Source: a virus. From it: a stretch of DNA of 64,000 nt. Shown here one piece after another: positions 1 through 64,000 of this stretch. The stretch is taken from IMG/VR virus record IMGVR_UViG_3300009126_000404, positions 1 to 64,000 of that record; one strand, 5' to 3'. Within the stretch, counting starts at the first letter, position 1; each line of letters opens with the position of its first letter. Both the position numbers and the translations under genes were made by a program. The notes under the pieces were generated by a model that was not told where the DNA came from, searched no databases, and saw only the letters and a program-made list of their open reading frames with translations.

Positions 1-258
1 TCAATAGCGGCAGTTTACTTTTCATTGCAGGGCAAAATATCACAACTACAACTAGATGTTATTCGAATGCAAGATACTTCGGAATTGAATACAGAATTCC
101 GTATTAAGTGGCCCAGAGGAGAACTTGGTGCATTACCAGATGATGCTGTACAAGACATAAACATTGAATATCTTAAAGAAGAAATAGAAGAGACTAAGGA
201 AGTTCTTGAAGAATTAGAAGAAGAACTAGAAAAACACATAAGAGCCCAAGGACAGTAA
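1..258 (+). CDS. hypothetical protein, 5'-truncated, acidic coiled-coil C-terminus
   Basis: Frame 1 is open from base 1 (SIAAVYFSLQGK...) to TAA at 256-258; EEIEETKEVLEELEEEL is coiled-coil-like. Confidence 0.6.
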   Translation, partial: SIAAVYFSLQGKISQLQLDVIRMQDTSELNTEFRIKWPRGELGALPDDAVQDINIEYLKEEIEETKEVLEELEEELEKHIRAQGQ

Positions 259-259
259 T

Positions 260-331
260 ATGAAAGATTTACCTAGCTGTCCTGGATGTGGTCATTCAAT
301 AGAAAAATGTATATGTGGAAGTGGAGAATAA
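260..331 (+). CDS. 23-aa Cys-rich microprotein [23 protein letters not shown]
   Basis: Read by hand: ATG at 260 just after the previous stop, TAA at 329-331, fills the gap exactly; CxxC and CxC motifs. Confidence 0.4.
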
Positions 332-335
332 TAAA

Positions 336-500
336 ATGAAAAAATGGAAATGCTTATTTTGTGGCTACATATATGATGAAGCCGCAGGTGACCCAGACGA
401 AGGCCTAGCACCAGGCACACGTTGGGAAGATATAGATGATGATTGGTTTTGTCCAGACTGCGGTGCAAGTAAAGCAGATTTTGAGATGATAGAAATATAA
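336..500 (+). CDS. rubredoxin
   Basis: 54 aa with CLFCG and WFCPDCG and the typical [14 protein letters not shown] spacing; GGAG at 323-326 favours ATG 336 over GTG 315. Confidence 0.92.
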
Positions 501-501
501 T

Positions 502-621
502 ATGATGGAACTATTACAAACAGAAGTAACTGTAAATCAAGTAATGTTGTTTGTTATGTTTGTTGTAGTCGCTTTCTTAGTATTTTGTTCTTGCTCTAAT
601 ATCATGATAAAGAAAGACTGA
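502..621 (+). CDS. 39-aa single-TM membrane microprotein
   Basis: Read by hand: MMELLQTEVTVNQVMLFVMFVVVAFLVFCSCSNIMIKKD; fills the gap between rubredoxin and the promoter. Confidence 0.45.
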   Translation: MMELLQTEVTVNQVMLFVMFVVVAFLVFCSCSNIMIKKD

Positions 622-628
622 ATATCGC

Positions 629-657
629 TTGACAGGTGACCTCTTTAAGCGTATACT
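629..657 (+). promoter_or_regulatory. sigma70-type promoter
   Basis: TTGACA (629-634), 17 bp, TATACT (652-657), upstream of proX. Confidence 0.8.
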
Positions 658-723
658 ATAAGTAATAAGTTAGTACTATTAACTAATTTATGGTCAAAGT
701 TTATAAACTCTAAGGAGAAAATA

Positions 724-1722
724 ATGAAACGTTTTATGACAATACTCGGCTTTGTGTTAATGTCAGCAATTGCAAGTGCTGGCTTATTTACTGCAAAAGC
801 GGATGATATAAAAATTGCCGAGTTAAACTGGCAATCAGGTTCAATGATAGCCAGCATTGACGCTTATATATTAAAACATGGCTACGGACACAATATTGAA
901 ATTGTTCCAGGCGGAATTGACGCAACAATACAATCAATGATGGCAACAGGCTCACCTAATATATTTGGCGAAGCATGGACTTCATTATTGGGCGATAGTG
1001 CTCACGAATATATTGCTAACGGAGATCTTTTACAAGTAAGAGATGAAGTTGTAACAGGAGCTGGAGAAGGTTGGTTTATACCAAGTTATATAGCTGAAGA
1101 ATATGGTCTTAATACTATTGAAGATGTATTAGCAAGACCTGACTTATTCCCACATCCAGAAGATCCTAGCAAGGGTGGAATTGTAATTTGTCCTGAAGGT
1201 TGGAGTTGTAAAAAACATAACGAAAATCTATTTAGAGCATATGACATGGAAGCCAAAGGCTGGAAAATTATTGATCCAGGATCAGGTACTGGTTTAAATG
1301 CTTATTGGGAAGGACAAGTTGTCAAAAACAAAAGTGCATTTGGGTACTATTGGACACCTACTGTATTAGTAGGACGTTTAAATCTAATGGCACTTCCTTC
1401 TACTGAAGGCTATGCAGGAGATGATAATTGGACAAATTGTATTTCTAGAGCAGTTGATGAATGTGCTAATCCACAAGCGTCATCTTGGCCTACATCTAAA
1501 ACAGGAACTATTGTTACGCCAGGACTTCATCCAGCCGTAATGGTTTATCTTTCTAAAAGAGGATTTGATGGAAGTATTATTACTTCAATGCTAGTTTGGT
1601 CAGATGATAATCAAGCAACAGCAGATGAAGCCGCAGTTGAATTTTTAAGACAACATCCAGAAATTTGGACAAAATGGGTAACACCTGAAGCCGCAACAAG
1701 AATTACTGCGTCTTTAAATTAA
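724..1722 (+). CDS. proX: glycine betaine/choline/carnitine ABC transporter substrate-binding protein (ProX/OpuAC family)
   Basis: Signal peptide; IKIAELNWQS, GEAWT, EGWFIP, CPEGWSC, FGYYWTP motifs; AAGGAG RBS; followed by a proW-like gene. Confidence 0.85.
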   Translation: MKRFMTILGFVLMSAIASAGLFTAKADDIKIAELNWQSGSMIASIDAYILKHGYGHNIEIVPGGIDATIQSMMATGSPNIFGEAWTSLLGDSAHEYIANGDLLQVRDEVVTGAGEGWFIPSYIAEEYGLNTIEDVLARPDLFPHPEDPSKGGIVICPEGWSCKKHNENLFRAYDMEAKGWKIIDPGSGTGLNAYWEGQVVKNKSAFGYYWTPTVLVGRLNLMALPSTEGYAGDDNWTNCISRAVDECANPQASSWPTSKTGTIVTPGLHPAVMVYLSKRGFDGSIITSMLVWSDDNQATADEAAVEFLRQHPEIWTKWVTPEAATRITASLN

Positions 1723-1733
1723 GGTGATACATA

Positions 1734-2603
1734 TTGAACTTTCCATCTTTAGATAGAGAAACTATCACAGTTCTTAAGAAGTCTATTGACAGTACATTTA
1801 GAGAGTTTGCTAGTAATTGGGGAGAATGGTTTACAGAACTGCTCTCCCCAATTCATTGGCTACTTATTCATTTTGAGAAACTATTAATTGCTACGCCTTG
1901 GTATATATTTTTAGGTTTAACAAGTTTATTACTTTGGAAAGTAACACAAAACTGGAAACTAATATTAGGTTTCTTAATTAGTTTTAACTTAATTGGTTTA
2001 GTTGGTATGTGGGACGACACAATGCGAACACTAGCCATTGTAGTTGTTTCTACTCTTGTTTGTATAGTTGTCGGTATTCCTACAGGAATATTAATGGCAA
2101 AGAACAATTTAGCACAAAGAATTATCTTACCCATACTAGATTTAATGCAAACTATTCCAAGTTTTGTATATCTAATTCCTGTTATAATGTTATTTGGACT
2201 TGGCAAAGTTCCAGGCTTAATTGCTATAAGTGTCTTTGCTATACCTCCAGTGATTAGGTTTACAAATATTGGCATTCGAGAAATTGATAAAGATTTAACA
2301 GAAACAGCACACGCATTAGGATTAAGACCTATGCATATTTTAAGACTAATTGAATTACCACTGGCACGTAATGTTATACTTGGTGGAGTAAATCAAACAG
2401 TTATGATGGCTTTAGCAATGGTTGTTATTGCTAGTATGATTGGAGTACGAGGATTAGGCTCTCAAGTTATGAACTCAATAGGTAATGGATACTTAGGATT
2501 GGGTGTAATAAGTGGATTATCCATTGTAGCATTAGCAATCATTATAGATAGAGCAATACAATCACATAATAAACGCCATGATAAATGGAGAGATTATAAA
2601 TAG
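1734..2603 (+). CDS. proW: glycine betaine/proline ABC transporter permease (ProW family)
   Basis: LDLMQTIPSFVYLIPVIMLFGLG and EAA-loop (ETAHALG...IELPLA); multiple TM segments; TTG start after AAGGTG. Confidence 0.9.
   Translation: MNFPSLDRETITVLKKSIDSTFREFASNWGEWFTELLSPIHWLLIHFEKLLIATPWYIFLGLTSLLLWKVTQNWKLILGFLISFNLIGLVGMWDDTMRTLAIVVVSTLVCIVVGIPTGILMAKNNLAQRIILPILDLMQTIPSFVYLIPVIMLFGLGKVPGLIAISVFAIPPVIRFTNIGIREIDKDLTETAHALGLRPMHILRLIELPLARNVILGGVNQTVMMALAMVVIASMIGVRGLGSQVMNSIGNGYLGLGVISGLSIVALAIIIDRAIQSHNKRHDKWRDYK
2595..2602 (+). promoter_or_regulatory. T4 late-promoter-like box TATAAATA
   Basis: Exact T4 gp55 consensus 23 bp upstream of the first TauD-like gene; the AT-rich background lowers confidence. 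Confidence 0.35.
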
Positions 2604-2624
2604 TGTTAATAAAGGATTAGGTCA

Positions 2625-3491
2625 ATGAAACAAATAAAAGATTATACTGATGCCGAAATAATAGACGAAGCACAACGTATACTAACAGAAGGCTTTACCC
2701 TTCATTATGATCAGGAATTTACTCAAAGAGAATTAGTAGACTATTGTAAACGAATAGGCAATACTGATGATGATATGTTAGGGTATATGCAATTTAACCC
2801 TAAAGATAATCCAGATATATCAATTGTTTCTCCTGACCCAAGAATGTTGTTAGGACACAATGATTTAGAATGGCATTCAAATGGAACTGTACATCATGTA
2901 GTTGACGGTAAATGGGGACACAAAGAATGGTTAATTTGTTTATACTGTAAAGATTATTGCCCAGACACAGTTTTATCAGTAAGCAATAATCGTGATGCTT
3001 TTTTAGACTTACCAAAAGAAGAAAAGGATTGGTGGAGAGGTGTTGAAGTACAACTAAACAATAATGGTGGAAGTATATTAGGAAAGTATTATCATCAGAG
3101 CAAAGAAGCAATGACAGATGAAGATAGAGTTATTCCTATTGATGATGGATACAGAAAAGAATATAAAGAAATTCCAGAACACACCGGCGATGAGCGTATG
3201 CCTGTTGTTAATATTCATCCAGTTGGTGGGCAAGAATTTTTATATTGGCAACCACCTTTGATTACTAAAGCATGGTTTGATGGTGAACTTATAAATGACT
3301 TAAATGGATTACAACAAAAATTTGATAAGGTTATTAATAGAACCAAGTACATCAAAGACATTGTGTTTAGGCCCGGTGATATATTAATTATGGATCAATT
3401 TTATACACTACACAGACGTTCGCCAATAATGAATAAGAATAGAGAACTTTGGCGTGTTGCTATAGACTATACAAATTCTATAGACAAGTAG
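2625..3491 (+). CDS. TauD/TfdA-family Fe(II)/2-oxoglutarate dioxygenase-like protein (HxN variant)
   Basis: LEWHSNG, VNIHPVGG, FRPGDILIMDQFYTLHRR...RELWR match the TauD core; clear paralog of the next gene. Confidence 0.7.
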   Translation: MKQIKDYTDAEIIDEAQRILTEGFTLHYDQEFTQRELVDYCKRIGNTDDDMLGYMQFNPKDNPDISIVSPDPRMLLGHNDLEWHSNGTVHHVVDGKWGHKEWLICLYCKDYCPDTVLSVSNNRDAFLDLPKEEKDWWRGVEVQLNNNGGSILGKYYHQSKEAMTDEDRVIPIDDGYRKEYKEIPEHTGDERMPVVNIHPVGGQEFLYWQPPLITKAWFDGELINDLNGLQQKFDKVINRTKYIKDIVFRPGDILIMDQFYTLHRRSPIMNKNRELWRVAIDYTNSIDK

Positions 3492-3501
3492 GAGAATTAA
3501 C

Positions 3502-4425
3502 ATGATGAAAAAAATAACAGACTATACAGATTTCGAATTAAGAGAAGCAGTTGACATACTGTTACGAAATGGCCATGTATTATTTCACGATCAATACTTA
3601 ACACAAGATGAATTAGTAGAGTTTTGTAGACGAATAGGCAATACTGATGATTCTAATCCATCTATGGGACACATGGAGTTTAACCCAAAAGATAATCCAG
3701 ATATTTCCCTAATCACAACACAACCAGTAGGAAAGTCACCACATGGAATGTTTGGCCCAACAGACTTAGTATATCACGGAGATGGTGGTATGTGTCATGT
3801 TGGTGAATTTAAAGAATTATTAACAGGATTATATTGTGTAGGGTCATGTCCTGATACTGTATTAAGTTTATTAAACACTAATAAAGCATTTAGTTATTTT
3901 ACAGAAGAAGAAAAAGAATATTGGCGTAATGTAGAAACACAATTAAATGGTCAAGAAAAAGGAATATATGGAACTTATGAAGAGATGAAAAGAGATGGAA
4001 GTATGAAAGCCATTGACGGTGTTCAAGAAGCCTATAAAACTCCAATATACCATTATGATGATGAAAGACAAAACGTAGTTAATGTACACCCATATACCGA
4101 TAAAGAATTTATGTTATGGCAACCTGCATTTATCTGCAAAGCGTGGTACAAAGGCGAACCAATTGACGTAGATGAAATACAAAAGAAGTTTCGGAAGGCA
4201 TTAGTTCAAGGAAAGAATATAACAGACTTTGTTCTTAGAGAAGGCGACTTCTTAATTTGTGATCAATACTATACACTACACAGACGTTCATGGGTTAATA
4301 GTGCTGAGAGAATGATATGGCGAACAGCATTTGATTATTCTACATTATTAGGACCTGATAGTGTGTATGATAGTAGCATTGAAGAACAAAAATACATTTC
4401 ACGTAAACGCAAGAACAAAAGTTAA
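3502..4425 (+). CDS. TauD/TfdA-family Fe(II)/2-oxoglutarate dioxygenase
   Basis: YHGDG (HxD), VNVHPYT, LREGDFLICDQYYTLHRR...RMIWR. Confidence 0.75.
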   Translation: MMKKITDYTDFELREAVDILLRNGHVLFHDQYLTQDELVEFCRRIGNTDDSNPSMGHMEFNPKDNPDISLITTQPVGKSPHGMFGPTDLVYHGDGGMCHVGEFKELLTGLYCVGSCPDTVLSLLNTNKAFSYFTEEEKEYWRNVETQLNGQEKGIYGTYEEMKRDGSMKAIDGVQEAYKTPIYHYDDERQNVVNVHPYTDKEFMLWQPAFICKAWYKGEPIDVDEIQKKFRKALVQGKNITDFVLREGDFLICDQYYTLHRRSWVNSAERMIWRTAFDYSTLLGPDSVYDSSIEEQKYISRKRKNKS

Positions 4426-4430
4426 ACATT

Positions 4431-5864
4431 ATGTTAAAACAAAAACAAAAACCATTAAGCGATGATCAGATATTTCTAAGTTCATCAACTGAACAGATTA
4501 CTTGGGGCGAACTACATGCAAATCTTGATGCTAAAGTAGAAAGATTAAAAGAGCATGGAATTGGACCACACGTTGTTTTTGTAGTAGCAGAAGAGCAAGT
4601 AACAATAGATGATTACTTATGGATACTTGCTAGTATTAAGAACGGTGGGTCAGCTACACAAGCAGATGGTAGACAATCTAAAATGGAATTAGATGGGTTA
4701 ATTGCAGGCTGTAAAGCAATATGTATTATACGAAGTAATGAGATAACCATGCTAACAGACGATTTGACACCCACAATCCTACATCCATTAGAAGTTTATA
4801 GAGGTATGACAAGTGGAACTACAGTTAAAGAATTCTTTGAAATGTATCCTTTCTTTTGGGATTATGAAGACCACGAAAACGCAATTGTAGATGGACAAAC
4901 ACTATTAGGTTGTACAGCACATGCTTCAACACAACATTTATTTGCAATAGCACCAGAGTTTGAATTTGCTCAACGTCCCTATATACTTTGCACACACGGA
5001 TTTACAGCAACATACAATCCATATAACTTATTAAGAATGTATTATATAGGTGGCGGATTACACTTCTTAAACTATGGTGATAATATTCCAGAACAAATAC
5101 AAAAAGCAAATCCCAATTGTTGTATCTCATATCCTAATGCTGTTAAAAGAATAGTTGATGCATGTCCAGATGATTTCAATTGGAATGGAATCAAATATTG
5201 GGAAATGTCAGGTGGGCATACTCCAGAATCAATTGTTAGAAGTATTGAGAAAAAGTTTAACTTTGTATGTATGCACAACATGATGGCAAGTACAGAAGCA
5301 GACTGTCATTCTAGTGCAAAATATAGACCCGGTGATCCAATAGAAAACTTTTATGGATTTGTACACGACCCTAAATTTTATAATGGCGAACTTAAATATG
5401 ATGATGAGGGTGTACTTTGGTATAGGTATGGAACACTTGATTGGCAAACAGATGGCGATAAGTTTGAGAATAGAAATGGTGCCTGGTTTTATACAGGCAG
5501 AGTGTTCGATGATGTTATTTTTATGAAAGGTGGTGTCAAGATTTATACAGGAATGGTTGAGGCTAAGGCACTTGAAACTCCTGGCGTTGAAAACGTTGCT
5601 AGTTGTGAGAAAGACGAACTTCATTACTTAATATATACAGGAGATGCATCAGCAAAGGATATTGCAAAAAGTTTTAAAGAAATGCAACCATCTAAAAGAC
5701 CACACAACATATATCATGTTACTGATGAACTATTCTTTGGACAATCAAGTGAAACACTAACTCCACAAAAACTACAAAAACATAAATTAGCAGAAATTGT
5801 TTTAAATGGGCCTGCAGATCAAAGACTAGAACATATTAATCTTAAAGATCACTCTCAAGTATAA
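4431..5864 (+). CDS. ANL-superfamily adenylating enzyme (acyl-CoA ligase/AMP-binding-like), divergent
   Basis: MTSGTT P-loop, ASTE (YGxTE-like), TDGD, TGRVFDDVIFMKGGVKI, LTPQKLQK terminal Lys motif. Confidence 0.7.
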   Translation: MLKQKQKPLSDDQIFLSSSTEQITWGELHANLDAKVERLKEHGIGPHVVFVVAEEQVTIDDYLWILASIKNGGSATQADGRQSKMELDGLIAGCKAICIIRSNEITMLTDDLTPTILHPLEVYRGMTSGTTVKEFFEMYPFFWDYEDHENAIVDGQTLLGCTAHASTQHLFAIAPEFEFAQRPYILCTHGFTATYNPYNLLRMYYIGGGLHFLNYGDNIPEQIQKANPNCCISYPNAVKRIVDACPDDFNWNGIKYWEMSGGHTPESIVRSIEKKFNFVCMHNMMASTEADCHSSAKYRPGDPIENFYGFVHDPKFYNGELKYDDEGVLWYRYGTLDWQTDGDKFENRNGAWFYTGRVFDDVIFMKGGVKIYTGMVEAKALETPGVENVASCEKDELHYLIYTGDASAKDIAKSFKEMQPSKRPHNIYHVTDELFFGQSSETLTPQKLQKHKLAEIVLNGPADQRLEHINLKDHSQV

Positions 5865-5866
5865 TA

Positions 5867-6874
5867 ATGAATTGGCTAAAACAAATACACCATATGCAAA
5901 TTGATATTACAAGTTATTGTAACGCAAGGTGTGGTGCGTGTGCTAGAAACATAGCTGGAGGAAAAACACAGCCGTGGTTACAATTAAGTCACTTTGATAA
6001 ACATATTTGGTATCGTTTATTTACTGAAGATACTATTGATACAGAAATACTTAAATTAAAACTTAATGGAAATTGGGGAGACCCAGGTATGCATCCTGAT
6101 TTACCTGAATTAATTTCTGTGTTTGGTAAATGTAATCCAGAAGCATCTGTACAAATTTGTACTAATGGTGGAACACATAATGAAGAATGGTGGGGTAGTT
6201 TAGGCAATGCATTATCTAGAGATACAAAATATCATGCTGTTGATTTTGCTATTGATGGACTAGAAGACACACATTTAATATATAGGCGCTCAACAGATTA
6301 TAATAAAATATTAGCAAATGCAATATCTTTTGCTAAAGCAGGTGGAAAAAGTCGTTGGATAATGACATTGTTTGATTATAATATACATCAAATAGATGAA
6401 GCAATTGAGGTAGCAAGAAAGAATAACTTTACGTCAATTAAATTTAGATATAGTCATACAAAAAATGCATTAGTTGAAACACCAACAGAAGAATACAGGT
6501 TACATACTGATAAAGCAGATAAAGTTACATTGCCAGACACAGTATATTTTAATAATTCAGTAATGTTTTCTGAAAACTCAACAAAACATACAACTGATAG
6601 TAAATGCCCATGGTATAGAGATGAACGAATACAAATTGGGCCGTGGGGCAATGTGTGGCCATGTTGCTATATTGCAGATGTAATGGAAGGAATAACTGAG
6701 ATAAACCAACAAGAACAGTTAGAAAAAGAAATGCCTAATCAAGAATGGAACAATTTAACAAATCACTCATTAAATGACATACTTAGTCATAAATGGTTCA
6801 ATAGTACATTAAATAGTGCTGTAGAGCACGGTAAGTATGCTGTATGTATAAATAATTGTGAAATAACAACATGA
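5867..6874 (+). CDS. radical SAM protein with C-terminal SPASM/twitch-type domain
   Basis: CNARCGAC, GNWGDP, ICTNGG, FAIDGLE; C-terminal KCPW...VWPCCY...C..NC. Confidence 0.9.
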   Translation: MNWLKQIHHMQIDITSYCNARCGACARNIAGGKTQPWLQLSHFDKHIWYRLFTEDTIDTEILKLKLNGNWGDPGMHPDLPELISVFGKCNPEASVQICTNGGTHNEEWWGSLGNALSRDTKYHAVDFAIDGLEDTHLIYRRSTDYNKILANAISFAKAGGKSRWIMTLFDYNIHQIDEAIEVARKNNFTSIKFRYSHTKNALVETPTEEYRLHTDKADKVTLPDTVYFNNSVMFSENSTKHTTDSKCPWYRDERIQIGPWGNVWPCCYIADVMEGITEINQQEQLEKEMPNQEWNNLTNHSLNDILSHKWFNSTLNSAVEHGKYAVCINNCEITT

Positions 6875-7566
6875 ATGTAAATGACGCTATAAGAAAACGT
6901 AAATCAACACGTGCATTTTTAAATAAACAAGTGTATCCACATATTGTAATTAAAATACTAGAACAAGCAAAACGAGCACCAAGTGGCGATAATCATCAAC
7001 CTTGGGACGTTGTAGTACTTACTGGTAAAGCAAAAAACAACTTATGTATTAAGTTAGAAGAAGCATTTCGTTCAGGTAAACAACCTGTTATGGATTATGA
7101 ATACTATCCACAAGACAAAAAGTCTGAGAAAGATACTAAATGGTTTGGTAAGTATAAAGATAATAGAAAAGCATGTGGGATAGGGTTATACTCACAAATG
7201 GGTATTATTTCTAAAGGAATGCAAAAACAAAAAGACGACTTATATGCTAAAAACTACAGAGCTTTTGATGCACCCGTAATGCTATTATTCTTTATTGATA
7301 GAGAATTAGGGAAAGGTTCTTACGTAGACTATGGAATGTTTATACAATCTATTATGTTATTAGCAACAGAGAATGGACTAGCAACATGTTCACAAGGCTC
7401 GTTGGGTGAATATGCTGATATTATACGTGAAGAGTTGCCAAAGTACAAAGATAAGATAGTTTTATGTGGTATGAGTATGGGATATGAAGATCCATCAAAC
7501 CCAATTAATCAGTATAGAACTATGAGGCAAGACATAAACGAAATAGTAAAATATTATGACGAATAA
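6871..7566 (+). CDS. nitroreductase family protein
   Basis: AIRKRKSTRAF, RAPSGDNHQPW, AFDAPV, DYGMFIQSIML, GLATC, CGMSMGYED. Confidence 0.9.
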   Translation: MNVNDAIRKRKSTRAFLNKQVYPHIVIKILEQAKRAPSGDNHQPWDVVVLTGKAKNNLCIKLEEAFRSGKQPVMDYEYYPQDKKSEKDTKWFGKYKDNRKACGIGLYSQMGIISKGMQKQKDDLYAKNYRAFDAPVMLLFFIDRELGKGSYVDYGMFIQSIMLLATENGLATCSQGSLGEYADIIREELPKYKDKIVLCGMSMGYEDPSNPINQYRTMRQDINEIVKYYDE

Positions 7567-8158
7567 AGAACAAAAATGGCTCGATGAAGTATATGATAAA
7601 AATAATAGCGAGTTATATGACGAATGGGATAACTATCATGAACAAGTCATAGAAGGATTAGGATGGAAATGTCATACAATAGCGGCTAAATGGATTGCTG
7701 ATAACTTTCCAGAAGGAACCGAAGTTGCAGACATTGGATGTGGTAACGGTCAAGTGGGTATTGGATTAGCAGAACATGATTATAAAATTGATGGATATGA
7801 CTTAAATCTCAAAATGCTTGAAAGATTTATAGCAACAAACTATAGATCAATTAGTAAACATGACATTACTGAAAAAGCATTACCAAAGAAGTATAAATGT
7901 ATAACAGCAATAGGTGTATTAACAAAAGGTCATGTTAATTCTATTGCGGCAGAACATTTAGCAAACAGTTTAACAAACGACGGACTACTATTTTGTAGTA
8001 TGTCTAAGCACGATGGCGATTGGTTTTATGATGGTGGATGGAATGCACAATCATATTTAGATGTTGTAAATATTACACCAGTACACAGTTTAACCACCCC
8101 AGAAGGCATAAAAACGTATCATAATATGGTTATTTGGCGAAAGAAAGCAAGATCTTAG
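7556..8158 (+). CDS. class I SAM-dependent methyltransferase
   Basis: VADIGCGNG motif I, DGYDLN motif II, CITAIGVLTKGH. Confidence 0.8.
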   Translation: MTNKEQKWLDEVYDKNNSELYDEWDNYHEQVIEGLGWKCHTIAAKWIADNFPEGTEVADIGCGNGQVGIGLAEHDYKIDGYDLNLKMLERFIATNYRSISKHDITEKALPKKYKCITAIGVLTKGHVNSIAAEHLANSLTNDGLLFCSMSKHDGDWFYDGGWNAQSYLDVVNITPVHSLTTPEGIKTYHNMVIWRKKARS

Positions 8159-8187
8159 TTGACATCTTGGTAATAATGTATTATAAT
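8159..8187 (+). promoter_or_regulatory. perfect-consensus sigma70 promoter
   Basis: TTGACA (8159-8164), 17 bp, TATAAT (8182-8187). Confidence 0.85.
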
Positions 8188-8230
8188 AATAAAGAATTCG
8201 CAATAGATTTGCGATAGAAAAGGATATAAA

Positions 8231-8365
8231 ATGGGATATTTTATACTCGGGATTTTAATAGGATGGTTAGTACCTAGACCTAAATTAATAGGCAAGGTAG
8301 AATCATCTATATGGAGTCCAATTAAAGAAAGAATGCCAGAGAGCATAACTAAGCACTTTGGATAA
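8231..8365 (+). CDS. 44-aa membrane-anchored microprotein
   Basis: Read by hand: AAGGA RBS, MGYFILGILIGWLVPRPKL...ITKHFG; first gene after the promoter. Confidence 0.55.
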   Translation: MGYFILGILIGWLVPRPKLIGKVESSIWSPIKERMPESITKHFG

Positions 8366-8377
8366 AGAAGGAAGACA

Positions 8378-8623
8378 ATGAATACAGGTAAAATAAAATG
8401 GTTCAATCCTACAAAAGGATATGGATTTATCGAAGTCGGCGGCGGTAGTAAGGATGTGTTTTTACATATTTCTGCATTACAAGAAGCTGGTATCGATACT
8501 ATTACAGAAGGTGATGAAGTATCTTTTGAAATAGGTGAAAATAGAGGTAAAAGTACCGCTATTAATGTTAAAAAAGTCGCGAGCGACAGTAATACGCCAG
8601 CGGGTAACCCGCATATTGGTTAA
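8378..8623 (+). CDS. cspA: cold-shock domain protein
   Basis: [15 protein letters not shown] (RNP1) and DVFLHIS (RNP2). Confidence 0.95.
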
Positions 8624-8640
8624 ATCATAAGGAGAAAATT

Positions 8641-8823
8641 ATGAGTACTACAACACACGATGAAATTGTAACTAGTTACGAAACTTATCTTTCAGAGCAG
8701 GCAAACTTTGAAAACAAAGGTGTAAAAGCATCAGCGGCCCGTGCTAGGAAAGCACTAGGCGCAATTGGAAAACTTTCAAAAGCAAGACGAAAAGAAATCC
8801 AAGAAAAGAAAAACAATCTATAG
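8641..8823 (+). CDS. small basic histone H1-like (Hc1-type) protein
   Basis: KGVKASAARARKALGAIGKLSKARRKEIQEKK resembles the Hc1-like family common in large phages (recall). Confidence 0.6.
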   Translation: MSTTTHDEIVTSYETYLSEQANFENKGVKASAARARKALGAIGKLSKARRKEIQEKKNNL

Positions 8824-8835
8824 GGAAGAACTACT

Positions 8836-9096
8836 ATGTTTAACCTAGGAGATTGGCCAACTTTAACTGAAATATTTTTTGGCAAAGGTGTTGACCCAGC
8901 CAAGTATAAAGGAAGTATGATTCCTAGTTACTTGTCTGGTAAAACAAGTATGACCACAAAGAAGCCAGTTAAAACAACGGCAAAAAAGAAGATACGAGTA
9001 TCATCTAAAGGTAAAATAATTAAGAAGAAGCCTATTACGGAGGTGAAGTCAGCTACTTCTAAAGCCAAAGGAAAAAAAGCATCAAAAAAAAACTAA
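8836..9096 (+). CDS. Lys-rich basic protein, possible nucleic-acid binder
   Basis: C-terminal half is very K/A/S/T-rich; GGGAAG RBS; ends in an A9 run. Confidence 0.55.
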   Translation: MFNLGDWPTLTEIFFGKGVDPAKYKGSMIPSYLSGKTSMTTKKPVKTTAKKKIRVSSKGKIIKKKPITEVKSATSKAKGKKASKKN

Positions 9097-9197
9097 ACTT
9101 AGATGATCTTCCGTTTGAAGGACCACAGCTTTAAGAGATAGCAGAATAGTCAACTGTAATGTATTGACTACGATAAATACCATAGAGGGAATACATC

Positions 9198-10637
9198 ATG
9201 GACGCAATTCTGACGTTACTCGCAGGAACATTTTACGGATTAATTATAGGACTTATACCAAGTGCTGGAGCCACAACAGGTCTCGTAGCACTTTTTGGTT
9301 TCATAAGTTACTTTGGTTTCGACCCATACTTGGGCGTAATATTCTGTATGGCAGTAGTTGCCTCAAGCACAACGGGTGATACTTATGCAGGAATACTATT
9401 AGGTATCCCAGGTGCAAACTCAGCCGCGGCTACAATGGTCGATGGGTATCCTTTAGCACAACAAGGTAGAGCCACAGAGGCTTTAACGGCCGCAATCACA
9501 ACAAGCACAATCAATGGATTATTTTGGGGTACATTAACTTTTGCCCTATTACCTCAATATGTGAAACTTATTATGTATTTCGGCATCCCTGAACTATGGG
9601 CTTTCATCTTATTAAGTTTAGCCTGTGTAGGATTTGTCAGTAATAGGTTTTGGTTTAGAAGTATCATAGCAATTTGTGTGGGTATTTTTGTAGGATTAAT
9701 AGGCATAAACCCAGAAACAAACATAGACAGATTTACTTTTGGATGGGAATATTTAGAAGATGGCGTACAACTTATGCCTTTTGTCGCTGGACTATTTGCT
9801 TTTCCTGAAATAGTACAAGGTTGGCGAAGAGGCAACTCAATTGCAACAATAGGTAAAGAAACGCATACGCATCAGACTTGGGAAGGTATTAAAGCAGTTT
9901 GGAAATATAAATGGGATGCTTTACGTGGCGGAGCAATTGGAGCATTTGTAGGATTTTTACCTGGTCTTGGTGGTGCTATGGGAGATTGGATGAGTTACGG
10001 TGCTACAGTAGCAAGTCATCCTGAAGAAGAATTTGGTAAAGGTAACCTAAGAGGTGTTATAGGGCCAGAAGGTAGTAACAATGCCCAAAAGGCAACTAGT
10101 ATGATTCCAACAGTATTGTTTGGAATACCTGGAGCAAGTTTTGCCGCAGTACTACTAGCCTTGTTTATGTATTTGGGTTTCGAATTAGGAACACAAGAAT
10201 TAGCAAATGATATAAAGTTCTTTGACAGTTTAACATTTGGATTTATGTGGGCGACAGTAATTACTGGTGTAGTTTGTGTACTATTCAATAAGCAAATTGC
10301 AAAAATAACTTATGTTCCTTACATTTATTACTTTCCATTCTTAGTAGCATTTATTATATGGGCTTGTGTTCAATACACAGGTGGTTGGCAAGATTATGCT
10401 ATACTAGGTATTACTACTTGTTTAGGATTGTTTTGTAAAAAATACAAGTTTAGTAGACCTGCAATGTTAATGGCATTTATACTTGCTACAAAGATAGAAG
10501 CATTAACATTACAAATGACAACAATTTATTCAATAGATAAACTAATGACAAGACCGTTGTTCTTAGTGATAATGAGTTGTGTAATTATGTTGTTAGTATT
10601 CAGCATAGTTAAAAGAAGTAAACTAGAATATGCTTAA
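9198..10637 (+). CDS. tctA: tripartite tricarboxylate transporter large permease (TctA family)
   Basis: GLIPSAGATTG, ILLGIPGANSAAATMVDGYPLAQQGRA, GFLPGLGG, GPEGSNNA...MIPTVLFGIPG. Confidence 0.9.
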   Translation: MDAILTLLAGTFYGLIIGLIPSAGATTGLVALFGFISYFGFDPYLGVIFCMAVVASSTTGDTYAGILLGIPGANSAAATMVDGYPLAQQGRATEALTAAITTSTINGLFWGTLTFALLPQYVKLIMYFGIPELWAFILLSLACVGFVSNRFWFRSIIAICVGIFVGLIGINPETNIDRFTFGWEYLEDGVQLMPFVAGLFAFPEIVQGWRRGNSIATIGKETHTHQTWEGIKAVWKYKWDALRGGAIGAFVGFLPGLGGAMGDWMSYGATVASHPEEEFGKGNLRGVIGPEGSNNAQKATSMIPTVLFGIPGASFAAVLLALFMYLGFELGTQELANDIKFFDSLTFGFMWATVITGVVCVLFNKQIAKITYVPYIYYFPFLVAFIIWACVQYTGGWQDYAILGITTCLGLFCKKYKFSRPAMLMAFILATKIEALTLQMTTIYSIDKLMTRPLFLVIMSCVIMLLVFSIVKRSKLEYA

Positions 10638-10673
10638 TTTAATAAATACATATACAATTCCAAGGAGACAAGA

Positions 10674-11807
10674 ATGAAGAAAATTCTAATGGTCCTAGTG
10701 TTATCACTAGGAATCGCAACATCAGCACTTGCTGAAACATTTACATTTGTTGTTCCACAGAAACCAGGTTCTGGTACTACTGTGTGGACAGAAATTGTAC
10801 TTAAAGAACTGGCTAGGTTTATGCCAGAACACACTCTAAAACTTAGAAACTTTCCAGGTGCTAGAGATATACCGGCAGTTAATGCCTTTCAAAACGAATT
10901 AAGATTTGACGATACTATTATTATGGTTTCACATGGTGGTAATGGTGTATCATTCTTACAAGAACAAGTTGATTACAACTATGCTGATTGGGAATCAATT
11001 GGTATGATGAACTTAAACATCATTGTTGGTAAAAGACTTGATGCAGATTTAGACAATATTATATTTGCATCTAATCCAGGTCGTGTTCCAGATGCAATGG
11101 CACTAGCTCTATTATTATGTGGACCACTAGATTCCATTGATGCATACACAACTTGTTTTAAATCAAAAGTTACTTTCGTTCCAGGTTTTAAAAAGGGCGG
11201 CGACAGACGTTTAGCATTTAAACGTGGTGAACTAACTGTTGACAGAGAAAATCCTGCGGCATATAAGAAACATATTGCTCCTAACGAAGAAGCAGAAATT
11301 TGGTTCCATCATGGAATTCTACAAGCAGATGGTACACACGCAGATGACCCTAACTATCCAGGTTTACAAATGGAAATTTTATATGAGCAAAAATGGGGAG
11401 AAGCACCATCAGGTCCAATGTATGATGCATATGTACTTGTTAAGTCATTCCGTGATGCTTTACAAAAAGCATTTTGGGTAAACGCTGGTAATCCAAATGC
11501 AGAGTTGTTACAAAAAGCATTGTTAGAAATGTCTAAAGACGAGCAGGCTATCAAAGCCATTCAAAAGAAAGTTGGCAATTATGAATGGGTTATTGGTGAA
11601 GAAGGTAATGCTCGAAGAGATACACTAATGACATTTGTTACAGAAGATGCATTACGTAATTTAGTTAAATTCTCAAATGAGGCGTTAAACATTCAAGCAG
11701 TTTATAAAGAAAGCATTTTAACTCCAGATGCAGTAGACGTTGTTGAAGAAGCTGAACAATCTAAAAGCATCAGAGGTTGGCTTAAAGACTTTTTTAACTG
11801 GCAATAA
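10674..11807 (+). CDS. TctC/Bug-like periplasmic solute-binding protein, divergent
   Basis: Signal peptide, TFVVPQKPGSGT (cf. xVVPxxxGGxxD), RNFPGA; directly after tctA. Confidence 0.7.
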   Translation: MKKILMVLVLSLGIATSALAETFTFVVPQKPGSGTTVWTEIVLKELARFMPEHTLKLRNFPGARDIPAVNAFQNELRFDDTIIMVSHGGNGVSFLQEQVDYNYADWESIGMMNLNIIVGKRLDADLDNIIFASNPGRVPDAMALALLLCGPLDSIDAYTTCFKSKVTFVPGFKKGGDRRLAFKRGELTVDRENPAAYKKHIAPNEEAEIWFHHGILQADGTHADDPNYPGLQMEILYEQKWGEAPSGPMYDAYVLVKSFRDALQKAFWVNAGNPNAELLQKALLEMSKDEQAIKAIQKKVGNYEWVIGEEGNARRDTLMTFVTEDALRNLVKFSNEALNIQAVYKESILTPDAVDVVEEAEQSKSIRGWLKDFFNWQ

Positions 11808-11823
11808 TTAATATTCTATCTAC

Positions 11824-11851
11824 AAAAGGGCAACTCTGGTTGTCCTTTTTT
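11824..11851 (+). terminator. intrinsic terminator
   Basis: AAAAGGGCAAC-TCTG-GTTGTCCTTTT hairpin with a T tail after the tctC-like gene. Confidence 0.75.
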
Positions 11852-11923
11852 CATTAAAACTAGTGTTATTATTTTCGCACATAATCCATAAATAGTAGTA
11901 GTTAATTAAGGAGAAGCATACTA

Positions 11924-12469
11924 ATGAAAGTATTAATACAAGCATTAGTATTTTTTGTTTTTATACTAGGTACAGCCGCATATGCTGATCCTATTGTAAC
12001 TGAAAGTACTAGTAATAGCACAGTAACAACAACCGGAAATACAACAACAACAGTAAAAAGTTCGCCACCTAGTGCGATTTCGCCTAGTATTAATAGTAAT
12101 AATAGCGATTTATGTACTGTAGGTATATCAGGTGCAGTTCAAACACAGATACTTGGTATTAGTGGTGGTTCAACAGTACGTGACATGAATTGTGAAAGGC
12201 TCAAGTTAGCCAAAACAATATATGACATGGGCATGAAGGTAGCCGCAGTTAGTATAATGTGCCAAGACGAAAGAGTATTTAAAGCCATGGAAATGGCCGG
12301 CACTCCTTGTCCGTACTTAGGTAAAATTGGTGAAGAAGCTCAACAAGCATGGGATTCTAACCCTGAATTAAAGCCTGAAAACACAGAACAGGAGACTAAG
12401 AAGAATGACAAACTTGAAGGTGCTATGCAAGGCATTGGTCTTATTGGTTTGCTTATGTTTTTACTCTAG
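11924..12469 (+). CDS. exported Cys-containing protein with C-terminal hydrophobic tail
   Basis: Signal peptide, T/S-rich linker, DLC...NCERLK...MCQD...TPCP, C-terminal GIGLIGLLMFLL. Confidence 0.75.
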   Translation: MKVLIQALVFFVFILGTAAYADPIVTESTSNSTVTTTGNTTTTVKSSPPSAISPSINSNNSDLCTVGISGAVQTQILGISGGSTVRDMNCERLKLAKTIYDMGMKVAAVSIMCQDERVFKAMEMAGTPCPYLGKIGEEAQQAWDSNPELKPENTEQETKKNDKLEGAMQGIGLIGLLMFLL

Positions 12470-14648
12470 TTTCACACTAGCTGATACAACAACAACAGCC
12501 GAAACATTAAATCTAAATGATGGAACAATAACACACCCAAATGGTGGTTGCCCTTCTGGTGACTCGCCTATAACTATTGACTCATATAATTGGGGCGTTC
12601 AGGCTATTCGTTACGGAGAATGCATAGATACATTTGCAATATCCGTAGCCATTAATAACGCATTAACAGCCTCAGGTATATCTGTTGATAAAGTACATTA
12701 TAAATGGCATTGGATTAACGGATGCTTTAACTATCCAGGCAAGTATTGTGATACTAATATCAGCAACAGAGTAAATCTATCTACTGGTGAAGTTCTAGAA
12801 GGTGCCTATGAGGATTATTTTGATACACTAGCCGTCACTGTAGAAATTACAGATGCTAACGGCACTGTTATTAAAACAGAAACGTGGTCACCCGATAAAT
12901 GGTATCACTGGCATAACGCAAACACTTACAGTACTAATGAAACAACTGATCTTGGTGGAGCAGTCTGGCAGATACATGAAGGCAACATAGAACTTTATAA
13001 TCACATAACAACAACAGGAACAATATACACACCCAATCAATTAGGTGATGTTAGGTTTAGAGTTGTAGGTAATGATGGCGGTGAATGGAATGGGTATTAT
13101 GGACCAGTTATATCAAATATGCAAACATGGTTTACGTATAGAACTAATCCTTGTACCGCTTCTGCTTTATATGATCCGAGTTGCCCAGGTTATGCGGCCG
13201 CCTACGCAACATATGTATACGATACCGCCTGTGCCGCAAGTGCATTGTACGATAGTGGTTGTCCAGGCTATGCCGCGGCATATTACACACAACAATGTAC
13301 AGCCGATCCACTATATGATTCGGGTTGTAATGGATATGCGTCAGCATATTATAATCAACAATGTGGGTTAAATGCATTATATGATAGTGGATGTACGGGC
13401 TATGCTGACGCCTATTTCGCTCAACAGTGTGGCATAAGTGCATTATATAATGAAGGTTGTACAGGTTATGCGGCCGCTTATTATGCACAACAATGTGGAT
13501 TAAATGCATTATATGATAGTGGATGTACTGGGTACGCAGAAGCCTACTTCACTCAACAGTGTGAAATAAGTCCATTATATAATTCAGGATGTGACGGATA
13601 TTTTGAGGCTAGTTGTGATGCTGACCCGTTGTATGATTTCTTATGTACTGGATATGATGTAGCATATTTTAATCAACAGTGTACATATAATCCACAATAT
13701 GATGAACAGTGTACAGGTTATATACCACCCGTTGTCACGACAGATATAGATGATATAATTGATGACGGTGCAGGAACAGGCGATAGTGTTGTTGATAGTG
13801 TTATTGAAGCACCAGCATTACCACCAACAGTTATAATAATACCACCTCCACTTGAACCCGAACCAATGCCTGAACCTGAACCTGAACCTGAACCAGAACC
13901 AACACCTGAGGTAGTGATTGTAGGACCTAATGTTATAGAAACAACACCTGAGGTAGTTGAACCACCTACAATAATAGAACAAATAGAACAAGAAATAGAA
14001 CAAGAAATAGAACAAGAAATAGAAGAACAAATGGAACAAGAATTAATTACAGAAGAAGTGGAAACAGAAACGGAGGCCGGCACTGAAGAAGTAGTTGAGG
14101 AAGAGGTAATAGAGGAAGAAGCAATTGAAGAAGAAGTAATAGAGGAAGAAGTAATAGAGGAAGAAGCAATTGAAGAAGAAGCAATTGAAGAAGAAGTAAT
14201 AGAGGACGAAACAGTAGAAGAAGAAGTAGTTGAAGAAGAGGCTCCTGAAGATGAGTCGAAAGAATCAGCAGAGGACACAAGTACTGAAACAGTTGTAACT
14301 AAAACTAAAACTAAAAAACTAACAAAGGCAGAAAAACAAAAGGCTAAAGAAAAGAAAATGAGAGAAATAATTACAGAAAAGTTAAAAGAGTTAGCAATTG
14401 CAGTAGGAGAAGCACAGTCATTAGAAGACCAGCAGGCCCTACAACAATTAATAGCGGCGTTGATTAATTATGTGCCAGGATTTAATGCATATGGAAAACT
14501 AATGATTCCTGGCGTAGACTTTTATCAACCTGAAGATATATACTTAGATAAAAAGATACCAGAGAACCAACGAGGTTTGAGAAATGGACTTGCGAGTGAA
14601 CTCCTTCATAAGAAGATGGTTGACATGCAATATGAAGGAATGGAGTAA
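12405..14648 (+). CDS. large exported protein: globular N-domain, Cys/Tyr repeats, Pro-Glu hinge, Glu-rich stalk
   Basis: 747-aa ORF with signal peptide; domains visible directly in the translation. Confidence 0.8.
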   Translation: MTNLKVLCKALVLLVCLCFYSSFTLADTTTTAETLNLNDGTITHPNGGCPSGDSPITIDSYNWGVQAIRYGECIDTFAISVAINNALTASGISVDKVHYKWHWINGCFNYPGKYCDTNISNRVNLSTGEVLEGAYEDYFDTLAVTVEITDANGTVIKTETWSPDKWYHWHNANTYSTNETTDLGGAVWQIHEGNIELYNHITTTGTIYTPNQLGDVRFRVVGNDGGEWNGYYGPVISNMQTWFTYRTNPCTASALYDPSCPGYAAAYATYVYDTACAASALYDSGCPGYAAAYYTQQCTADPLYDSGCNGYASAYYNQQCGLNALYDSGCTGYADAYFAQQCGISALYNEGCTGYAAAYYAQQCGLNALYDSGCTGYAEAYFTQQCEISPLYNSGCDGYFEASCDADPLYDFLCTGYDVAYFNQQCTYNPQYDEQCTGYIPPVVTTDIDDIIDDGAGTGDSVVDSVIEAPALPPTVIIIPPPLEPEPMPEPEPEPEPEPTPEVVIVGPNVIETTPEVVEPPTIIEQIEQEIEQEIEQEIEEQMEQELITEEVETETEAGTEEVVEEEVIEEEAIEEEVIEEEVIEEEAIEEEAIEEEVIEDETVEEEVVEEEAPEDESKESAEDTSTETVVTKTKTKKLTKAEKQKAKEKKMREIITEKLKELAIAVGEAQSLEDQQALQQLIAALINYVPGFNAYGKLMIPGVDFYQPEDIYLDKKIPENQRGLRNGLASELLHKKMVDMQYEGME
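13152..13721 (+). repeat. nine coding repeats of about 22 aa, CxxxxLYDxGCxGYAxAYxxQQ
   Basis: Nine units counted from CTASALYDPSCPGY to CTYNPQYDEQCTGY; most are 66 bp, one is 26 aa, one is 18 aa and the last is partial. Confidence 0.9.
13854..14240 (+). repeat. low-complexity coding repeats: (PE)n, (EQEI)n, EEE(A/V)I
   Basis: GAACCT/GAACCA hexamers, ATAGAACAAGAA 12-mers and GAAGAAGTAATAGAG-type 15-mers. Confidence 0.85.
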
Positions 14649-14653
14649 AACAC

Positions 14654-15163
14654 ATGAGTGAAAAAACAACACTAGAAGTAGGCGGGTTAAAGTTTACAGG
14701 TGGTAAATTATTTTTAGTTCTAACAGTGTTAAGTGCATTAGGTGGTGCGGCTTGGGGAGGCTTTGAGTTCTATAATGACTATAGAATGATGAAAGCCAAA
14801 ATAGAAAGATATGTAGCACCTGACCTAAGTGGAATTAGATCCGAACTAGCAGTAGTTAATACTAAGTTAGACGAAGCACTAGAGTATTCAAAGGATATTA
14901 AGAACGGATTACGTGATGATATTGTTAGATTAGAGAGAATAGTTGACCAAGTTGAAGATGATGTTAATGATATTGACGAAGATGTACGTGAACTATTAAC
15001 ATTAGCTGACCAACGTTTTGAAAACAAACGTGACCAGTTATTAACAGATTACGAACAAAAAGCAGATAGTCTAAGAACTAGCACCGATCTTAAACTTACA
15101 GATCTTGAAGAAAGACTCAATAAAAGATTACAAAGAGCATTAGATAACCCACTTGCACAATAA
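14654..15163 (+). CDS. membrane-anchored coiled-coil protein
   Basis: N-terminal TM (LFLVLTVLSALGGAAWGGF) then heptad-rich helix. Confidence 0.75.
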   Translation: MSEKTTLEVGGLKFTGGKLFLVLTVLSALGGAAWGGFEFYNDYRMMKAKIERYVAPDLSGIRSELAVVNTKLDEALEYSKDIKNGLRDDIVRLERIVDQVEDDVNDIDEDVRELLTLADQRFENKRDQLLTDYEQKADSLRTSTDLKLTDLEERLNKRLQRALDNPLAQ

Positions 15164-15173
15164 TTGATAATTG

Positions 15174-15202
15174 CAACACCCCCCAAATCGGGGTGTTGTT
15201 GT
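15174..15202 (+). terminator. probable intrinsic terminator
   Basis: CAACACCCC-CCAAATC-GGGGTGTTG 9-bp stem followed by TTGT. Confidence 0.65.
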
Positions 15203-15246
15203 TGTCGATAAATATAGTTATAACGAGACAAAACCCGCACAATCAC

Positions 15247-15275
15247 TTGACATTTCAGTCAACTTAATGTATTAT
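15247..15275 (+). promoter_or_regulatory. sigma70-type promoter
   Basis: TTGACA (15247-15252), 17 bp, TATTAT (15270-15275). Confidence 0.7.
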
Positions 15276-15294
15276 ATGATAAAGGAAATAGTTT

Positions 15295-15999
15295 ATGTTA
15301 GATGTTTTCATGCTAACGTTCGGAGAACCAGAAGCAGATGATAATTTTAAAATACTACAAGAAAAAGCACCACATGCTAAACGCATAGACGGTGTTGAAG
15401 GATTACTTAACGCACATAAAGCCTGTGCTGAAGAATCACGCACAAGTTATTTTTATGTGTGTGACGCAGACGCAGTTATAACAGAAAACTTTGCATTTAA
15501 GTTTACACCAAGCGATAGACGATTGGCTTATCCAGGTGTAAAAGAAACAGAATGTGTATTTACATATCGTAGCCACAATCCTATTAATGATTTAGTGTAC
15601 GGCAATGGTGCATTAAAACTATTTCCTAAAAAGAATTTACTAGCAGTAAAAGAGTTTAAAGTAGATATGACTACAAGCATTGGAGCAATATTTAAGCCAA
15701 TGTTTGAAATTTCAAATATAACACAGTTTAATACAGACCCATTTAACACATGGCGAAGTGCATTTAGAGAATGTACTAAACTTTCAAGTAATATCATTGA
15801 CAATAATAAACAAATAGATGATGCATACAGATTGAAAGTATGGTGCGAACGTGGCGAGGACAGGCGTTACGGAGACTATGCAATACTAGGTGCTAACCAA
15901 GGCAGAGACTTTGGAGAGCATTATAAAAATAACACTAAAGCATTAAATAAGATTAATGATTGGGAATGGCTAAAGGAAAAGTTTAATGAAGCACTCTGA
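15295..15999 (+). CDS. GT-A-like glycosyltransferase
   Basis: FYVCDADAVI DxD motif, AHKACAE, YGNGALKLFPK, TWRSAFRECTKL. Confidence 0.6.
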   Translation: MLDVFMLTFGEPEADDNFKILQEKAPHAKRIDGVEGLLNAHKACAEESRTSYFYVCDADAVITENFAFKFTPSDRRLAYPGVKETECVFTYRSHNPINDLVYGNGALKLFPKKNLLAVKEFKVDMTTSIGAIFKPMFEISNITQFNTDPFNTWRSAFRECTKLSSNIIDNNKQIDDAYRLKVWCERGEDRRYGDYAILGANQGRDFGEHYKNNTKALNKINDWEWLKEKFNEAL

Positions 16000-16921
16000 A
16001 TTTACAAGTAAGTTTCATTGGTTGAATGGACTGAGCGAATACTTTCGGGCTACCGGACAAGAAGAAAAATACGAGCCAGTATTTAAAGCATTATATCATC
16101 AAAACTATTATCGTAAACGTGATATAATAATGAATATGATAGAAGGCAAATACGAAGGAATTGAAAAAGTTCCATATGAGTTGCGTAGAGCCTGGGTGAA
16201 CATGCTTTTAAATGAACATATGGATGATGTAGAAGTAAAAACAGAACTCATTACTAGTTTAATTGCAACAGTGGCAGATGATGATTTTGTTAATAGAATT
16301 TGTAGATTTATTGATTACTTTGTAGTTGATCATGCAACATCTTTATTACTTCCTGACTTAGGAGACTTTTTATCACGTGGACAAGTAAAGAGTAAAATTT
16401 GGTTAGCAACCGAACTTGCAAAATGTGTAGAAGGTAACTTAGGTAATGTAGTATTTTATGGTGGTTGGTATAATTTTGTAGCATACTTTTTATTCTCACA
16501 GTTTGAAGTAAATAAAATTTATACTGTTGATAACGATCCAAAAGTTATTCCTCCTACTGAATGTTTATACGAAAAAGAAGTTAGCGAAGGTAAATTCTTT
16601 GCTATTACACATGATGTTAACAAAATTAAATGGAATGGAAAGAGCATGATATATAATGCTCATCATACTGAACATGAAGAAAAGATTCATATGGTCATTA
16701 ATACAAGTTGCGAACATATGAATAATACTTGGTTTGAAAATTTACCAGAAGGAACGTTTGTAATACTACACACAAATGATTATTTTGATAATCCACAACA
16801 TAGTAATTGTTGTGAAGATATAGAAGAAGCTAAGTCTAAATATCCAATGCAGAGTATAATGTATGAAGGTAATTTAGACACTGAGCTTTATAATAGGTTT
16901 ATGCTAATCGGCATTAAATAA
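15986..16921 (+). CDS. putative class I SAM-dependent methyltransferase
   Basis: SRGQVKSKIWL, VFYGGWY Gly loop, YTVDND acidic motif, VINTSCEH. Confidence 0.55.
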   Translation: MKHSEFTSKFHWLNGLSEYFRATGQEEKYEPVFKALYHQNYYRKRDIIMNMIEGKYEGIEKVPYELRRAWVNMLLNEHMDDVEVKTELITSLIATVADDDFVNRICRFIDYFVVDHATSLLLPDLGDFLSRGQVKSKIWLATELAKCVEGNLGNVVFYGGWYNFVAYFLFSQFEVNKIYTVDNDPKVIPPTECLYEKEVSEGKFFAITHDVNKIKWNGKSMIYNAHHTEHEEKIHMVINTSCEHMNNTWFENLPEGTFVILHTNDYFDNPQHSNCCEDIEEAKSKYPMQSIMYEGNLDTELYNRFMLIGIK

Positions 16922-16926
16922 AACAT

Positions 16927-17166
16927 ATGAAAGATGTAATATACATAGATTTTGTTATGGATGACTTTACTGAGCATTCTGATATGGATGCGTGTTGTAA
17001 AATATCAGCAGAGATAGGTGCAAAAGGATTAGTATACGGGCCAGACTTTTGGTTTCATGAATCATATCGCGAAGGTGATGAACAAGTTCTTAAGTTTGGA
17101 TTTAGAGATAAACATGAAGCTATGCTAATTAGACTAGCAGGTGTTCAAAAATTAACATTACATTAA
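16927..17166 (+). CDS. small hypothetical protein (xAMLxxL family)
   Basis: Ends FGFRDKHEAMLIRL; similar to the next gene and to 56177-56533. Confidence 0.6.
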   Translation: MKDVIYIDFVMDDFTEHSDMDACCKISAEIGAKGLVYGPDFWFHESYREGDEQVLKFGFRDKHEAMLIRLAGVQKLTLH

Positions 17167-17167
17167 T

Positions 17168-17413
17168 ATGAAATCGACAGCAGTAATAAGATTTTTTACA
17201 GACGAGTACACTGACAATACAGATGCATTTGCCACTTACGATGCTATTGCAAACATAGCATCATTACTAGGGCAAGAAGGACTAAAGTATAATGTTGATT
17301 ATAAATTAGCAGAAGTATTTTATAAAGAAACAAACGGAAGACAAATATTAGCATTTGAATTTGTAGACGAAAAAAGAGCTATGCTATTAAAGTTAAAAGG
17401 AATTGAAGATTAA
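17168..17413 (+). CDS. small hypothetical protein (xAMLxxL family)
   Basis: Ends FEFVDEKRAMLLKL; tandem paralog of the previous gene. Confidence 0.6.
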   Translation: MKSTAVIRFFTDEYTDNTDAFATYDAIANIASLLGQEGLKYNVDYKLAEVFYKETNGRQILAFEFVDEKRAMLLKLKGIED

Positions 17414-17660
17414 AATGGATAAAGAATTGTGGAATGTAATACTTGATAATTATACACTAAGAGAATTACAGAGAGAAGCGGCACGAGCAATTAGTACAAT
17501 GCCTGCAGACAACAATAGTATCTATAAATTTAATAAAGAAGCACATCATAACAGTCAGCAATGGTATAGAGCTGTTATTATATATTACTGTGAAGAGCAC
17601 GGTGGATTTCCAAGTGAAATTGGACCAGGAAAAAATGTGAAACTAATAATGGATGATTAA
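17403..17660 (+). CDS. hypothetical protein
   Basis: 85-aa ORF coupled to both neighbours; the start may be ATG 17418. Confidence 0.6.
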   Translation: MKIKMDKELWNVILDNYTLRELQREAARAISTMPADNNSIYKFNKEAHHNSQQWYRAVIIYYCEEHGGFPSEIGPGKNVKLIMDD

Positions 17661-17662
17661 AT

Positions 17663-17989
17663 ATGTATTTAAAAATAAACGATATAGGTGGTGTAGTTGT
17701 TAAAGATAATAAAACATATAAACTTAAAGATAACACATTATTAAATAATCTTGTTGTTAGTTCAACAGACTTAAAACCATACCAAAGTACAAACGGACAT
17801 ACACATCCTGGCCAAGAAGAAGTTTATTATTTTGTTAAAGGTGCAGGAACAATGTATTTAAATGATGTTCCAAAGTTTGTAGAAGCAGGTGATGTAGTTT
17901 TGATAGAAGACGGAGTACATCATAGAGTGAGTTGTGGACCAGAAGGACTATATTTTGTTTGTGTCTTTGATGGTAAGCGATCACATTGA
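17663..17989 (+). CDS. cupin domain protein
   Basis: GHTHPGQEEVYYFVKGAG and AGDVVLIEDGVHHRV cupin motifs. Confidence 0.85.
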   Translation: MYLKINDIGGVVVKDNKTYKLKDNTLLNNLVVSSTDLKPYQSTNGHTHPGQEEVYYFVKGAGTMYLNDVPKFVEAGDVVLIEDGVHHRVSCGPEGLYFVCVFDGKRSH

Positions 17990-18339
17990 TGGAACTATTA
18001 TTAACTAATATAATATATGTAGGCTTTAGATTATTAGTTACAGCACATATAGTAAAATTCTTTCATAAATATTTTCCATTTGGAATTGCAGTATTAATTG
18101 CCGCACAGGTTAGTTTTTTATATGACGGTGGAATATTTGCATACTTATTTCAAGCACAAGCATTGCCAGAAGCAATGGAAATACTACAAGCAAATATATT
18201 ATATACATTGCGAGTAGGAATAGCATGGTGGATTATTAAAATGCTATGGGATAAGCTAAATAATTATTACTTAGCAGTCTTTATTGGTGCTGAATTAACA
18301 TTTATAGTAGACTATTTTATATTTGATGGATTATATTAA
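17986..18339 (+). CDS. multi-pass membrane protein
   Basis: About four hydrophobic segments in 117 aa. Confidence 0.65.
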   Translation: MMELLLTNIIYVGFRLLVTAHIVKFFHKYFPFGIAVLIAAQVSFLYDGGIFAYLFQAQALPEAMEILQANILYTLRVGIAWWIIKMLWDKLNNYYLAVFIGAELTFIVDYFIFDGLY

Positions 18340-19433
18340 TGTACAATTATAAGCAAATAAACGAAGTTCATTTAGAAGTTACACAACGTTGTAATGCAAG
18401 TTGCCCTATGTGTGACCGTAATGAAAATGGTGGACCAGTTAATCAACATATCAGAGGAAATTTACAAGAATTAACACTTGATGATTGTATTGATATATTT
18501 CCAGCAGACTTTATAGCACAATTAAAAACAATGTATATGTGTGGTAACTTGGGCGACCCAATTAGTGCTAGAGATACATTAGAAATATTTCAATGGTTTA
18601 GAGATTGTAATCCTAATATGTGGTTAAGCATGAATACAAACGCAGGTGCTAGAGATGTAGAGTGGTGGGCTGATGTAGCAAAAGTAATAGGTAAAAATGG
18701 ATGTGTTATCTTTAGTGTAGATGGGCTTGAAGAAACTAATCATTTATATAGGCAAGGAGTTAAATGGGAGTACGTTGAACGTAACATGAAAGCATTTATT
18801 GCCGCTGGTGGCAGAGCTCGTTGGGACTATTTAATATTTGAACATAGTGAATGTGATGTTGAACGTGCTGAACAACTTGCTAAAGAATGGGGCGTTGAAC
18901 GTTTTATGAAAAAGAAAACAGGTCGCTTTGTTAGAGCAGACAGTACAGCTAAACAAACACACCAAGCAAAGAATCGTAAAGGTGCAGATATGCAAAAACT
19001 TGCTAAACCTAAAAAAGCAGAACATCAAAACCTTGCACTATTAAAACAAGAAGAGATTGAAAAAACGTATGGTAGTATGATGGACTATTATAATCAAGCA
19101 ACAATAACATGTAAAGTAGCAAAGAAAGACCTTAAAAGTATTTTTATAACAGCAGAAGGATTAGTTATGCCTTGTTGTTGGACAGCAGGTCGTATGTATA
19201 AATGGTGGCACACTGATCCTAAAGTGGAACAGATATGGGACTTTATAGACAGAGTAGGAGGCAAGAATGGAATTAGTGCTAAGATAAATACCATAAAGGG
19301 TGTCTTTGAAAGTGGCATTATGAAAGATATACAACGTAGCTGGACATTAAACAGCATTAAAGAAGGTAAATTGGGAGTTTGTGCTATGAAATGTGGCACT
19401 GAATTTGATCCATATGGGGAGCAGTTTAAATGA
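18339..19433 (+). CDS. radical SAM protein with C-terminal SPASM/twitch-type domain
   Basis: CNASCPMC, CGNLGDP, MNTNAG, FSVDGLE; C-terminal TCKV...VMPCCW...CAMKC. Confidence 0.9.
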   Translation: MYNYKQINEVHLEVTQRCNASCPMCDRNENGGPVNQHIRGNLQELTLDDCIDIFPADFIAQLKTMYMCGNLGDPISARDTLEIFQWFRDCNPNMWLSMNTNAGARDVEWWADVAKVIGKNGCVIFSVDGLEETNHLYRQGVKWEYVERNMKAFIAAGGRARWDYLIFEHSECDVERAEQLAKEWGVERFMKKKTGRFVRADSTAKQTHQAKNRKGADMQKLAKPKKAEHQNLALLKQEEIEKTYGSMMDYYNQATITCKVAKKDLKSIFITAEGLVMPCCWTAGRMYKWWHTDPKVEQIWDFIDRVGGKNGISAKINTIKGVFESGIMKDIQRSWTLNSIKEGKLGVCAMKCGTEFDPYGEQFK

Positions 19434-20689
19434 CAATGAGTTTAGATGACTTACCAACAAAAAGTTTTTGTATATTACCTTGGGTAAGTGCCAATATTGG
19501 CTCTGAAGGTGATGTAGTTCCTTGTTGCTTATGGCATGGTAAGAGTGCAAGATTTGCCAAAGAACATAATGTGAAACGAGCAATGGTTAGCGATGGATTA
19601 ACAAATGCTAGAAACAGTGAATATTTTCAAAAAATCAGACAAATGATGCTCGAAGGTAAAAGACCAAGCGGTTGTAATGTATGTTATAAAAATGAAGATA
19701 GCAAATTCCACAAAAATCACAAAGAGGCATACGGAAAAGAACATCTTAGAACTATACATCATAAAAGATTCGCACCTTGGTATAGATTTCATACGTATAA
19801 AAACGAACCAATGGCTATGAAATGGTTGGAGACGGGATTAAGCAACCTATGTAATATGGCATGTGTAATGTGTAACGGCGGCTCTAGTAGCATAATATAT
19901 AGTGCATTTAATCCTGGAAAAAGTATTCCTAAAGGATTTATTCAATCAATAGATAGTATAGATGAAGACTTAGAAGGATTAAAGTTACTAACACTCTTAG
20001 GTGGCGAGCCTATGATAGAAAAGAAACATGATACGTTCTTAGAAACGATTATAGAACAAAATAAAAACCCCAATACTTTAGAAATAGACTACCACACAAA
20101 TGGAAGTATACTTCCTAGTCAACGTGTAATTGAGCAATGGAAGAAAGTAAAACAAGTTAGAATTGTTTTCAGTATGGATAGTGTTGGCAAACATGTAAAA
20201 ATACAACGCCCTGGTAACTATGAATGGCAAGATATAGAAGATACTGTAGACAAGTACGTACAATTAGCAGAAAGTAATGCTAATATTATATTTTCAGTTA
20301 ATGTATTACTTACAGCATTAAACATAGGGTGCATAACAGAAACATGTGATTATCTTTATAGCAAATTAAAGAATTCAAAAACTGGCTGGATGCACACAAA
20401 TAGAATTGCACCCGGAATGGAATGGCATAGATATATTGATTATAGAAACTTGGGTAAAAAAACTAAACAAAGAATTAAAGACAAATGGAAAAAATGGGAA
20501 GATAGTAATCCGCCAGTTTTAGCTGACAAAGATCATGCAATATCTAGACTGTATCAAATAGCAAAAGTATCTATAAACGAAGAGGGAGACATGGATGAAC
20601 CACTTACAAAAGAACTTATGCTAAAAAAACATCCTCAGGCTAAATTATGGAAATTATATAAACAAGACTTAAAGGAATTAGATATATGA
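19430..20689 (+). CDS. radical SAM protein with N-terminal twitch-type domain
   Basis: N-terminal FCILPW...PCC...CNVC; CNMACVMC; LGGEP; YHTNGS. Confidence 0.88.
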   Translation: MTMSLDDLPTKSFCILPWVSANIGSEGDVVPCCLWHGKSARFAKEHNVKRAMVSDGLTNARNSEYFQKIRQMMLEGKRPSGCNVCYKNEDSKFHKNHKEAYGKEHLRTIHHKRFAPWYRFHTYKNEPMAMKWLETGLSNLCNMACVMCNGGSSSIIYSAFNPGKSIPKGFIQSIDSIDEDLEGLKLLTLLGGEPMIEKKHDTFLETIIEQNKNPNTLEIDYHTNGSILPSQRVIEQWKKVKQVRIVFSMDSVGKHVKIQRPGNYEWQDIEDTVDKYVQLAESNANIIFSVNVLLTALNIGCITETCDYLYSKLKNSKTGWMHTNRIAPGMEWHRYIDYRNLGKKTKQRIKDKWKKWEDSNPPVLADKDHAISRLYQIAKVSINEEGDMDEPLTKELMLKKHPQAKLWKLYKQDLKELDI

Positions 20690-21009
20690 TTGAGCTGTTT
20701 CTTAGTGCAATTCCAAATGTACTTTCTGCTATGTTTGTTGGAAGTATAGCAGGCGGACTAGTACAGGTATGTGAAAATGATATACCTAAACTTAAGAATC
20801 TTAAACCCAAACTATCAAAAGTTATGATTGAAAGAGAAGTATCAGAAGACATTCGAACTGCTTTTTGGGATTCATATGATAATATCTATAATGGACCTAA
20901 ACTTCCATCAGCCTGCGAGGAGGCTTTACAAGCAGTAGGTACATCAAAACAAGAAGTTATAGATGAAATTAGTCCAGAAAAAAGCACACATGAACAAAGA
21001 TTTAGATAA
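20686..21009 (+). CDS. hypothetical protein with hydrophobic N-terminus
   Basis: 107-aa ORF between radical SAM genes, ATGA-coupled. Confidence 0.55.
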   Translation: MIELFLSAIPNVLSAMFVGSIAGGLVQVCENDIPKLKNLKPKLSKVMIEREVSEDIRTAFWDSYDNIYNGPKLPSACEEALQAVGTSKQEVIDEISPEKSTHEQRFR

Positions 21010-22180
21010 TAAAAAACCAGCTTGTTATGTTCCATGGGTTACTCGATATGACTGGGGAAATGGAGATATAACTCCTTGCTGTGAGTTTGATCCTAATACG
21101 AAAATCAAAACAACAGAAAATATGTCATTAGAGGATAGCTTTAATCATCCCAAAATGAAAGCATTAAGAACACAATTATTAACTTGTGATAAAAATGATA
21201 TTGATGCCCTCCCGACTGGTTGCAACCAATGTAAAGTATTTGAAAAAGCAGGAATGAAGGACTCAATGAGGCTAGCCGTTACTGATGTAGTCGAAAGAGC
21301 TGAACAAAACTCATCATATAAATTTAACCCTGATGAATTTAAGTTGCTATGGTTAGATTATAGAGAGAGTAACCTTTGTAACTTTAGTTGCAAAATGTGT
21401 GGTGAGGATTTGAGCAGTACACACGCAAAGATACAAGGAAAATATGGCAAGACAGGTATAATAAAAAGTCCTCATAAATTACAAATGTACTTAGATAGAT
21501 TAGATGAAGTGAAATATGTTCAATTCTTAGGTGGTGAACCAGTATTAACTGATTCAATGTATATTATTCTAAAAGAAATAAAAAAGCGTAACCTACAGCA
21601 TCAGATTTGCATGAATATTACAACCAATGGTAGTTTACTGCATAAAGATAACGATAGTTTATTAGAATTATGTAAAGGATTTGATGCTGTACAAATTGCA
21701 ATAAGCATTGATTGTATGGGAGATCAACATAATTATTGGAGGCACAAAGGTACATGGAATATAGTATGGAAAAACACACGTGAAATAGAAAAATGGGTAC
21801 ACTCTCAAGACGGTGCAAATATGAAAATAAGAACTGCTATTGGTTGGCCAAATGCATATGCTGCCAGAAAGACATTTGATATATTTGCTGATAAGTTAGG
21901 CAATGGCAAAGTAATTCATGTATGGAATTTAGTTAATATTCCAAGAGGATTAAGTCTTACACAATTGCCTCAAGACAGATTAGATGATTTATCCGTTTGG
22001 TGGAAGGATTATCCAGATGTAGCAAAAATGTTTAAAAATACTATATCTAACCCTAATATAAGAGAATTAATGTGGGTAAAAAAAGATATATTTAAGAAAC
22101 ATGATGCATGGCATGGAAACAGTTTTGTAAAGGCCTTTCCTGAATTTGAAGATTTTTATAACAATATAGAAGATATGTAA
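20990..22180 (+). CDS. radical SAM protein with N-terminal twitch-type domain
   Basis: ACYVPW...PCC...CNQC; CNFSCKMC; LGGEP; ITTNGS. ATG 20990 chosen by alignment with the next paralog (ORF track starts at 20963). Confidence 0.88.
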   Translation: MNKDLDNKKPACYVPWVTRYDWGNGDITPCCEFDPNTKIKTTENMSLEDSFNHPKMKALRTQLLTCDKNDIDALPTGCNQCKVFEKAGMKDSMRLAVTDVVERAEQNSSYKFNPDEFKLLWLDYRESNLCNFSCKMCGEDLSSTHAKIQGKYGKTGIIKSPHKLQMYLDRLDEVKYVQFLGGEPVLTDSMYIILKEIKKRNLQHQICMNITTNGSLLHKDNDSLLELCKGFDAVQIAISIDCMGDQHNYWRHKGTWNIVWKNTREIEKWVHSQDGANMKIRTAIGWPNAYAARKTFDIFADKLGNGKVIHVWNLVNIPRGLSLTQLPQDRLDDLSVWWKDYPDVAKMFKNTISNPNIRELMWVKKDIFKKHDAWHGNSFVKAFPEFEDFYNNIEDM

Positions 22181-23343
22181 TGAATAATAAAAGACCAGCT
22201 TGTTATGCTCCATGGGTTACCACATATGAATGGTCTAATGGAGATATAACTCCTTGTTGTGAATGGGATAGAGGAGAAGATGTTGACCACATCATGCATT
22301 CAAAAAAGCATCTATCATTTGAAGATAGATTTAATCATTCTAACTCACAAGCACTGCGAAAGAAAATGATGGAAGGACCTATTACAAATATACCTGGGTG
22401 TACCCATTGTGTTAATAATGAAAGATTAGGAGCATTCTCACATAGGCAATATCTTGATAAGTTAGTAGAAGATAGACAACCAATAGATCTAAATAAATTT
22501 ATGTTAGTACATATGGATTATAGAGAAAGTAATCTGTGTAATTTTAGTTGTAAAATGTGTGGACACGATTTAAGTAGCACACATGCTGTAATAAGAAATT
22601 GGATTGATGGTGATAACAAACAATTTCCAAAAGATGGAGTAAGAAAAAATCAACATCATTTACAAATGTATTTAGATAGATTAGATGAAGTTAAAATAAT
22701 ACATTTCTTAGGTGGCGAGCCTATGTTAATGGACTCAATGTATATCATTTTAGAAGAAATAAAAAAACGCGATATAGGAAAAAATATAAATGTACGTATT
22801 ACAACTAACGGTAGTTTATTACATAGAGAAAAAGATAATCTATTTGAATATTTAGAAGGAATAAAGTACAAAGCATTTTTTATAAGTATAGAGGCTATAG
22901 GCGATCAACATAACTATTGGCGACATAAAGGCACATGGAATATTGTATGGAAAAATACTCTTGAGATAAACAAATATGTAAAAGAGAATAAACGTAATAC
23001 AGGAATAGGAATTAGAACTGTATTATCATGGCCAACTGCATATGCGGCAAAAAAAGCATTTGATTTAATGAAAGACAATGGTATAGATCACGGTTATACC
23101 TTTATCATGGATCCAAAAGGATTAAGAATATCACAGTTACCACAGCATCACCTTGATGCTTTAGTTGAACATTGGAAAGAATATCCAGAAATACAGGATG
23201 CATTCTTAAATACTAAATCAAGAATTAATTGGGCAGAACTTAGCGAACAAAAAAAGACAATGATGCAACATGATGCATGGCATAAAAATAGTTTCGTAGA
23301 TGCATTTCCTGAATTTGAAGAGTTTTATAACAAGATCCCTTAA
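22180..23343 (+). CDS. radical SAM protein with N-terminal twitch-type domain (tandem paralog)
   Basis: ACYAPW...PCC...CTHC; DYRESNLCNFSCKMC; shares GDQHNYWRHKGTWNIVWKNT with the previous gene. Confidence 0.88.
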   Translation: MNNKRPACYAPWVTTYEWSNGDITPCCEWDRGEDVDHIMHSKKHLSFEDRFNHSNSQALRKKMMEGPITNIPGCTHCVNNERLGAFSHRQYLDKLVEDRQPIDLNKFMLVHMDYRESNLCNFSCKMCGHDLSSTHAVIRNWIDGDNKQFPKDGVRKNQHHLQMYLDRLDEVKIIHFLGGEPMLMDSMYIILEEIKKRDIGKNINVRITTNGSLLHREKDNLFEYLEGIKYKAFFISIEAIGDQHNYWRHKGTWNIVWKNTLEINKYVKENKRNTGIGIRTVLSWPTAYAAKKAFDLMKDNGIDHGYTFIMDPKGLRISQLPQHHLDALVEHWKEYPEIQDAFLNTKSRINWAELSEQKKTMMQHDAWHKNSFVDAFPEFEEFYNKIP

Positions 23344-23362
23344 ATATAAGCACTTATATAGG

Positions 23363-23391
23363 TTGACTTAACCTAATTTCCTTGCTATAAT
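23363..23391 (+). promoter_or_regulatory. sigma70-type promoter
   Basis: TTGACT (23363-23368), 17 bp, TATAAT (23386-23391). Confidence 0.75.
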
Positions 23392-23437
23392 AACTAATAA
23401 AACAACAATTAACCAATCAATCGGAGAAAATCCCACA

Positions 23438-23938
23438 ATGATTGACATGAACTTAAACGGCGAGCAATTTGCTAAAGACTATTTTAAATGGTCAGCATAT
23501 TATAACTATATGCTAGTATCATTCTATGTAACTAGAATATCAAAGCAATGTGCAAGGTTTGACAAACCATTTCCATGGAATGTAAACTTTTATTCATTAC
23601 ATACTGACAAATATGTATTAACCAATGAATCAAATAGAGCTACAATGGGAAGAAATTTTGATGATACTCATTTTGTGCAAGATACATATTATAATATAGC
23701 CAGATACATATACAATCATCCCAACGAGGATAAACAATCAATCAAACAATATCTATTAGACGAAGGGCGATGCATACCCAAAGCATTCGCTATGCAATAC
23801 ATTATTGGTGCAATAGAAACATCTGACCTAGAAGCATTTAAACTATGCTTAAATAAATTAAGAATAATAAAATGGGATGAGGCTATGACAAATGGTGTAT
23901 CTAAATGGGACGTAAGTTGGGATGGATTAAACTTATAA
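23438..23938 (+). CDS. hypothetical protein
   Basis: 166-aa ORF with GGAG RBS after a promoter. Confidence 0.7.
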   Translation: MIDMNLNGEQFAKDYFKWSAYYNYMLVSFYVTRISKQCARFDKPFPWNVNFYSLHTDKYVLTNESNRATMGRNFDDTHFVQDTYYNIARYIYNHPNEDKQSIKQYLLDEGRCIPKAFAMQYIIGAIETSDLEAFKLCLNKLRIIKWDEAMTNGVSKWDVSWDGLNL

Positions 23939-24477
23939 TGACAACACACGCAATGATAGATTTAGAAACACTAGGCACTACACCAGATTGTGCAGTACTA
24001 ACAATTGGTGGTGTTAAGTTTGATCCTAATCTTATTCATAAACCAACACAAGAATTTTATTATAGATTTGAAGTAAATGAACAATTAGATAAAGGTAGGA
24101 CTACTTTAGAAAGTACACTTGAGTGGTGGGGTAAACAAGATGAAGCAGTGCGTGAAGAAGCCCTAGGTGACGGGAATCGTACACCTGTAATAGAAGTACT
24201 TCAAGCATTAAACAAGTGGTGCGTAGGAGTTGATGCTTTTTGGTGTCAAGGTCCTGCATTTGATATATGTATATTGGAAAATTTATATAGACAATATGAT
24301 CATCATATACCTTGGGCTTTTTGGAAAATTAAAGATAGTAGAACACTGTTTAGTATTATGCCAAAAGACCCACGTAAAGAAATAAACTTTTCGGCACACA
24401 ATGCATTAGAAGATTGTAAAGTACAAGCAATGTGTGTACAGCAAACAATAAAAGAATTAGGTTTAACCATAAGGTAG
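23938..24477 (+). CDS. DEDDh 3'-5' exonuclease (RNase T/DUF5051-like)
   Basis: AMIDLETLG, QGPAFD, HNALED; ATG 23938 overlaps the previous TAA. Confidence 0.85.
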   Translation: MTTHAMIDLETLGTTPDCAVLTIGGVKFDPNLIHKPTQEFYYRFEVNEQLDKGRTTLESTLEWWGKQDEAVREEALGDGNRTPVIEVLQALNKWCVGVDAFWCQGPAFDICILENLYRQYDHHIPWAFWKIKDSRTLFSIMPKDPRKEINFSAHNALEDCKVQAMCVQQTIKELGLTIR

Positions 24478-24529
24478 ACTTGAGAAGTATTAGAAACATC
24501 AATTTTAAACTCATAAATCAATGTTTTTG

Positions 24530-24558
24530 TTGACATTTTCTAAATACTATTATACAAT
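24530..24558 (+). promoter_or_regulatory. sigma70-type promoter with a nested TAAATA box
   Basis: TTGACA (24530-24535), 17 bp, TACAAT (24553-24558); TAAATA at 24541-24546. Confidence 0.7.
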
Positions 24559-24585
24559 AAAGTAACTAAACACAGGAGAAAGTAT

Positions 24586-25338
24586 ATGAGTACAAGAGAT
24601 ATAGTGCAAGACATTGTCAAGCACACAGCCGGCCTAGGCTTTATTACATCAGTAAAAGTAACAGGTACAGACGAAAGCACGACACTAGATGCAATGGATG
24701 CAGATCGTACAGTGATTTTACAGGCTAAACTACACAACACAGTAGACGAGTTCAAAGGTGAATTTGGACTTGGTAACCTTGGATTTTTAGCAGGTGTTAC
24801 AGCATTACCAAACTATCAAACAGATGATTCAACAGTAGAAGTTGTATCACGTGAACGTAATGGAGTTGCAAGTCCAGATCATTTGATGTTCAGAGATGTT
24901 GAAGGTAACACAGACCAATATCGTTTTATGAGCAAAGAAATTATTGAACAAACTTTACAAACAGTTAAGTTCAAAGGTGTTGAATGGGATGTAACACTTG
25001 AGCCAACTAAAGCAAAAGTAAATGAATTACAAGCAGTAGCAGGAATATATGGTGGTATTGAACCAAACTTTACAGTTAAAACTGATAAAGATGCAAACCT
25101 TATTATTACTGTTGGTGCCGCTGATGGTAGTTTTACAGGTAAACGTACATTTGCACAAAATGTAAATGGTGAAATCACAGAAGGTTATGCATGGCCATTA
25201 AACCAAGTACTAGCAATTTTAAGACTTGGAATGAGTGGAACGTGTGTAATGCAAATTAGTAAGAAAGGTGCATTGTTAATTTCAGTTGATTCTGGCATTG
25301 GCAAGTATGATTATATTTTACCAGCACTAACAGTATAG
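24586..25338 (+). CDS. DNA polymerase sliding clamp (gp45-like)
   Basis: 250 aa; DAMDADRTVIL, C-terminal GKYDYILPA; size and pattern fit phage processivity clamps (recall). Confidence 0.65.
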   Translation: MSTRDIVQDIVKHTAGLGFITSVKVTGTDESTTLDAMDADRTVILQAKLHNTVDEFKGEFGLGNLGFLAGVTALPNYQTDDSTVEVVSRERNGVASPDHLMFRDVEGNTDQYRFMSKEIIEQTLQTVKFKGVEWDVTLEPTKAKVNELQAVAGIYGGIEPNFTVKTDKDANLIITVGAADGSFTGKRTFAQNVNGEITEGYAWPLNQVLAILRLGMSGTCVMQISKKGALLISVDSGIGKYDYILPALTV

Positions 25339-25350
25339 GATAAAGACGAC

Positions 25351-26844
25351 GTGGCAGACATAAAAAACTTAACAGAAAGCAATAAAGACTACAGTGTATT
25401 CTTACCGAGTATCAGTAGTTTTTATTCAAAGTTTATAGCCCAAGCACAAAAGCGTCCAGACTTTGTTAAGCCTGAACGTATGCCTAAAGGATTTGAATTT
25501 GGGATAGATGGCTTTGACTTTTTAAAACCAAAAAATAGTTACTATCATTACAAATGGGGATTATACTCTGCAGGTCATGCTACTCGCGATACAGCGAAAA
25601 GTGATGTGCAAGAGCCAATGATCCAAAAACGTGATAGAGAAACTAGTTTTATTCTCGGCGACAGTGGCGGATATCAAATTGCTACTGGTGTAATTCAGTG
25701 TGATTGGGAAAACTTTAAAACAAATGATGATCTACGTAAAACAATGCTTAACTGGTTAGAACATACGTGTGATTATAGTATGATACTAGATGTACCAACA
25801 CTTGCCGCGGCTCCACCGTTGAATGCAAAGACAGGATTAAGAGATTGGATAGATTGCTTAGATTATACAATTCATAATAATGATTACTTTGTAAGACACA
25901 GAACAGGTAATACAAAGTTTTTAAATGTATTACAAGGAAACAACGAACAACAAGCAGACGATTGGTATAATGCAGTTAAGAACTATCAGTTTGAAGGATG
26001 GGCAATGGCTGGTTATAATATGAAGCAGTTACATCTTGCATTGCGTAGGCTTATTGTATTAAGAGATGAGAAGATGCTTGACCCAGGTAGAGATTTAATT
26101 CACTATCTAGGAACAAGTAAATTAAATTGGGCGTGTATTTTTACAGCCATACAACGTAATATTAGAGAAACTATTAATCCAAATATGATGGTATCATATG
26201 ATGCGGCTAGTCCTTTTCTTACAACAGCCAAAGGACAAGCATACAGTCAGCATGTACATAGAAACGATAAGTTTAGTAATGTTATGGAACAAGCAGTAGA
26301 TGATAAACGTTTACAATATAGTAATATACCTTTTCCATTTAATAGTCCTATTGGGCAACGTATGACAATGGGAGACATTTGTTATATGGGACCAGGTATG
26401 CTTAATAAAATTGGCAAGGAAGGCAAGACTAGTTGGGATAGTTTCTCATACTTCTTGCTAATGGCACATAACGTTTATCAACATATTGAAAGTGTACAAC
26501 GTGCTAATGCATTATCTGATATTGCATGTACAAGATATAAGCCAAACCATTTAGAATGGAGTAAAGTAAAAGCGAAACAACAAGAATTTGACTTATGGGT
26601 TCCACGTGATGTAATTTATGTTACAGAATTCATTAACAAATTATTTAAGAGCGAAACGCCTATGCAATTGCTTAACGAAGGTGAAGCAATGCTAACAAAC
26701 TTTAGTGGAATGAAATCCATCAAAACATCACAAGGTGCATTTGATAGTTTGTTTGATTCGGGCGATAACATTCAAGAGGAATCCGACGGTGAGTACACGG
26801 CGGAACAAGTAGAAGCGGCGGAGGATTTCTTAGAACACCTATAA
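25351..26844 (+). CDS. tRNA-guanine transglycosylase-fold protein, probable DpdA-type DNA 7-deazaguanine transglycosylase
   Basis: TGT motifs in order: GDSGGYQ, MILDVP, VLQGN, GWAMAG, HYLGTS, SYDAASP, MAHNVY. Confidence 0.75.
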   Translation: MADIKNLTESNKDYSVFLPSISSFYSKFIAQAQKRPDFVKPERMPKGFEFGIDGFDFLKPKNSYYHYKWGLYSAGHATRDTAKSDVQEPMIQKRDRETSFILGDSGGYQIATGVIQCDWENFKTNDDLRKTMLNWLEHTCDYSMILDVPTLAAAPPLNAKTGLRDWIDCLDYTIHNNDYFVRHRTGNTKFLNVLQGNNEQQADDWYNAVKNYQFEGWAMAGYNMKQLHLALRRLIVLRDEKMLDPGRDLIHYLGTSKLNWACIFTAIQRNIRETINPNMMVSYDAASPFLTTAKGQAYSQHVHRNDKFSNVMEQAVDDKRLQYSNIPFPFNSPIGQRMTMGDICYMGPGMLNKIGKEGKTSWDSFSYFLLMAHNVYQHIESVQRANALSDIACTRYKPNHLEWSKVKAKQQEFDLWVPRDVIYVTEFINKLFKSETPMQLLNEGEAMLTNFSGMKSIKTSQGAFDSLFDSGDNIQEESDGEYTAEQVEAAEDFLEHL

Positions 26845-26860
26845 ACAAGGAGAGATTATT

Positions 26861-27061
26861 ATGGGAAGTGGTACAGTTAACAGTAAAAAAAGACATTTAG
26901 AACATTTGATTGAGAAACATAGAAACTTAGATGAACAAATAACAGCTTTTTATAATCAAATGCATCCAGATGAGAAAATTAGGCAAATGAAATTTGATAA
27001 GTTAATGTTAAAACAAGAAATCGCAAGTTTAGAAACAGAAATAGCAGGAATGAAAGATTAG
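26861..27061 (+). CDS. DUF465/YdcH-like small coiled-coil protein
   Basis: HLEHLIEKHRNLDEQI...KFDKLMLKQEI. Confidence 0.65.
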   Translation: MGSGTVNSKKRHLEHLIEKHRNLDEQITAFYNQMHPDEKIRQMKFDKLMLKQEIASLETEIAGMKD

Positions 27062-27064
27062 ATT

Positions 27065-27607
27065 ATGAAAAGAGATATAGGTGTACAAGGAGATACAAAG
27101 TATTTTATCGGCAACGAAGTTGAAAAAACTCCTGCCTTGCATATGAAAACATTATTTGTTAATGGTATGCTTGACCCTAATGATGTTGTAGCCAATGCAA
27201 AGTATAATGGCATACATCATGTATATCTAGGAGCTAATCAAAGTTTTTGGTTAGACGACAAAGACGCTTCAGGTGTAGCGACACCAGAACAATTTAGAGG
27301 ATGGAATAATCTATTTAATAAATTAAGAGAAGAAGGTTTTTGGATTACTTTAGATTATGATCTAAAATATCATTCATGGGTATTAGAACAAGGATTTAAT
27401 AAGTATGAAAAATTTATTAGTATGATTAGTGCTAAACTACCAAACATTGATCAACTAAATGAAAATGCTAGACTTAAACTCGATGATAGAGATTTTAAAT
27501 TTAGTAACAACGGTGTATGGGTTCACCCTGTACAACAACTAAAATCACAGGAAAGTATTACAACCTGGGATGAATATAAAAATGACAAGGAGATGCAAAA
27601 TGACTAA
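27065..27607 (+). CDS. conserved phage hypothetical protein
   Basis: FIGNEVEKTPA...HVYLGANQSF...NNGVWVH; no family assigned. Confidence 0.7.
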   Translation: MKRDIGVQGDTKYFIGNEVEKTPALHMKTLFVNGMLDPNDVVANAKYNGIHHVYLGANQSFWLDDKDASGVATPEQFRGWNNLFNKLREEGFWITLDYDLKYHSWVLEQGFNKYEKFISMISAKLPNIDQLNENARLKLDDRDFKFSNNGVWVHPVQQLKSQESITTWDEYKNDKEMQND

Positions 27608-27812
27608 GAAAATACGTCTAATGGACGAAACAGGTGAAGAGATGTCTGTAGATAATAAAACAGATGAAACAGCATCAATGGATTCAGACATAGTTGTAAA
27701 GCAACTCATGAAATACCTTGAAGCAATTGATTGGAAATTATGGGAAATGCTTAAATTAATGAAGGCTGAAAAAGACCAAGAAGATGAGGAAGAAGAGAAA
27801 ACAGATGCTTAA
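27600..27812 (+). CDS. hypothetical protein
   Basis: AAGGAG RBS before ATG 27600; KYLEAIDWKLW. Confidence 0.6.
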   Translation: MTKKIRLMDETGEEMSVDNKTDETASMDSDIVVKQLMKYLEAIDWKLWEMLKLMKAEKDQEDEEEEKTDA

Positions 27813-28197
27813 CGTAACACAAAGACAAATTTGGGTAACATTTCAAAAGGAAGGTATACATTTATATCCTGCCGCAAAAGATGATCCAAAGTTGGCAACA
27901 GGTGAATGGGACGATGTTTCATTCTTAGGTGTACCACACAGGCACATCTTTCACTTTCGAGTAGCAATTGATGTATTCCATGATGATAGAGATATTGAAT
28001 TTATTCAATTCAAACGTTGGCTAGAATCATTATATGCTACAGATACATTAGAACTAAATCATCGTAGTTGTGAGATGATTGCAGAGGAATTAGCACAGGA
28101 AATACACAACAAATATCCAGGACGTTCTATAACAATTAGTGTTGCTGAGGATAATGAGAACGGAGCAACAATGACTTTTAACCCTAAACAAGGATAA
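27805..28197 (+). CDS. QueD/PTPS-like T-fold protein (second, divergent)
   Basis: EGIH, PHRHIFHFRV His cluster and SCEMIAEEL (cf. QueD TAENIA); lies in the deazaguanine cluster. Confidence 0.5.
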   Translation: MLNVTQRQIWVTFQKEGIHLYPAAKDDPKLATGEWDDVSFLGVPHRHIFHFRVAIDVFHDDRDIEFIQFKRWLESLYATDTLELNHRSCEMIAEELAQEIHNKYPGRSITISVAEDNENGATMTFNPKQG

Positions 28198-28202
28198 CGA
28201 AA

Positions 28203-28574
28203 ATGTCTGAAGAAGAAAAAAAAGATATTCCAGTAAGTAACCCAGGTTCAGGTAATTATTTTAAAAACATGGGCTATTATAATATTAATGATATTAAATA
28301 TGATTTACTTAAAATTATACAACCGTATGATGGATATATGTATAATGAAGTAGAAACTAATAAACTTATTAGTGTTTTTACATCATATTTGGGTGACCTA
28401 AAGAGAAGTTACAAAGTTTATAGTTTTGAAATTGCACCAACTGAAAAAGAAAATGCAATTACATTTGATATTCAAATCAAAATGCAAAAGGACAGAAGTC
28501 CTAAGAAACTAAAAATTCATGTTGGTAAACTTTGGTTACCAAAGAAAGAGGAAGAAGAGGAAACAAATGCGTAA
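28203..28574 (+). CDS. hypothetical protein
   Basis: 123-aa ORF coupled to neighbours. Confidence 0.65.
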   Translation: MSEEEKKDIPVSNPGSGNYFKNMGYYNINDIKYDLLKIIQPYDGYMYNEVETNKLISVFTSYLGDLKRSYKVYSFEIAPTEKENAITFDIQIKMQKDRSPKKLKIHVGKLWLPKKEEEEETNA

Positions 28575-29748
28575 ATTATTTTATATGGGCCTTGAACCTT
28601 ACGAAGGTAGATACACATTACAGTTACAAGACTGGAGTGAAGAGGCTTTTAAAGAACGTGGTATAGATTATGTAATCGTGCCAGGTAAAACTATCGACAA
28701 TACTAAATCAATTTCAGTAGGACAAGTGTTAGACGCACATGGTCGTTCATACTTTGGTATGAGTCAGCTCATGAACCTGGTACAAATGATGCGTAACGGA
28801 GAGTGCGGAGGAGAAGATGTAGTATTTTTTGAAGATATGTTTCAACCCGGTATTGAAAGTCTTCCATACATTATGTGTCAAATTCCAAAAGAACAACAAC
28901 CAAAGATTTATTTACGTTGTTTAGCACAAGCAATTGACCCTGATGACTTTGTTCATGTATGGGGTATGAGTAAGTGGATGAGTTTGTATGAACGTATGTG
29001 TAACGAAATACCAAATGTACACATACTAGCAACAAACGAAGAAATGGTTGCTCATATGAGAATTGCTAATTGGAATGCACCTATCTATAATATTTCAGGT
29101 TTAAGTTTTGGCAAGAGGGAAGTGCTCTCCAGAATTAACAACCAAGTTAAGCCATGGGCAGAACGTAGTGACAGAGTGGTGTTTGCCGCACGTTTTGATC
29201 AGGAGAAGCAACCAGACTTCTTCATGGATATTATTGAGATGGTGAAGGCTATTAATCCTAATATTGAATTTGCAGTACTAAGTGGCGGACCGTTGCGTAG
29301 TAACAATCAAAAGTATTTGGATAGAGCCTTACAAATGGAAGCGGATGGCAAACTTACAATCCTAAAAGACTTACAAAAGAATGAATACTATAATGTAGTT
29401 AATGATTCTAAAGTAATGTTTAATTGTGCATTGCAAGACTGGGTATCAAATACTGTCAGTGAAGCAGATGCATTGGGTTGTAATGTTGTTTATCCTGCAT
29501 ACAGAAGTTTTCCAGAAACGTTTGCAAACGATCATACAAGACTTTATATGCCTTGGAGCAAGGAAGATGCAGTAAGCAAAATCCTTACAGGTATTGAAGC
29601 ACCAAGTAAAAACATGGGTAAGATTAGTGATCACACTAATGGTACTATTGATCGTATGCTTGATATTATGGAAGGTAGTTATAAACACAACAATTGGTTA
29701 CGTAATGGAAATAGATATAGAGATCATGTAGCAAAGGAAAAATATTAA
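28567..29748 (+). CDS. GT-B fold (GT4-like) glycosyltransferase
   Basis: VVFAARFDQEKQP and SNTVSEADALGCNVVYP; start ATG 28567 (MRKLFYMG). Confidence 0.75.
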   Translation: MRKLFYMGLEPYEGRYTLQLQDWSEEAFKERGIDYVIVPGKTIDNTKSISVGQVLDAHGRSYFGMSQLMNLVQMMRNGECGGEDVVFFEDMFQPGIESLPYIMCQIPKEQQPKIYLRCLAQAIDPDDFVHVWGMSKWMSLYERMCNEIPNVHILATNEEMVAHMRIANWNAPIYNISGLSFGKREVLSRINNQVKPWAERSDRVVFAARFDQEKQPDFFMDIIEMVKAINPNIEFAVLSGGPLRSNNQKYLDRALQMEADGKLTILKDLQKNEYYNVVNDSKVMFNCALQDWVSNTVSEADALGCNVVYPAYRSFPETFANDHTRLYMPWSKEDAVSKILTGIEAPSKNMGKISDHTNGTIDRMLDIMEGSYKHNNWLRNGNRYRDHVAKEKY

Positions 29749-30707
29749 TGAAAGTATTAGTAACAGGAGCATCAGGATATATAGGATCACAAACTTGTAA
29801 CTACCTACATCAACAAGGACATACTCTATCTGGTGTAGATAGAAATATAATTAAACATCGATATTGTAGAGAAACTTATATTGGTAATTACAGTGATAAT
29901 GTAATGGATATTATGTTACAAAATGTAGATGCAGTTGTTCATATTGGTGCAACAAGTTTAGTAGGACCTAGTGTATTAGATCCTAGTAAGTATTATAATA
30001 ATAATGTAGTAGGAACTCTAAAACTACTAGATGCTTGTAATAAGAATGGAGTTAAACGTTTTGTTTTTGCAAGTAGTGCCGCAGTATATGGAGAACCAAA
30101 CGGTGGAGTAGGTTTAGAAACTGAACAACACCAACCTATGAATCCATATGGATGGAGCAAACGTATGACAGAAATTATGTTAAATGATTATGCTACTGCA
30201 TATGGAATGAATAGTGTTAGTTTACGTTTCTTTAATGTTGCAGGTGCAGACACACTTATGCTACATGGACAAGAAAAAGCCGCTACACATATTATTGCTA
30301 AACTTATAGAAATGACTATGCAAGGAAAAGAATTCACATTAAATGGTGGAGATTTTAATACACCTGATGGAACTTGTGTAAGAGATTATATACACGTAGA
30401 AGATGTGGCAAGAGCAATAGAAAACGCAATAACTTATACAAAAAATAACAATGGAGCATATATATTTAATTTGGGTAACAAACAAGGTTATAGTAATTTA
30501 GAAATTGTAGAAGCAGTAAAAAGAAACACACCTCTAAAACCTAATGTTAAAATAGGACCTGCTAGAGAAGGTGACCCTGCAACCTTAGTTGCAAATCCTG
30601 AACTAGCAAACGTAGAATTAAATTGGACACCAAAATATAATCTTGACACAATTGTTAAAACAGCATATAATTGGTATAAACAAAAAAACGACATGGAGAA
30701 AAAATAA
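29748..30707 (+). CDS. galE: UDP-glucose 4-epimerase (extended SDR)
   Basis: VLVTGASGYIG, ASSAAVYG, NPYGWSK (YxxxK), LRFFNVAGA, GTCVRDYIHV. Confidence 0.9.
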   Translation: MKVLVTGASGYIGSQTCNYLHQQGHTLSGVDRNIIKHRYCRETYIGNYSDNVMDIMLQNVDAVVHIGATSLVGPSVLDPSKYYNNNVVGTLKLLDACNKNGVKRFVFASSAAVYGEPNGGVGLETEQHQPMNPYGWSKRMTEIMLNDYATAYGMNSVSLRFFNVAGADTLMLHGQEKAATHIIAKLIEMTMQGKEFTLNGGDFNTPDGTCVRDYIHVEDVARAIENAITYTKNNNGAYIFNLGNKQGYSNLEIVEAVKRNTPLKPNVKIGPAREGDPATLVANPELANVELNWTPKYNLDTIVKTAYNWYKQKNDMEKK

Positions 30708-31385
30708 GTGGAAATAAGCAACGTAATTAAGCAAAGGATATTAGCAAAGAATAAAAGATTTCATTGTAATGATAATATATCTGAATTCATAGAAGAAGGT
30801 GAATTAGATTTACTACAACAAGAAGTAGAAGGAAAGTTACAAGGAGTGTTAGAAAGTCTTGTAATTGACACAGATAACGATCACAATACAAAAGAAACTG
30901 CAAAACGTGTAGCAAAGATGTATGTAAAAGAAACATTTGGTGGTAGATATGAACCAATGCCAAGAGTTACAAGTTTTCCTAATATGGGATATAAGAGTAT
31001 GTACACTAGTGGTCCAATTAGTATTAAGTCAACATGTGCTCACCACTTACAAAATATAGTAGGTAATGCTTGGGTAGGTATTATTCCAAATGGTGAAGTA
31101 ATTGGATTAAGTAAGTTCAACAGAATTATACATCACATTGTTGAAAGACCACAAATACAAGAAGAAATGACAACACAGATTGCCAATGCATTACAAGAAT
31201 ATGCACAGACAACACATATTGCAGTAGTAGTTAAAGCAGAACATCATTGTATGACACACAGAGGCATACGTGAACATGAATCAGATATGACAACGGCAAT
31301 CATGTTAGGTGCATTTAAAGAAGACCCGGCAACAAGAGATGAATTTTATAAAATTTGTATGAGCATGAAGGGGCATAATTCGTAA
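30708..31385 (+). CDS. folE: GTP cyclohydrolase I
   Basis: TAKRVAKMY, STCAHHLQ, GLSKFNR, RPQIQE, AEHHCMTHRG; GTG start. Confidence 0.95.
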   Translation: MEISNVIKQRILAKNKRFHCNDNISEFIEEGELDLLQQEVEGKLQGVLESLVIDTDNDHNTKETAKRVAKMYVKETFGGRYEPMPRVTSFPNMGYKSMYTSGPISIKSTCAHHLQNIVGNAWVGIIPNGEVIGLSKFNRIIHHIVERPQIQEEMTTQIANALQEYAQTTHIAVVVKAEHHCMTHRGIREHESDMTTAIMLGAFKEDPATRDEFYKICMSMKGHNS

Positions 31386-31882
31386 TGGCAATTAAGAAAA
31401 TATACTACACTTGGAAAGACGTAAAACATATGTGTGGACAAATCATTAATCAACTTTATAAAGATCAATGGAAACCAGATTATATAGTAGGAATTACAAG
31501 AGGAGGTAATGTACCTGCTACTATTTTAAGTAATACAACTGGAATTAGATGTGAAGCATTAAAAGTTTCTTTACGAGATGGGGAGTCTGGTAAGTATGGA
31601 GATAGCATTGAATGGATGGCTGAGGATGCTTTAAAAGGTAAAAAGATTTTAATAGTAGATGACATTAATGATACTGGTGCTACATTTAAATGGATTAGTG
31701 ATGATTGGAAACTTAATGGACGAGCAGGCGCCTATAACAATGTTCGTTTTGCTGTTTTAACTGAGAACTTATCAAGTGATTTTGATGGTGTTAATTATTG
31801 GTGCCATGAAGTAAACAAAGCAGAAGAAGATGTTTGGTTAGTTTATCCTTGGGAAGGCGATAGAGAGTATGGACAAATATAA
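31385..31882 (+). CDS. type I phosphoribosyltransferase (Gpt-like)
   Basis: IVGITRGG, ILIVDDINDTGAT PRPP loop, WLVYPWE. Confidence 0.88.
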   Translation: MAIKKIYYTWKDVKHMCGQIINQLYKDQWKPDYIVGITRGGNVPATILSNTTGIRCEALKVSLRDGESGKYGDSIEWMAEDALKGKKILIVDDINDTGATFKWISDDWKLNGRAGAYNNVRFAVLTENLSSDFDGVNYWCHEVNKAEEDVWLVYPWEGDREYGQI

Positions 31883-33041
31883 TGTATCAAAAATATTAGA
31901 AGCACCTACTTCAGATGTTCCTTGGAAACATAAAATAATTCGCAATGCATTAAATACTGCAACAGTTATTTCATTATTAAAAGTATTTAATAGAATAGAT
32001 TGGGATAATGCACCAAAAGATAATTTTGAAGACGGAATTTATACAAAAGATATATCAAAAGAATTTATTTCTTCTTTGCCATCTTCACTGGCCAAGCAAG
32101 TACTTACTGAATTAAAAAGCCCAGAAGCACACGAATTATTACTCCAACATTATAACATAGATTATAGTACTGGCTATAATGCTAGTCTTGTATTTGACTA
32201 TTGTGACCCGGCAGGACTTAATGAAGAACACAATGATGCAGGTCCACGTAAAGACACTTTAACATTACAATATTATTTGCAAGTAGACGATGCATCAAGG
32301 TCATTGTATTTAAATGATATGGACACAGGTGCCACATCTAGTGATGCAGTTATATTTAAAAGTCAACCTCACACGATGCATAGTTTTAAAGCTGGCCCAG
32401 GAAAACGATTCAGTTTACGTTTACGTATAGGAACTAATATATTAAATCCATCAGTTATACAAAATAAAAGTAACAGCAAAATTGGTGTATTAATTGATTG
32501 CAAAGATATGGAAAGTGATAGTTTGCATAAATTATTAGAAGTCAACTTAGGTGCAGTAACATATAGAAATTTAATTCAACATGGATTTAGCAATATTGTA
32601 GTTTTTAGAGATCGTAATGATTTTAACGTAGCAAAAAACTTATTAAAAGAACATGGTGTAGAAAGAATACTACTAGTATTTGCTGGTGCAACTGTAAATG
32701 AACAAACATTAGACGCAGTAATATCAGCAAAACACATAACAGCACCAGTTGACGGTGATACAGTACTTCGTCAATTTGTAGTATTTGATATTAATGATAG
32801 TGAGTTTGATATAGTAGGCGATTATTTAGGTAATGTTAAAAACAAAATAACTCATGCTGACATGATGGATTTAGGTATTGCTGTATTACATCCTGACAAA
32901 GAAACTGTAGATTTTTTAGGAGAAATTAGCGAATACATGATACCAAATGGATTAGATGATAATATGAGTGACTATGATAAACAACTAGCAAATATTATTA
33001 AAAAAAGAGTAAGTAAAATAGAATATGAAGACACAAGTTGA
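31869..33041 (+). CDS. two-domain protein: 2OG-Fe(II) oxygenase N-domain plus unassigned alpha/beta C-domain
   Basis: HNDAG (HxD) ... HTMHSF ... RFSLRL jelly-roll signature in the first 200 aa. Confidence 0.6.
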   Translation: MDKYNVSKILEAPTSDVPWKHKIIRNALNTATVISLLKVFNRIDWDNAPKDNFEDGIYTKDISKEFISSLPSSLAKQVLTELKSPEAHELLLQHYNIDYSTGYNASLVFDYCDPAGLNEEHNDAGPRKDTLTLQYYLQVDDASRSLYLNDMDTGATSSDAVIFKSQPHTMHSFKAGPGKRFSLRLRIGTNILNPSVIQNKSNSKIGVLIDCKDMESDSLHKLLEVNLGAVTYRNLIQHGFSNIVVFRDRNDFNVAKNLLKEHGVERILLVFAGATVNEQTLDAVISAKHITAPVDGDTVLRQFVVFDINDSEFDIVGDYLGNVKNKITHADMMDLGIAVLHPDKETVDFLGEISEYMIPNGLDDNMSDYDKQLANIIKKRVSKIEYEDTS

Positions 33042-33609
33042 AATTGAAATTTATGGATATGGTGGTGAATTAGTAATTGGGTCAATTACTAAAGCACAGT
33101 TTGATTATTGGCTTCCATTCATTGATAAAGGAGAAACAGAAGGATTAGATAGTCATTTATTTTGGGACCCATATGATGAAGGTGAAGGCAACCCAATTAC
33201 TGATGAAAAAGATTCTTGTTTTCTTGGATATTGGCATGATATGGACAATATAGCACACTCATGTGGTGCAGATTTAGATTCATGTACAGTTGTAGTAACA
33301 TCATTAGAAACAGGCGATGAAATATTTAAAACAGACGAACCTAATGTATCAGATACTGAACATTATGAAGATACTCAACTTGACCCAGGTTATTACTTTA
33401 AAGGATATGCTTATGAAAAAGGGCAATTTTTTCTTACAGAACTTGAAATAGAAGGTAAATTTGACCCTAATAAATTAACTGTAAGAATAAGCAATATTGA
33501 TGGCAATCATATCATTGATCAGGTAGAATATGACGGAGAATACCTAGAAAATGAAGGTGGAGGCACAAATGGGAAGGGTAATGACTATGAATTTGTCGAA
33601 ATTCCATAG
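33025..33609 (+). CDS. acidic hypothetical protein
   Basis: 194-aa ORF, IYGYGGE, very D/E-rich. Confidence 0.7.
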   Translation: MKTQVEIEIYGYGGELVIGSITKAQFDYWLPFIDKGETEGLDSHLFWDPYDEGEGNPITDEKDSCFLGYWHDMDNIAHSCGADLDSCTVVVTSLETGDEIFKTDEPNVSDTEHYEDTQLDPGYYFKGYAYEKGQFFLTELEIEGKFDPNKLTVRISNIDGNHIIDQVEYDGEYLENEGGGTNGKGNDYEFVEIP

Positions 33610-33637
33610 ATTTTACCTAAAAACCGATGTTTCTTGG

Positions 33638-33666
33638 TTGACAAATAACATATTTTCTGTTATTAT
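33638..33666 (+). promoter_or_regulatory. sigma70-type promoter overlapped by an inverted repeat
   Basis: TTGACA (33638-33643), 17 bp, TATTAT (33661-33666); AATAACA-N7-TGTTATT at 33644-33664. Confidence 0.75.
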
Positions 33667-33701
33667 ATGTATACAATAACCATAAAAGTCAGGAGACTAC
33701 A

Positions 33702-36395
33702 ATGAAAAAACTTATTGCAACTGCGATAATGGGCATAGCAATTGCCTTTACGTCGCTTTCGGCATCTGCATATACAAGTTATTATGATGCAAATTGGTTC
33801 CAAAACATGGATCAAATGCGTCAAATTAATTTTGCAAAATCAGTCGTACGTAATTATCAGAACATTAATCAAAATTATGCAATTATCTTTGACAAATATT
33901 CTCGTTATAGCCATCTAAGTTGGTATAAAACTATTCAGACACGATATGAATGGCATTTAGGCGAAATCGCCAAGTACAATACTATTATTAATTCAGATAT
34001 TGCACCTAAAGTTGTACGTACTTATGTAGAAGAAGTACCTGGAACAATTATTAATCGTGGTACTATGATCACTACTACAGACAATAATGTTGTTGAAGAA
34101 CAAGATGGTAACACAATTCGAGAGTATGCAGTAATTACTGTTACTCGAACTACACCGGTTACAACTACATATTATACTAATTACAAAACTGTTAGTGTAT
34201 ATGATAACGGTAAAGAAACGTATCAAAACGATGTAAAAATTGATCGTAAAGAAACTATAAATGAAATTGATATACAAGTTGATCGTGAACTTATTAGAGA
34301 ATATGCTCTTGTTATTCCGGAAGAAAAAACGGAAGAACCAGACGCACCTACTATAATTGTATTTACAGAAGCAGAATATCTTGCTAGAGGTGATGTTAAC
34401 TACACAGTAAGTGACAGTTATTACAATGCCGTTAAAACAATGAACAGTAATATTAACGATAGTTACATTGAAAAGTTAGGTGGGTACTTTGGTAACAATC
34501 TAGATAAGATTGGAGCACCAGCGGCATGGTCTCGTGGATACACTGGTGAAGGTAGTATAATTGCAATCTTTGATACTGGTATTGACACAGACCATAGTGA
34601 GTTTGAAGATAGTATTATTGAAGCAAAATGTTTTACAAATGTATGTGAACGTGGACTTGGAACTGTAGAAGATGGTAACAGGTTTGGACACGGAACACAC
34701 GTGGCAGGTATTGCCGCGGCAAACTTAGATGGTGTTGGTACTACAGGTGTAGCCTATGATGCAGACTTACTTATTGGTAAACTTGCATACGATAGTGGGT
34801 ATTTCCAATTTGATAAAATACCTGAGGCAATGAAGTGGGCAGTAGAAAACGGTGCAGATGTAGTAAACATTAGTGCTGGTACAACTACAAGTTGGGCATA
34901 TCGAAACAGTCTTACAGAAATTAGCGAAGGTGTTTACTATGCAGACATGACATTTGGTGATTACAATGTTCTTGGATATAACCAAATATATTCTACAAAT
35001 GGCCATGGTACTGCAATGATTGAGTCAATGAAAGGTCACGAAACTGTAATGGTTCTTGCCGCTGGTAATGATCGACTTGCAGTGGCTAGTCAAGAATCAC
35101 ATATTGCTCTTGATTCTGAAATTGGTGATCGTGTACTTGTAGTTGGTATGTTTGACGAAAGGAAGAACAGCCTTAGTAAGTGGAGCAATGCGGCAGGAAC
35201 TATTTGTCGAGAACTTAATGATGATGGCACTTGTAAATCCGATGCTCTTATTAGCGATAGGTATATTATGGCACCTGGTGTATATATTGCGGCACCAACT
35301 AACAATGGTGAATATACAACACTCACAGGTACATCGATGGCGGCCCCTCATGTAGCAGGTGCAGTTGCAATTGTACATCAAATGTGGCCACATATGACTG
35401 GTGCTAACCTTACTAAACTTTTGCTTAACACGGCAGATACAGAAGTTATTACAAATTACGATCCTAATAAACATGGACAAGGTATGCTAGACTTAGATGA
35501 AGCAACACTACCACAAGGTGCTATTGGATTAGTTACCACAGGTAGAATTGATGATAATAGAGTTAATATAAGTGACAGTGGTGTAATTGCAATGAGTGGT
35601 AATGCAAACATTTCAGCATTAAGTTCAATGATGGTAGCTGATGAGTATGATAGAGATTATTACTTTGACGCTAATAACATGGTACAAACAATAGATACAA
35701 GGACAGCAAGTCCAACATTAGCGGCAATGCATGGCTTCGCTCCAGATTACTACTTAGGTTTTAATGGTGGTAGTATTATTCCTGTAACAAACTCAGGAAC
35801 ACATATTGCACTTAATGATAATAATAACAATGTAAGTATTATGCAAACTTGGAATAAACTTACAGTAGGACTTGTAAACGAATCAGATAGGTTCTTAGGT
35901 AACTTTGCAGATAATGAATTTATGAGAGTTAACAATTCTAATACTGCATATTTTGGATATAGTGATAGCATAGAGTTAAACAATGGTATAAGTGTATTTG
36001 GTAATGCAACAATAGGTGCTACACGACTTGATGTAGACAATAGTTCTATGCTTAAAAGTGCAGATGTTATGATGTCTAATAGTGCTACACTTGGTGTGTC
36101 ACAAACAACAGGTGGCAGTACATTTGGATTTGTAACAAGTATGCCAGTTAGTATTACAAGCGGTGACGCACACTTTAATATTCCTAGCAGTGTTACTCCT
36201 GAAGGTGATGTTGTAAGCACAGACATTAACAGTTCATTAAAGGCTGACAAGAGAGAAATTGATGTTGGAATATTTTATATAAATAGGATTACAGATACAT
36301 CTTCGTGGACGGCAAATGTTGAAATGCGAAATAATTATGCAGGTTTAGATGAAACACAAGTAACTGCAGGTATAACATATAGGTTAGCATTTTAA
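33702..36395 (+). CDS. exported subtilisin-like (S8) serine peptidase with a putative C-terminal beta-barrel
   Basis: Signal peptide; triad IFDTGID / HGTHVAG / GTSMAAPHVAG; AAGN oxyanion hole; beta-strand-like C-terminus ending YRLAF. Confidence 0.9.
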   Translation: MKKLIATAIMGIAIAFTSLSASAYTSYYDANWFQNMDQMRQINFAKSVVRNYQNINQNYAIIFDKYSRYSHLSWYKTIQTRYEWHLGEIAKYNTIINSDIAPKVVRTYVEEVPGTIINRGTMITTTDNNVVEEQDGNTIREYAVITVTRTTPVTTTYYTNYKTVSVYDNGKETYQNDVKIDRKETINEIDIQVDRELIREYALVIPEEKTEEPDAPTIIVFTEAEYLARGDVNYTVSDSYYNAVKTMNSNINDSYIEKLGGYFGNNLDKIGAPAAWSRGYTGEGSIIAIFDTGIDTDHSEFEDSIIEAKCFTNVCERGLGTVEDGNRFGHGTHVAGIAAANLDGVGTTGVAYDADLLIGKLAYDSGYFQFDKIPEAMKWAVENGADVVNISAGTTTSWAYRNSLTEISEGVYYADMTFGDYNVLGYNQIYSTNGHGTAMIESMKGHETVMVLAAGNDRLAVASQESHIALDSEIGDRVLVVGMFDERKNSLSKWSNAAGTICRELNDDGTCKSDALISDRYIMAPGVYIAAPTNNGEYTTLTGTSMAAPHVAGAVAIVHQMWPHMTGANLTKLLLNTADTEVITNYDPNKHGQGMLDLDEATLPQGAIGLVTTGRIDDNRVNISDSGVIAMSGNANISALSSMMVADEYDRDYYFDANNMVQTIDTRTASPTLAAMHGFAPDYYLGFNGGSIIPVTNSGTHIALNDNNNNVSIMQTWNKLTVGLVNESDRFLGNFADNEFMRVNNSNTAYFGYSDSIELNNGISVFGNATIGATRLDVDNSSMLKSADVMMSNSATLGVSQTTGGSTFGFVTSMPVSITSGDAHFNIPSSVTPEGDVVSTDINSSLKADKREIDVGIFYINRITDTSSWTANVEMRNNYAGLDETQVTAGITYRLAF

Positions 36396-37033
36396 TGGAA
36401 GTACAGTCAACACAAAACATTTATCAATTTCCAAAAGCAGTAACAATGGATACAGGAATATATAATAAACGAGGCAAACTTGAAGTCATTGCAGGACCCA
36501 TGTTTGCTGGTAAGAGCAGTGAGTTACTTAAACGACTACTCTTTATAGAACACGGTGGACATAAAGTGCTGGTGTTAAAACCGATTGTGGACGACAGATA
36601 TCATAGTGAAAACAAAGATGAAATCGTAACACATAATAAATTAAGACACCCAGCCGTATCAGTAATTGACTTAGAACTAGTCAAAGACAATTACACAATT
36701 AAACCATATAACTTTCATTCAGTGTTTATTGATGAAGTACAATTCTTTGATACAAATGAAACTGTATGGTTTGTAGAAGAAGGTTTACGTTCAGGCGTAA
36801 ACTTTGCAATAGCAGGTCTTGACCAAGACAGCAGAGGAGTGCCATTTGAAACTACCGCACGTATGCTATCATTAGCAGATGAAGTAGTTAAAATTAAAGC
36901 ATTCTGTACAGTATGCGGTATTGATGCTGGTAAAACACAAAGACTAAAAGCAACAAAAAACTCAGAGAGAGTAAAAATTGGTGGTGCTGAATCGTACGAA
37001 CCGAGGTGCCATGAACATTGGGAGCCCAAATAA
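36395..37033 (+). CDS. tdk: thymidine kinase (type II)
   Basis: GPMFAGKSSEL, FIDEVQFF, CTVCG...YEPRC. Confidence 0.95.
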   Translation: MEVQSTQNIYQFPKAVTMDTGIYNKRGKLEVIAGPMFAGKSSELLKRLLFIEHGGHKVLVLKPIVDDRYHSENKDEIVTHNKLRHPAVSVIDLELVKDNYTIKPYNFHSVFIDEVQFFDTNETVWFVEEGLRSGVNFAIAGLDQDSRGVPFETTARMLSLADEVVKIKAFCTVCGIDAGKTQRLKATKNSERVKIGGAESYEPRCHEHWEPK

Positions 37034-37034
37034 A

Positions 37035-37523
37035 ATGAAATACAAATACGTAAGTACAAAAGAGTATGTAGATCAGTTTCCTGTCGCTTATAGGCAATGG
37101 AAGGCTGATAGTCACTGTAACATTATTCATGGATACAGTTTTAGCATGAAGTTTTTCTTCGGTGCAAATGACCTGGATATTCGTAATTGGGTAGCAGATT
37201 ACGGAGGTATGAAAGAACTTAAACAAATGCTACAAGATCAATTTGATCATACACTATTAGTTGCATCAGATGACCCTCATATTGATTGGTATAAAGAAGC
37301 CGAGAAACGTGGCATTGCAAAACTAATTGAACTTCCAAAACTTGGGTGTGAAGGATTAGCAGATCAATTATACAAATATGTAAATGGAATATACATTCCA
37401 GATATGTGGGGGCAATCAGAAGCAAAACGACTATGGTGTTTCAGAGTAGAAGTACGTGAAACACAAACTAATATGGCATATAGAGAAGGTCATAGAGAAG
37501 ATAACGAAGATTTATTTGCATAG
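37035..37523 (+). CDS. queD: 6-carboxy-5,6,7,8-tetrahydropterin synthase
   Basis: HCNIIHGYS, FDHTLL, CEGLA, EVRETQTN; start at ATG 37035. Confidence 0.88.
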   Translation: MKYKYVSTKEYVDQFPVAYRQWKADSHCNIIHGYSFSMKFFFGANDLDIRNWVADYGGMKELKQMLQDQFDHTLLVASDDPHIDWYKEAEKRGIAKLIELPKLGCEGLADQLYKYVNGIYIPDMWGQSEAKRLWCFRVEVRETQTNMAYREGHREDNEDLFA

Positions 37524-37550
37524 GAGGTGGCATAAAAACTAAATACATAT

Positions 37551-38183
37551 ATGCTACTAAATAGCCCATTAGAAATAGAACTTACAACAAAATGCACTCT
37601 TGGATGCCCTGCTTGTCCACGTAATAATCCTGGAGAGAAAAAAGAAGATTGGGATGTAGGGCATATGGACACAGACCTTGCTAAAAGTTTCGCAAACGAT
37701 TCAGAAGACCGTTCCTATCTTTTTGTAGGATGTTATGGTGATCCAATATATCATCCAGACTTTATAGACATTGTACGATACTATGTGGATAGAAATAAGG
37801 TTCTTACTATCCATACTAATGGTAGTTTTAAAAAACAAAAATGGTGGGACGAATTAGCAAGTCTTAATTGGTCACGTAGGCAAATATTTAACTTTAGTGT
37901 AGATGGACTAGAAGAAACTAATCACTTATACAGAATTCGTGCAAACTGGAAATCCATTATGATGGGAATGAAAACAATGGGAGCACTTCCGTTAGATCGC
38001 AAACCTAATTTAGATTGGAAATATTTGGTATTTCCATACAACAAATATCAAGTAGAAGATGCAAGAAAACTTGCAAATAGTTTAGGAATGGATAGATTTC
38101 TTCCTGTTACAAGTGAAAGAAATATTAAAGATTATCATGCTGATGATCCAGAAATATATAGGTGGCCAAATGATAAAGCCTAG
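37551..38183 (+). CDS. radical SAM core domain only
   Basis: CTLGCPAC, GCYGDP, IHTNGS, FSVDGLE; stops before the SPASM-like region. Confidence 0.85.
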   Translation: MLLNSPLEIELTTKCTLGCPACPRNNPGEKKEDWDVGHMDTDLAKSFANDSEDRSYLFVGCYGDPIYHPDFIDIVRYYVDRNKVLTIHTNGSFKKQKWWDELASLNWSRRQIFNFSVDGLEETNHLYRIRANWKSIMMGMKTMGALPLDRKPNLDWKYLVFPYNKYQVEDARKLANSLGMDRFLPVTSERNIKDYHADDPEIYRWPNDKA

Positions 38184-38490
38184 ATGTTTACTACACAACA
38201 TGCCTATGTTTTTATCTGCTGATAACAAATTAAAGCCTTGTTGTTTTTTAAATCCAATTGAAACATGGAATGAATTTAAAAAATGGGGAGAAGATAATGG
38301 GTTAGATGTAGACGGTGATTTGGATATAACAAAACATAATATAGAAACAATATTAAAAAGTAAAACATGGACTATGTTAATAGAGGGATTTAAAACAGGT
38401 AATACTCCAGAAGAGTGTCATCTTAAATGTGGGCCTGATAGTTATAGCAGTACAAATCAAACTTCCTTACATAGTGACTATAAAAAATAG
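38170..38490 (+). CDS. stand-alone SPASM/twitch-type Fe-S domain
   Basis: PRCL...LKPCCF...ECHLKC matches the C-termini of 5867 and 18339; ATG 38170 overlaps the previous gene by 14 nt. Confidence 0.75.
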   Translation: MIKPRCLLHNMPMFLSADNKLKPCCFLNPIETWNEFKKWGEDNGLDVDGDLDITKHNIETILKSKTWTMLIEGFKTGNTPEECHLKCGPDSYSSTNQTSLHSDYKK

Positions 38491-38499
38491 GAAATTAAA

Positions 38500-39279
38500 A
38501 TGAACATAGCAATATTCGGTTGCGGGTTTGTTGGTGGAACAGTAGCAGACTTCTTAGAAGAAACATACCAAGGTAATAAAAATAAAATAGTAAGAGTTGA
38601 TCCATTACTCTATCCAGAACAAGATCCACAAGAAGCGATAGCAAATGCAGATGGTATTATAATTTGTGTACCTACTCCTAGCCTATACTTTGGTGGATGT
38701 GATGATAGTATAATTCAAAAAATTTTAAAACTATGTAACGAAAGCACTCCTATATTACTTAAAAGTACAGTAACACCAGATTTAATACAATCATACCCAG
38801 ACAATGTAGTTTATAATCCAGAGTTTTTAAGAGAAGCACATGCAAAAGAAGACTTTGAAAATCAACATACATTTATATTAGGATACAACGAAGAAGACAC
38901 TATTAGCGAAGTATACGCCAAATGGTGGGCTGGTTTATTTAATAAGGCTGATTGGGATGTAATTTATACAAATAGACGTACTGCAAGTATGATAAAATAC
39001 ACACATAATGCATGGTTGTCTACTAAAGTAGCATGGTTTCACGAGCTATATAGTGAATTACCACCAGGTGTTGACTATGACACTTTATGTAGTGCCTTGG
39101 GTAGATTTCCTACTATTGGCTCGACACATATGCAAGTGCCAAACAGTAATGGAACCCTAGGATATAGTGGTAAATGCTTTCCTAAGGACCTAAAAGCCTT
39201 GACAAAAGTGGTAAAACATAGTATACTTAATACAGTAAAAAAGACTAATGATAAACTTAATAACTCTAAAGGAGAATAA
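38500..39279 (+). CDS. ugd: UDP-glucose/GDP-mannose dehydrogenase family protein (short form)
   Basis: GCGFVG, ICVPTP, LKSTV, YNPEFLRE, IKYTHN, GYSGKCFPKD catalytic Cys. Confidence 0.85.
   Translation: MNIAIFGCGFVGGTVADFLEETYQGNKNKIVRVDPLLYPEQDPQEAIANADGIIICVPTPSLYFGGCDDSIIQKILKLCNESTPILLKSTVTPDLIQSYPDNVVYNPEFLREAHAKEDFENQHTFILGYNEEDTISEVYAKWWAGLFNKADWDVIYTNRRTASMIKYTHNAWLSTKVAWFHELYSELPPGVDYDTLCSALGRFPTIGSTHMQVPNSNGTLGYSGKCFPKDLKALTKVVKHSILNTVKKTNDKLNNSKGE
39199..39227 (+). promoter_or_regulatory. intragenic sigma70-type promoter
   Basis: TTGACA (39199-39204), 17 bp, TATACT (39222-39227) inside the 3' end of ugd. Confidence 0.6.
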
Positions 39280-39280
39280 A

Positions 39281-39760
39281 ATGAAATATATAGTAACACT
39301 GATTGCAAGTATGTTCTTGTTTTCTAATATAGCATATGCTGAAAATATGTACTCTGAAGCAGATGAAGTAAATGCTCATGTGAGACATTATTTTGAAAAT
39401 GTAGAAATACAAACAAAAGTTTCAAATAGAACTTGCCAAGAAATTGATATACCTATATACAAAGATGAGAAATCATCAACTGGTGAAGTACTAGGTGGTG
39501 CAATTATCGGTGGTGTAATTGGTAATCAAATTGGTAAGGGCAAAGGTAACGATGCCGCTACTATTTTAGGTGCAATTTTAGGTGCTGATTTTGCCAATAA
39601 AAAAGGCAATAAAACTATTGTTGGTTATAAAAGAACAACAGTATGTGAAGACAACCCTACATTTGTAACTGAAGTGAAAAAAGTATACACTCACAGTATA
39701 ATTAGGTTCCAACAAAACGGAAAACAGTATAATATTAAATTCATTAAACACGACCAATAG
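39281..39760 (+). CDS. exported glycine-zipper protein
   Basis: Signal peptide; LGGAIIGGVIGNQIGKGKGNDAATILGAILG; AAGGAG RBS before ATG 39281. Confidence 0.85.
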   Translation: MKYIVTLIASMFLFSNIAYAENMYSEADEVNAHVRHYFENVEIQTKVSNRTCQEIDIPIYKDEKSSTGEVLGGAIIGGVIGNQIGKGKGNDAATILGAILGADFANKKGNKTIVGYKRTTVCEDNPTFVTEVKKVYTHSIIRFQQNGKQYNIKFIKHDQ

Positions 39761-39771
39761 AGGGCAATATC

Positions 39772-40671
39772 TTGCAAAAACTTAGATATAGTGAAGCATT
39801 CTATTCAGTACAAGGTGAAGGTAAATTCGTAGGAGTACCTAGTGTATTCCTACGTACATTTGGTTGTAACTTTCGTTGTATGAACTTTGGACTAAATAGG
39901 AATGAGCCTAGTCGTGCAGAAAAACATGCACAAGGCAATCGTTATAATGATGAAGTTAAACTTCTATTAGATAATAAAGTACATGAAACTACAACTAATT
40001 TTAATGACTTACCTATTATACATACAGGATGTGACACTTATGCAAGTATCTATCCAGAATTTAAACATTTTAATAAAGAAGGAACAGTAGATGAAGTAGT
40101 AGATCATCTATTAAGTCTAACACCAGAGGGTAAGTGGACTTGCGATAATGGCCAGGATATACATCTTATATTAACTGGTGGCGAACCGTTGTTAGGGTGG
40201 CAACGATTGTACGTCGATTTATTTAATCACCCACGTATGAAGGATTTAAAAAATGTTACATTTGAAACAAACACTACACAACACTTACACAAAGATCTTA
40301 AAGACTTTCTTAGTAATCAAGACAGATTACAGATCACATGGAGCTGTAGTCCTAAACTCTCCGTTAGTGGAGAATCTTGGAGCGATGCTATACTTCCTGA
40401 TGTTGCTACTGAGTATAGTAGCACTAATGGTAGTAGCATTTACCTTAAATTCGTTGTTGCTGATCGTCGTGATATTGATGAAGCTGGTAGAGCAGTTGAT
40501 GAATATCGTAAAGCAGGCTTGGAATGCCCTGTGTACCTTATGCCATTGGGTGGTAGATCAGAAGAATACAATCTTAACGTCAAAGAAGTCGCAGACATCT
40601 GTATGGAACGAGGGTGGAGATTCTCACCCAGATTACACATCAGCCTCTTCGGCAATGCATGGGGAACATAA
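39772..40671 (+). CDS. queE: 7-carboxy-7-deazaguanine synthase (radical SAM)
   Basis: YSEAFYSVQGEG...PSVFLRTFGCNFRC, GCDT, LTGGEP, FETN, CSPK, RFSPRLH; TTG start. Confidence 0.9.
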   Translation: MQKLRYSEAFYSVQGEGKFVGVPSVFLRTFGCNFRCMNFGLNRNEPSRAEKHAQGNRYNDEVKLLLDNKVHETTTNFNDLPIIHTGCDTYASIYPEFKHFNKEGTVDEVVDHLLSLTPEGKWTCDNGQDIHLILTGGEPLLGWQRLYVDLFNHPRMKDLKNVTFETNTTQHLHKDLKDFLSNQDRLQITWSCSPKLSVSGESWSDAILPDVATEYSSTNGSSIYLKFVVADRRDIDEAGRAVDEYRKAGLECPVYLMPLGGRSEEYNLNVKEVADICMERGWRFSPRLHISLFGNAWGT

Positions 40672-40694
40672 AGATCAAATGGAAAGGGCAAGAA

Positions 40695-40847
40695 ATGCAG
40701 GATTATAGAGAAGAACTCGCTAAAGAAATATACTATAATGGATATTATGCAAAAGAAATTCAAGCACAATATCCAAAGTTTGAAGATTATTTAAATTCAG
40801 AAGACTTTGATGAAGATGCACAAAGACTAAGAAACAAATTTGACTAA
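40695..40847 (+). CDS. small hypothetical protein
   Basis: MQDYREELAKEIY...; gap-filling and coupled to the next gene. Confidence 0.5.
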   Translation: MQDYREELAKEIYYNGYYAKEIQAQYPKFEDYLNSEDFDEDAQRLRNKFD

Positions 40848-40860
40848 ACAGGAGAAGTAT

Positions 40861-41037
40861 ATGACAAAAATGGATTTTGAATTTCAACAATGGATACAAC
40901 AAACATGGATGGAACATTTAGATGAAAAGTTTCATTGGAAAGAAAAAGTAGATTACACCCAAGAAGAGTGGCTTAAGAAGAATTTAGAGTTTTTAACTAA
41001 CAAGTTTCAAGAAACAAAGGAGAAAGCAAATGGCTAA
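40861..41037 (+). CDS. small hypothetical protein
   Basis: GGAGAAG RBS before ATG 40861. Confidence 0.55.
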   Translation: MTKMDFEFQQWIQQTWMEHLDEKFHWKEKVDYTQEEWLKKNLEFLTNKFQETKEKANG

Positions 41038-41239
41038 TATATACAGTGTTTTTAATGTACATACAAGAAAAGTTATCGCAGAAGGGTTTGATAAAAAAGC
41101 AGATGCTAAAGCCAAACGTGATGAACTTTGTAAAGACTCACATGACAAATGGGCTAAGAAAGTTAAAGATGATAAGGATTTAAGTAAACCATTTCCTTAT
41201 ATCGTAGTAAAAGGAACGGAACACCCAAGAGTACTATGA
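41030..41239 (+). CDS. small hypothetical protein
   Basis: AAGGAG RBS; 69 aa ending VVKGTEHPR. Confidence 0.6.
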   Translation: MANIYSVFNVHTRKVIAEGFDKKADAKAKRDELCKDSHDKWAKKVKDDKDLSKPFPYIVVKGTEHPRVL

Positions 41240-42333
41240 AGCAAGGCAATTATATATTTACAAGCGAAAGTGTAAGTGCAGGACATCCTGACAAAGTAGC
41301 AGACCAAATTAGTGATGCATTAGTTGATGCAGGACTTAAAAATGGTGATGAAACAACACGAGTAGCGGTAGAAACATTAGTAACTACTAATATGGTAACA
41401 GTAGCAGGCGAAGTAAAAAACTTTAATGTTACTAAAGATCAAGTAGACGACATTATTCGTAACAAAGTTAAAGAAATTGGTTATGAACAAGATGGCTTCC
41501 ATTGGGAGAAATTAAAAATTCATAATTATATACATTCACAGAGCAAAGATATTGCTCTAGGAACAGATAGTTTTGGTGCAGGAGATCAAGGAATTATGTT
41601 TGGTTATGCTTGTAATGATAACGAAGCAATGATGCCAGCACCTATTTACTATGCACATAAGATTTTAAAAGAATTAGACAATAAGCGTCGAGGTGGATAT
41701 GAATATATGTTACCAGATGCAAAATCACAAATAAGTATTCAATATGAAGGCGGCGAGCCTAAACGTGTTGATCAAATAGTAGTATCACATCAACATACAA
41801 AAGGATTTGAACATAGTATTAAAATGCCGTGCAGAAATGCGGCTGAAAAAGTATTAGGAGATTTAGTAGATGAATCAACAAATTGGTATATTAACCCTAC
41901 AGGAATATTCGAAACTGGAGGACCAGATGGTGACACAGGCCTTACTGGCAGAAAAATTATTGTGGATACTTATGGTGGGTATGCTCCTCACGGTGGCGGT
42001 GCATTTAGTGGTAAAGATCCTACAAAAGTAGATAGAAGTGCGGCGTACATAGCACGTTGGTTAGCAAAGAATGTTGTAGCTGATGAAATGGCAGACTGGT
42101 GTAGTATCCAATTAAGTTATGCAATTGGTGTAAAAGAACCTACAAGCATTTATGTAGACTCAAATGGGCATAATAGAAGTATTCAAAAGTTTATTGAGGA
42201 AAATATAGACTTAACACCAAAAGGAATCATTGACAGATTTGGATTATTTAAGTATAATGAGTATAGTAAGAATTGTGTATATGGACACTTTGGCGACAAA
42301 GATGTACCATGGGAAAGGATAGGATGGAAATGA
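41236..42333 (+). CDS. metK: S-adenosylmethionine synthetase
   Basis: FTSESVSAGHPDKVADQISD, GAGDQG, GGPDGDTGLTGRKIIVDTYGG, GKDPTKVDRS. Confidence 0.97.
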   Translation: MKQGNYIFTSESVSAGHPDKVADQISDALVDAGLKNGDETTRVAVETLVTTNMVTVAGEVKNFNVTKDQVDDIIRNKVKEIGYEQDGFHWEKLKIHNYIHSQSKDIALGTDSFGAGDQGIMFGYACNDNEAMMPAPIYYAHKILKELDNKRRGGYEYMLPDAKSQISIQYEGGEPKRVDQIVVSHQHTKGFEHSIKMPCRNAAEKVLGDLVDESTNWYINPTGIFETGGPDGDTGLTGRKIIVDTYGGYAPHGGGAFSGKDPTKVDRSAAYIARWLAKNVVADEMADWCSIQLSYAIGVKEPTSIYVDSNGHNRSIQKFIEENIDLTPKGIIDRFGLFKYNEYSKNCVYGHFGDKDVPWERIGWK

Positions 42334-42605
42334 GCATGTTTGATAAATTAAAGAAAATAGTTTCAAAGAACGAAAAAGAGATTTCAGCAAAAGAGCAGGC
42401 AACTGCTCGTGGAGAAGCCTACGTTAAGGTACTTGATGTTAAATTCGACAAAGATAATCCAGGTGATGGATACTTTGAATTAGAATGGAATAAAATATTT
42501 GTAAAGAAGTTACTTGATGCAGGCTACAGTGGTGACAAAGATGACGAAATTGTTGATGCATGGTTTACAGGTCTTTGTAGACAAATAGCTGACGACCAAT
42601 CTTAA
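42330..42605 (+). CDS. conserved phage hypothetical protein
   Basis: GYFELEWNKIF...IVDAWF; start ATG 42330. Confidence 0.65.
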   Translation: MSMFDKLKKIVSKNEKEISAKEQATARGEAYVKVLDVKFDKDNPGDGYFELEWNKIFVKKLLDAGYSGDKDDEIVDAWFTGLCRQIADDQS

Positions 42606-42620
42606 TACATAGGATAATAT

Positions 42621-43616
42621 ATGATGAGCTACATTTTAGTAGATGCGGCTAACATGTTTTTTAGAGCAAAGCATGTAGTACGTGGCAATGATATGCAAAC
42701 AAAAGTTGGCATGAGTTTTCACATCATGTTTAATAGTATTAATAAAGTATGGCGAGAACAAAAAGGTTCGCACGTTGTTCTATGTTTAGAAGGACGTAGT
42801 TGGCGTAAAGATGTTTATGAGCCTTATAAACGTAATAGGCAAGCCACACGTGATGCTCTTACAGAAAAAGAACAAGAAGAAGATAAAGCATTTTGGGAAG
42901 CCTTTGATGAGCTACAACAATTCTTTATTAATAAAACTAATTGCACGGTATTACAACACAATGATGTAGAAGCAGATGACTTTATTGCTCGTTGGATACA
43001 AAACCATCCTAATGATAAACATTGTATAGTAAGTAGTGATGGTGACTTCTATCAACTTATCAGTGAAAACGTTAGTCAGTATAATGGAATCATGGGTCAA
43101 CTAATTACACATGAAGGTGTATTTGACGATAAGGGCAATCCTATCATAGACAAGAAAACTAAAGAGCCAAAACAAATAGGTGACCCAGAATGGATATTGT
43201 TTGAAAAATGTATCCGTGGTGATACAAGTGATAATGTATTCAGTGCATTTCCAGGTGCTCGTAAAAAAGGCACTAAGAATAAAGTTGGTATGATGGAAGC
43301 CTTTGCAGATAAAGATAATAAAGGTTTTAATTGGAATAACTTTATGTTACAACGTTGGGTGGATCATGAGAATAATGAGCACCGTGTATTAGAAGATTAC
43401 GAACGTAATAAAATACTTATTGATCTTACACAACAACCAGATGAAATTAAAGAAAAACTAGATGGAGCTATTGTAGAACAAGTACAAAAAGAATCTAAAG
43501 CAAACGTAGGTATTCATTTTATGAGATTTTGTGGTAAATGGGATTTACAAAGAGTTGTCGATAAAGCACAAGACCATTCCAATTATTTAAATTCAAGTTA
43601 TGCCAATGCAAACTAA
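42621..43616 (+). CDS. rnh: T4 RNase H-like 5'-3' exonuclease (FEN superfamily)
   Basis: ILVDAANMFF, EADDFI, SSDGDFYQL, IRGDTSDNV H3TH motif. Confidence 0.88.
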   Translation: MMSYILVDAANMFFRAKHVVRGNDMQTKVGMSFHIMFNSINKVWREQKGSHVVLCLEGRSWRKDVYEPYKRNRQATRDALTEKEQEEDKAFWEAFDELQQFFINKTNCTVLQHNDVEADDFIARWIQNHPNDKHCIVSSDGDFYQLISENVSQYNGIMGQLITHEGVFDDKGNPIIDKKTKEPKQIGDPEWILFEKCIRGDTSDNVFSAFPGARKKGTKNKVGMMEAFADKDNKGFNWNNFMLQRWVDHENNEHRVLEDYERNKILIDLTQQPDEIKEKLDGAIVEQVQKESKANVGIHFMRFCGKWDLQRVVDKAQDHSNYLNSSYANAN

Positions 43617-43637
43617 TTCAGTACTGAAAGGTATAAC

Positions 43638-43799
43638 CTGACGATAGAAGACGGAATATTACTGTTTATTATAGGTATGTCAATAACAGTAATAGGATTT
43701 TACATTGCATACACTATAGGTTCACGAGAACTAGAAAAAAGAACTAAACCAAAATCAATAAATCCAATAGATGAGTTTAGGGAAAGATTAGAGAAATAA
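43638..43799 (+). CDS. 53-aa single-TM protein, apparent CTG start
   Basis: Read by hand: GAAAGG then CTG; (M)TIEDGILLFIIGMSITVIGFYIAYTIGSRE...; fills the gap. Confidence 0.45.
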   Translation: MTIEDGILLFIIGMSITVIGFYIAYTIGSRELEKRTKPKSINPIDEFRERLEK

Positions 43800-43801
43800 A
43801 T

Positions 43802-43996
43802 ATGGAAAAACTATATAGAGAGTTTGAAAAATTATCAATGAAACATGACCCATTAGCGTCAGCAGGAATAATGATGGCTCAAGCACTTAAAATTTATAAG
43901 GCTATATTATCTAAAGAAGAATATGATATGATGACTGAACATATATTAGAAAGTAGAGATGATATAGTACAACTTGAGAAGCCAACATTAAATTAA
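43802..43996 (+). CDS. small hypothetical protein
   Basis: 64 aa, DPLASAGIMMAQALKIYK. Confidence 0.6.
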   Translation: MEKLYREFEKLSMKHDPLASAGIMMAQALKIYKAILSKEEYDMMTEHILESRDDIVQLEKPTLN

Positions 43997-44006
43997 TAGG
44001 TAATAA

Positions 44007-45452
44007 ATGAAAATTAATATTATAGGTGGTGGTACAAGTGGTTGGTGGACTGCTGGCTATCTAAGAAAAAATCATCCTGAGTTAGAAATAACACTAATAG
44101 AATCTCCTAGAATTCCTACACTCGGTGTAGGTGAAAGTACTCAGCCAAATGTTCGTGCGTTCTTTGAAGAATTAGAAATATCAGAAGCCGATTGGATTAA
44201 ATCATGTAGTGGTGTTAGAAAGCAGGGTAATATGAAATCTAACTTCAAACATGTCGGCGATGAACCTTTTAACTTTATGTTTATACACACTGGTTGGGAC
44301 GAATGGTTTCAAAAGTATAAAAAAGGTGAAGTAGAAAGAAACAGTATCTACGACCAATACAATCCGGATGACTGGAGAGGATTTGCATATCACATTGATG
44401 CTTTACAAGCATGGCAAATTGTAAAAGAATATACAAAAGATATTAATCATATATATGCAGAAGTAACCAGAGATACTCTCCCAGAAGCAGACTTACATAT
44501 AGACTGTACTGGATTTCGCCGGGCTCTTATACCAGATAAGACATTACATAGATATCCAGATACACTTAATAACTCTTGCGTTGTGAGACGAGTAGAAGAA
44601 GATACAAAAAATCATACTGAAACCATAGGGCGAGATTATGGATGGGAGTTTAACGTGTATCTAAGCGACAGGAGAGTCGGCTGTGGCTACGTTTTCAATC
44701 AAGACATGATAAGTGTAGACCAAGCAAAAGAAGAATATATGAAAAACAACGGACATAGAAAGTTCTTAAGTGATTTTCTACTGTTAGAATGGGAACCTGG
44801 TAGACTTGAACGTTCATGGCAAGGTGATACTGTAGCAGTAGGATTAAGCAGTGGATTTGTAGATCCATTGGAAGCCAACGCATTAAGTCTGCTTATTCAT
44901 CAAATTAGAACATTATCTAAGGTACTTCATAAACCTAACAGAGAAAAGATATACAATAGAGCAGTGGCAAAAGTACAGGATGAAGCCGCTCTCTTTATTT
45001 GGTGTCATTTTGCATGTTCTTCCCGAAATGATACACCATACTGGCAACATTATTATGCCCTTGATGGTGAATCAGTTTTATGGGACCGTGTTAGTAAAAA
45101 TACCAACTTAGAATTAAACATGTTTCCGTCTTACGTATACGAATACCTTGCTATATATTATGACCTTGTAAAAAGAGAATATAATAAAGATAATTTAGTC
45201 GAAAGACTTAGAAAGGAACAGTTAGTAGTTACATTTACTAAACTAAATGGTGATAAAAGAATTATGACTTGCACGTTAAATCCTAAATTTATTCCAGAAG
45301 ATCAAATGCCCAAATCTAATAAACCTACAAAAACTCTTAGTGAAAAACAATTAGAAAACATTGGTGTTTATGATATTAATGCAAAGGCTTGGCGTAGTTT
45401 TAAGGTTAATAGAGTTACTGATGTACAAACACATGAACAACTTAAAGATTAA
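44007..45452 (+). CDS. tryptophan halogenase-like flavoprotein fused to a C-terminal WYL-like (DUF2693-type) domain
   Basis: IIGGGTSGW, LGVGEST, IDCTGF, GFVDPLEA; last 90 aa VTFTKLNGDKRIMTCTL...VYDINAKAWRSFKV. Confidence 0.75.
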   Translation: MKINIIGGGTSGWWTAGYLRKNHPELEITLIESPRIPTLGVGESTQPNVRAFFEELEISEADWIKSCSGVRKQGNMKSNFKHVGDEPFNFMFIHTGWDEWFQKYKKGEVERNSIYDQYNPDDWRGFAYHIDALQAWQIVKEYTKDINHIYAEVTRDTLPEADLHIDCTGFRRALIPDKTLHRYPDTLNNSCVVRRVEEDTKNHTETIGRDYGWEFNVYLSDRRVGCGYVFNQDMISVDQAKEEYMKNNGHRKFLSDFLLLEWEPGRLERSWQGDTVAVGLSSGFVDPLEANALSLLIHQIRTLSKVLHKPNREKIYNRAVAKVQDEAALFIWCHFACSSRNDTPYWQHYYALDGESVLWDRVSKNTNLELNMFPSYVYEYLAIYYDLVKREYNKDNLVERLRKEQLVVTFTKLNGDKRIMTCTLNPKFIPEDQMPKSNKPTKTLSEKQLENIGVYDINAKAWRSFKVNRVTDVQTHEQLKD

Positions 45453-45882
45453 AGAAATTATAAAAGAAAAATACTGGATAGTAGAAAGTCAATTCGGTAA
45501 AGTAGGTACCTTACGTAAAGTAGATAAAGGATATGAGTTCTTTGATCAGAATAATAACACTACAGAACTATTAAATAGCCTTACAGGCTTCAAATCCGTT
45601 AATACAGCAGAGATCGGTGGCGACCTGCAAGTGTATAAAGGGTTACCAACGAACACGAGTATTTTACACCCTGTAGAGCATGAAACATTGCCATTGTTTA
45701 AAAAAGCCAAAAATGGTAAAACTATATTTGTTGCAGGTTATTACATTTTAAAATACGAAGGTATGGGTTGGCAACATGCATTTTGTCCTAAATTAGAAAC
45801 CATAAATAAGTATGAGCATAGAGGACCATATTTCACAGAATGGGATATGAATTTAAACTTAAGAAAGGCAAAACAAGAATGA
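45433..45882 (+). CDS. conserved phage hypothetical protein
   Basis: KYWIVE...FVAGYY...HAFCPKL...RGPY; start uncertain (45421 or 45433). Confidence 0.65.
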   Translation: MNNLKIKEIIKEKYWIVESQFGKVGTLRKVDKGYEFFDQNNNTTELLNSLTGFKSVNTAEIGGDLQVYKGLPTNTSILHPVEHETLPLFKKAKNGKTIFVAGYYILKYEGMGWQHAFCPKLETINKYEHRGPYFTEWDMNLNLRKAKQE

Positions 45883-46328
45883 ATATAAGATTTAGTTATG
45901 TAATAGGAACATTTTTACTTCTACTTTTAGTGCTACCAACATTTGCTTCAAGCAATGCTGAAGCACAACCAATGAATCCAAGTACATTATTAGAGACACC
46001 CAATGCAGTAGAAGACCAAACAGAACCAGAAGCTACTCCAGAAGATGTACCTCAAATATCTCAATGGAAATATTTAAATAGACAAATATTATGTAACACA
46101 ATACAAGTTATAAAAACTATATTAACAACTCGCGGTCAAGAGTTACTTGTAACAGGACATAAACCACCAGAATACGTACCAAGTGATCCATTTGACGCAA
46201 TTATTATTACTAGAAATCCGGAAACAATGGAATATACTATTCTAATAGTAAAAACTGATCAAAACCTAGCTTGTGTAATTGCATCTGGCACAAGTATGAA
46301 GACAATAGAAGAAATGGAACAAGAATAG
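45879..46328 (+). CDS. exported hypothetical protein
   Basis: Signal peptide; ILCNT...LACVIASG; start ATG 45879. Confidence 0.65.
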   Translation: MNIRFSYVIGTFLLLLLVLPTFASSNAEAQPMNPSTLLETPNAVEDQTEPEATPEDVPQISQWKYLNRQILCNTIQVIKTILTTRGQELLVTGHKPPEYVPSDPFDAIIITRNPETMEYTILIVKTDQNLACVIASGTSMKTIEEMEQE

Positions 46329-46400
46329 TTATGAATTAAACCATTAACTGGTGTTTTTTCGGCAAGTATTGCTAAATACATGTAACAGGAGAAACATTTA

Positions 46401-46694
46401 ATGGCACGACCAAAACCTACAATTATACTTGATCAGGTAGATAAAAGTTATAATAGTGAACAAATTTTAAAAGCAGATGCGATATACGCAGTATATTACG
46501 AAGGGAATCCGATTAATTTAAGAACAATGAATACATTAGTAAATTATCCTGGTCCAAAATATAAGAAGGTAAGTTTCTCAAATAGTGGACATGCATTTAA
46601 CCTAGCAGATAGACTTAATAAAAAGTTTAATACTGACTTGTTTAGTGTAATGAAATTAATAAACGGTGAAACAGTCACGAGAGATTCAAAATAG
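46401..46694 (+). CDS. conserved jumbo-phage hypothetical protein (MARPKP...)
   Basis: MARPKP...YPGPKYKKVSFSNSGHAFNLA, recalled from large phages; TAAATA box upstream. Confidence 0.7.
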   Translation: MARPKPTIILDQVDKSYNSEQILKADAIYAVYYEGNPINLRTMNTLVNYPGPKYKKVSFSNSGHAFNLADRLNKKFNTDLFSVMKLINGETVTRDSK

Positions 46695-46983
46695 TCAAGC
46701 TAAGTTAATTAGTTTGATAGAACGTGACAGTTTGAAACCGAAAGAAATATTTAAAAATACACATACTTTACGTTTAACAAAGTATGGAAAAAACTTATTA
46801 AGTAAAAAATATGACGCTTACCAATTTGAATCTCCAAAGTTAAGTGCCAAAAACCTTATTAACCTTTTACGAAAAATGAGATATCCTTACTATGTTGACA
46901 AGAGTATAATAGTTTTGTTTACAGAGAAAGATGCATTTGTAGTAAAACTAGCTGGAGCCCAAGGGTGGTTAGATGGCAAATAG
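46666..46983 (+). CDS. hypothetical protein
   Basis: TLRLTKYG...MRYPYY; GTG start uncertain. Confidence 0.6.
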   Translation: MKQSREIQNSQAKLISLIERDSLKPKEIFKNTHTLRLTKYGKNLLSKKYDAYQFESPKLSAKNLINLLRKMRYPYYVDKSIIVLFTEKDAFVVKLAGAQGWLDGK

Positions 46984-47182
46984 AAATAATAAAGTAGAAA
47001 TACCAGATACCATAGTAGTACACTGTACTGATAATGATCAAGACGTAGAAGTGGAATACATATCTCAATACAACGATATAATAAGAACAAGTCTACAAGG
47101 AATACCATTAAACTTTAAACATCATAGAGCAAACATATACGTTGCAAACGCCCATGGTAGAGAATTTGTAATGAAATTATGA
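46973..47182 (+). CDS. small hypothetical protein
   Basis: VHCTDN...YVANAHGREF; coupled ORF. Confidence 0.6.
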   Translation: MANRNNKVEIPDTIVVHCTDNDQDVEVEYISQYNDIIRTSLQGIPLNFKHHRANIYVANAHGREFVMKL

Positions 47183-47487
47183 GCAAGTTAGACTTACATG
47201 GTTATAAAATTCATGATGCTTGGAAAGAGTTTTCTAAGCACGTAACTGAATGTTACTTTAATAATATTAAGCAAACTACAATAATTACAGGGCAAGGCAA
47301 AATAGCAGAAGAAATAATAGCATGGGTACATGCAAATCAATATTGTAAAACAGCTGAACGCAACGATAATAATAGTGGTGCAGTTGTAGTACATATCAGA
47401 AAAAATAAAGATAATCAAACGGCTAGTACTATAGAAAAGCCTAAAGTAGACTTATCGCCTTTATTAAAAAAATTTGGAAGTTATTAA
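47179..47487 (+). CDS. stand-alone Smr-domain protein
   Basis: KLDLHG and TIITGQGK motifs. Confidence 0.8.
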   Translation: MSKLDLHGYKIHDAWKEFSKHVTECYFNNIKQTTIITGQGKIAEEIIAWVHANQYCKTAERNDNNSGAVVVHIRKNKDNQTASTIEKPKVDLSPLLKKFGSY

Positions 47488-47488
47488 T

Positions 47489-48199
47489 ATGAAAAAGATG
47501 TTTACGTTTGAAACTATGAAAATAGGAATATTTGGCGATAGTTTTGCAGAAGATGATTATGACGAATCGTCACATGGGTGGGCGTGGCATGTTAGCAAAA
47601 ACCTCCCTAAAGCACATATAGATAATTATGGAAAAGGTGCATCAAGTATATACTTTACTTATAGTAAGTTCCTAAAAGAGCATACCAAGTATGATCGAGT
47701 TATTGTTTTTGGTACTGACATCAGTAGGTTATATCTTCCAGACATGCCAACACACTGGCGGATAAACCATGTATGTGGCCCTGGCCACTTTGATGAAGGA
47801 AGTGAAAGCTGGCTAAGATGGCAAGAAACTGGTACCTTCAACATTACCAATGTCCCTGATGAAATTAGAGAAGCAATAACCTTATATTACAAACATATTA
47901 TAAACTATGATCAAGAGAACAAAATGCGAGAGTTAATGATTACTGACATGCAAAAGTTAAGACCAGATATGCTATATTTTGATTGCTTTTATGAAACAAC
48001 ACGATTTTCAAAACATCTACCAATTGTAGAGATTTCAACTCTTGAAATTCCCGAATCATTTGGACAAGGGCCTTTCATAGATAACCGAAAAAATCATATG
48101 AATGAAGAAAATAATAGAATTTTTGGAGAAAAAGTTACAAATTGGATAAACACATCTCAATTTGAAATGAATATAACTGAATTTACTAAAGGAGACTAA
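47489..48199 (+). CDS. SGNH/GDSL-like hydrolase or acyltransferase
   Basis: IFGDSFA, NYGKGASS, C-terminal DNRKNHM; start uncertain. Confidence 0.6.
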   Translation: MKKMFTFETMKIGIFGDSFAEDDYDESSHGWAWHVSKNLPKAHIDNYGKGASSIYFTYSKFLKEHTKYDRVIVFGTDISRLYLPDMPTHWRINHVCGPGHFDEGSESWLRWQETGTFNITNVPDEIREAITLYYKHIINYDQENKMRELMITDMQKLRPDMLYFDCFYETTRFSKHLPIVEISTLEIPESFGQGPFIDNRKNHMNEENNRIFGEKVTNWINTSQFEMNITEFTKGD

Positions 48200-48201
48200 T
48201 T

Positions 48202-48291
48202 ATGATACTTAAACATTTTATTATATTTTGGATAGTTATAATTACAATATGTATTGTGTTAGGAATATATAAAGAAGTTCTTATATTATGA
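48202..48291 (+). CDS. 29-aa single-TM microprotein
   Basis: Read by hand: AAGGAG RBS, MILKHFIIFWIVIITICIVLGIYKEVLIL, ATGA overlap with the next gene. Confidence 0.5.
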   Translation: MILKHFIIFWIVIITICIVLGIYKEVLIL

Positions 48292-49040
48292 GAATAAACA
48301 AAAAAATAACTAAAGATCTGACAAACTTTATACAAACGCGATATGGTATTAGTGTAGATGATTTTGAACATAAATTTCCAGAATTATTTAAAAGTTTTCT
48401 AAAATTACAATATTGGTTAGATGAAGTAGTATTGGAACGATATTTTAGCGACACACCTGCTAAAGATGGTGGCACTGATGGTACTTATTTTGATGGATGG
48501 AAACAAAAATTAAAATGGGATACTCGCAGAACAGGACAGCAATTACTAGATAAAATTAATGATATACAAGACCTAACTCCTGATGTTCCACTTAAAATAC
48601 TTGACGTTGGATGCGGTGAAAACGAATGGAAAAAGCATTTAGGTGCAAGAGTAATTGGAATAGATCCATATCACAGTAAAGCAGACTTTAAAATAGGAAT
48701 AGTAGAATATGCCGCAAATCGTACGGCATATCTCGACATAATACTAGCATTAGGCAGTATTAATTTTGGTGATAAAAAAGTAATAGAACAACAAATATCC
48801 AATATAGTAAAATTAGTAAAACCTGGTGGTAAAATCTTTTGGCGATGTAATCCAGGTATCACACATGATAATCCACATGCACAATGGATTGACTTTTTTC
48901 CATGGTCAGAAGAGTATATAAATGACGTAGCAAAACGTGTTAAATGTACTGTTAATGAAATTGGTTGGGATCACCCAGAAGACGATACCCCACCCGAATG
49001 GGGCAACAGACTATATAGCGAATGGACTAGAGATGAATGA
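48288..49040 (+). CDS. class I SAM-dependent methyltransferase
   Basis: ILDVGCG, IGIDPY, ILALGSINF, LVKPGG. Confidence 0.8.
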   Translation: MRINKKITKDLTNFIQTRYGISVDDFEHKFPELFKSFLKLQYWLDEVVLERYFSDTPAKDGGTDGTYFDGWKQKLKWDTRRTGQQLLDKINDIQDLTPDVPLKILDVGCGENEWKKHLGARVIGIDPYHSKADFKIGIVEYAANRTAYLDIILALGSINFGDKKVIEQQISNIVKLVKPGGKIFWRCNPGITHDNPHAQWIDFFPWSEEYINDVAKRVKCTVNEIGWDHPEDDTPPEWGNRLYSEWTRDE

Positions 49041-49846
49041 GCAGAATAGATTATGAATTATTCAGCGAAGAAGATTTTAATGCATGTTTGAGCTCTATTC
49101 GAGAAAAATACAGTTGCACTTTTAATTTTATTCCAAACGTAAGTATTTCAGAAGTACACAATAAATTTCCAGATGCTAGTAGGTCAGGCTCAGCATTTAA
49201 TACTGGTGTACCTGGTGGTTTTTATAAACTTATTAACAACTTAATTGACAGAATAATAGACAACGAAAATACATATTTGCAAATAAGTTATCCTCCTATT
49301 GATTTTAAAAAGCAAGATGCACTTAGAAATATATTAGATTTGTATATTATGTACAATAGTTATAACAAAGAATCATTAATGCCAATTGTAATAACACGAA
49401 CAAATGAATGGACTCTTATACATCCAGGAAATACAAGAGTAGCAATGGCACAATATAAAAAGTTTAAAGATTGTACTGTTGATGTAGTTTTAATAGATCA
49501 CTCTACTACACCCGTTAAAGACAATATAAGTTTTAATAACTTTCCTTATGGTATTATGCTAACTGAATGGCTGAATGATGAACATAGAAAAATAGAATTA
49601 TTTGCACCAAAAGAATTACATGAAATATTTTCTTACGGATTACTCAACGAATATCAAATAAAATATATAAATGACACTTTATTTTTAAATGATATTAAAG
49701 TAGTAAAACTTCATCATGCAGATAAGCATGTTGAATTCTTTAGTGGAGTATATAAAGATCTTAGAACAGAAGGATGTATGCCTGAAGATATTCAGCGAAG
49801 AATAGAAAACTCGCTAAATATTGTTAATGCAAATAAAAAGACTTAG
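49037..49846 (+). CDS. hypothetical protein, possible ParB/Srx-like segment
   Basis: PIVI...LIHPGNTRVAM loosely resembles the ParB-N GxxR motif. Confidence 0.5.
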   Translation: MSRIDYELFSEEDFNACLSSIREKYSCTFNFIPNVSISEVHNKFPDASRSGSAFNTGVPGGFYKLINNLIDRIIDNENTYLQISYPPIDFKKQDALRNILDLYIMYNSYNKESLMPIVITRTNEWTLIHPGNTRVAMAQYKKFKDCTVDVVLIDHSTTPVKDNISFNNFPYGIMLTEWLNDEHRKIELFAPKELHEIFSYGLLNEYQIKYINDTLFLNDIKVVKLHHADKHVEFFSGVYKDLRTEGCMPEDIQRRIENSLNIVNANKKT

Positions 49847-50798
49847 TTTAGAAATATTCGGCGGATGTAATTTCTCCTGTAAAATGTGTCCACAAGGCAA
49901 AGATAACAACGGCCGACAACAAGATTTCTTAAAATTACTTCCATTTAAACTATTTGAAAAAATATTAGATGATGCCTCCCAATATGGAGTACAAGTAGTA
50001 AACATAGAAGGTAGCGGAGAAGCAACATTAAATAAACATATTGTAAAGTATATCGAAGCAGTTAAAAAAAGAGATATGCTACCTTTACTTTATACAAATG
50101 GGTTACTTGTAAAAGGTAAATTAATGCATGATATGTTTAATGCAGGATTATATATTTGTAGATTCAGTGATATTGGGTATGATGCAGAAACATATAAGAA
50201 CTGGATGCAAATAGATGCATTTAACACTATTATAAAACATGCAAACGAAGCACTTAATTATGTACAACAACAAAACATTGATGCAGTCATAAGCAGTTAT
50301 CATTTAATAATTGACAATGATCGTACTGAATGGGAAATAGAACAGTATAAAAAGAATTTTATTGAACCAGCAGGTACAGAAGCAGAAATATGGAAAATGC
50401 ATAATTGGGCAGGACAAATTGATAGTAATACCAGACAAGGTACAGTAAGTTCATGTGGTAGACCTTTTAGTCCAGACCTAACAATACGTGCAGGCGGATT
50501 AAATGGAAAAAATGGAGCAGTTGTTCCGTGCTGTCAAACAATGGGAGCACCAAAAGAAAGTAAAAGTGTATTAGGTCATTTGCAAGACAATACAATTGAA
50601 GAAATATTTAATGGTGAAGAATATAATAACCTTAGAGAAGCACATACAACTGGTAATTATGAACAAGTACCTTATTGTTTAGATTGTGACTTCTTAATAC
50701 ATGATCCGAATGTGTTAGTATATACAAATAATCCGGAACGTGTTAAAATAGGAAACATGAAGGCGACAGATATCAGCCTACGAGATCTAAGGTTTTAG
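49827..50798 (+). CDS. radical SAM protein with C-terminal SPASM/twitch-type domain
   Basis: CNFSCKMC, GSGEA, YTNG; C-terminal SCGRPF...VPCCQ...YCLDC. Confidence 0.9.
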   Translation: MQIKRLSLEIFGGCNFSCKMCPQGKDNNGRQQDFLKLLPFKLFEKILDDASQYGVQVVNIEGSGEATLNKHIVKYIEAVKKRDMLPLLYTNGLLVKGKLMHDMFNAGLYICRFSDIGYDAETYKNWMQIDAFNTIIKHANEALNYVQQQNIDAVISSYHLIIDNDRTEWEIEQYKKNFIEPAGTEAEIWKMHNWAGQIDSNTRQGTVSSCGRPFSPDLTIRAGGLNGKNGAVVPCCQTMGAPKESKSVLGHLQDNTIEEIFNGEEYNNLREAHTTGNYEQVPYCLDCDFLIHDPNVLVYTNNPERVKIGNMKATDISLRDLRF

Positions 50799-50896
50799 CG
50801 GTAAAATTAGTAAAACTAGAGTTTAATAAAAGCAGTAATAGTGGTAAATACATATAGTTTCCTATAGTTTGGAAACAAAACAGAAAAGGAAACTAT

Positions 50897-52192
50897 ATGT
50901 CCAAGAAAAAATTGAACAATGGTTTTGGTAAGAGTTTAAAGACATTCTTCAAAAAACCATTCGTGAAAACTGTTTCGCTTATTATAATAGCCGTTACGTT
51001 GAGTACGGTAATTAATTCTTATTATAGAACTATTCAAACAAGCATTCATAAGGGCATCGTATCATTATACGATACTTATCCAACATTCGCTGAAGGATTA
51101 TATGAAGTTAATGGATGGATACTTAATGGCAAAGAGTTTGATCAAGAACGTAAATCGAAAAAAGTAATATACGAAAACTTTTCTCGTGTTGTCGTTATGA
51201 GCGTTTTTGCTCCAGATAATCCAGAACTTAATGGAATGTCGGGTAGAGGAACAGGTTTTATAATAGATGTTGATGATGAATCTGCAACAATTGTTACAAA
51301 TTATCATGTTGTTGATGCATATTTAGAACAACCGGACATATTTACAATAGCAGTACAAACAGCCTCAGAAATGTGGTCATATGACGCAGAAATCATTGGT
51401 TATGACATGATAACTGATGTAGCTGTATTAAAAATCCAGAAAAAAGATAATGAAGAATGGGAACCTATAGAATGGGGCACAAATGAAGATTATTCCCAAG
51501 GCACACCTATTGTTGTTATAGGACATGGAATGAGTATGTCTTGGTCATCTACACAAGGTCACGTTGTATATAAAGATAGATATGGTATGCGTCCATACAA
51601 CTTAATGCTACAAATAGATGCAGTTGTTAACCAAGGTAATAGTGGTGGACCTGTATTTAATGATAATGGGCAATTTATTGGTCTTGTACAGAGTATATAC
51701 AGTCCAGGCAGGAAAATTCCTGGTTGGGATGGTGTAGGAATGGCAGTAAGTGTAGATCAAGTAAAAAGAAGTGTTGACTATATTCTTAGCCCACAATATG
51801 ATGCTAAAGGTTATGTACCGTATGTAGAATTTCCTTTTAGTCTTGGATCATTTAAATTTCCAGAAGTTAAAGACATAGAAAAAGAAGATAGGCGTTATGC
51901 TTATTTTGACTACCCAGAACCACCAGTAGCGGCGGCTGGACAACCACCAGTAGAAAAAGAAAAAACAGTAGGCGAATTAGCTGGTTTTGAACAAGGTGAT
52001 ATCTTATTAGAAATAAACGGTGAAACTATATATAATAGTTTTAAAGTATTACGTATGACAATTACGGCTTTTCCAGGAGATCTTTGGACAGTTAAAGTAA
52101 GGCGTGGTGAAGAAGAAATAGAAATTGAAGTGGCTATGAGAGAAATTGACATAAAAACACTGACAGATATCATAAAAAGACAGGGCATTTAA
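50897..52192 (+). CDS. HtrA/DegS-like trypsin serine protease with N-terminal TM and one PDZ domain
   Basis: GTGF, TNYHVV, TDVAVL, NQGNSGGP triad; GFEQGDILLEING PDZ. Confidence 0.9.
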   Translation: MSKKKLNNGFGKSLKTFFKKPFVKTVSLIIIAVTLSTVINSYYRTIQTSIHKGIVSLYDTYPTFAEGLYEVNGWILNGKEFDQERKSKKVIYENFSRVVVMSVFAPDNPELNGMSGRGTGFIIDVDDESATIVTNYHVVDAYLEQPDIFTIAVQTASEMWSYDAEIIGYDMITDVAVLKIQKKDNEEWEPIEWGTNEDYSQGTPIVVIGHGMSMSWSSTQGHVVYKDRYGMRPYNLMLQIDAVVNQGNSGGPVFNDNGQFIGLVQSIYSPGRKIPGWDGVGMAVSVDQVKRSVDYILSPQYDAKGYVPYVEFPFSLGSFKFPEVKDIEKEDRRYAYFDYPEPPVAAAGQPPVEKEKTVGELAGFEQGDILLEINGETIYNSFKVLRMTITAFPGDLWTVKVRRGEEEIEIEVAMREIDIKTLTDIIKRQGI

Positions 52193-52217
52193 CGTAATAA
52201 TTCACAATTTTACCAGA

Positions 52218-52250
52218 AAAATACTAAAAAAATACTAAAAAAATACTAAA
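52218..52250. repeat. three perfect tandem 11-bp repeats AAAATACTAAA
   Basis: Copies at 52218-52228, 52229-52239 and 52240-52250 in intergenic DNA. Confidence 0.9.
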
Positions 52251-52275
52251 CCCTTGTAAAATAAGGGTTTTTTTA
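52248..52275 (+). terminator. probable intrinsic terminator
   Basis: AAACCCTT-GTAAAAT-AAGGGTTT followed by more T. Confidence 0.65.
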
Positions 52276-52297
52276 TGGCATTTTTAGCCTTAAAAGG

Positions 52298-52326
52298 TTG
52301 ACAAGTAAGACGTCTTACTGTATACT
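52298..52326 (+). promoter_or_regulatory. sigma70 promoter with a perfect 16-bp palindrome in the spacer
   Basis: TTGACA (52298-52303), AGTAAGACGTCTTACT (52304-52319), TATACT (52321-52326). Confidence 0.85.
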
Positions 52327-52357
52327 ATAGTTATAAAGTTAGAAAAAGGAATATTAT

Positions 52358-52531
52358 ATGTTTAGAGTAACACTAGCAATTATAAGTTTAATACTAGCAA
52401 GTGCATGTATTGACGGACCTACAGGATATGAGAGTAATAACTGGTTAGGTTGTTTCCTATTCGGAATTAGCGGAATAGGATTATTTATTTGGGTAGCATT
52501 AGATGGCACCCTTGCTAAAATTAACAATTAA
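52358..52531 (+). CDS. 57-aa two-TM membrane protein
   Basis: Read by hand: AAGGA RBS, MFRVTLAIISLILASAC...WVALDGTLAKINN. Confidence 0.6.
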   Translation: MFRVTLAIISLILASACIDGPTGYESNNWLGCFLFGISGIGLFIWVALDGTLAKINN

Positions 52532-52534
52532 ATG

Positions 52535-52563
52535 TTGACTAATACAAAAATTTGTATTACAAT
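52535..52563 (+). promoter_or_regulatory. sigma70 promoter with an inverted repeat in the spacer
   Basis: TTGACT (52535-52540), AATACAAA-AA-TTTGTATT (52541-52558), TACAAT (52558-52563). Confidence 0.75.
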
Positions 52564-52631
52564 AGAAAGTAGCAGAAATGCCAAAGAAACAAAAGAAATC
52601 AATTTTACCATTAGAAGAAGGAAGTAAAAAT

Positions 52632-53756
52632 ATGAAAACTGCGATAAGTGATTCAAGAACAATTAAAATAAGCGAAGCGACCACTTTAATTACTAGGGCT
52701 TTTCAAAAGAAAAGACCTGTATTTTTATGGGGTCCTCCAGGAATTGGTAAATCAGAGTTAGTTAAAGAAATTGGCGACTCTGGTGTACTTGGTAAAACTC
52801 ATGTTATTGACATGCGTCTTGCTTTATTCGAACCTACTGATTTAAGAGGTTACCCTGTACCAGATATGGATTCAGGTGTTATGAAATGGTTACCACCAGC
52901 TGATCTACCAGATGCGAAGATGGCTAAAAAATACGATACAATAATTGTATTTTTAGATGAAATGAATTCAGCGGCACCAAGTGTACAAGCCGCAGGTTAC
53001 CAGTTAATCCTTAACAGACGTATTGGACAGTATGAACTTCCAGATAACGTTGTTATGATTGCCGCAGGTAATAGAGAAACAGATAAAGGTGTTACTTACA
53101 GAATGCCTAAACCACTTGAGAATAGATTTGTTCATTTTGAACTTAGAGTTGATTTTAACGATTGGTTAAATTGGGCTGTACTACATGAAGTTAATCCTGA
53201 TGTAGTTGGTTACTTGTCATTTGCAAAAGGTGACTTATACAATTTTGATCCTCAATCAAGTTCAAGAGGATTTGCAACACCGAGAGCTTGGACATTTACT
53301 TCAGAATTACTTGAAGGTGATGAACCAATGTCAGATTCTTTACAAACTGATATGGTAGCAGGTTGTGTTGGTGAAGGTATTGCCGTTAAGTTTATGGCAC
53401 ATAGAAAAATTGCAGGAGACCTTCCTGTTCCAGAAGATGTGTTAGATGCCAAAGTTAAAAAAATTGATACTACTGAGGTATCAGCCATGTATGCATTAGC
53501 AACATCACTATGTTATGAACTACGTGATAGATTTATTGCTGGTGAAAAAGCAGGTGCTGATAGTAAGGCAATGGAAAAATACCATAAGAGTTTTTCAAAC
53601 TTTATCAGTTTTATGATGGATAATATGGAAACTGAAATGGTTGTTATGGCATCAAGAATTGCAATGCAACAGTACAAGTTAGTACCTAAGCAGAAGAAAA
53701 TAGAAAGATTTGAAGAATACTTTTCTAGATATGGAAGATTGGTGCTGGACGCATAA
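52632..53756 (+). CDS. MoxR-type AAA+ ATPase
   Basis: LWGPPGIGKS Walker A, VFLDEM Walker B, AAGNR, LENRF; ATG 52632 preferred. Confidence 0.9.
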   Translation: MKTAISDSRTIKISEATTLITRAFQKKRPVFLWGPPGIGKSELVKEIGDSGVLGKTHVIDMRLALFEPTDLRGYPVPDMDSGVMKWLPPADLPDAKMAKKYDTIIVFLDEMNSAAPSVQAAGYQLILNRRIGQYELPDNVVMIAAGNRETDKGVTYRMPKPLENRFVHFELRVDFNDWLNWAVLHEVNPDVVGYLSFAKGDLYNFDPQSSSRGFATPRAWTFTSELLEGDEPMSDSLQTDMVAGCVGEGIAVKFMAHRKIAGDLPVPEDVLDAKVKKIDTTEVSAMYALATSLCYELRDRFIAGEKAGADSKAMEKYHKSFSNFISFMMDNMETEMVVMASRIAMQQYKLVPKQKKIERFEEYFSRYGRLVLDA

Positions 53757-54940
53757 TGAATACTAATATTAAAACTGCCGAAGAAAGAATTACACAGTCC
53801 AGAGTTAGGTTGTTATTAACTAAACCTTTCTTTGGACAACTGGCTGTAAGATTAAAACTTGAAGATGCAAGTTCATTTTTACCGACAGCGGCAACAGACG
53901 GTCGTAGATTTATGTTTAATAGAGATTTTATTAATTCTCTAAATGATGAAATGCTTGATTTCCTAGTAGGACACGAAGTGTTGCATTGTGTATTTGATCA
54001 TATGCAGGCACGTGGAGATCGTAAACCAATGCTTTATAATGCGGCGTGTGATTATAATATTAATATGACGCTTGTAGAACAAAATATTGGTAAGCCTATT
54101 ACAGAAGATAAACTGCAAGGTGGTAAAATATGTATGGACTGGAAATATAAAGGCTGGAACAGTTATGAGATTTATGATGATTTATTAAAAGATCAAGAAG
54201 ATCAAAAAGGCATGGATGTTCATATGGATGAATTAAGCGATGAACAAAAAGAGCAGGCTGGACAAGGTGCTGGTGATGAAATGTCTGAAGAAGAAAAGAA
54301 AGCATTAGCAGACGAAATTAAACAAGCCACAATCCAAGCGGCACAGGCCGCAGGCGAAGGAGTACCAGAATCAGTTAAGAGAATGATTAGTGAACTAATT
54401 GCACCTAAAATGGACTGGAGAGATATACTTAGAACTCAGTTAGAAAGTTCACTTAAAAACGATTTTACTTTTATGCGTCCTAGCAAACGTTCAGGAGAAG
54501 TTCTTTTTCCAGGTATGAATAAAGATGAAGAATTAAATATTGCCGTAGGTCTTGATACCTCAGGTAGTATTAGTAAAGATATGCTACGTGATTTCCTTAG
54601 CGAAGTACAAGGCATTATGGATCAATACAATAGTTATAAGGTTCATATATTTCAATTTGATACTGATGTATATGGTGCAGAAAATTTTACTAGTGATGAT
54701 GGGCGTTCAATGGCAGACTATCAACTTACAGGTGGCGGCGGAACTGATTTTGATGTAGTATTTAAGTATATGGAAGAACATAACATTGACCCAGATCAAT
54801 TAGTAATGTTCACAGATGGCTATCCTTGGGGTAGTTGGGGTAATGCAGAATACTGTGATACACTTTTTGTAATACACGGAGATACAAAAAGAAAAATTAA
54901 ATCTCCATTTGGAGTTACAGTACATTATGAAGCGTCTTAA
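53756..54940 (+). CDS. metallopeptidase-like (HExxH) plus VWA domain protein (DUF2201-type)
   Basis: TAATDG, HEVLH, DTSGS MIDAS, GGGTDF, FTDGY. Confidence 0.85.
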   Translation: MNTNIKTAEERITQSRVRLLLTKPFFGQLAVRLKLEDASSFLPTAATDGRRFMFNRDFINSLNDEMLDFLVGHEVLHCVFDHMQARGDRKPMLYNAACDYNINMTLVEQNIGKPITEDKLQGGKICMDWKYKGWNSYEIYDDLLKDQEDQKGMDVHMDELSDEQKEQAGQGAGDEMSEEEKKALADEIKQATIQAAQAAGEGVPESVKRMISELIAPKMDWRDILRTQLESSLKNDFTFMRPSKRSGEVLFPGMNKDEELNIAVGLDTSGSISKDMLRDFLSEVQGIMDQYNSYKVHIFQFDTDVYGAENFTSDDGRSMADYQLTGGGGTDFDVVFKYMEEHNIDPDQLVMFTDGYPWGSWGNAEYCDTLFVIHGDTKRKIKSPFGVTVHYEAS

Positions 54941-56147
54941 ACTATTAATTACATTACTTGCATTTACATTTACAACAAGTGTTAATGCTGGTAGTTTAGA
55001 ACCAAATCACTTAAAGCAAATTAAAATAGTAGACAACTGGTCGCCGGTAATTAACTTTGATGCTTTTAAAAAGATATCAAAAGAAATATCATACGACAAA
55101 GCAAACTACTATGCTATGGAATTTGATTTAGAGCAATGTATTACTCGTATTAAAACTGTAACACCATTTCCTAAAAACGATAAAACACACGAAGGTTGGT
55201 TTAAGTGTCAAGCATATATCAATAGTATAACAAAAGATAATATTAATCCATTAAAAGAAATATTACTTTCTTGGGCTACTAATCCAAAAGATGTAATGAC
55301 TCCAAAGATGTTACGGTCAAACGATTATAATGTATCAGGATATGATATTCCTAGTACATTGGGTACGTTTGGACAATTGTATGCAGTTTGGTACAATGAT
55401 TTTAATTATACTGCATCAGAACGTAAACTAGTTGATGCATATTTGTTAAGAAAACTAACAGAACAAACATTTCCAGTTATTGATGGAGGTTCAAAATCGT
55501 GTAGTATTTACGACCCATTGCAGGCAATGAGAAAAAACGTAGACACAAATACTTGTGGTAATATACGTACTAAAGTTGCATTGGCTGAAATCATGCTTGG
55601 GTTTAGATTTGAAAATCAAGCATTACTTGATAAAGGACATGACGATATTTACATAGTATTAAGCCAAGTTAATAAAGATGGAGTATGGGTAAACCAAGCG
55701 GCAAGAGGAGCAAATAATTTTAATTACTATATAGAATATTTAAACCATCTTAGTATTCTTACAGAAATTTACTATGCTCAAGGGTATGACTTTCTTGAAT
55801 TTACATTACCACACGGAGCAAAAGTACATCAAATATACAGCCATGGATATAAACTCTTAAAAGATCATACATATTTGGGTAAATGGGCCAGAGTAAACAA
55901 AGGTGCACTTTCTAATCCATATCGTAAGGTTAAGAATATGGATAGAGAAGATTGGATTAAAACATGCTATGCTGATTGTGGTTATAACAATCCTAATGAT
56001 GATGCAGAGTGGATTGCTTCACATACTCGTTATGTAAGTATATATCAGCCAGAACTTACTATTAAATTAGGGTATGTTAAGGGACAACTCACATCATCTT
56101 CAAACATATCAGTATCACCTGATAGACTTTATTGGGGGAACATTTGA
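54927..56147 (+). CDS. exported alpha-helical protein, possibly alginate/polysaccharide-lyase-like
   Basis: Signal peptide; aromatic-rich helical body; AARGANNFNYY loosely resembles (alpha/alpha)n lyases. Confidence 0.5.
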   Translation: MKRLKLLITLLAFTFTTSVNAGSLEPNHLKQIKIVDNWSPVINFDAFKKISKEISYDKANYYAMEFDLEQCITRIKTVTPFPKNDKTHEGWFKCQAYINSITKDNINPLKEILLSWATNPKDVMTPKMLRSNDYNVSGYDIPSTLGTFGQLYAVWYNDFNYTASERKLVDAYLLRKLTEQTFPVIDGGSKSCSIYDPLQAMRKNVDTNTCGNIRTKVALAEIMLGFRFENQALLDKGHDDIYIVLSQVNKDGVWVNQAARGANNFNYYIEYLNHLSILTEIYYAQGYDFLEFTLPHGAKVHQIYSHGYKLLKDHTYLGKWARVNKGALSNPYRKVKNMDREDWIKTCYADCGYNNPNDDAEWIASHTRYVSIYQPELTIKLGYVKGQLTSSSNISVSPDRLYWGNI

Positions 56148-56176
56148 TAAAGAATTCATTAAAGGAGTATAGTAAC

Positions 56177-56533
56177 ATGGAAGACGGAGTTTTATACAAT
56201 TTAGGGTTAACACCTAAATTACAAGAAGAGGAGAAAGTGGATTTCTCCCTTTACAATCCAAATCAAAGGACCAATATAAGATTATATGGATTGAAATGTA
56301 AAGATTGGACTCCCTTAATGGTTATGGAATATAAGAAAAAATGGGCGCCAAAAAGCACACCAGTTGTAGTTAAATTTAATCATAATTACGAAGGTGCTCT
56401 TAAATGGTGTAGAAAGCATCTTTATCATCATACTTTTAATGCAGTAAAGTGGGCTAATCCAGATGATAGCCACACTTTTCATTTTGAAAATCCAGAAGAT
56501 GCAATGATTTTTAGGCTATCTTTTAAAGGTTAA
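56177..56533 (+). CDS. hypothetical protein (xAMxFxL family)
   Basis: AAGGAG RBS before ATG 56177; ends FHFENPEDAMIFRL. Confidence 0.65.
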   Translation: MEDGVLYNLGLTPKLQEEEKVDFSLYNPNQRTNIRLYGLKCKDWTPLMVMEYKKKWAPKSTPVVVKFNHNYEGALKWCRKHLYHHTFNAVKWANPDDSHTFHFENPEDAMIFRLSFKG

Positions 56534-56536
56534 TGG

Positions 56537-56565
56537 TTGACACGACTGTTAATTTATTATATAAT
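56537..56565 (+). promoter_or_regulatory. perfect-consensus sigma70 promoter
   Basis: TTGACA (56537-56542), 17 bp, TATAAT (56560-56565). Confidence 0.8.
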
Positions 56566-56575
56566 ATAACATATT

Positions 56576-56923
56576 ATGGGAATGGTTAAAAAAGTGAAAA
56601 AAGAACAAACTAATAAAATAAAATTAGTTAGCAATGGCGGAAGCCTAAGTGAAACAGACTTGCAATTAATTGCAGGTACAGAATTAGTTGAAGCAATGAT
56701 GAGAAATAGAGTTGTTGTTGTAACTAATAACAATGATGTAGCCTGGAACGATCTGATGACAGATATAAAGGGGTTATACCATATTAGACCATTGGATAAG
56801 TCTAAGCAGATATATCAGCTATGGTTTGAACTAAAGGATGATATAGATCAATTTAATAAAAACCTTTATGTCAGCAAATTAAGTAATACAGCTCACGAAC
56901 CAACCCAAAAAACCGTCATTTAA
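56576..56923 (+). CDS. hypothetical protein
   Basis: 115-aa ORF after the promoter. Confidence 0.65.
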   Translation: MGMVKKVKKEQTNKIKLVSNGGSLSETDLQLIAGTELVEAMMRNRVVVVTNNNDVAWNDLMTDIKGLYHIRPLDKSKQIYQLWFELKDDIDQFNKNLYVSKLSNTAHEPTQKTVI

Positions 56924-56999
56924 ACCGGTATAAATAAACATAGTACTTAATTAGCATAAATAAACATGTAGTTTATATAATCTACCAAAGGAGATAAAC

Positions 57000-57281
57000 A
57001 TGGCAGAAAATACAAAAGTTAAAGAAGTTGTAGTAGAAGCACCAAAGAAACCAAATGTTGTAGAATTATCAATCCAAGATATTGTTCTTTCAGCAAATAT
57101 TATTGATCTTGCTACACAACGTGGCGCCTTTAAAGCGGCAGAAGCAGGTCAAGTAGGTGCGTGTTTTGAGAAGTTAGTAGCTTTTATCAAAGCAAATTCA
57201 CCACAACCACAACCTGAAGATAAAAAAGCAGATAAGAAAGATGCTAAATCTTCTAAGGAAAAAGAATCCTCTAAGGAGTAA
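57000..57281 (+). CDS. conserved phage hypothetical protein
   Basis: IDLATQRGAFKAAE...VG; AAGGAG RBS; TATAAATA upstream. Confidence 0.7.
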   Translation: MAENTKVKEVVVEAPKKPNVVELSIQDIVLSANIIDLATQRGAFKAAEAGQVGACFEKLVAFIKANSPQPQPEDKKADKKDAKSSKEKESSKE

Positions 57282-57284
57282 ATT

Positions 57285-57920
57285 ATGACAACAAACATAA
57301 AACATGTTGGAAAATTGTCCAACACAGGTAAAAAAGTAGTAGTGGTATTCAGAGAATTACCGGACGAACCAAATCAATGCTTAGTAGTAGATACTGATGC
57401 ACTTCCTGATTGGTTCCACGATGATATTATGAGTGCCGTAGAATCACCTAGTGCTCAGGCAAGTACTGATTTTTATCAGTATGCTGAACGTTCAGTTCTT
57501 ACTGATGGAACAAATATGTTACAGGCATTACATTCTACAGGTAGGTTGCAAAAAACACCTACTGACAATGTTAAAATGACACCTAACAATTCAATTGCAG
57601 TTGGATTAACGGAAATTAATAATATTGTACGTGAAGAAAATAGTGGTAAAGCAGTAGTTCAACCACCAACAGATGAAATTAATATGGCAGGTAAAGATCT
57701 TACACCTGCACCTAGTTCAGTTATGGAAAGTACTGCTAGAGCTAAAGACGGTCTTAACGATACTGATTTAGCCAAAAACTTATTAGCACAGGCTAAAGGA
57801 TATGAAACAGAAGCAAAGAGCTTAAAAGCTCAAGCATATGATTTAGCTCCTGGTTTAAAACCTGGCCCTAAAAAAGCAGTCGCTAAGACGGAACCTGAAG
57901 TTGAAACTGCTTCAGAATAA
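57285..57920 (+). CDS. conserved phage hypothetical protein
   Basis: KHVG...VVVVFRELP...LHSTGRL; AAGGAG RBS. Confidence 0.7.
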   Translation: MTTNIKHVGKLSNTGKKVVVVFRELPDEPNQCLVVDTDALPDWFHDDIMSAVESPSAQASTDFYQYAERSVLTDGTNMLQALHSTGRLQKTPTDNVKMTPNNSIAVGLTEINNIVREENSGKAVVQPPTDEINMAGKDLTPAPSSVMESTARAKDGLNDTDLAKNLLAQAKGYETEAKSLKAQAYDLAPGLKPGPKKAVAKTEPEVETASE

Positions 57921-57960
57921 TTGTTTTAAATAAATACAATAACAATTAAAAGGAATCCAC

Positions 57961-58254
57961 ATGCCGATAGAACGAAAGGACAGATCATTTGATCTGATCT
58001 TTGACCAGGTATCTATGGATCATGTTCCAGCCCAATACATCAAAGAAGTTAGGGTAGATTTAGGTACTGGTGAAAGAATAATACTAACAAAAGCAGATCT
58101 TCTGTTGATTAAGAATAAATCAGCAGATGAGATCATCAAAGCTCTCACTGTTGACTCAATGTCTAACATCAGTTTAAAGTTAGACTACGCCGCTATTAAA
58201 AAAGATGTAATTCGCGGAGTAACCGGTTTCTTGGGAAAACACTTTGACAAATAA
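57961..58254 (+). CDS. hypothetical protein
   Basis: 97 aa; AAGGA RBS; ATAAATA upstream. Confidence 0.65.
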   Translation: MPIERKDRSFDLIFDQVSMDHVPAQYIKEVRVDLGTGERIILTKADLLLIKNKSADEIIKALTVDSMSNISLKLDYAAIKKDVIRGVTGFLGKHFDK

Positions 58255-58921
58255 TGTTTGGTTATGTGGAATACCAGGAAGTAGATGGAGCGGCATTGAT
58301 ATACAAATACGTTCCATTCTGCCTTGCGATAGAACAGACGAAACTCCTGAAAGAACTTTCTATCATAGAGCATATAACCCAAAAGACAAAAACAATGGTC
58401 ACCGAGGAAGTTATTGGGGACCTGGACAAGGGTGTGGTGAAGACTGGATAGACTTTAACCATTTAACAAAAGACAAAATTCAAACAGACATCAATAACGT
58501 ATTCTCTGGTACAGGGTATAGAGTTATTAAATGTCATTTCTTAGCAAGAAAATTCAACTTAGACTATATATGGAATAACTTTCCGGGCGATTACATTGTC
58601 CTAATATATAGAGAACCCCAAAAATCATTTGCATGGTGGAGCGAAGTCATGGACTTTGCCCCAGACCATTATCCTGACTATAGGCCTGGCTATACAGACT
58701 ATAACACTATGCGTAAATTGTTATGGAAAGAGTCAGCTAAAATTACAGATTTTGCAATACGTAAAGGACTTAAATTTAAACCTTATGACATAGCAGAGTT
58801 TGATCAATGGGAAGGATTTGATCATTCCAAGGCATTTGAATTTGACTTTGATAAGATAAATAACGTTAAGTACAACGATGTTTATATAGCATCAAGTCAA
58901 ATATCAAGACTGTTGGAGTAA
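58244..58921 (+). CDS. sulfotransferase/P-loop-like protein
   Basis: WLCGIPGSRWSGI resembles the PAPS-binding loop; VIKCHF; VLIYREP; TTG start. Confidence 0.5.
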   Translation: MTNNVWLCGIPGSRWSGIDIQIRSILPCDRTDETPERTFYHRAYNPKDKNNGHRGSYWGPGQGCGEDWIDFNHLTKDKIQTDINNVFSGTGYRVIKCHFLARKFNLDYIWNNFPGDYIVLIYREPQKSFAWWSEVMDFAPDHYPDYRPGYTDYNTMRKLLWKESAKITDFAIRKGLKFKPYDIAEFDQWEGFDHSKAFEFDFDKINNVKYNDVYIASSQISRLLE

Positions 58922-58925
58922 ATTC

Positions 58926-59630
58926 ATGTCATCACCCTTTAAAACACCTTGGCACTTTGACAACTTTAAAGTAGACAACGAAGGTGAGTACGTTAAAATA
59001 ATAGGACAATTCCAAGGCGATTGGGATGATGATGTTAGAAATGCTAGGTTGTTAGGATTAAGTACAAAAAAATATAATAAACAATCATACGAACATGCGG
59101 CTAATAAACCATCAGCTAATCATGAAATGGAAGATGCTGAAAATTTATATGGACAACCAGATGCACCTATTTTTGAAAAAATGGATATAACTGACTATCC
59201 TGGTAAGTTACCTGCATTTGAAAAAATAATTGATTCTGTAAAAATTGATACAACAAAATCGTTTACATTTAAGTTTCACGATCAATTGCCAAACCAGCAA
59301 CTAATGTGGCACATTGATAATCTTCCTGGTAATCCTCGTAAGGAACGAGTAATTGATAATCCAGACTTTAAGTATCAAGATCCTAATATGGTTCGTTTTT
59401 TAATTATGTTAAATGATTGGGAGCCAGGACAAGTAGTACAGTTTGGCAGTATAGTTTATACCCAATGGAAAAAAGGAACTGCTATTACATGGGAATGGTC
59501 AACTTTACCACATATTACATGGAATGGATCATGGGAACGTAGACCAGCTTTACAATTAACAGGATATGCTACAGAAGCAACATGGAATCTTATTACAAAA
59601 GGAAATAAAGATTCTATATATAAAATTTAG
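58926..59630 (+). CDS. 2OG-Fe(II) oxygenase-like (AspH/cupin-type) protein
   Basis: WHIDN (HxD), VRFLIML, LPHITWN, RPALQLTG. Confidence 0.65.
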   Translation: MSSPFKTPWHFDNFKVDNEGEYVKIIGQFQGDWDDDVRNARLLGLSTKKYNKQSYEHAANKPSANHEMEDAENLYGQPDAPIFEKMDITDYPGKLPAFEKIIDSVKIDTTKSFTFKFHDQLPNQQLMWHIDNLPGNPRKERVIDNPDFKYQDPNMVRFLIMLNDWEPGQVVQFGSIVYTQWKKGTAITWEWSTLPHITWNGSWERRPALQLTGYATEATWNLITKGNKDSIYKI

Positions 59631-59639
59631 AGAATAACT

Positions 59640-61061
59640 ATGGCAGAAAATAAATTACCAAGTGATACTTTTTGTATATTACCATGGATTCATTTAAGCA
59701 CTAGACCTGACGGAAGTATGAGAGTATGTTGTACTGCAAATGCAAGTGCTGTAGGAGCCACAAATGATAAACTATATGGTGGTAGAGTAGGAATTGTTAA
59801 AACTGATGATGGCATTCCAGCAAATCTTAATAACAGCGACTTAAACAGTTCATGGAATAATAGTTATATGCGGAATGTTCGTAACCAAATGTTAGCTGGT
59901 GGAAAACCTGCTAGTTGTTTAAAATGTTATAAAGAAGAAGCCGCAGGACATAGATCAAAAAGACAATGGGAAACAGATTATTGGATAAGAGATGGAATTG
60001 ATGTAGACGAACTTGTTAAAGAAACATACGAAGATGGGTCAACAGATAGCAAATTACGTTATATTGATATCCGTATGGGTACTAAATGCCAGCTAGGTTG
60101 TATTATGTGTAGTCCACATGATTCAAGTGGTTGGGTTAAAGATTGGAATGCATTATATCCACAAATTACAAATGAGTCATTAAAAGAAACAATGACCTGG
60201 GAAGATAAAGGTAAGCAGTTTGGTGCTAATTATAACTGGCATAAAAATAATCCTACATTTTGGACACAGTTTTACGCACAAATTCCTTACATTAGACAAT
60301 TATACTTTGCAGGTGGTGAATCAACTGTTATTGAAGAACATTACACAATACTATCTAAAGTTATTGAAATGGGTTATGCAGATCAAATTGAAGTACGTTA
60401 TAACTCAAATGGTGTTGAACTTCCTGATCGTTTACTAGAACTATGGTCACACTTCCAAAAAGTACGTTTCCATTATAGTATTGACAGCATTGGTGCAATG
60501 AATGATTATATTCGTTACCCAAGTGAATGGGAACATCAACTTGAGATGTTCAAACGTTTAGACACACAAACATCTAACAATGTAGAAGTTACAATTGCAT
60601 GTGCTGTAAATGCCTTAAACATTCATTACATTCCAGATTTCCTAAAATGGAAATTACAACATGGATTTAATAAAACAAATATGTGGCCATTTGGTGCAGG
60701 AGGTATTAACTACCACTTTGTATACTGGCCAGGACACTTAAACGTTAAGATACTTCCTAACGATTTCCTAGACAAAACAGAAGCCAAGTATGAAGAATTT
60801 ATTAAATGGTGGAAAGAGAATTGGGAACTAGGTGTTCCAAGTTGGCATAAAGGTAAAGTAGATTACCAAACATGGGAAAATGCAAGTTATGGTATTAAAC
60901 GTTTAAGAGGAATGATTAGTTTTGCTCGTAGTGAAGACTGGAGCAGACGACTTCCAGAATTTAGAGAATATATTAATAAACTAGACAAATTGCGTGGAAC
61001 AGATTTCCGTGCAACATTTCCTGATATGGCATACTTGTTAGACGAACCTGATGAAAAATAA
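59640..61061 (+). CDS. radical SAM protein with N-terminal twitch-type domain
   Basis: FCILPW...VCC...CLKC; CQLGCIMC; FAGGE; YNSNG. Confidence 0.9.
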   Translation: MAENKLPSDTFCILPWIHLSTRPDGSMRVCCTANASAVGATNDKLYGGRVGIVKTDDGIPANLNNSDLNSSWNNSYMRNVRNQMLAGGKPASCLKCYKEEAAGHRSKRQWETDYWIRDGIDVDELVKETYEDGSTDSKLRYIDIRMGTKCQLGCIMCSPHDSSGWVKDWNALYPQITNESLKETMTWEDKGKQFGANYNWHKNNPTFWTQFYAQIPYIRQLYFAGGESTVIEEHYTILSKVIEMGYADQIEVRYNSNGVELPDRLLELWSHFQKVRFHYSIDSIGAMNDYIRYPSEWEHQLEMFKRLDTQTSNNVEVTIACAVNALNIHYIPDFLKWKLQHGFNKTNMWPFGAGGINYHFVYWPGHLNVKILPNDFLDKTEAKYEEFIKWWKENWELGVPSWHKGKVDYQTWENASYGIKRLRGMISFARSEDWSRRLPEFREYINKLDKLRGTDFRATFPDMAYLLDEPDEK

Positions 61062-62295
61062 TAAAACAAACACACAATCTCTAGAAGATTTACCAACGAA
61101 AAGTTATTGCGTATTACCATGGACTGCAACAGCAATAGGAGCAGAAGGCCTAGTCGTGCCTTGTTGTAGATGGTTTTCTCAAGAAGATAGATGGATAGAT
61201 GATAATCCACCAAATATTGCAGACGGTCTTACAAACGCCAGAAACAGTGAATTTTTCCAAACAATAAGGCAACAAATGATTGACGGAGAACACCCAAGAG
61301 GTTGTAAGAGGTGTTGGGACGAAGAAGAAAAAGATGTAGGTAATAGAGCAATGCATAGAGTAGGTCAACAACAAAGATTTTCCGATGAGTCACCATATGG
61401 TAGAATAATCGAAATTACTGATAAGCCAGCCAAACTACGACATTTAGAAACTGGCATAAGTAGCCTTTGTAACTTTTCATGTGTAATGTGTATTCCGGAA
61501 AACAGTAGTATAATACATAGTATTCTAAAGCCAGGTAAAAAAATACCCAAAGGGTTTCACAAAGACAATGAAAACATTGATGATGATTTATCTGAATTAC
61601 AATTATTAAAATTAGTAGGTGGCGAACCTATGATTGAAGCGAAACACGATGAACTATTAGAAAAAATTATTGAATTAAATAATGACCCTGGAAATTTAGA
61701 AATACAGTATCATACTAATGTGAGTGTATTTCCAAGCAACAGAGTAATTAATTGTTGGAAGAAATTGAAAAAAGTTGAACTAGTGTTAAGTATAGATGGC
61801 ATTGGAAAATTAGCCACATTACAAAGACCAGGCAATTATAAGTGGCAAGATATAGAAGATACAATAAATAAATATATACAATTAACTAGTGAAGTTAACA
61901 TTGTATTTTCTACCAACGTTGTTCTTACTGCATTAAACATAGGACAGATAATAAATATATGTGAGTGGCTATATAATAAAGTAGAAAAACATACTTCAAT
62001 GGGTTTTGCTTTCCTACAACCAATTGATAAACAACCTTACTCAACTTATATAGATTTTAGAAATTTAAGCAAAGAAACAAAAGAACGAATAAAAAAAGAA
62101 TGGGCAGATTGGGAAGCCACTAATCCACCTGTATTAAACACTGTTTTAAAAGACCTACTAATAGACGCAAAAGGCTATATAGACGAAAAAGGAATTTTAA
62201 ACGAACCATTAACAAAAGAACTAATGTTAGAAAAACATCCTAATGCTAGATTATGGAAACACTTTAACGAAGATTTAACAAATTTGGAGATATAA
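61051..62295 (+). CDS. radical SAM protein with N-terminal twitch-type domain (paralog of 19430)
   Basis: YCVLPW...PCC...CKRC; CNFSCVMC; VGGEP. Confidence 0.88.
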   Translation: MKNNKTNTQSLEDLPTKSYCVLPWTATAIGAEGLVVPCCRWFSQEDRWIDDNPPNIADGLTNARNSEFFQTIRQQMIDGEHPRGCKRCWDEEEKDVGNRAMHRVGQQQRFSDESPYGRIIEITDKPAKLRHLETGISSLCNFSCVMCIPENSSIIHSILKPGKKIPKGFHKDNENIDDDLSELQLLKLVGGEPMIEAKHDELLEKIIELNNDPGNLEIQYHTNVSVFPSNRVINCWKKLKKVELVLSIDGIGKLATLQRPGNYKWQDIEDTINKYIQLTSEVNIVFSTNVVLTALNIGQIINICEWLYNKVEKHTSMGFAFLQPIDKQPYSTYIDFRNLSKETKERIKKEWADWEATNPPVLNTVLKDLLIDAKGYIDEKGILNEPLTKELMLEKHPNARLWKHFNEDLTNLEI

Positions 62296-62871
62296 ATGAA
62301 ATATTTACTAGTTGCACTTGAAACAGAGGTGCCAAACATTGAATTACCAGATGATTATACATTAATGATTACAGGCGTAGGTAAAGTAAATGCTACTGTA
62401 ATGGCTACTTTTGCAGCTCTCAACAAAGACTGCGAATGTATTATTAATTATGGAACAGCAGGAACTTTTAATCCTGATTTAGTTGGCAAACTATACAGAA
62501 TTAGCACAGTCAAACAGCGAGATATGGATGCTCGTCCAACATCACCATTAGGAATTACACCATACGAAAACACAAAATTTAATGGTGACTTGCAAATTTA
62601 CAAAGGAAGTAAATTTACATTAAGCACAGGCGATAACTTTGTAAAAGAAAAGCCTGAAATAAAAAGTGATTTCGTAGACATGGAAGGTTATGCTATCGCA
62701 AAAACAGCAGGTATGTTTAACAAGCCATGTATAATGCTAAAATATGCAAGTGACTTAGCTGATGAACAATCGCCAGAAGAATGGCAAGCCAATCAAGCCA
62801 AAGGAAAAGATATGTTTCTAGCATGGCTGTCAGATATGGAAAAGGAAATTCAAAAACTAAAAGATGAGTAA
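62296..62871 (+). CDS. mtnN: MTA/SAH nucleosidase (Pfs/PNP_UDP family)
   Basis: ITGVGKVNA, INYGTAG, LSTGDNF, VDMEGYAIA, KYASDLAD. Confidence 0.8.
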   Translation: MKYLLVALETEVPNIELPDDYTLMITGVGKVNATVMATFAALNKDCECIINYGTAGTFNPDLVGKLYRISTVKQRDMDARPTSPLGITPYENTKFNGDLQIYKGSKFTLSTGDNFVKEKPEIKSDFVDMEGYAIAKTAGMFNKPCIMLKYASDLADEQSPEEWQANQAKGKDMFLAWLSDMEKEIQKLKDE

Positions 62872-64000
62872 AAACGATTCAGGCTTTTGTGCATTACCAT
62901 TTGTGCAATATAGCACCTATAACGGAGGCCGTTTTAGGCTATGTTGTATGGCTAAGGAACCTAAAGAACTTGTTAATCAAGAAGAACTAGGCATAGATGG
63001 TACATGGAATCATAATTATATAAAAGATGTAAGACGTAGAATGACTGCTGGTGAGAAACTACCAGAATGTATTGAATGTCATCATTTAGAACGTAACGAC
63101 ATAATGAGCTCACGCCAATGGGAAAACAAAGTGTGGGCAGATGTTATTGACGATGTAGTAGCCAAGGCATCCGTTAATGATTGGGAGATTGATCAACCCT
63201 TACAATTTGATTTTAGACTTGGTAATTTATGCAATTTGCAGTGTCAAATGTGTAACAAAGAAGCATCTCACTTAGTGAGTGTGGAACGTGCGGCAATGGT
63301 ACAAAGCGGACTCGGAGCGAACCATCCTGATTGGGACGGCATGATTGCAGACAAAAAAGAAGCATTACTTCAACCAGGAATAGAATGGGAAAGTTTCGAA
63401 AGAATGCTACCATATGCTCGTAAGATAAAGTTAATAGGTGGTGAACCAACAGTAGCGGCTGATATGTTCAAGTTGTTAGATATTGCTACTGAAACTGGAC
63501 ATGCAGATCATATAGAATTAAGTTTTTATACAAACATTACTAATATGCAAGACAAATGGCTTAACCAGTTAGCCAAGTTTGAAAAAGTAATTGTTAATTG
63601 CTCATTGGAAGGAATGGGAGATATGAATGACTATCTAAGACCCCCTTCCAAATGGGCTTCTGTTTGGAATAACTTTGATAAGTTAGTAAAGTTTTCTGAT
63701 ACTAAAGAAGGTAAACGTATAAAGCCTCGGGTTACTACAGTAAACCAATTAACTAATGCATTACATACAACAAAATTTTGGAAGTATATGCATGATTACC
63801 AAATGACTAGTAATAGAGGTATTGGAATGAGTTCCAATCAATTAGTGGAGCCAAACTATTATAGTATGGCATATGCTCCTGATTGGTTAAAATGGGAACA
63901 ACGTGAGCAAATTTTAGAATTCCTCGACAGTATTAAAGATAGTCCACATTTTAAGCAGTACGAAGAACCTCTTATGGAAATTGTTAATTTTAGTCTTGAT
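62864..64000 (+). CDS. radical SAM protein with N-terminal twitch-type domain, 3'-truncated by the window end
   Basis: Not in the ORF track (no stop); read by hand: MSKNDSGFCALPF...LCC...CIEC, LGNLCNLQCQMC, LIGGEP. Confidence 0.88.
   Translation, partial: MSKNDSGFCALPFVQYSTYNGGRFRLCCMAKEPKELVNQEELGIDGTWNHNYIKDVRRRMTAGEKLPECIECHHLERNDIMSSRQWENKVWADVIDDVVAKASVNDWEIDQPLQFDFRLGNLCNLQCQMCNKEASHLVSVERAAMVQSGLGANHPDWDGMIADKKEALLQPGIEWESFERMLPYARKIKLIGGEPTVAADMFKLLDIATETGHADHIELSFYTNITNMQDKWLNQLAKFEKVIVNCSLEGMGDMNDYLRPPSKWASVWNNFDKLVKFSDTKEGKRIKPRVTTVNQLTNALHTTKFWKYMHDYQMTSNRGIGMSSNQLVEPNYYSMAYAPDWLKWEQREQILEFLDSIKDSPHFKQYEEPLMEIVNFSLD

Follow-up and report, generated by a model that had tools for sequence, protein, structure and literature searches.

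A possible operon for uptake and conversion of a DMSP-like zwitterion in a marine phage

In the surface ocean, few fluxes of reduced sulfur and carbon are as large as that of DMSP, from which climate-active DMS derives. Cyanophages are known to carry auxiliary genes of the pstS type, where a periplasmic binding protein supplied by the phage works with transporter parts of the host. In Roseobacter and SAR11 bacteria, the DMSP-specific ABC importer is DmpXWV (structure 7YLE), and it was not until 2023 that bacterial DMSP uptake was identified through it (Li et al., ISME J 2023, PMC10030565).

Here, we describe an operon near the start of a 64,000-nucleotide stretch of viral DNA (the window), in which a transporter of this kind is followed by six enzyme genes. 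The source is a virus contig of 184 kb, and the closest counterparts of its sliding clamp are those of jumbo phages; both observations support the label “phage”. No homologue of the operon was found among 50,697 GenBank phages, and no published description of such a phage system, or of phage genes for DMSP uptake or conversion, was found in the literature, which bears out the sequence-only reading that this combination had not been described in phages.

Layout of the operon

The eight ORFs lie at 724-8158, all on the plus strand and co-directional, with intergenic gaps of 2-21 nt and two overlaps of 4 and 11 nt, and are flanked by two strong sigma70-type promoters. The early promoter which drives the block (629-657, plus strand; TTGACA-17-TATACT) has 11 of 12 consensus matches, and the next one (8159-8187, plus strand; TTGACA-17-TATAAT) is perfect and marks the end of the unit. 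These are the top two sites in the first 12 kb. The window contains four exact sigma70 consensus sites where 0.21 would be expected, all of them on the plus strand. The sole plus-strand terminator-like hairpin within the block (762-783) is weak and located inside signal-peptide codons. Eight contiguous genes between two sigma70 promoters, with no strong terminator, were confirmed as first proposed, and the promoters together with the tight packing support a single early transcription unit. For the T4-type late motif TATAAATA, 15 copies would be expected in the window, but only 4 occur. Two copies are inside the block: one at 2595-2602 (plus strand), conserved in the related contig L001, is a possible internal late promoter before the first TauD gene, and one at 6847-6854 (plus strand), within the radical SAM gene, may be a late promoter for the nitroreductase gene.

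Domain calls on the eight genes, made with Pfam and NCBIfam profiles, agree with the identities first named. A second transporter cassette, consisting of TctA and an exported TctC-like protein (9198-11807, plus strand), accompanies the enzyme block in several relatives. Genes for YhhQ, TctA, CspA, Hc1, and rubredoxin occur in the same stretch and make up a mixed cargo.

The transporter and its predicted ligand

The first gene (724-1722, plus strand) encodes a DmpX-like exported substrate-binding protein of the OpuAC family (130 bits; signal peptide at about residues 3-25), and the second (1734-2603, plus strand, TTG start) encodes an ABC permease of the ProW/ChoW/DmpW type with an EAA coupling motif (243 bits to the ChoW and ProW models). 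Among phages, no other gene of the block is as well conserved as the permease (73-90% identity). When the binding protein was compared with solved structures, 7YLE (DmpX) was the only match at E ≤ 0.01 (E 1e-44; profile 2e-69), and the profile scores were 237 bits for DmpX (7YLE), 47 for TmoX, and 25 for ProX. The DmpX pocket consists of a cage of Trp35, Trp84, Trp152, and Trp202 with Glu113, while Tyr200, the DMSP-specific residue, contacts the sulfonium and Thr64 binds the carboxylate (PMC10030565). The phage protein has W36, W85, W160, W210, E115, and Y208 at the matching positions, and none of these varies across 24 homologues. The position of Thr64 is occupied by Ile65 in the phage protein and its seven nearest relatives, and by Thr in 16 of the 24 homologues.

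Judged by sequence, the binding protein is a member of the DmpX lineage of DMSP-specific importers and not a generic ProX. Because the profile prefers DmpX over TmoX and ProX and the DmpX pocket is conserved, the evidence on ligand class favors DMSP over betaine and carnitine. The initial assignment of a ProX/ProW importer was therefore right as to the onium-osmolyte family and wrong as to ProX, and the betaine/carnitine-type ligand proposed with it is less likely than DMSP. An operon importing glycine betaine, carnitine, or gamma-butyrobetaine, followed by BBOX/TMLH-like hydroxylation and CaiC-like activation, would share the OpuAC-family binding protein and ProW-type permease, but lineage and pocket speak against it, as do the enzymes discussed below.

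A transport ATPase was sought as well: no ABC_tran match above the cut-off occurs in the incomplete 184-kb record, and a DmpV-type ATPase is absent from five related, likewise incomplete records in which SufC is the only ABC ATPase.

A second line of evidence for DMSP-type substrates, independent of the first, comes from the related contig L012, where a predicted DddP-like M24 gene is located between ligase and TauD, directly after the permease and within the enzyme block. Its product matches the NCBIfam DddP model at E 9e-83 and DddP structures at 1e-65 to 1e-70, compared with 1e-17 for prolidases, and in an alignment to 4RZY it keeps D295, D297, D307, H371, E406, and E421 as well as Y366 and D377. 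These correspond to the binuclear metal ligands of DddP and its catalytic residues Tyr366 and Asp377 (PMC4108388). The score of 278.5 bits is below the NCBIfam DddP equivalog cut-off of 600 bits, and the nearest kin are unstudied alphaproteobacterial M24 proteins of 410 aa. The window itself contains no DddP-like gene.

The enzymes and their neighbors in related viruses

Enzyme blocks of this kind comprise one or two TauD/TfdA-fold proteins. Here, two paralogues with 45% identity, TauD1 (2625-3491, plus strand; 288 aa) and TauD2 (3502-4425, plus strand; 307 aa), each contain a single Pfam TauD domain (50 and 55 bits). TauD2 has the canonical iron triad (H-G-D...H) and a basic C-terminal tail. 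The TauD1 site reads H84-S-N86...H263, in which Asn86 replaces the Asp of the canonical His-x-Asp/Glu...His triad. The subfamily is small (230 representatives among 1.84 billion), and Asn is the second iron ligand in 47 of 77 members, TauD1 included. Its cellular members belong to Bdellovibrionota MAGs, where they lie beside radical SAM, FMN-reductase, and methyltransferase genes in genomes with neither the ligase nor a DmpX-like protein.

The predicted TauD1 model (pLDDT 88; Foldseek E 1e-14 to 1e-16) is of the TauD/TfdA fold and closest to TauD (Z 23.3-23.8), RdpA/AAD (RdpA 23.3), and ScoE-type enzymes, at Z 21-24. For BBOX1 and TmpA, which have this fold too, Z is 18 (BBOX1 18.0, aligned only from its residue 124), so that the phage proteins are closer to TauD, RdpA, and ScoE by 5-6 Z units. 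Neither TauD protein has the N-terminal Zn-binding domain or the ~380-aa architecture of butyrobetaine/trimethyllysine hydroxylases, and the match to TIGR02410 is very weak (16.5 bits against a cut-off of 268), so that their suggested identity as such hydroxylases is not supported.

The third enzyme gene (4431-5864, plus strand) encodes an adenylate-forming (ANL) enzyme. Its AMP-binding score of 27.6 bits is just below the Pfam cut-off of 29.9, but we accept it as ANL since the core motifs A3 (TSGTTxK), A5 (STE), A7 (TDGD), A8 hinge (GRxxDxxxxxG), and the A10 Lys are invariant in a 16-sequence alignment. These motifs mark it as a genuine adenylating enzyme. It is virus-only. No close solved relative was found, and NCBIfam returned generic ANL matches of 15-21 bits only, none at the level of CaiC, so the earlier suggestion of a CaiC-type carnitine/butyrobetaine CoA ligase is not upheld. 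With this, the betaine/carnitine reading, to which the shared fold and the TIGR02410 match would otherwise lend themselves, becomes very unlikely. An isonitrile-type small-molecule pathway with a ScoE-like oxygenase and an acyl ligase, which the sequence-only reading had offered as an alternative, is the least probable of all: the best structural matches include SfaA, ScoE, Rv0097, and IsnB, and an ANL gene lies alongside, but TauD and RdpA score equally or higher, and no acyl carrier protein, thioesterase, or NRPS is found among the eight genes or the flanking genes.

The radical SAM/SPASM gene (5867-6874, plus strand; Radical_SAM 34.6 bits) encodes the cluster motif CNARCGAC at residues 18-25, which conforms to CxxxCxxC, and a C-terminal Cys-rich SPASM region scoring 19 bits, under its cut-off. 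It was listed with the operon in the sequence-only reading but does not belong to the conserved set: bases 5863-6870 are missing from L001, and the gene is a one-gene insertion found in this genome only, with 40% identity to the contig gene at 66125-67225, a member of the radical-SAM array of the phage. The remaining genes encode an NfnB-type FMN nitroreductase (6871-7566, plus strand; 83 bits; 3GR3 E 3e-43, 7DP0 E 2e-33) and a class I SAM-dependent small-molecule methyltransferase (7556-8158, plus strand; Pfam/NCBIfam). To our knowledge, neither has a place in known DMSP catabolism.

Of about 19 viral contigs with the ANL gene, 11 have the transporter and the enzymes side by side, in three gene arrangements, which indicates that adjacency survived rearrangement. 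Most of the genes co-occur in related phages, with the exception of radical SAM, and each cassette also occurs alone: the binding protein is missing within 10 kb in seven ANL contigs from two clades, at least eight contigs have the binding protein without the enzymes, and between L023 and L012 the enzymes make up a clean 3.5-kb indel. Histories differ too, as identity to L001 is 85-88% for the enzymes and 67% for the binding protein, a pattern which is reversed relative to L012. The claim that all eight genes form one pathway is consequently not supported as first put.

These observations fit a mosaic island, in which a stand-alone transporter for nutrient or osmolyte uptake and an unrelated enzyme block are merely co-transcribed since accessory genes pile up in the early region, and the TauD-ligase-nitroreductase-methyltransferase block, together with the inserted radical SAM gene, serves a large radical-SAM/tailoring system of the phage with a probably sugar-type product. 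Also in its favor are the Bdellovibrionota clusters, which have the TauD subfamily and radical SAM but neither transporter nor ligase, the inserted paralogue of an array gene, the ligase block directly after radical-SAM array genes in L014, the ligase adjoining mini-ANL-island genes in L007, L011, and L014, and the mixed cargo. Adjacency kept through three gene orders, the insertion of the DddP-like gene of L012 in the enzyme block just behind a DmpX-like transporter, and one promoter with tight coupling for the entire block oppose it. We regard the mosaic island as the chief rival reading and a serious possibility, albeit on balance a doubtful one.

In one relative, a YhhQ transporter gene adjoins the binding-protein gene, which suggests a general “transporter island”. 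As YhhQ belongs to the queuosine-precursor transporter family, it also bears on nucleobase or DNA modification, where the ligase would activate a carboxylated precursor such as 7-carboxy-7-deazaguanine in the stead of QueC, and oxidation, reduction, and methylation would be tailoring steps. We give this a very slim chance, as the enzymes show nothing pointing to purines.

Proposed function and comparison with known systems

The explanation that we tentatively prefer, while rating it slightly below an even chance, is that the block is an early operon of an uncultured marine jumbo phage, transcribed by the host RNA polymerase, which couples import of a DMSP-like zwitterion to its conversion. The DMSP-like reading is favored by the DmpX lineage and pocket, the shared promoter, the adjacency in relatives, the DddP-like gene of L012, the TauD1 fold, and the ANL motifs. 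The carboxylate-type TctA/TctC-like transporter accompanying the enzyme block was also counted for coupling. The reading is weakened by the cassettes found alone, the incongruent identities, the Bdellovibrionota clusters, the ligase beside array and mini-ANL genes, the YhhQ neighbor, the replacement of Thr64 with Ile, the DddP-like score under its cut-off, the TauD1 site without the canonical Asp, and the misfit of nitroreductase and methyltransferase.

Under the coupled reading, the phage binding protein and permease would dock onto a ProV/DmpV-type ATPase of the host, so that an infected cell takes up more DMSP or a close analogue. Hydroxylation by the TauD proteins may then take place at a carbon adjacent to the sulfonium or to a different heteroatom, since such chemistry typifies the enzymes nearest to them in structure, and either a methyl group or the sulfur part would be freed. 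The ligase could activate the resulting or imported carboxylate to an acyl-AMP or CoA thioester, as DmdB/PrpE do when bacteria break down DMSP, while the radical SAM gene is probably a recent add-on with no core step. The infected cell would probably benefit from reduced sulfur or carbon, or from osmotic stability. That the operon makes up a full virus-specific route for DMSP or a close analogue, consisting of the importer, 2-oxoglutarate-dependent C-S or S-methyl cleavage by the Asn-variant TauD, and the CoA/AMP ligase, seems unlikely to us. If true, it would be a third way of DMSP degradation besides lyases and DmdA, run by a virus, and the release of DMS and methanethiol from infected marine bacteria would shift.

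If the binding protein binds DMSP, infection would directly reprogram DMSP uptake in abundant marine bacteria, and a phage binding protein and permease working with a host ATPase would amount to transporter piracy of a new form. Whatever the substrate, two enzyme families worth study emerge from the operon: a virus-only adenylating enzyme that is carrier-less, and a small TauD subfamily with Asn for the iron-binding Asp.

Compared with bacterial DmpXWV, the phage system has an exported binding protein of the same lineage with the four-Trp cage and the equivalents of Glu113 and Tyr200, and an adjacent ProW-type permease. It differs in being phage-encoded, in having no DmpV ATPase, in the Thr64-to-Ile replacement of this phage group, with binding predicted from sequence, and in adding enzymes which bacteria do not link to dmpXWV. 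The TauD proteins resemble the Fe(II)/2-oxoglutarate dioxygenases TauD, TfdA/RdpA, and ScoE in fold (Z 21-24), distal His-Arg motif, 2OG-binding Arg residues, and the triad of TauD2, but share only 14-18% identity with them and form a small subfamily. Bacterial DMSP catabolism is paralleled by the DddP-like protein of L012 with all catalytic residues and by a carboxylate-activating ligase after the importer; however, the ligase is related to DmdB/PrpE at the superfamily level only, and the known DMSP routes include no TauD, nitroreductase, or methyltransferase. As with cyanophage pstS, the phage binding protein must work with transporter parts of the host during infection, whereas here the phage also brings the permease, the ligand is predicted to be an organosulfur/onium osmolyte, and the enzymes are located in the same operon.

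Transcription signals and layout of the eight-gene block

The eight-gene block is a real observation and its gene set is conserved. Domain searches returned the domains that the sequence-only reading had named for all eight ORFs, which lie on the + strand and are separated by 2-21 nt or overlap: binding protein (724-1722), permease (1734-2603), TauD1 (2625-3491), TauD2 (3502-4425), ligase (4431-5864), radical SAM protein (5867-6874), nitroreductase (6871-7566) and methyltransferase (7556-8158). The most likely reading, which we hold tentatively, is a phage operon that uses pirated host energy to take up a DMSP-like zwitterion, which it then converts.

The virus record, of which the window is the initial 64 kb, is a single sequence of 183,842 bases, about half complete according to CheckV, with genes on the + strand up to approximately 90 kb and on the - strand past that point. 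No match to the major capsid protein (Gp23) was found in the half-complete record. Its sliding clamp is 37-42% identical to its nearest kin, which are those of Sinorhizobium phage Phosso, the Pseudomonas PA5oct group and large Escherichia phages; as these are jumbo phages, "marine jumbo phage" is a fair label.

The two sigma70 promoters proposed to flank the block proved to be the best such sites in the first 12 kb, and the claim that the block lacks a terminator also stood, as no convincing + strand terminator was found inside it. Exact sigma70-type consensus sites number four in the window where 0.21 would be expected, all on the + strand, so they form a real promoter class. Inside the block, the T4-type late-promoter motif TATAAATA is present at 2595-2602 before TauD1 and at 6847-6854 before the nitroreductase gene. 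The window has far fewer copies than expected (4 against 15), and these are two of the four. The copy before TauD1 is kept in the closest relative (L001), and the related contig L012 also has one before its TauD gene; none was found at the corresponding junctions in the other relatives examined. The two copies may be internal late promoters. Separate small early genes flank the operon, encoding a rubredoxin (315-500), a CspA-type cold-shock protein (8378-8623) and an Hc1 histone-like protein (8641-8823).

Transporter genes and pointers to DMSP

The binding protein has 332 aa with a signal peptide, and its sole match at E ≤ 0.01 among all solved structures was 7YLE (E = 1e-44), that of RnDmpX, the substrate-binding component of DmpXWV, an importer specific for DMSP (PMC10030565). 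A profile built from 24 phage and cellular homologues scored 237 bits against DmpX, 47 against TmoX (4XZ6) and 25 against E. coli ProX. The pocket residues published for RnDmpX, in which Tyr200 touches the sulfonium and Thr64 binds the carboxylate (PMC10030565), were transferred via the alignment to 7YLE. Trp35, Trp84, Glu113, Trp152, Tyr200 and Trp202 correspond to W36, W85, E115, W160, Y208 and W210 of the window protein, all six invariant in the 24 homologues. Thr64, found as Thr in 16 of the 24, is replaced by Ile65 in the window protein and its seven closest relatives. The pocket thus being kept except for this position, the ligand may be DMSP or a close analogue.

The permease belongs to the ProW/ChoW type (243 bits), and across phages no gene of the block is better conserved. 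The 184-kb record has no gene for a transport ATPase. The ABC ATPase of two relatives was considered as a transporter component and rejected, since in five related records (89-103 kb) the sole true ABC ATPase is SufC of an Fe-S assembly set, adjoining SufD and SufE. With no transport ATPase in the record or the five relatives, the binding protein and permease would have to use a host ATPase. SufE-like, SufC and SufD genes of related phages lie, for example, at 1059-2740 of L048 (IMGVR_UViG_3300009130_000010), and are consistent with a heavy demand for Fe-S clusters by the phages' many radical SAM enzymes. In one record, a YhhQ/Vut_1 transporter gene (9379-9987 of L024, IMGVR_UViG_3300030390_001110) stands immediately upstream of the binding protein gene.

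In L012 (IMGVR_UViG_3300031886_000791), a gene at 5353-6573, between the ligase and TauD genes, encodes an M24 protein that, among families, matches the DMSP lyase DddP best (E = 9e-83). Its best structural matches are DddP 4RZY, 4S00, 4S01 and 4B28 (E = 1e-65 to 1e-70), with prolidases at 1e-17, and compared with the published catalytic residues (PMC4108388) it retains D295, D297, D307, H371, E406 and E421 together with Tyr366 and Asp377. It falls under the DddP cut-off (278 against 600 bits), and it is most similar (60-75% identity) to a large family of unstudied 410-aa M24 proteins from marine Alphaproteobacteria. Among 78 cellular metagenome loci of this family, the commonest neighbors were a threonine-aldolase-like lyase (17 loci), a Rieske oxygenase (15), a sulfotransferase-like protein and a short-chain dehydrogenase (13 each), a different ANL ligase (10) and a zinc-type dehydrogenase (8); Opu-type transporter genes adjoin it in two loci. 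The DddP-like gene was seen on just one contig in IMG/VR and two from metagenomes, and is absent from the window's genome. It would be a second pointer to DMSP, to be taken with caution.

The enzyme genes

TauD1 and TauD2 are paralogues (45% identity) within a small subfamily, of which a profile search returned 230 representatives among 1.84 billion proteins. Their iron sites read H-S-N in TauD1 and H-G-D in TauD2, and alignment to solved taurine dioxygenase places the Asn/Asp at the triad position. An alignment of 77 members shows Asn as second iron ligand in 47 of them, Asp in 23 and Ala in 4; the variants with Ala or Gly are halogenase-like. PDB searches with the TauD proteins and with the ligase, by single sequence and by profile, gave marginal matches only.

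A TauD1 model reached pLDDT 88 from a 77-sequence alignment (54 from 12 sequences). The structures closest to it are those of taurine dioxygenases (Z 23.8 and 23.3), RdpA (23.3), Rv0097/ScoE-type enzymes (22.4) and IsnB (21.1). These enzymes share one chemistry, in which a carbon adjoining a heteroatom is hydroxylated and that group is then lost. TmpA and human BBOX1 reached only Z 18, under eight TauD-type structures, and were not among the best 50 Foldseek matches. Together with the higher profile score for DmpX than for ProX, this leaves the import and conversion of betaine or carnitine, as the sequence-only reading had it, poorly supported. Its other suggestion, an isonitrile-like small-molecule cluster, fared no better.

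The ligase scores just under the Pfam cut-off, and its P-loop TSGTTVK, STEAD, TDGDK, GRxxDD hinge and C-terminal Lys do not vary among 16 homologues with identities as low as 50%. It belongs to a small viral family (41 clusters, all at least 48% identical), its protein-atlas neighbors are 100% viral, and no relative came up in a pattern scan of GTDB genomes. The nitroreductase is of the ordinary NfnB type (3GR3, E = 3e-43; Sphingopyxis NfnB also matches), and the methyltransferase is a generic class I enzyme. Among L002, L003 and L014, the methyltransferase (7556-8158 in the window) occurs in two forms, approximately 45% and 65-71% identical to that of the window, which do not track the ligase tree, suggesting replacement by a second lineage. 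The nearest kin of the radical SAM gene is a paralogue (40%) belonging to the radical-SAM array that the phage itself carries at 66 kb.

Conservation in related phages and comparison with described systems

Two IMG/VR scans gave 37 loci on approximately 27 contigs. The binding protein and permease are paired in every case, and the ligase gene has one or two TauD genes beside it and the nitroreductase and methyltransferase genes, in that order, immediately after it. The co-occurrence on which the earlier proposal depended held in part: of 19 contigs with the ligase, 11 have the transporter next to the enzymes; each half also occurs alone; and no relative in the set has the radical SAM gene, which appears against L001 (80% nucleotide identity) as a precise one-gene insertion at 5863-6870. 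Adjacency takes three orders, with the transporter first, with the enzymes first (L002, L003), or as transporter-ligase-M24-TauD (L012). Two clades of the ligase (L009/L011 and L013-L019) lack a transporter within 10 kb, and at least eight contigs with the binding protein lack the enzymes. Between L023 and L012 there is a clean 3.46-kb indel that comprises the three enzymes, immediately 3' of the permease. Identities are incongruent between the two halves, which indicates that these are exchanged as modules. A TctA gene and an exported 377-aa TctC-like protein (9198-11807) accompany the enzyme block in several related lineages; no TctB was found in the window's genome.

The main rival to import followed by conversion, somewhat less likely, is that a cassette for uptake and one for tailoring share transcription and nothing more. 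In favor of two cassettes, a genome scan with an 8-sequence TauD alignment located cellular subfamily members in Bdellovibrionota MAGs among genes for radical SAM proteins (including the SPASM-first type), FMN reductase, methyltransferase and fatty-acid hydroxylase, in genomes that lack both the viral ligase and a DmpX-like protein. Likewise, radical-SAM-array genes immediately precede the ligase block in L014, and in L007, L011 and L014 the full-length ligase block lies directly beside homologues of a 236-aa mini-ANL and its neighbors. In the window's genome this mini-ANL (contig positions 101768-102478; L045:1269-1979) lies 97 kb off, in the 101-104 kb region, with three unannotated neighbors.

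The sequence-only reading knew of no described phage system of this kind, and this still holds. DNA and protein searches of 50,697 GenBank phages gave no match to the block, the binding protein or the ligase, and nothing relevant was found in the literature on phage DMSP or betaine transporter genes or on 2OG-dependent DMSP oxidation. A pelagimyophage survey mentions only "substrate transport" and radical SAM cassettes, located in hypervariable islands (PMC7029224).

Follow-up and report, generated by a model that had tools for sequence, protein, structure and literature searches.

The 184-kb viral genome fragment analyzed here carries 26 intact canonical radical SAM (rSAM) genes and one QueE-like gene, 27 in all, which occupy about 17% of its DNA. 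We tentatively read this arsenal, at somewhat less than an even chance, as serving the tailoring of glycoconjugates (a glycan or glycoprotein exposed at a surface) and not a single programme. The fragment, an IMG/VR record with a CheckV completeness of 51%, stems from an uncultured aquatic phage with a genome of roughly 360 kb and a T4-type DNA polymerase (phrog_262, 656 bits); a tRNA nucleotidyltransferase and a tail-fibre match are further phage markers on the contig. The window, the first 64 kb, covers about one third of the fragment.

Within the window, ten open reading frames on the plus strand contain one CxxxCxxC motif each (Table 1; genes are named by their start positions). All ten matched the rSAM model PF04055, nine of them above the gathering score; the exception, 59640, reached 26.2 against a required 29.5, yet scored 413 bits with the model NF033640. 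Because every motif falls within an rSAM HMM match, the CxxxCxxC is not a chance pattern. An earlier sequence-only reading had counted at least 11 rSAM genes in these 64 kb. The Fe-S ligand cysteines are retained in all copies, and the count is confirmed by ten intact CxxxCxxC genes plus the QueE-like gene; it understates the arsenal, as the fragment-wide total of 26–27 lies far above the ten CxxxCxxC genes inside the window. Eight of the listed starts stand as given, and those at 20990 and 49827 are corrected to 20963 and 49821.

Table 1 Positions of the rSAM genes, their partners and their support genes in the 64-kb window.
Feature	Position	Strand	Evidence
Rubredoxin	336..497	+	PF00301 76 bits; CxxCG...CPxCG motif
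rSAM, C-terminal twitch/SPASM-like domain	5867..6874	+	PF04055 34.6 bits; SPASM 19 bits; Cys 247, 266, 267, 327, 331
SAM-dependent methyltransferase (firm)	7556..8158	+	PF13489 34.5 bits
GT-A-fold glycosyltransferase-like, conserved trio partner	15295..15999	+	AF2 pLDDT 93.4; Foldseek
Methyltransferase-like, conserved partner	15986..16921	+	Atlas lead 0.95 to cluster with Methyltransf_31 in 21% of members
rSAM, C-terminal twitch-like Cys pattern (18339-type), core trio	18339..19433	+	PF04055 29.8 bits
rSAM, N-terminal twitch (NF033640)	19430..20689	+	219 bits; 50% identical to 61051
rSAM, N-terminal twitch (NF033640)	20963..22180	+	209 bits; 50% identical to 22180
rSAM, N-terminal twitch (NF033640)	22180..23343	+	231 bits
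rSAM core only (210 aa), first piece of split enzyme	37551..38183	+	PF04055 37 bits
Stand-alone twitch-like Cys domain (125 aa), second split piece	38113..38490	+	C-x17-CC-x57-CxxxC in translation
QueE-like rSAM	39772..40671	+	QueE NCBIfams 32–44 bits vs cut-offs 200–300
MetK, SAM synthetase	41236..42333	+	PF00438, PF02772, PF02773, 114–193 bits
rSAM, C-terminal SPASM, singleton lineage	49821..50798	+	SPASM 41.5 bits; PF04055 34.6 bits
Archetypal N-terminal-twitch rSAM (59640-type), core trio	59640..61061	+	NF033640 413 bits; AF2 pLDDT 91.3
rSAM, N-terminal twitch (NF033640)	61051..62295	+	223 bits
MTA/SAH-nucleosidase-like protein (PNP_UDP_1)	62296..62871	+	PF01048 55 bits; NF004168 97.5 bits vs cut-off 129
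rSAM, N-terminal twitch (NF033640)	62864..64000, continues to contig 64126	+	267 bits window part; 287 bits whole gene

Most of the canonical rSAM genes of the fragment (18 of 26) belong to NF033640 (NCBIfam N_Twi_rSAM, twitch domain-containing radical SAM protein; curated cut-off 170 bits). The six window genes above this cut-off agree with the six for which an N-terminal Cys domain had been noted, and the family named by the sequence-only reading is correct by HMM score. Their layout is that of the family, an auxiliary-cluster domain with four to five cysteines followed by the SAM-cleaving CxxxCxxC core; all six share the N-terminal pattern C-x17-CC...CxxC and an invariant GGE. Our literature search found neither a paper citing NF033640 nor a bench-tested member, and since the family is a catalogue entry only, it provides a name and not a function.

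The remaining window genes match the proposed four with a C-terminal or split SPASM-like domain. A C-terminal twitch-like Cys pattern (C-x18/24-CC...CxxC) occurs in 5867, 18339 and 49821, the last barely related to the other copies in pairwise comparison. The fourth is divided between 37551, directly following a QueD/PTPS gene (36978), and 38113, for which a Pfam scan gave no match; this split is retained in two relatives (L030 and L068). The gene at 39772, previously called QueE, is better described as a QueE-like rSAM gene: its scores lie below the QueE cut-offs, the Pfam scan gave no match, and its cluster spacing C-x3-C-x50-C includes a 50-residue insert between the second and third cysteines.

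The AF2 model of 59640 shows a partial TIM-barrel core and an auxiliary [4Fe-4S]-binding Cys domain, as in twitch/SPASM enzymes. Structure comparison yielded Z scores of 10.4–11.6 to solved twitch/SPASM rSAMs at 11–16% sequence identity (BlsE 11.6, CteB 11.2, SkfB 11.1, viperin 11.0, anSME 10.7), with SuiB, ChlB, EpeE and MoaA also among the nearest folds. Because enzymes acting on sugars, nucleotides and peptides tie, the fold cannot tell the substrate class. In the solved enzymes (BlsE, BtrN-type, MoaA, viperin, anSME, CteB, SkfB, SuiB) the auxiliary domain follows the core, whereas in 59640 it precedes it.

Distant phages and Bdellovibrionota chromosomes share a core set with the fragment: a trio of rSAMs (the 59640, 84852 and 18339 types), together with a glycosyltransferase-like protein of GT-A fold (15295) and a methyltransferase-like protein (15986). 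For the 15295 model, every top Foldseek match in the PDB was a GT-A glycosyltransferase (CgT, RmlT, SunS, WrtF and PBCV-1 A64R; E about 5e-4), and we consider it glycosyltransferase-like at these moderate scores (TM 0.35–0.45). In a set of 34 homologs, the DxD motif has a strictly conserved D59 and an almost invariant D57. A Pfam scan of this protein gave no match, nor did Pfam GT2 match anywhere on the phage contig. The 15986 protein had no match in Pfam and NCBIfam scans; its type co-occurs with the rSAM trio in phages and Bdellovibrionota.

Relatives of the 59640-type gene were found on 478 IMG/VR contigs and at 66 loci in cellular genome records, where the matches at 55–63% identity are nearly all from Bdellovibrionota. 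The 18339 orthologs (42–61% identity) adjoin the 59640-type gene in both phages and Bdellovibrionota. In one closed Bdellovibrionales chromosome the core set lies beside the ribosomal-protein/SecY/adk operon and is therefore not a prophage. The ortholog in Bdellovibrio sp. HCB2-146 is surrounded by four GT2 genes, an acetyltransferase and an S74 fibre protein; a Bacteroviracaceae-family (Bacteriovoracaceae) chromosome has a run of ten rSAMs alongside GT2 genes and PMT_2, and in Mangrovivirga a PMT gene is adjacent. These cellular neighborhoods are a handful of loci, not a statistical survey. The gene context in phages and Bdellovibrionota favors glycans or glycoproteins ahead of DNA as substrate. 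The window also encodes GT1, an NDP-sugar epimerase/dehydratase, UDP-glucose dehydrogenase and an alginate-lyase-like protein.

The rSAM genes are old paralogs of at least 9–13 lineages and not a recent burst. Their pairwise identity is 22–50%, each has orthologs in related phages, and placing the 18 N-twitch copies on the phylogenetic tree takes 13 label changes, of which at least nine are forced by well-supported branches. Together with their location in at least four unrelated gene contexts, this makes the single programme that had been proposed unlikely. Comparable counts do occur in related contigs from other metagenomes, with 21 (138 kb), 18 (110 kb), 16 (127 kb) and 13 (109 kb) PF04055 matches, none of them functionally assigned. 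There are ten NF033640 genes in L067, a complete relative of 457 kb, and two in another complete relative of 364 kb. Just 2 of 50,697 GenBank phage records contain a 59640-type relative, one copy each, and an N-twitch array was found in none of the cultured phages there.

In the glycoconjugate reading, the core set would attach a sugar to an acceptor, and the rSAMs would then abstract hydrogen atoms to edit that sugar or the attachment site by oxidation, epimerization, C-C or C-methyl chemistry. Variable cassettes, combining rSAMs with amidinotransferase, aminotransferase, 2OG oxygenases and SDR, could diversify the product, which is probably a glycan or glycoprotein on the surface of either the virion or the infected cell. 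The other rSAMs would act in separate pathways, the QueE-like one in 7-deazaguanine synthesis and 5867 as part of an operon that also contains OpuAC, permease, two TauD, AMP-binding-like, nitroreductase and methyltransferase genes; the arsenal would therefore be a toolkit, not one pathway.

Maturation of peptides or proteins, in which twitch rSAMs install cross-links or epimerizations on ribosomal peptides or on proteins of the phage or its host, each paralog having its own site or substrate, is a rather unlikely explanation with several points in its favor. CteB, SkfB, SuiB, anSME, ChlB and EpeE are among the closest solved folds, weak NCBIfam matches lead to peptide maturases such as PapB, CcpM and YhhB, SunS/ThuS and ppGalNAcT, which glycosylate peptides, are among the look-alikes of 15295, and the window encodes S8 and HtrA-like proteases. 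Some environmental members of the family carry fused TPR repeats, modules that bind proteins or peptides. In L067, about 20–25 tandem small ORFs directly upstream abut the 59640-type gene and share the leader MNISIKLNYIK.WSH followed by Gly-rich variable cores. However, the contig itself has no such array and, high-GC artefacts aside, none was found among the other 148 loci; a search of the contig for a PqqD/RRE domain found none, and the universally conserved partners are the glycosyltransferase-like and methyltransferase-like proteins, not a peptide.

Synthesis of a small molecule during infection, such as an aminated or guanidino metabolite, an osmolyte or an antibiotic-like product, would agree with the array at 64–86 kb, which contains aminotransferase-like, Asp/Arg hydroxylase and ABM-like proteins and an amidinotransferase homolog with 24–27% identity to the proteins called "glycine amidinotransferase" in Campylobacter phage CP220 and Synechococcus phage S-SCSM2R; it would also agree with the two TauD, AMP-binding-like, nitroreductase, OpuAC/permease and TctA transporter genes of the window. 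It seems quite improbable nonetheless, as these tailoring genes are variable and missing from the minimal core of the 364-kb phage and from several Bdellovibrionota loci, and eighteen diverged paralogs exceed what known small-molecule routes use. We give even less weight to the building or tailoring of modified bases that protect the phage DNA, a very unlikely role for the arsenal. Thymidine hypermodification does involve rSAM enzymes, the polymerase of the phage is T4-type, viperin, MoaA and BlsE are among the tied best folds, and the window encodes GTP cyclohydrolase I, QueD/PTPS, the QueE-like rSAM, a phosphoribosyltransferase and thymidine kinase, with the split rSAM 37551/38113 abutting QueD. 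Yet the Bdellovibrionota core set lies among GT2/PMT genes and beside housekeeping operons, and DNA modification probably fits only the QueE-like gene, perhaps also 37551/38113.

The phage encodes the supplies that rSAM enzymes need: SAM, Fe-S cluster assembly, a nucleosidase and possible reductants. MetK, with all three Pfam domains, and rubredoxin are present as first noted, and the idea of a self-sustained system gains strength from the cysteine desulfurase IscS, IscU, IscA, Nfu and ferredoxin encoded on the same 184-kb contig; ferredoxin and rubredoxin are possible electron carriers for the rSAMs. At least three methyltransferases had been noted. The one at 7556 is firm, 48288 is a weak call, and 15986 is methyltransferase-like by the atlas lead only. 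The presumed MTA/SAH nucleosidase, 62296, is indeed flanked by rSAM genes and MTAN-like, its motifs DMEGYA and SDLAD (catalytic M-E and S-D) aligning to solved MTANs, but it scores below the MTAN equivalog cut-offs. It may plausibly serve in by-product clean-up. Alternatively, it might strip adenine from an adenosylated product of a neighboring rSAM, much like HpnG acting after HpnH or MqnB after MqnE. Its sub-threshold scores, its weak matches to futalosine hydrolase (43 bits) and HpnG (32 bits), and its place between two N-twitch genes agree with that role, as does its recurrence: of 80 related phage loci, covered to ±10 kb from the 59640-type gene, 28 contain the nucleosidase, immediately beside this gene where the gene order was inspected. 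We regard this role as unlikely, since the best matches are MTAN-type nucleosidases with the catalytic motifs retained, 27 rSAMs create an obvious need for 5'-deoxyadenosine removal, and the Bdellovibrionota clusters have no linked copy.

The hopanoid side-chain route runs through HpnH, HpnG, HpnI and HpnJ. The phage arrangement, with rSAM, PNP_UDP_1 nucleosidase, GT-A-type glycosyltransferase, rSAM and aminotransferase genes side by side, may resemble it as an analogy of logic only, the phage proteins scoring far under the HpnG and HpnH model cut-offs. The amidinotransferase-like gene at contig position 65040, a variable accessory outside the window, aligns over 94% of its length, at 24% identity, with the gene so annotated in CP220; GenBank's cultured phages lack the N-twitch array. 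Marine T4-like phages are known to carry many rSAMs together with Fe-S assembly genes (ATC/IscU), in cassettes that vary among close relatives (PMC5332604, PMC7029224) and that in pelagimyophages lie in a variable "host recognition cluster" (Zaragoza-Solas et al. 2020, PMC7029224). Both studies mention the rSAM genes briefly and read them as Fe-S metabolism, without classification or explanation. A phage genome with multiple rSAMs is not wholly new, as the marine T4-like viral genome TARA_ERS488813_N000010 has 12 rSAM genes in 183 kb (Nishimura et al. 2017, PMC5332604); the present phage has 26–27 in 184 kb, along with MetK, a nucleosidase, IscS and redox carriers.

A six-frame motif scan of the window, which is dense in genes (GC ~34%) and has its genes on the + strand except for a small number of minus-strand ORFs that are short or nested, detected the CxxxCxxC motif in exactly ten + strand ORFs. 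These coincide exactly or to within 30 bases with the ten positions listed for this motif in an earlier reading of the sequence alone (in the following called the sequence-only reading). All ten matched the radical SAM (rSAM) domain PF04055, nine of them above the gathering threshold of 29.5 bits. The remaining ORF, 59640 (ORFs are named by their start coordinate), scored 26.2 bits, yet reached 413 bits against NF033640 (N_Twi_rSAM), rSAM proteins with a Cys-rich twitch domain before the core and a curated whole-protein cut-off of 170 bits. Six window genes passed this cut-off (19430, 20963, 22180, 59640, 61051 and 62864; 209–413 bits), and the family named in the sequence-only reading is hence the correct one; 5867, 18339, 37551 and 49821 failed it (26–46 bits).

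In all six NF033640 genes (in the following called N-twitch), a C-x17-CC ... CxxC domain lies N-terminal to the core and gives a weak Pfam SPASM match (residues 12–97). In the N-twitch alignment, C12, C93 and C96 are invariant and C30/C31 are conserved at ≥90%; G225, G226 and E227 of the GGE-type SAM-binding motif are likewise invariant (91 aligned sequences). A simple regex did not find this GGE-type motif in 5867, 18339, 37551 and 49821. Three of these (5867, 18339 and 49821) have a similar Cys pattern, but C-terminal to the core, and 37551 is a bare core of 210 aa, with the twitch-like Cys pattern on an ORF of its own (125 aa) behind it, a split that is kept in relatives. The seven Cys of a SPASM domain proper with two auxiliary clusters (CxxCxxxxxCxxxC type) were not found; judged by sequence, the 4–5 conserved Cys fit a twitch domain with one cluster. 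Further along the record, between two N-twitch genes, lies a 109-aa ORF with no Pfam match and a stand-alone twitch/SPASM-like Cys pattern, which may pair with the core-only 238-aa rSAM at 81343.

The gene 39772, previously read as QueE, keeps this affinity in part. It carries QueE-like QGEG, CDTY and GGEP motifs with FolE and QueD nearby, but missed every QueE cut-off in NCBIfam (32–44 bits against 200–300), the matches being limited to the first 34 residues and a C-terminal segment, and gave no PF04055 match. Its cluster loop is C-x3-C-x50-C, with 50 residues inserted between the second and third Cys, whereas E. coli-type QueE has Cx14CxxC.

The window represents bases 1–64,000 of a 183,842-bp IMG/VR virus record with a CheckV completeness of 51%. 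Phage marks on this record are a T4-type DNA polymerase (656 bits against phrog_262), a tail-fibre-like protein, a tRNA nucleotidyltransferase, a permuted tmRNA and eight tRNAs. The tRNAs lie in the second half of the contig, and together with the tmRNA they are a possible clue to the host. The Gp23 capsid family had no match on the contig, but its control search was equally empty. Over the whole record, we counted 26 ORFs with an intact CxxxCxxC motif, 25 PF04055 matches and 18 genes over the NF033640 cut-off. The abundance of rSAM genes, put at 11 or more in the sequence-only reading, is thus real and larger than claimed, with 26 intact genes in addition to the QueE-like one. By arithmetic from the motif-scan ORFs, these genes take up ~10,150 codons, 17% of the record.

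Several genes that could serve these enzymes are encoded alongside them. MetK is unambiguous, with all three S-AdoMet synthetase domains (114, 119 and 193 bits), and the rubredoxin is canonical. The nucleosidase 62296, previously named Pfs, is a member of the PNP_UDP_1 superfamily that resembles the MTAN type most. Its DMEGYA and SDLAD align to VDME and SD in MTANs of solved structure, and both catalytic motifs, Met-Glu and Ser-Asp, are kept. It stayed below the equivalog cut-offs, however (PRK05584, 62 bits against 169; TIGR01704, 38.7 against 73.8), and its best NCBIfam match was NF004168 “nucleosidase” with 97.5 bits against a cut-off of 129. Elsewhere in the record, a cysteine desulfurase (286 bits) adjoins the rSAM 177126, and IscU (173 bits), an IscA-type carrier, an Nfu domain and a 7Fe-type ferredoxin are present. 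The idea of self-sustained radical chemistry is therefore well founded and also covers the assembly of Fe-S clusters and the supply of electrons. The claim of a single programme was not borne out, as the rSAM genes occur in at least four gene contexts.

Features of the phage record. Coordinates refer to the whole contig; L001, L002, L005 and L006 are pieces of it.
Feature	Position	Strand	Remarks
Rubredoxin	336-497		
Transporter/TauD/ligase operon	724-8158		gene context 1
Transporter parts	724-2603 and 9198-10637		OpuAC-type betaine-binding protein, ABC permease, TctA tricarboxylate transporter subunit
Cold-shock protein	8378-8623		
GT-A/methyltransferase/rSAM block	15295-23343		gene context 2
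Deazapurine and sugar genes	~29-41 kb		gene context 3
QueE-like gene	39772-40671		
Flavin-dependent tryptophan-halogenase-family protein	44007-45452		204 bits; C-terminal WYL_2 fusion; unusual in a phage
AAA ATPase, then DUF2201 metallopeptidase/VWA-like protein	52578-54940		pair kept close to the rSAM block (21-34 of 80 related loci)
Block running into the 64-86 kb array	from 58 kb on		gene context 4
109-aa ORF with twitch/SPASM-like Cys pattern	83229-83558		L001:19229-19558
ISC-type Fe-S set (IscA-type carrier, Nfu, 7Fe ferredoxin, IscU, class-V aminotransferase/cysteine desulfurase), three stretches	96553-99622, 155203-155619, 178200-179414	-	L002:12553-15622, L005:11203-11619, L006:14200-15414
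Permuted (two-piece) tmRNA	154779-155209	-	L005:10779-11209; tag ANNNYEPEMAMAA (ARAGORN)

A FastTree phylogeny (deep nodes approximate) was computed from the 18 N-twitch copies, 68 environmental representatives and 90 homologues from cellular genomes. The 18 copies required 13 label changes on this tree, at least 9 of them forced by well-supported branches, and copy-to-copy identity was 22–50%, with just two pairs reaching 50%. The phage thus contains many old subfamilies and not the products of a recent burst.

Relatives of the 59640-type protein were found on 478 IMG/VR contigs. Close relatives from other metagenomes have 13–21 PF04055 matches per 109–138 kb; of two complete relatives, one of 457 kb has 10 N-twitch genes and one of 364 kb has two. 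Among relatives, anchor genes are conserved in order and the rSAM cassettes between them vary in number. Only two of 50,697 GenBank phage records contain a 59640-type relative, one copy each; GenBank phages gave no match to 24 kb of the window by megablast or to the 84852-type rSAM by tblastn. A paralog profile retrieved 8,801 cluster representatives among 1.84 billion proteins (clusters at 50% identity, E ≤ 1e-30), including tandem double-domain fusions, and none of the relatives listed from the protein collection had an informative name. In the representative library (P0123–P0151), many environmental proteins of ~800 aa carry a tandem pair of complete N-twitch rSAM units, and further ones of 1,100–1,470 aa have added TPR repeats. 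A Rosetta-stone check yielded second N-twitch copies or TPR repeats as N-twitch fusion partners; those of the 15295 domain had no Pfam family.

The best clue to function comes from five genes that form a core set and stay linked over large evolutionary distances: the 59640-, 84852- and 18339-type rSAMs, a 230-aa 15295-type protein and a 310-aa 15986-type protein. They occur together in distant phages (L054, L062, L063 and L042). In loci of Bdellovibrionota, the rSAM trio recurs together with the 15295-type gene, and often the 15986-type gene is there too; the 59640-type orthologue in the genomes carrying these loci is 55–63% identical. On one closed chromosome the set adjoins the ribosomal-protein/SecY/adk operon; it is therefore a cellular locus there and not a prophage. 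The AlphaFold model of the 15295-type protein (pLDDT 93) had only GT-A glycosyltransferases among its top Foldseek matches, all hits above E 1e-3 were GT-A enzymes, and the DxD aspartates D57/D59 are conserved. We predict a GT-A glycosyltransferase-like protein from this fold and motif, with moderate confidence because the protein had no Pfam match and a Pfam GT2 search of the whole contig found none. On the basis of an atlas lead only, the 15986-type protein resembles a methyltransferase.

The cellular neighbourhoods of the orthologue also point towards sugar chemistry. In the cultured Bdellovibrio sp. HCB2-146, it has four GT2 genes around it, along with an acetyltransferase and an S74 fibre protein; a Bacteriovoracaceae chromosome has ten consecutive rSAMs flanked by GT2 genes and PMT_2, and in Mangrovivirga a PMT gene adjoins the orthologue. 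The window itself also encodes a GT1, an NDP-sugar epimerase/dehydratase, a UDP-glucose dehydrogenase and an alginate-lyase-like gene. Because of the core-set partners, these neighbourhoods and the sugar genes, we tentatively favour the tailoring of sugars or glycoconjugates as the leading hypothesis for rSAM function. The product would then be diversified by variable accessories: an amidinotransferase with a homologue in Campylobacter phage CP220, an aminotransferase-like protein and an Asp/Arg hydroxylase.

Twitch rSAMs could alternatively mature peptides in a RiPP-like manner. In the 457-kb relative (L067), the orthologue is directly preceded by 20–25 small ORFs resembling precursor peptides, and the TPR repeats fused to some environmental family members agree with a peptide substrate too. 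As a general reading this is argued against by the contig, which has no RRE/PqqD (PF05402) match anywhere and no precursor array in Gly-rich and paralog-array screens, although single, non-repeated precursors would escape these; the other 148 loci screened had no small-ORF arrays except high-GC artefacts. The apparent small-ORF family of locus L140 was rejected as such an artefact. The tandem ORFs of the relative (L067:173-7578; IMGVR_UViG_3300021979_000001) encode 54–110 aa with the leader MNISIKLNYIK(S/A)WSHHDG and variable, Gly-rich cores (GYG/GDG/GNG) often ending in GCE or GCD; other reading frames of these repeats are open too. Fold searches with the 59640 model (pLDDT 91) gave generic rSAM matches only, with BlsE and viperin tied with CteB, SkfB and anSME (Z 10.7–11.6). 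Sugar, nucleotide and peptide enzymes score alike, and the fold therefore does not pick a substrate class. The glycan and the peptide evidence would both fit if the target were a glycopeptide or a glycoprotein. DNA modification is a probable role only for the QueE-like gene, and perhaps for the split rSAM beside QueD.

Radical SAM enzymes carry out chemically hard C–H functionalisations, and a family of ~8,800 clusters with no member known to have been tested leaves a large gap in enzymology. One may speculate, with less confidence than for glycoconjugate tailoring, that the N-twitch family comprises at least a dozen undescribed radical reaction types, shuffled as cassettes by giant phages and predatory Bdellovibrionota. 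The resulting hypervariable surface glycan or glycopeptide chemistry would be an arms-race device, able to work in any host because the phage brings along SAM supply, Fe-S assembly and reductants. That ~17% of a 184-kb stretch goes to rSAMs, with SAM synthesis, Fe-S assembly and redox carriers besides, implies strong selection for the product and a heavy iron cost. With the core set in a cultured Bdellovibrio strain, the question is open to genetics before any phage is isolated.

The literature searched contained no citations of NF033640. A T4-like marine genome of 183 kb, noted earlier for 12 rSAM genes together with an A-type Fe-S carrier, cas4, grx and paaD, was interpreted as Fe-S metabolism (Nishimura et al. 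2017; PMC5332604), and close pelagimyophages were told apart by their rSAM cassettes (Zaragoza-Solas et al. 2020; PMC7029224). Phages with multiple rSAMs have thus been glimpsed and left unexplained; new here are the extreme rSAM count, the full support kit and a conserved core common to a phage and a culturable bacterium.
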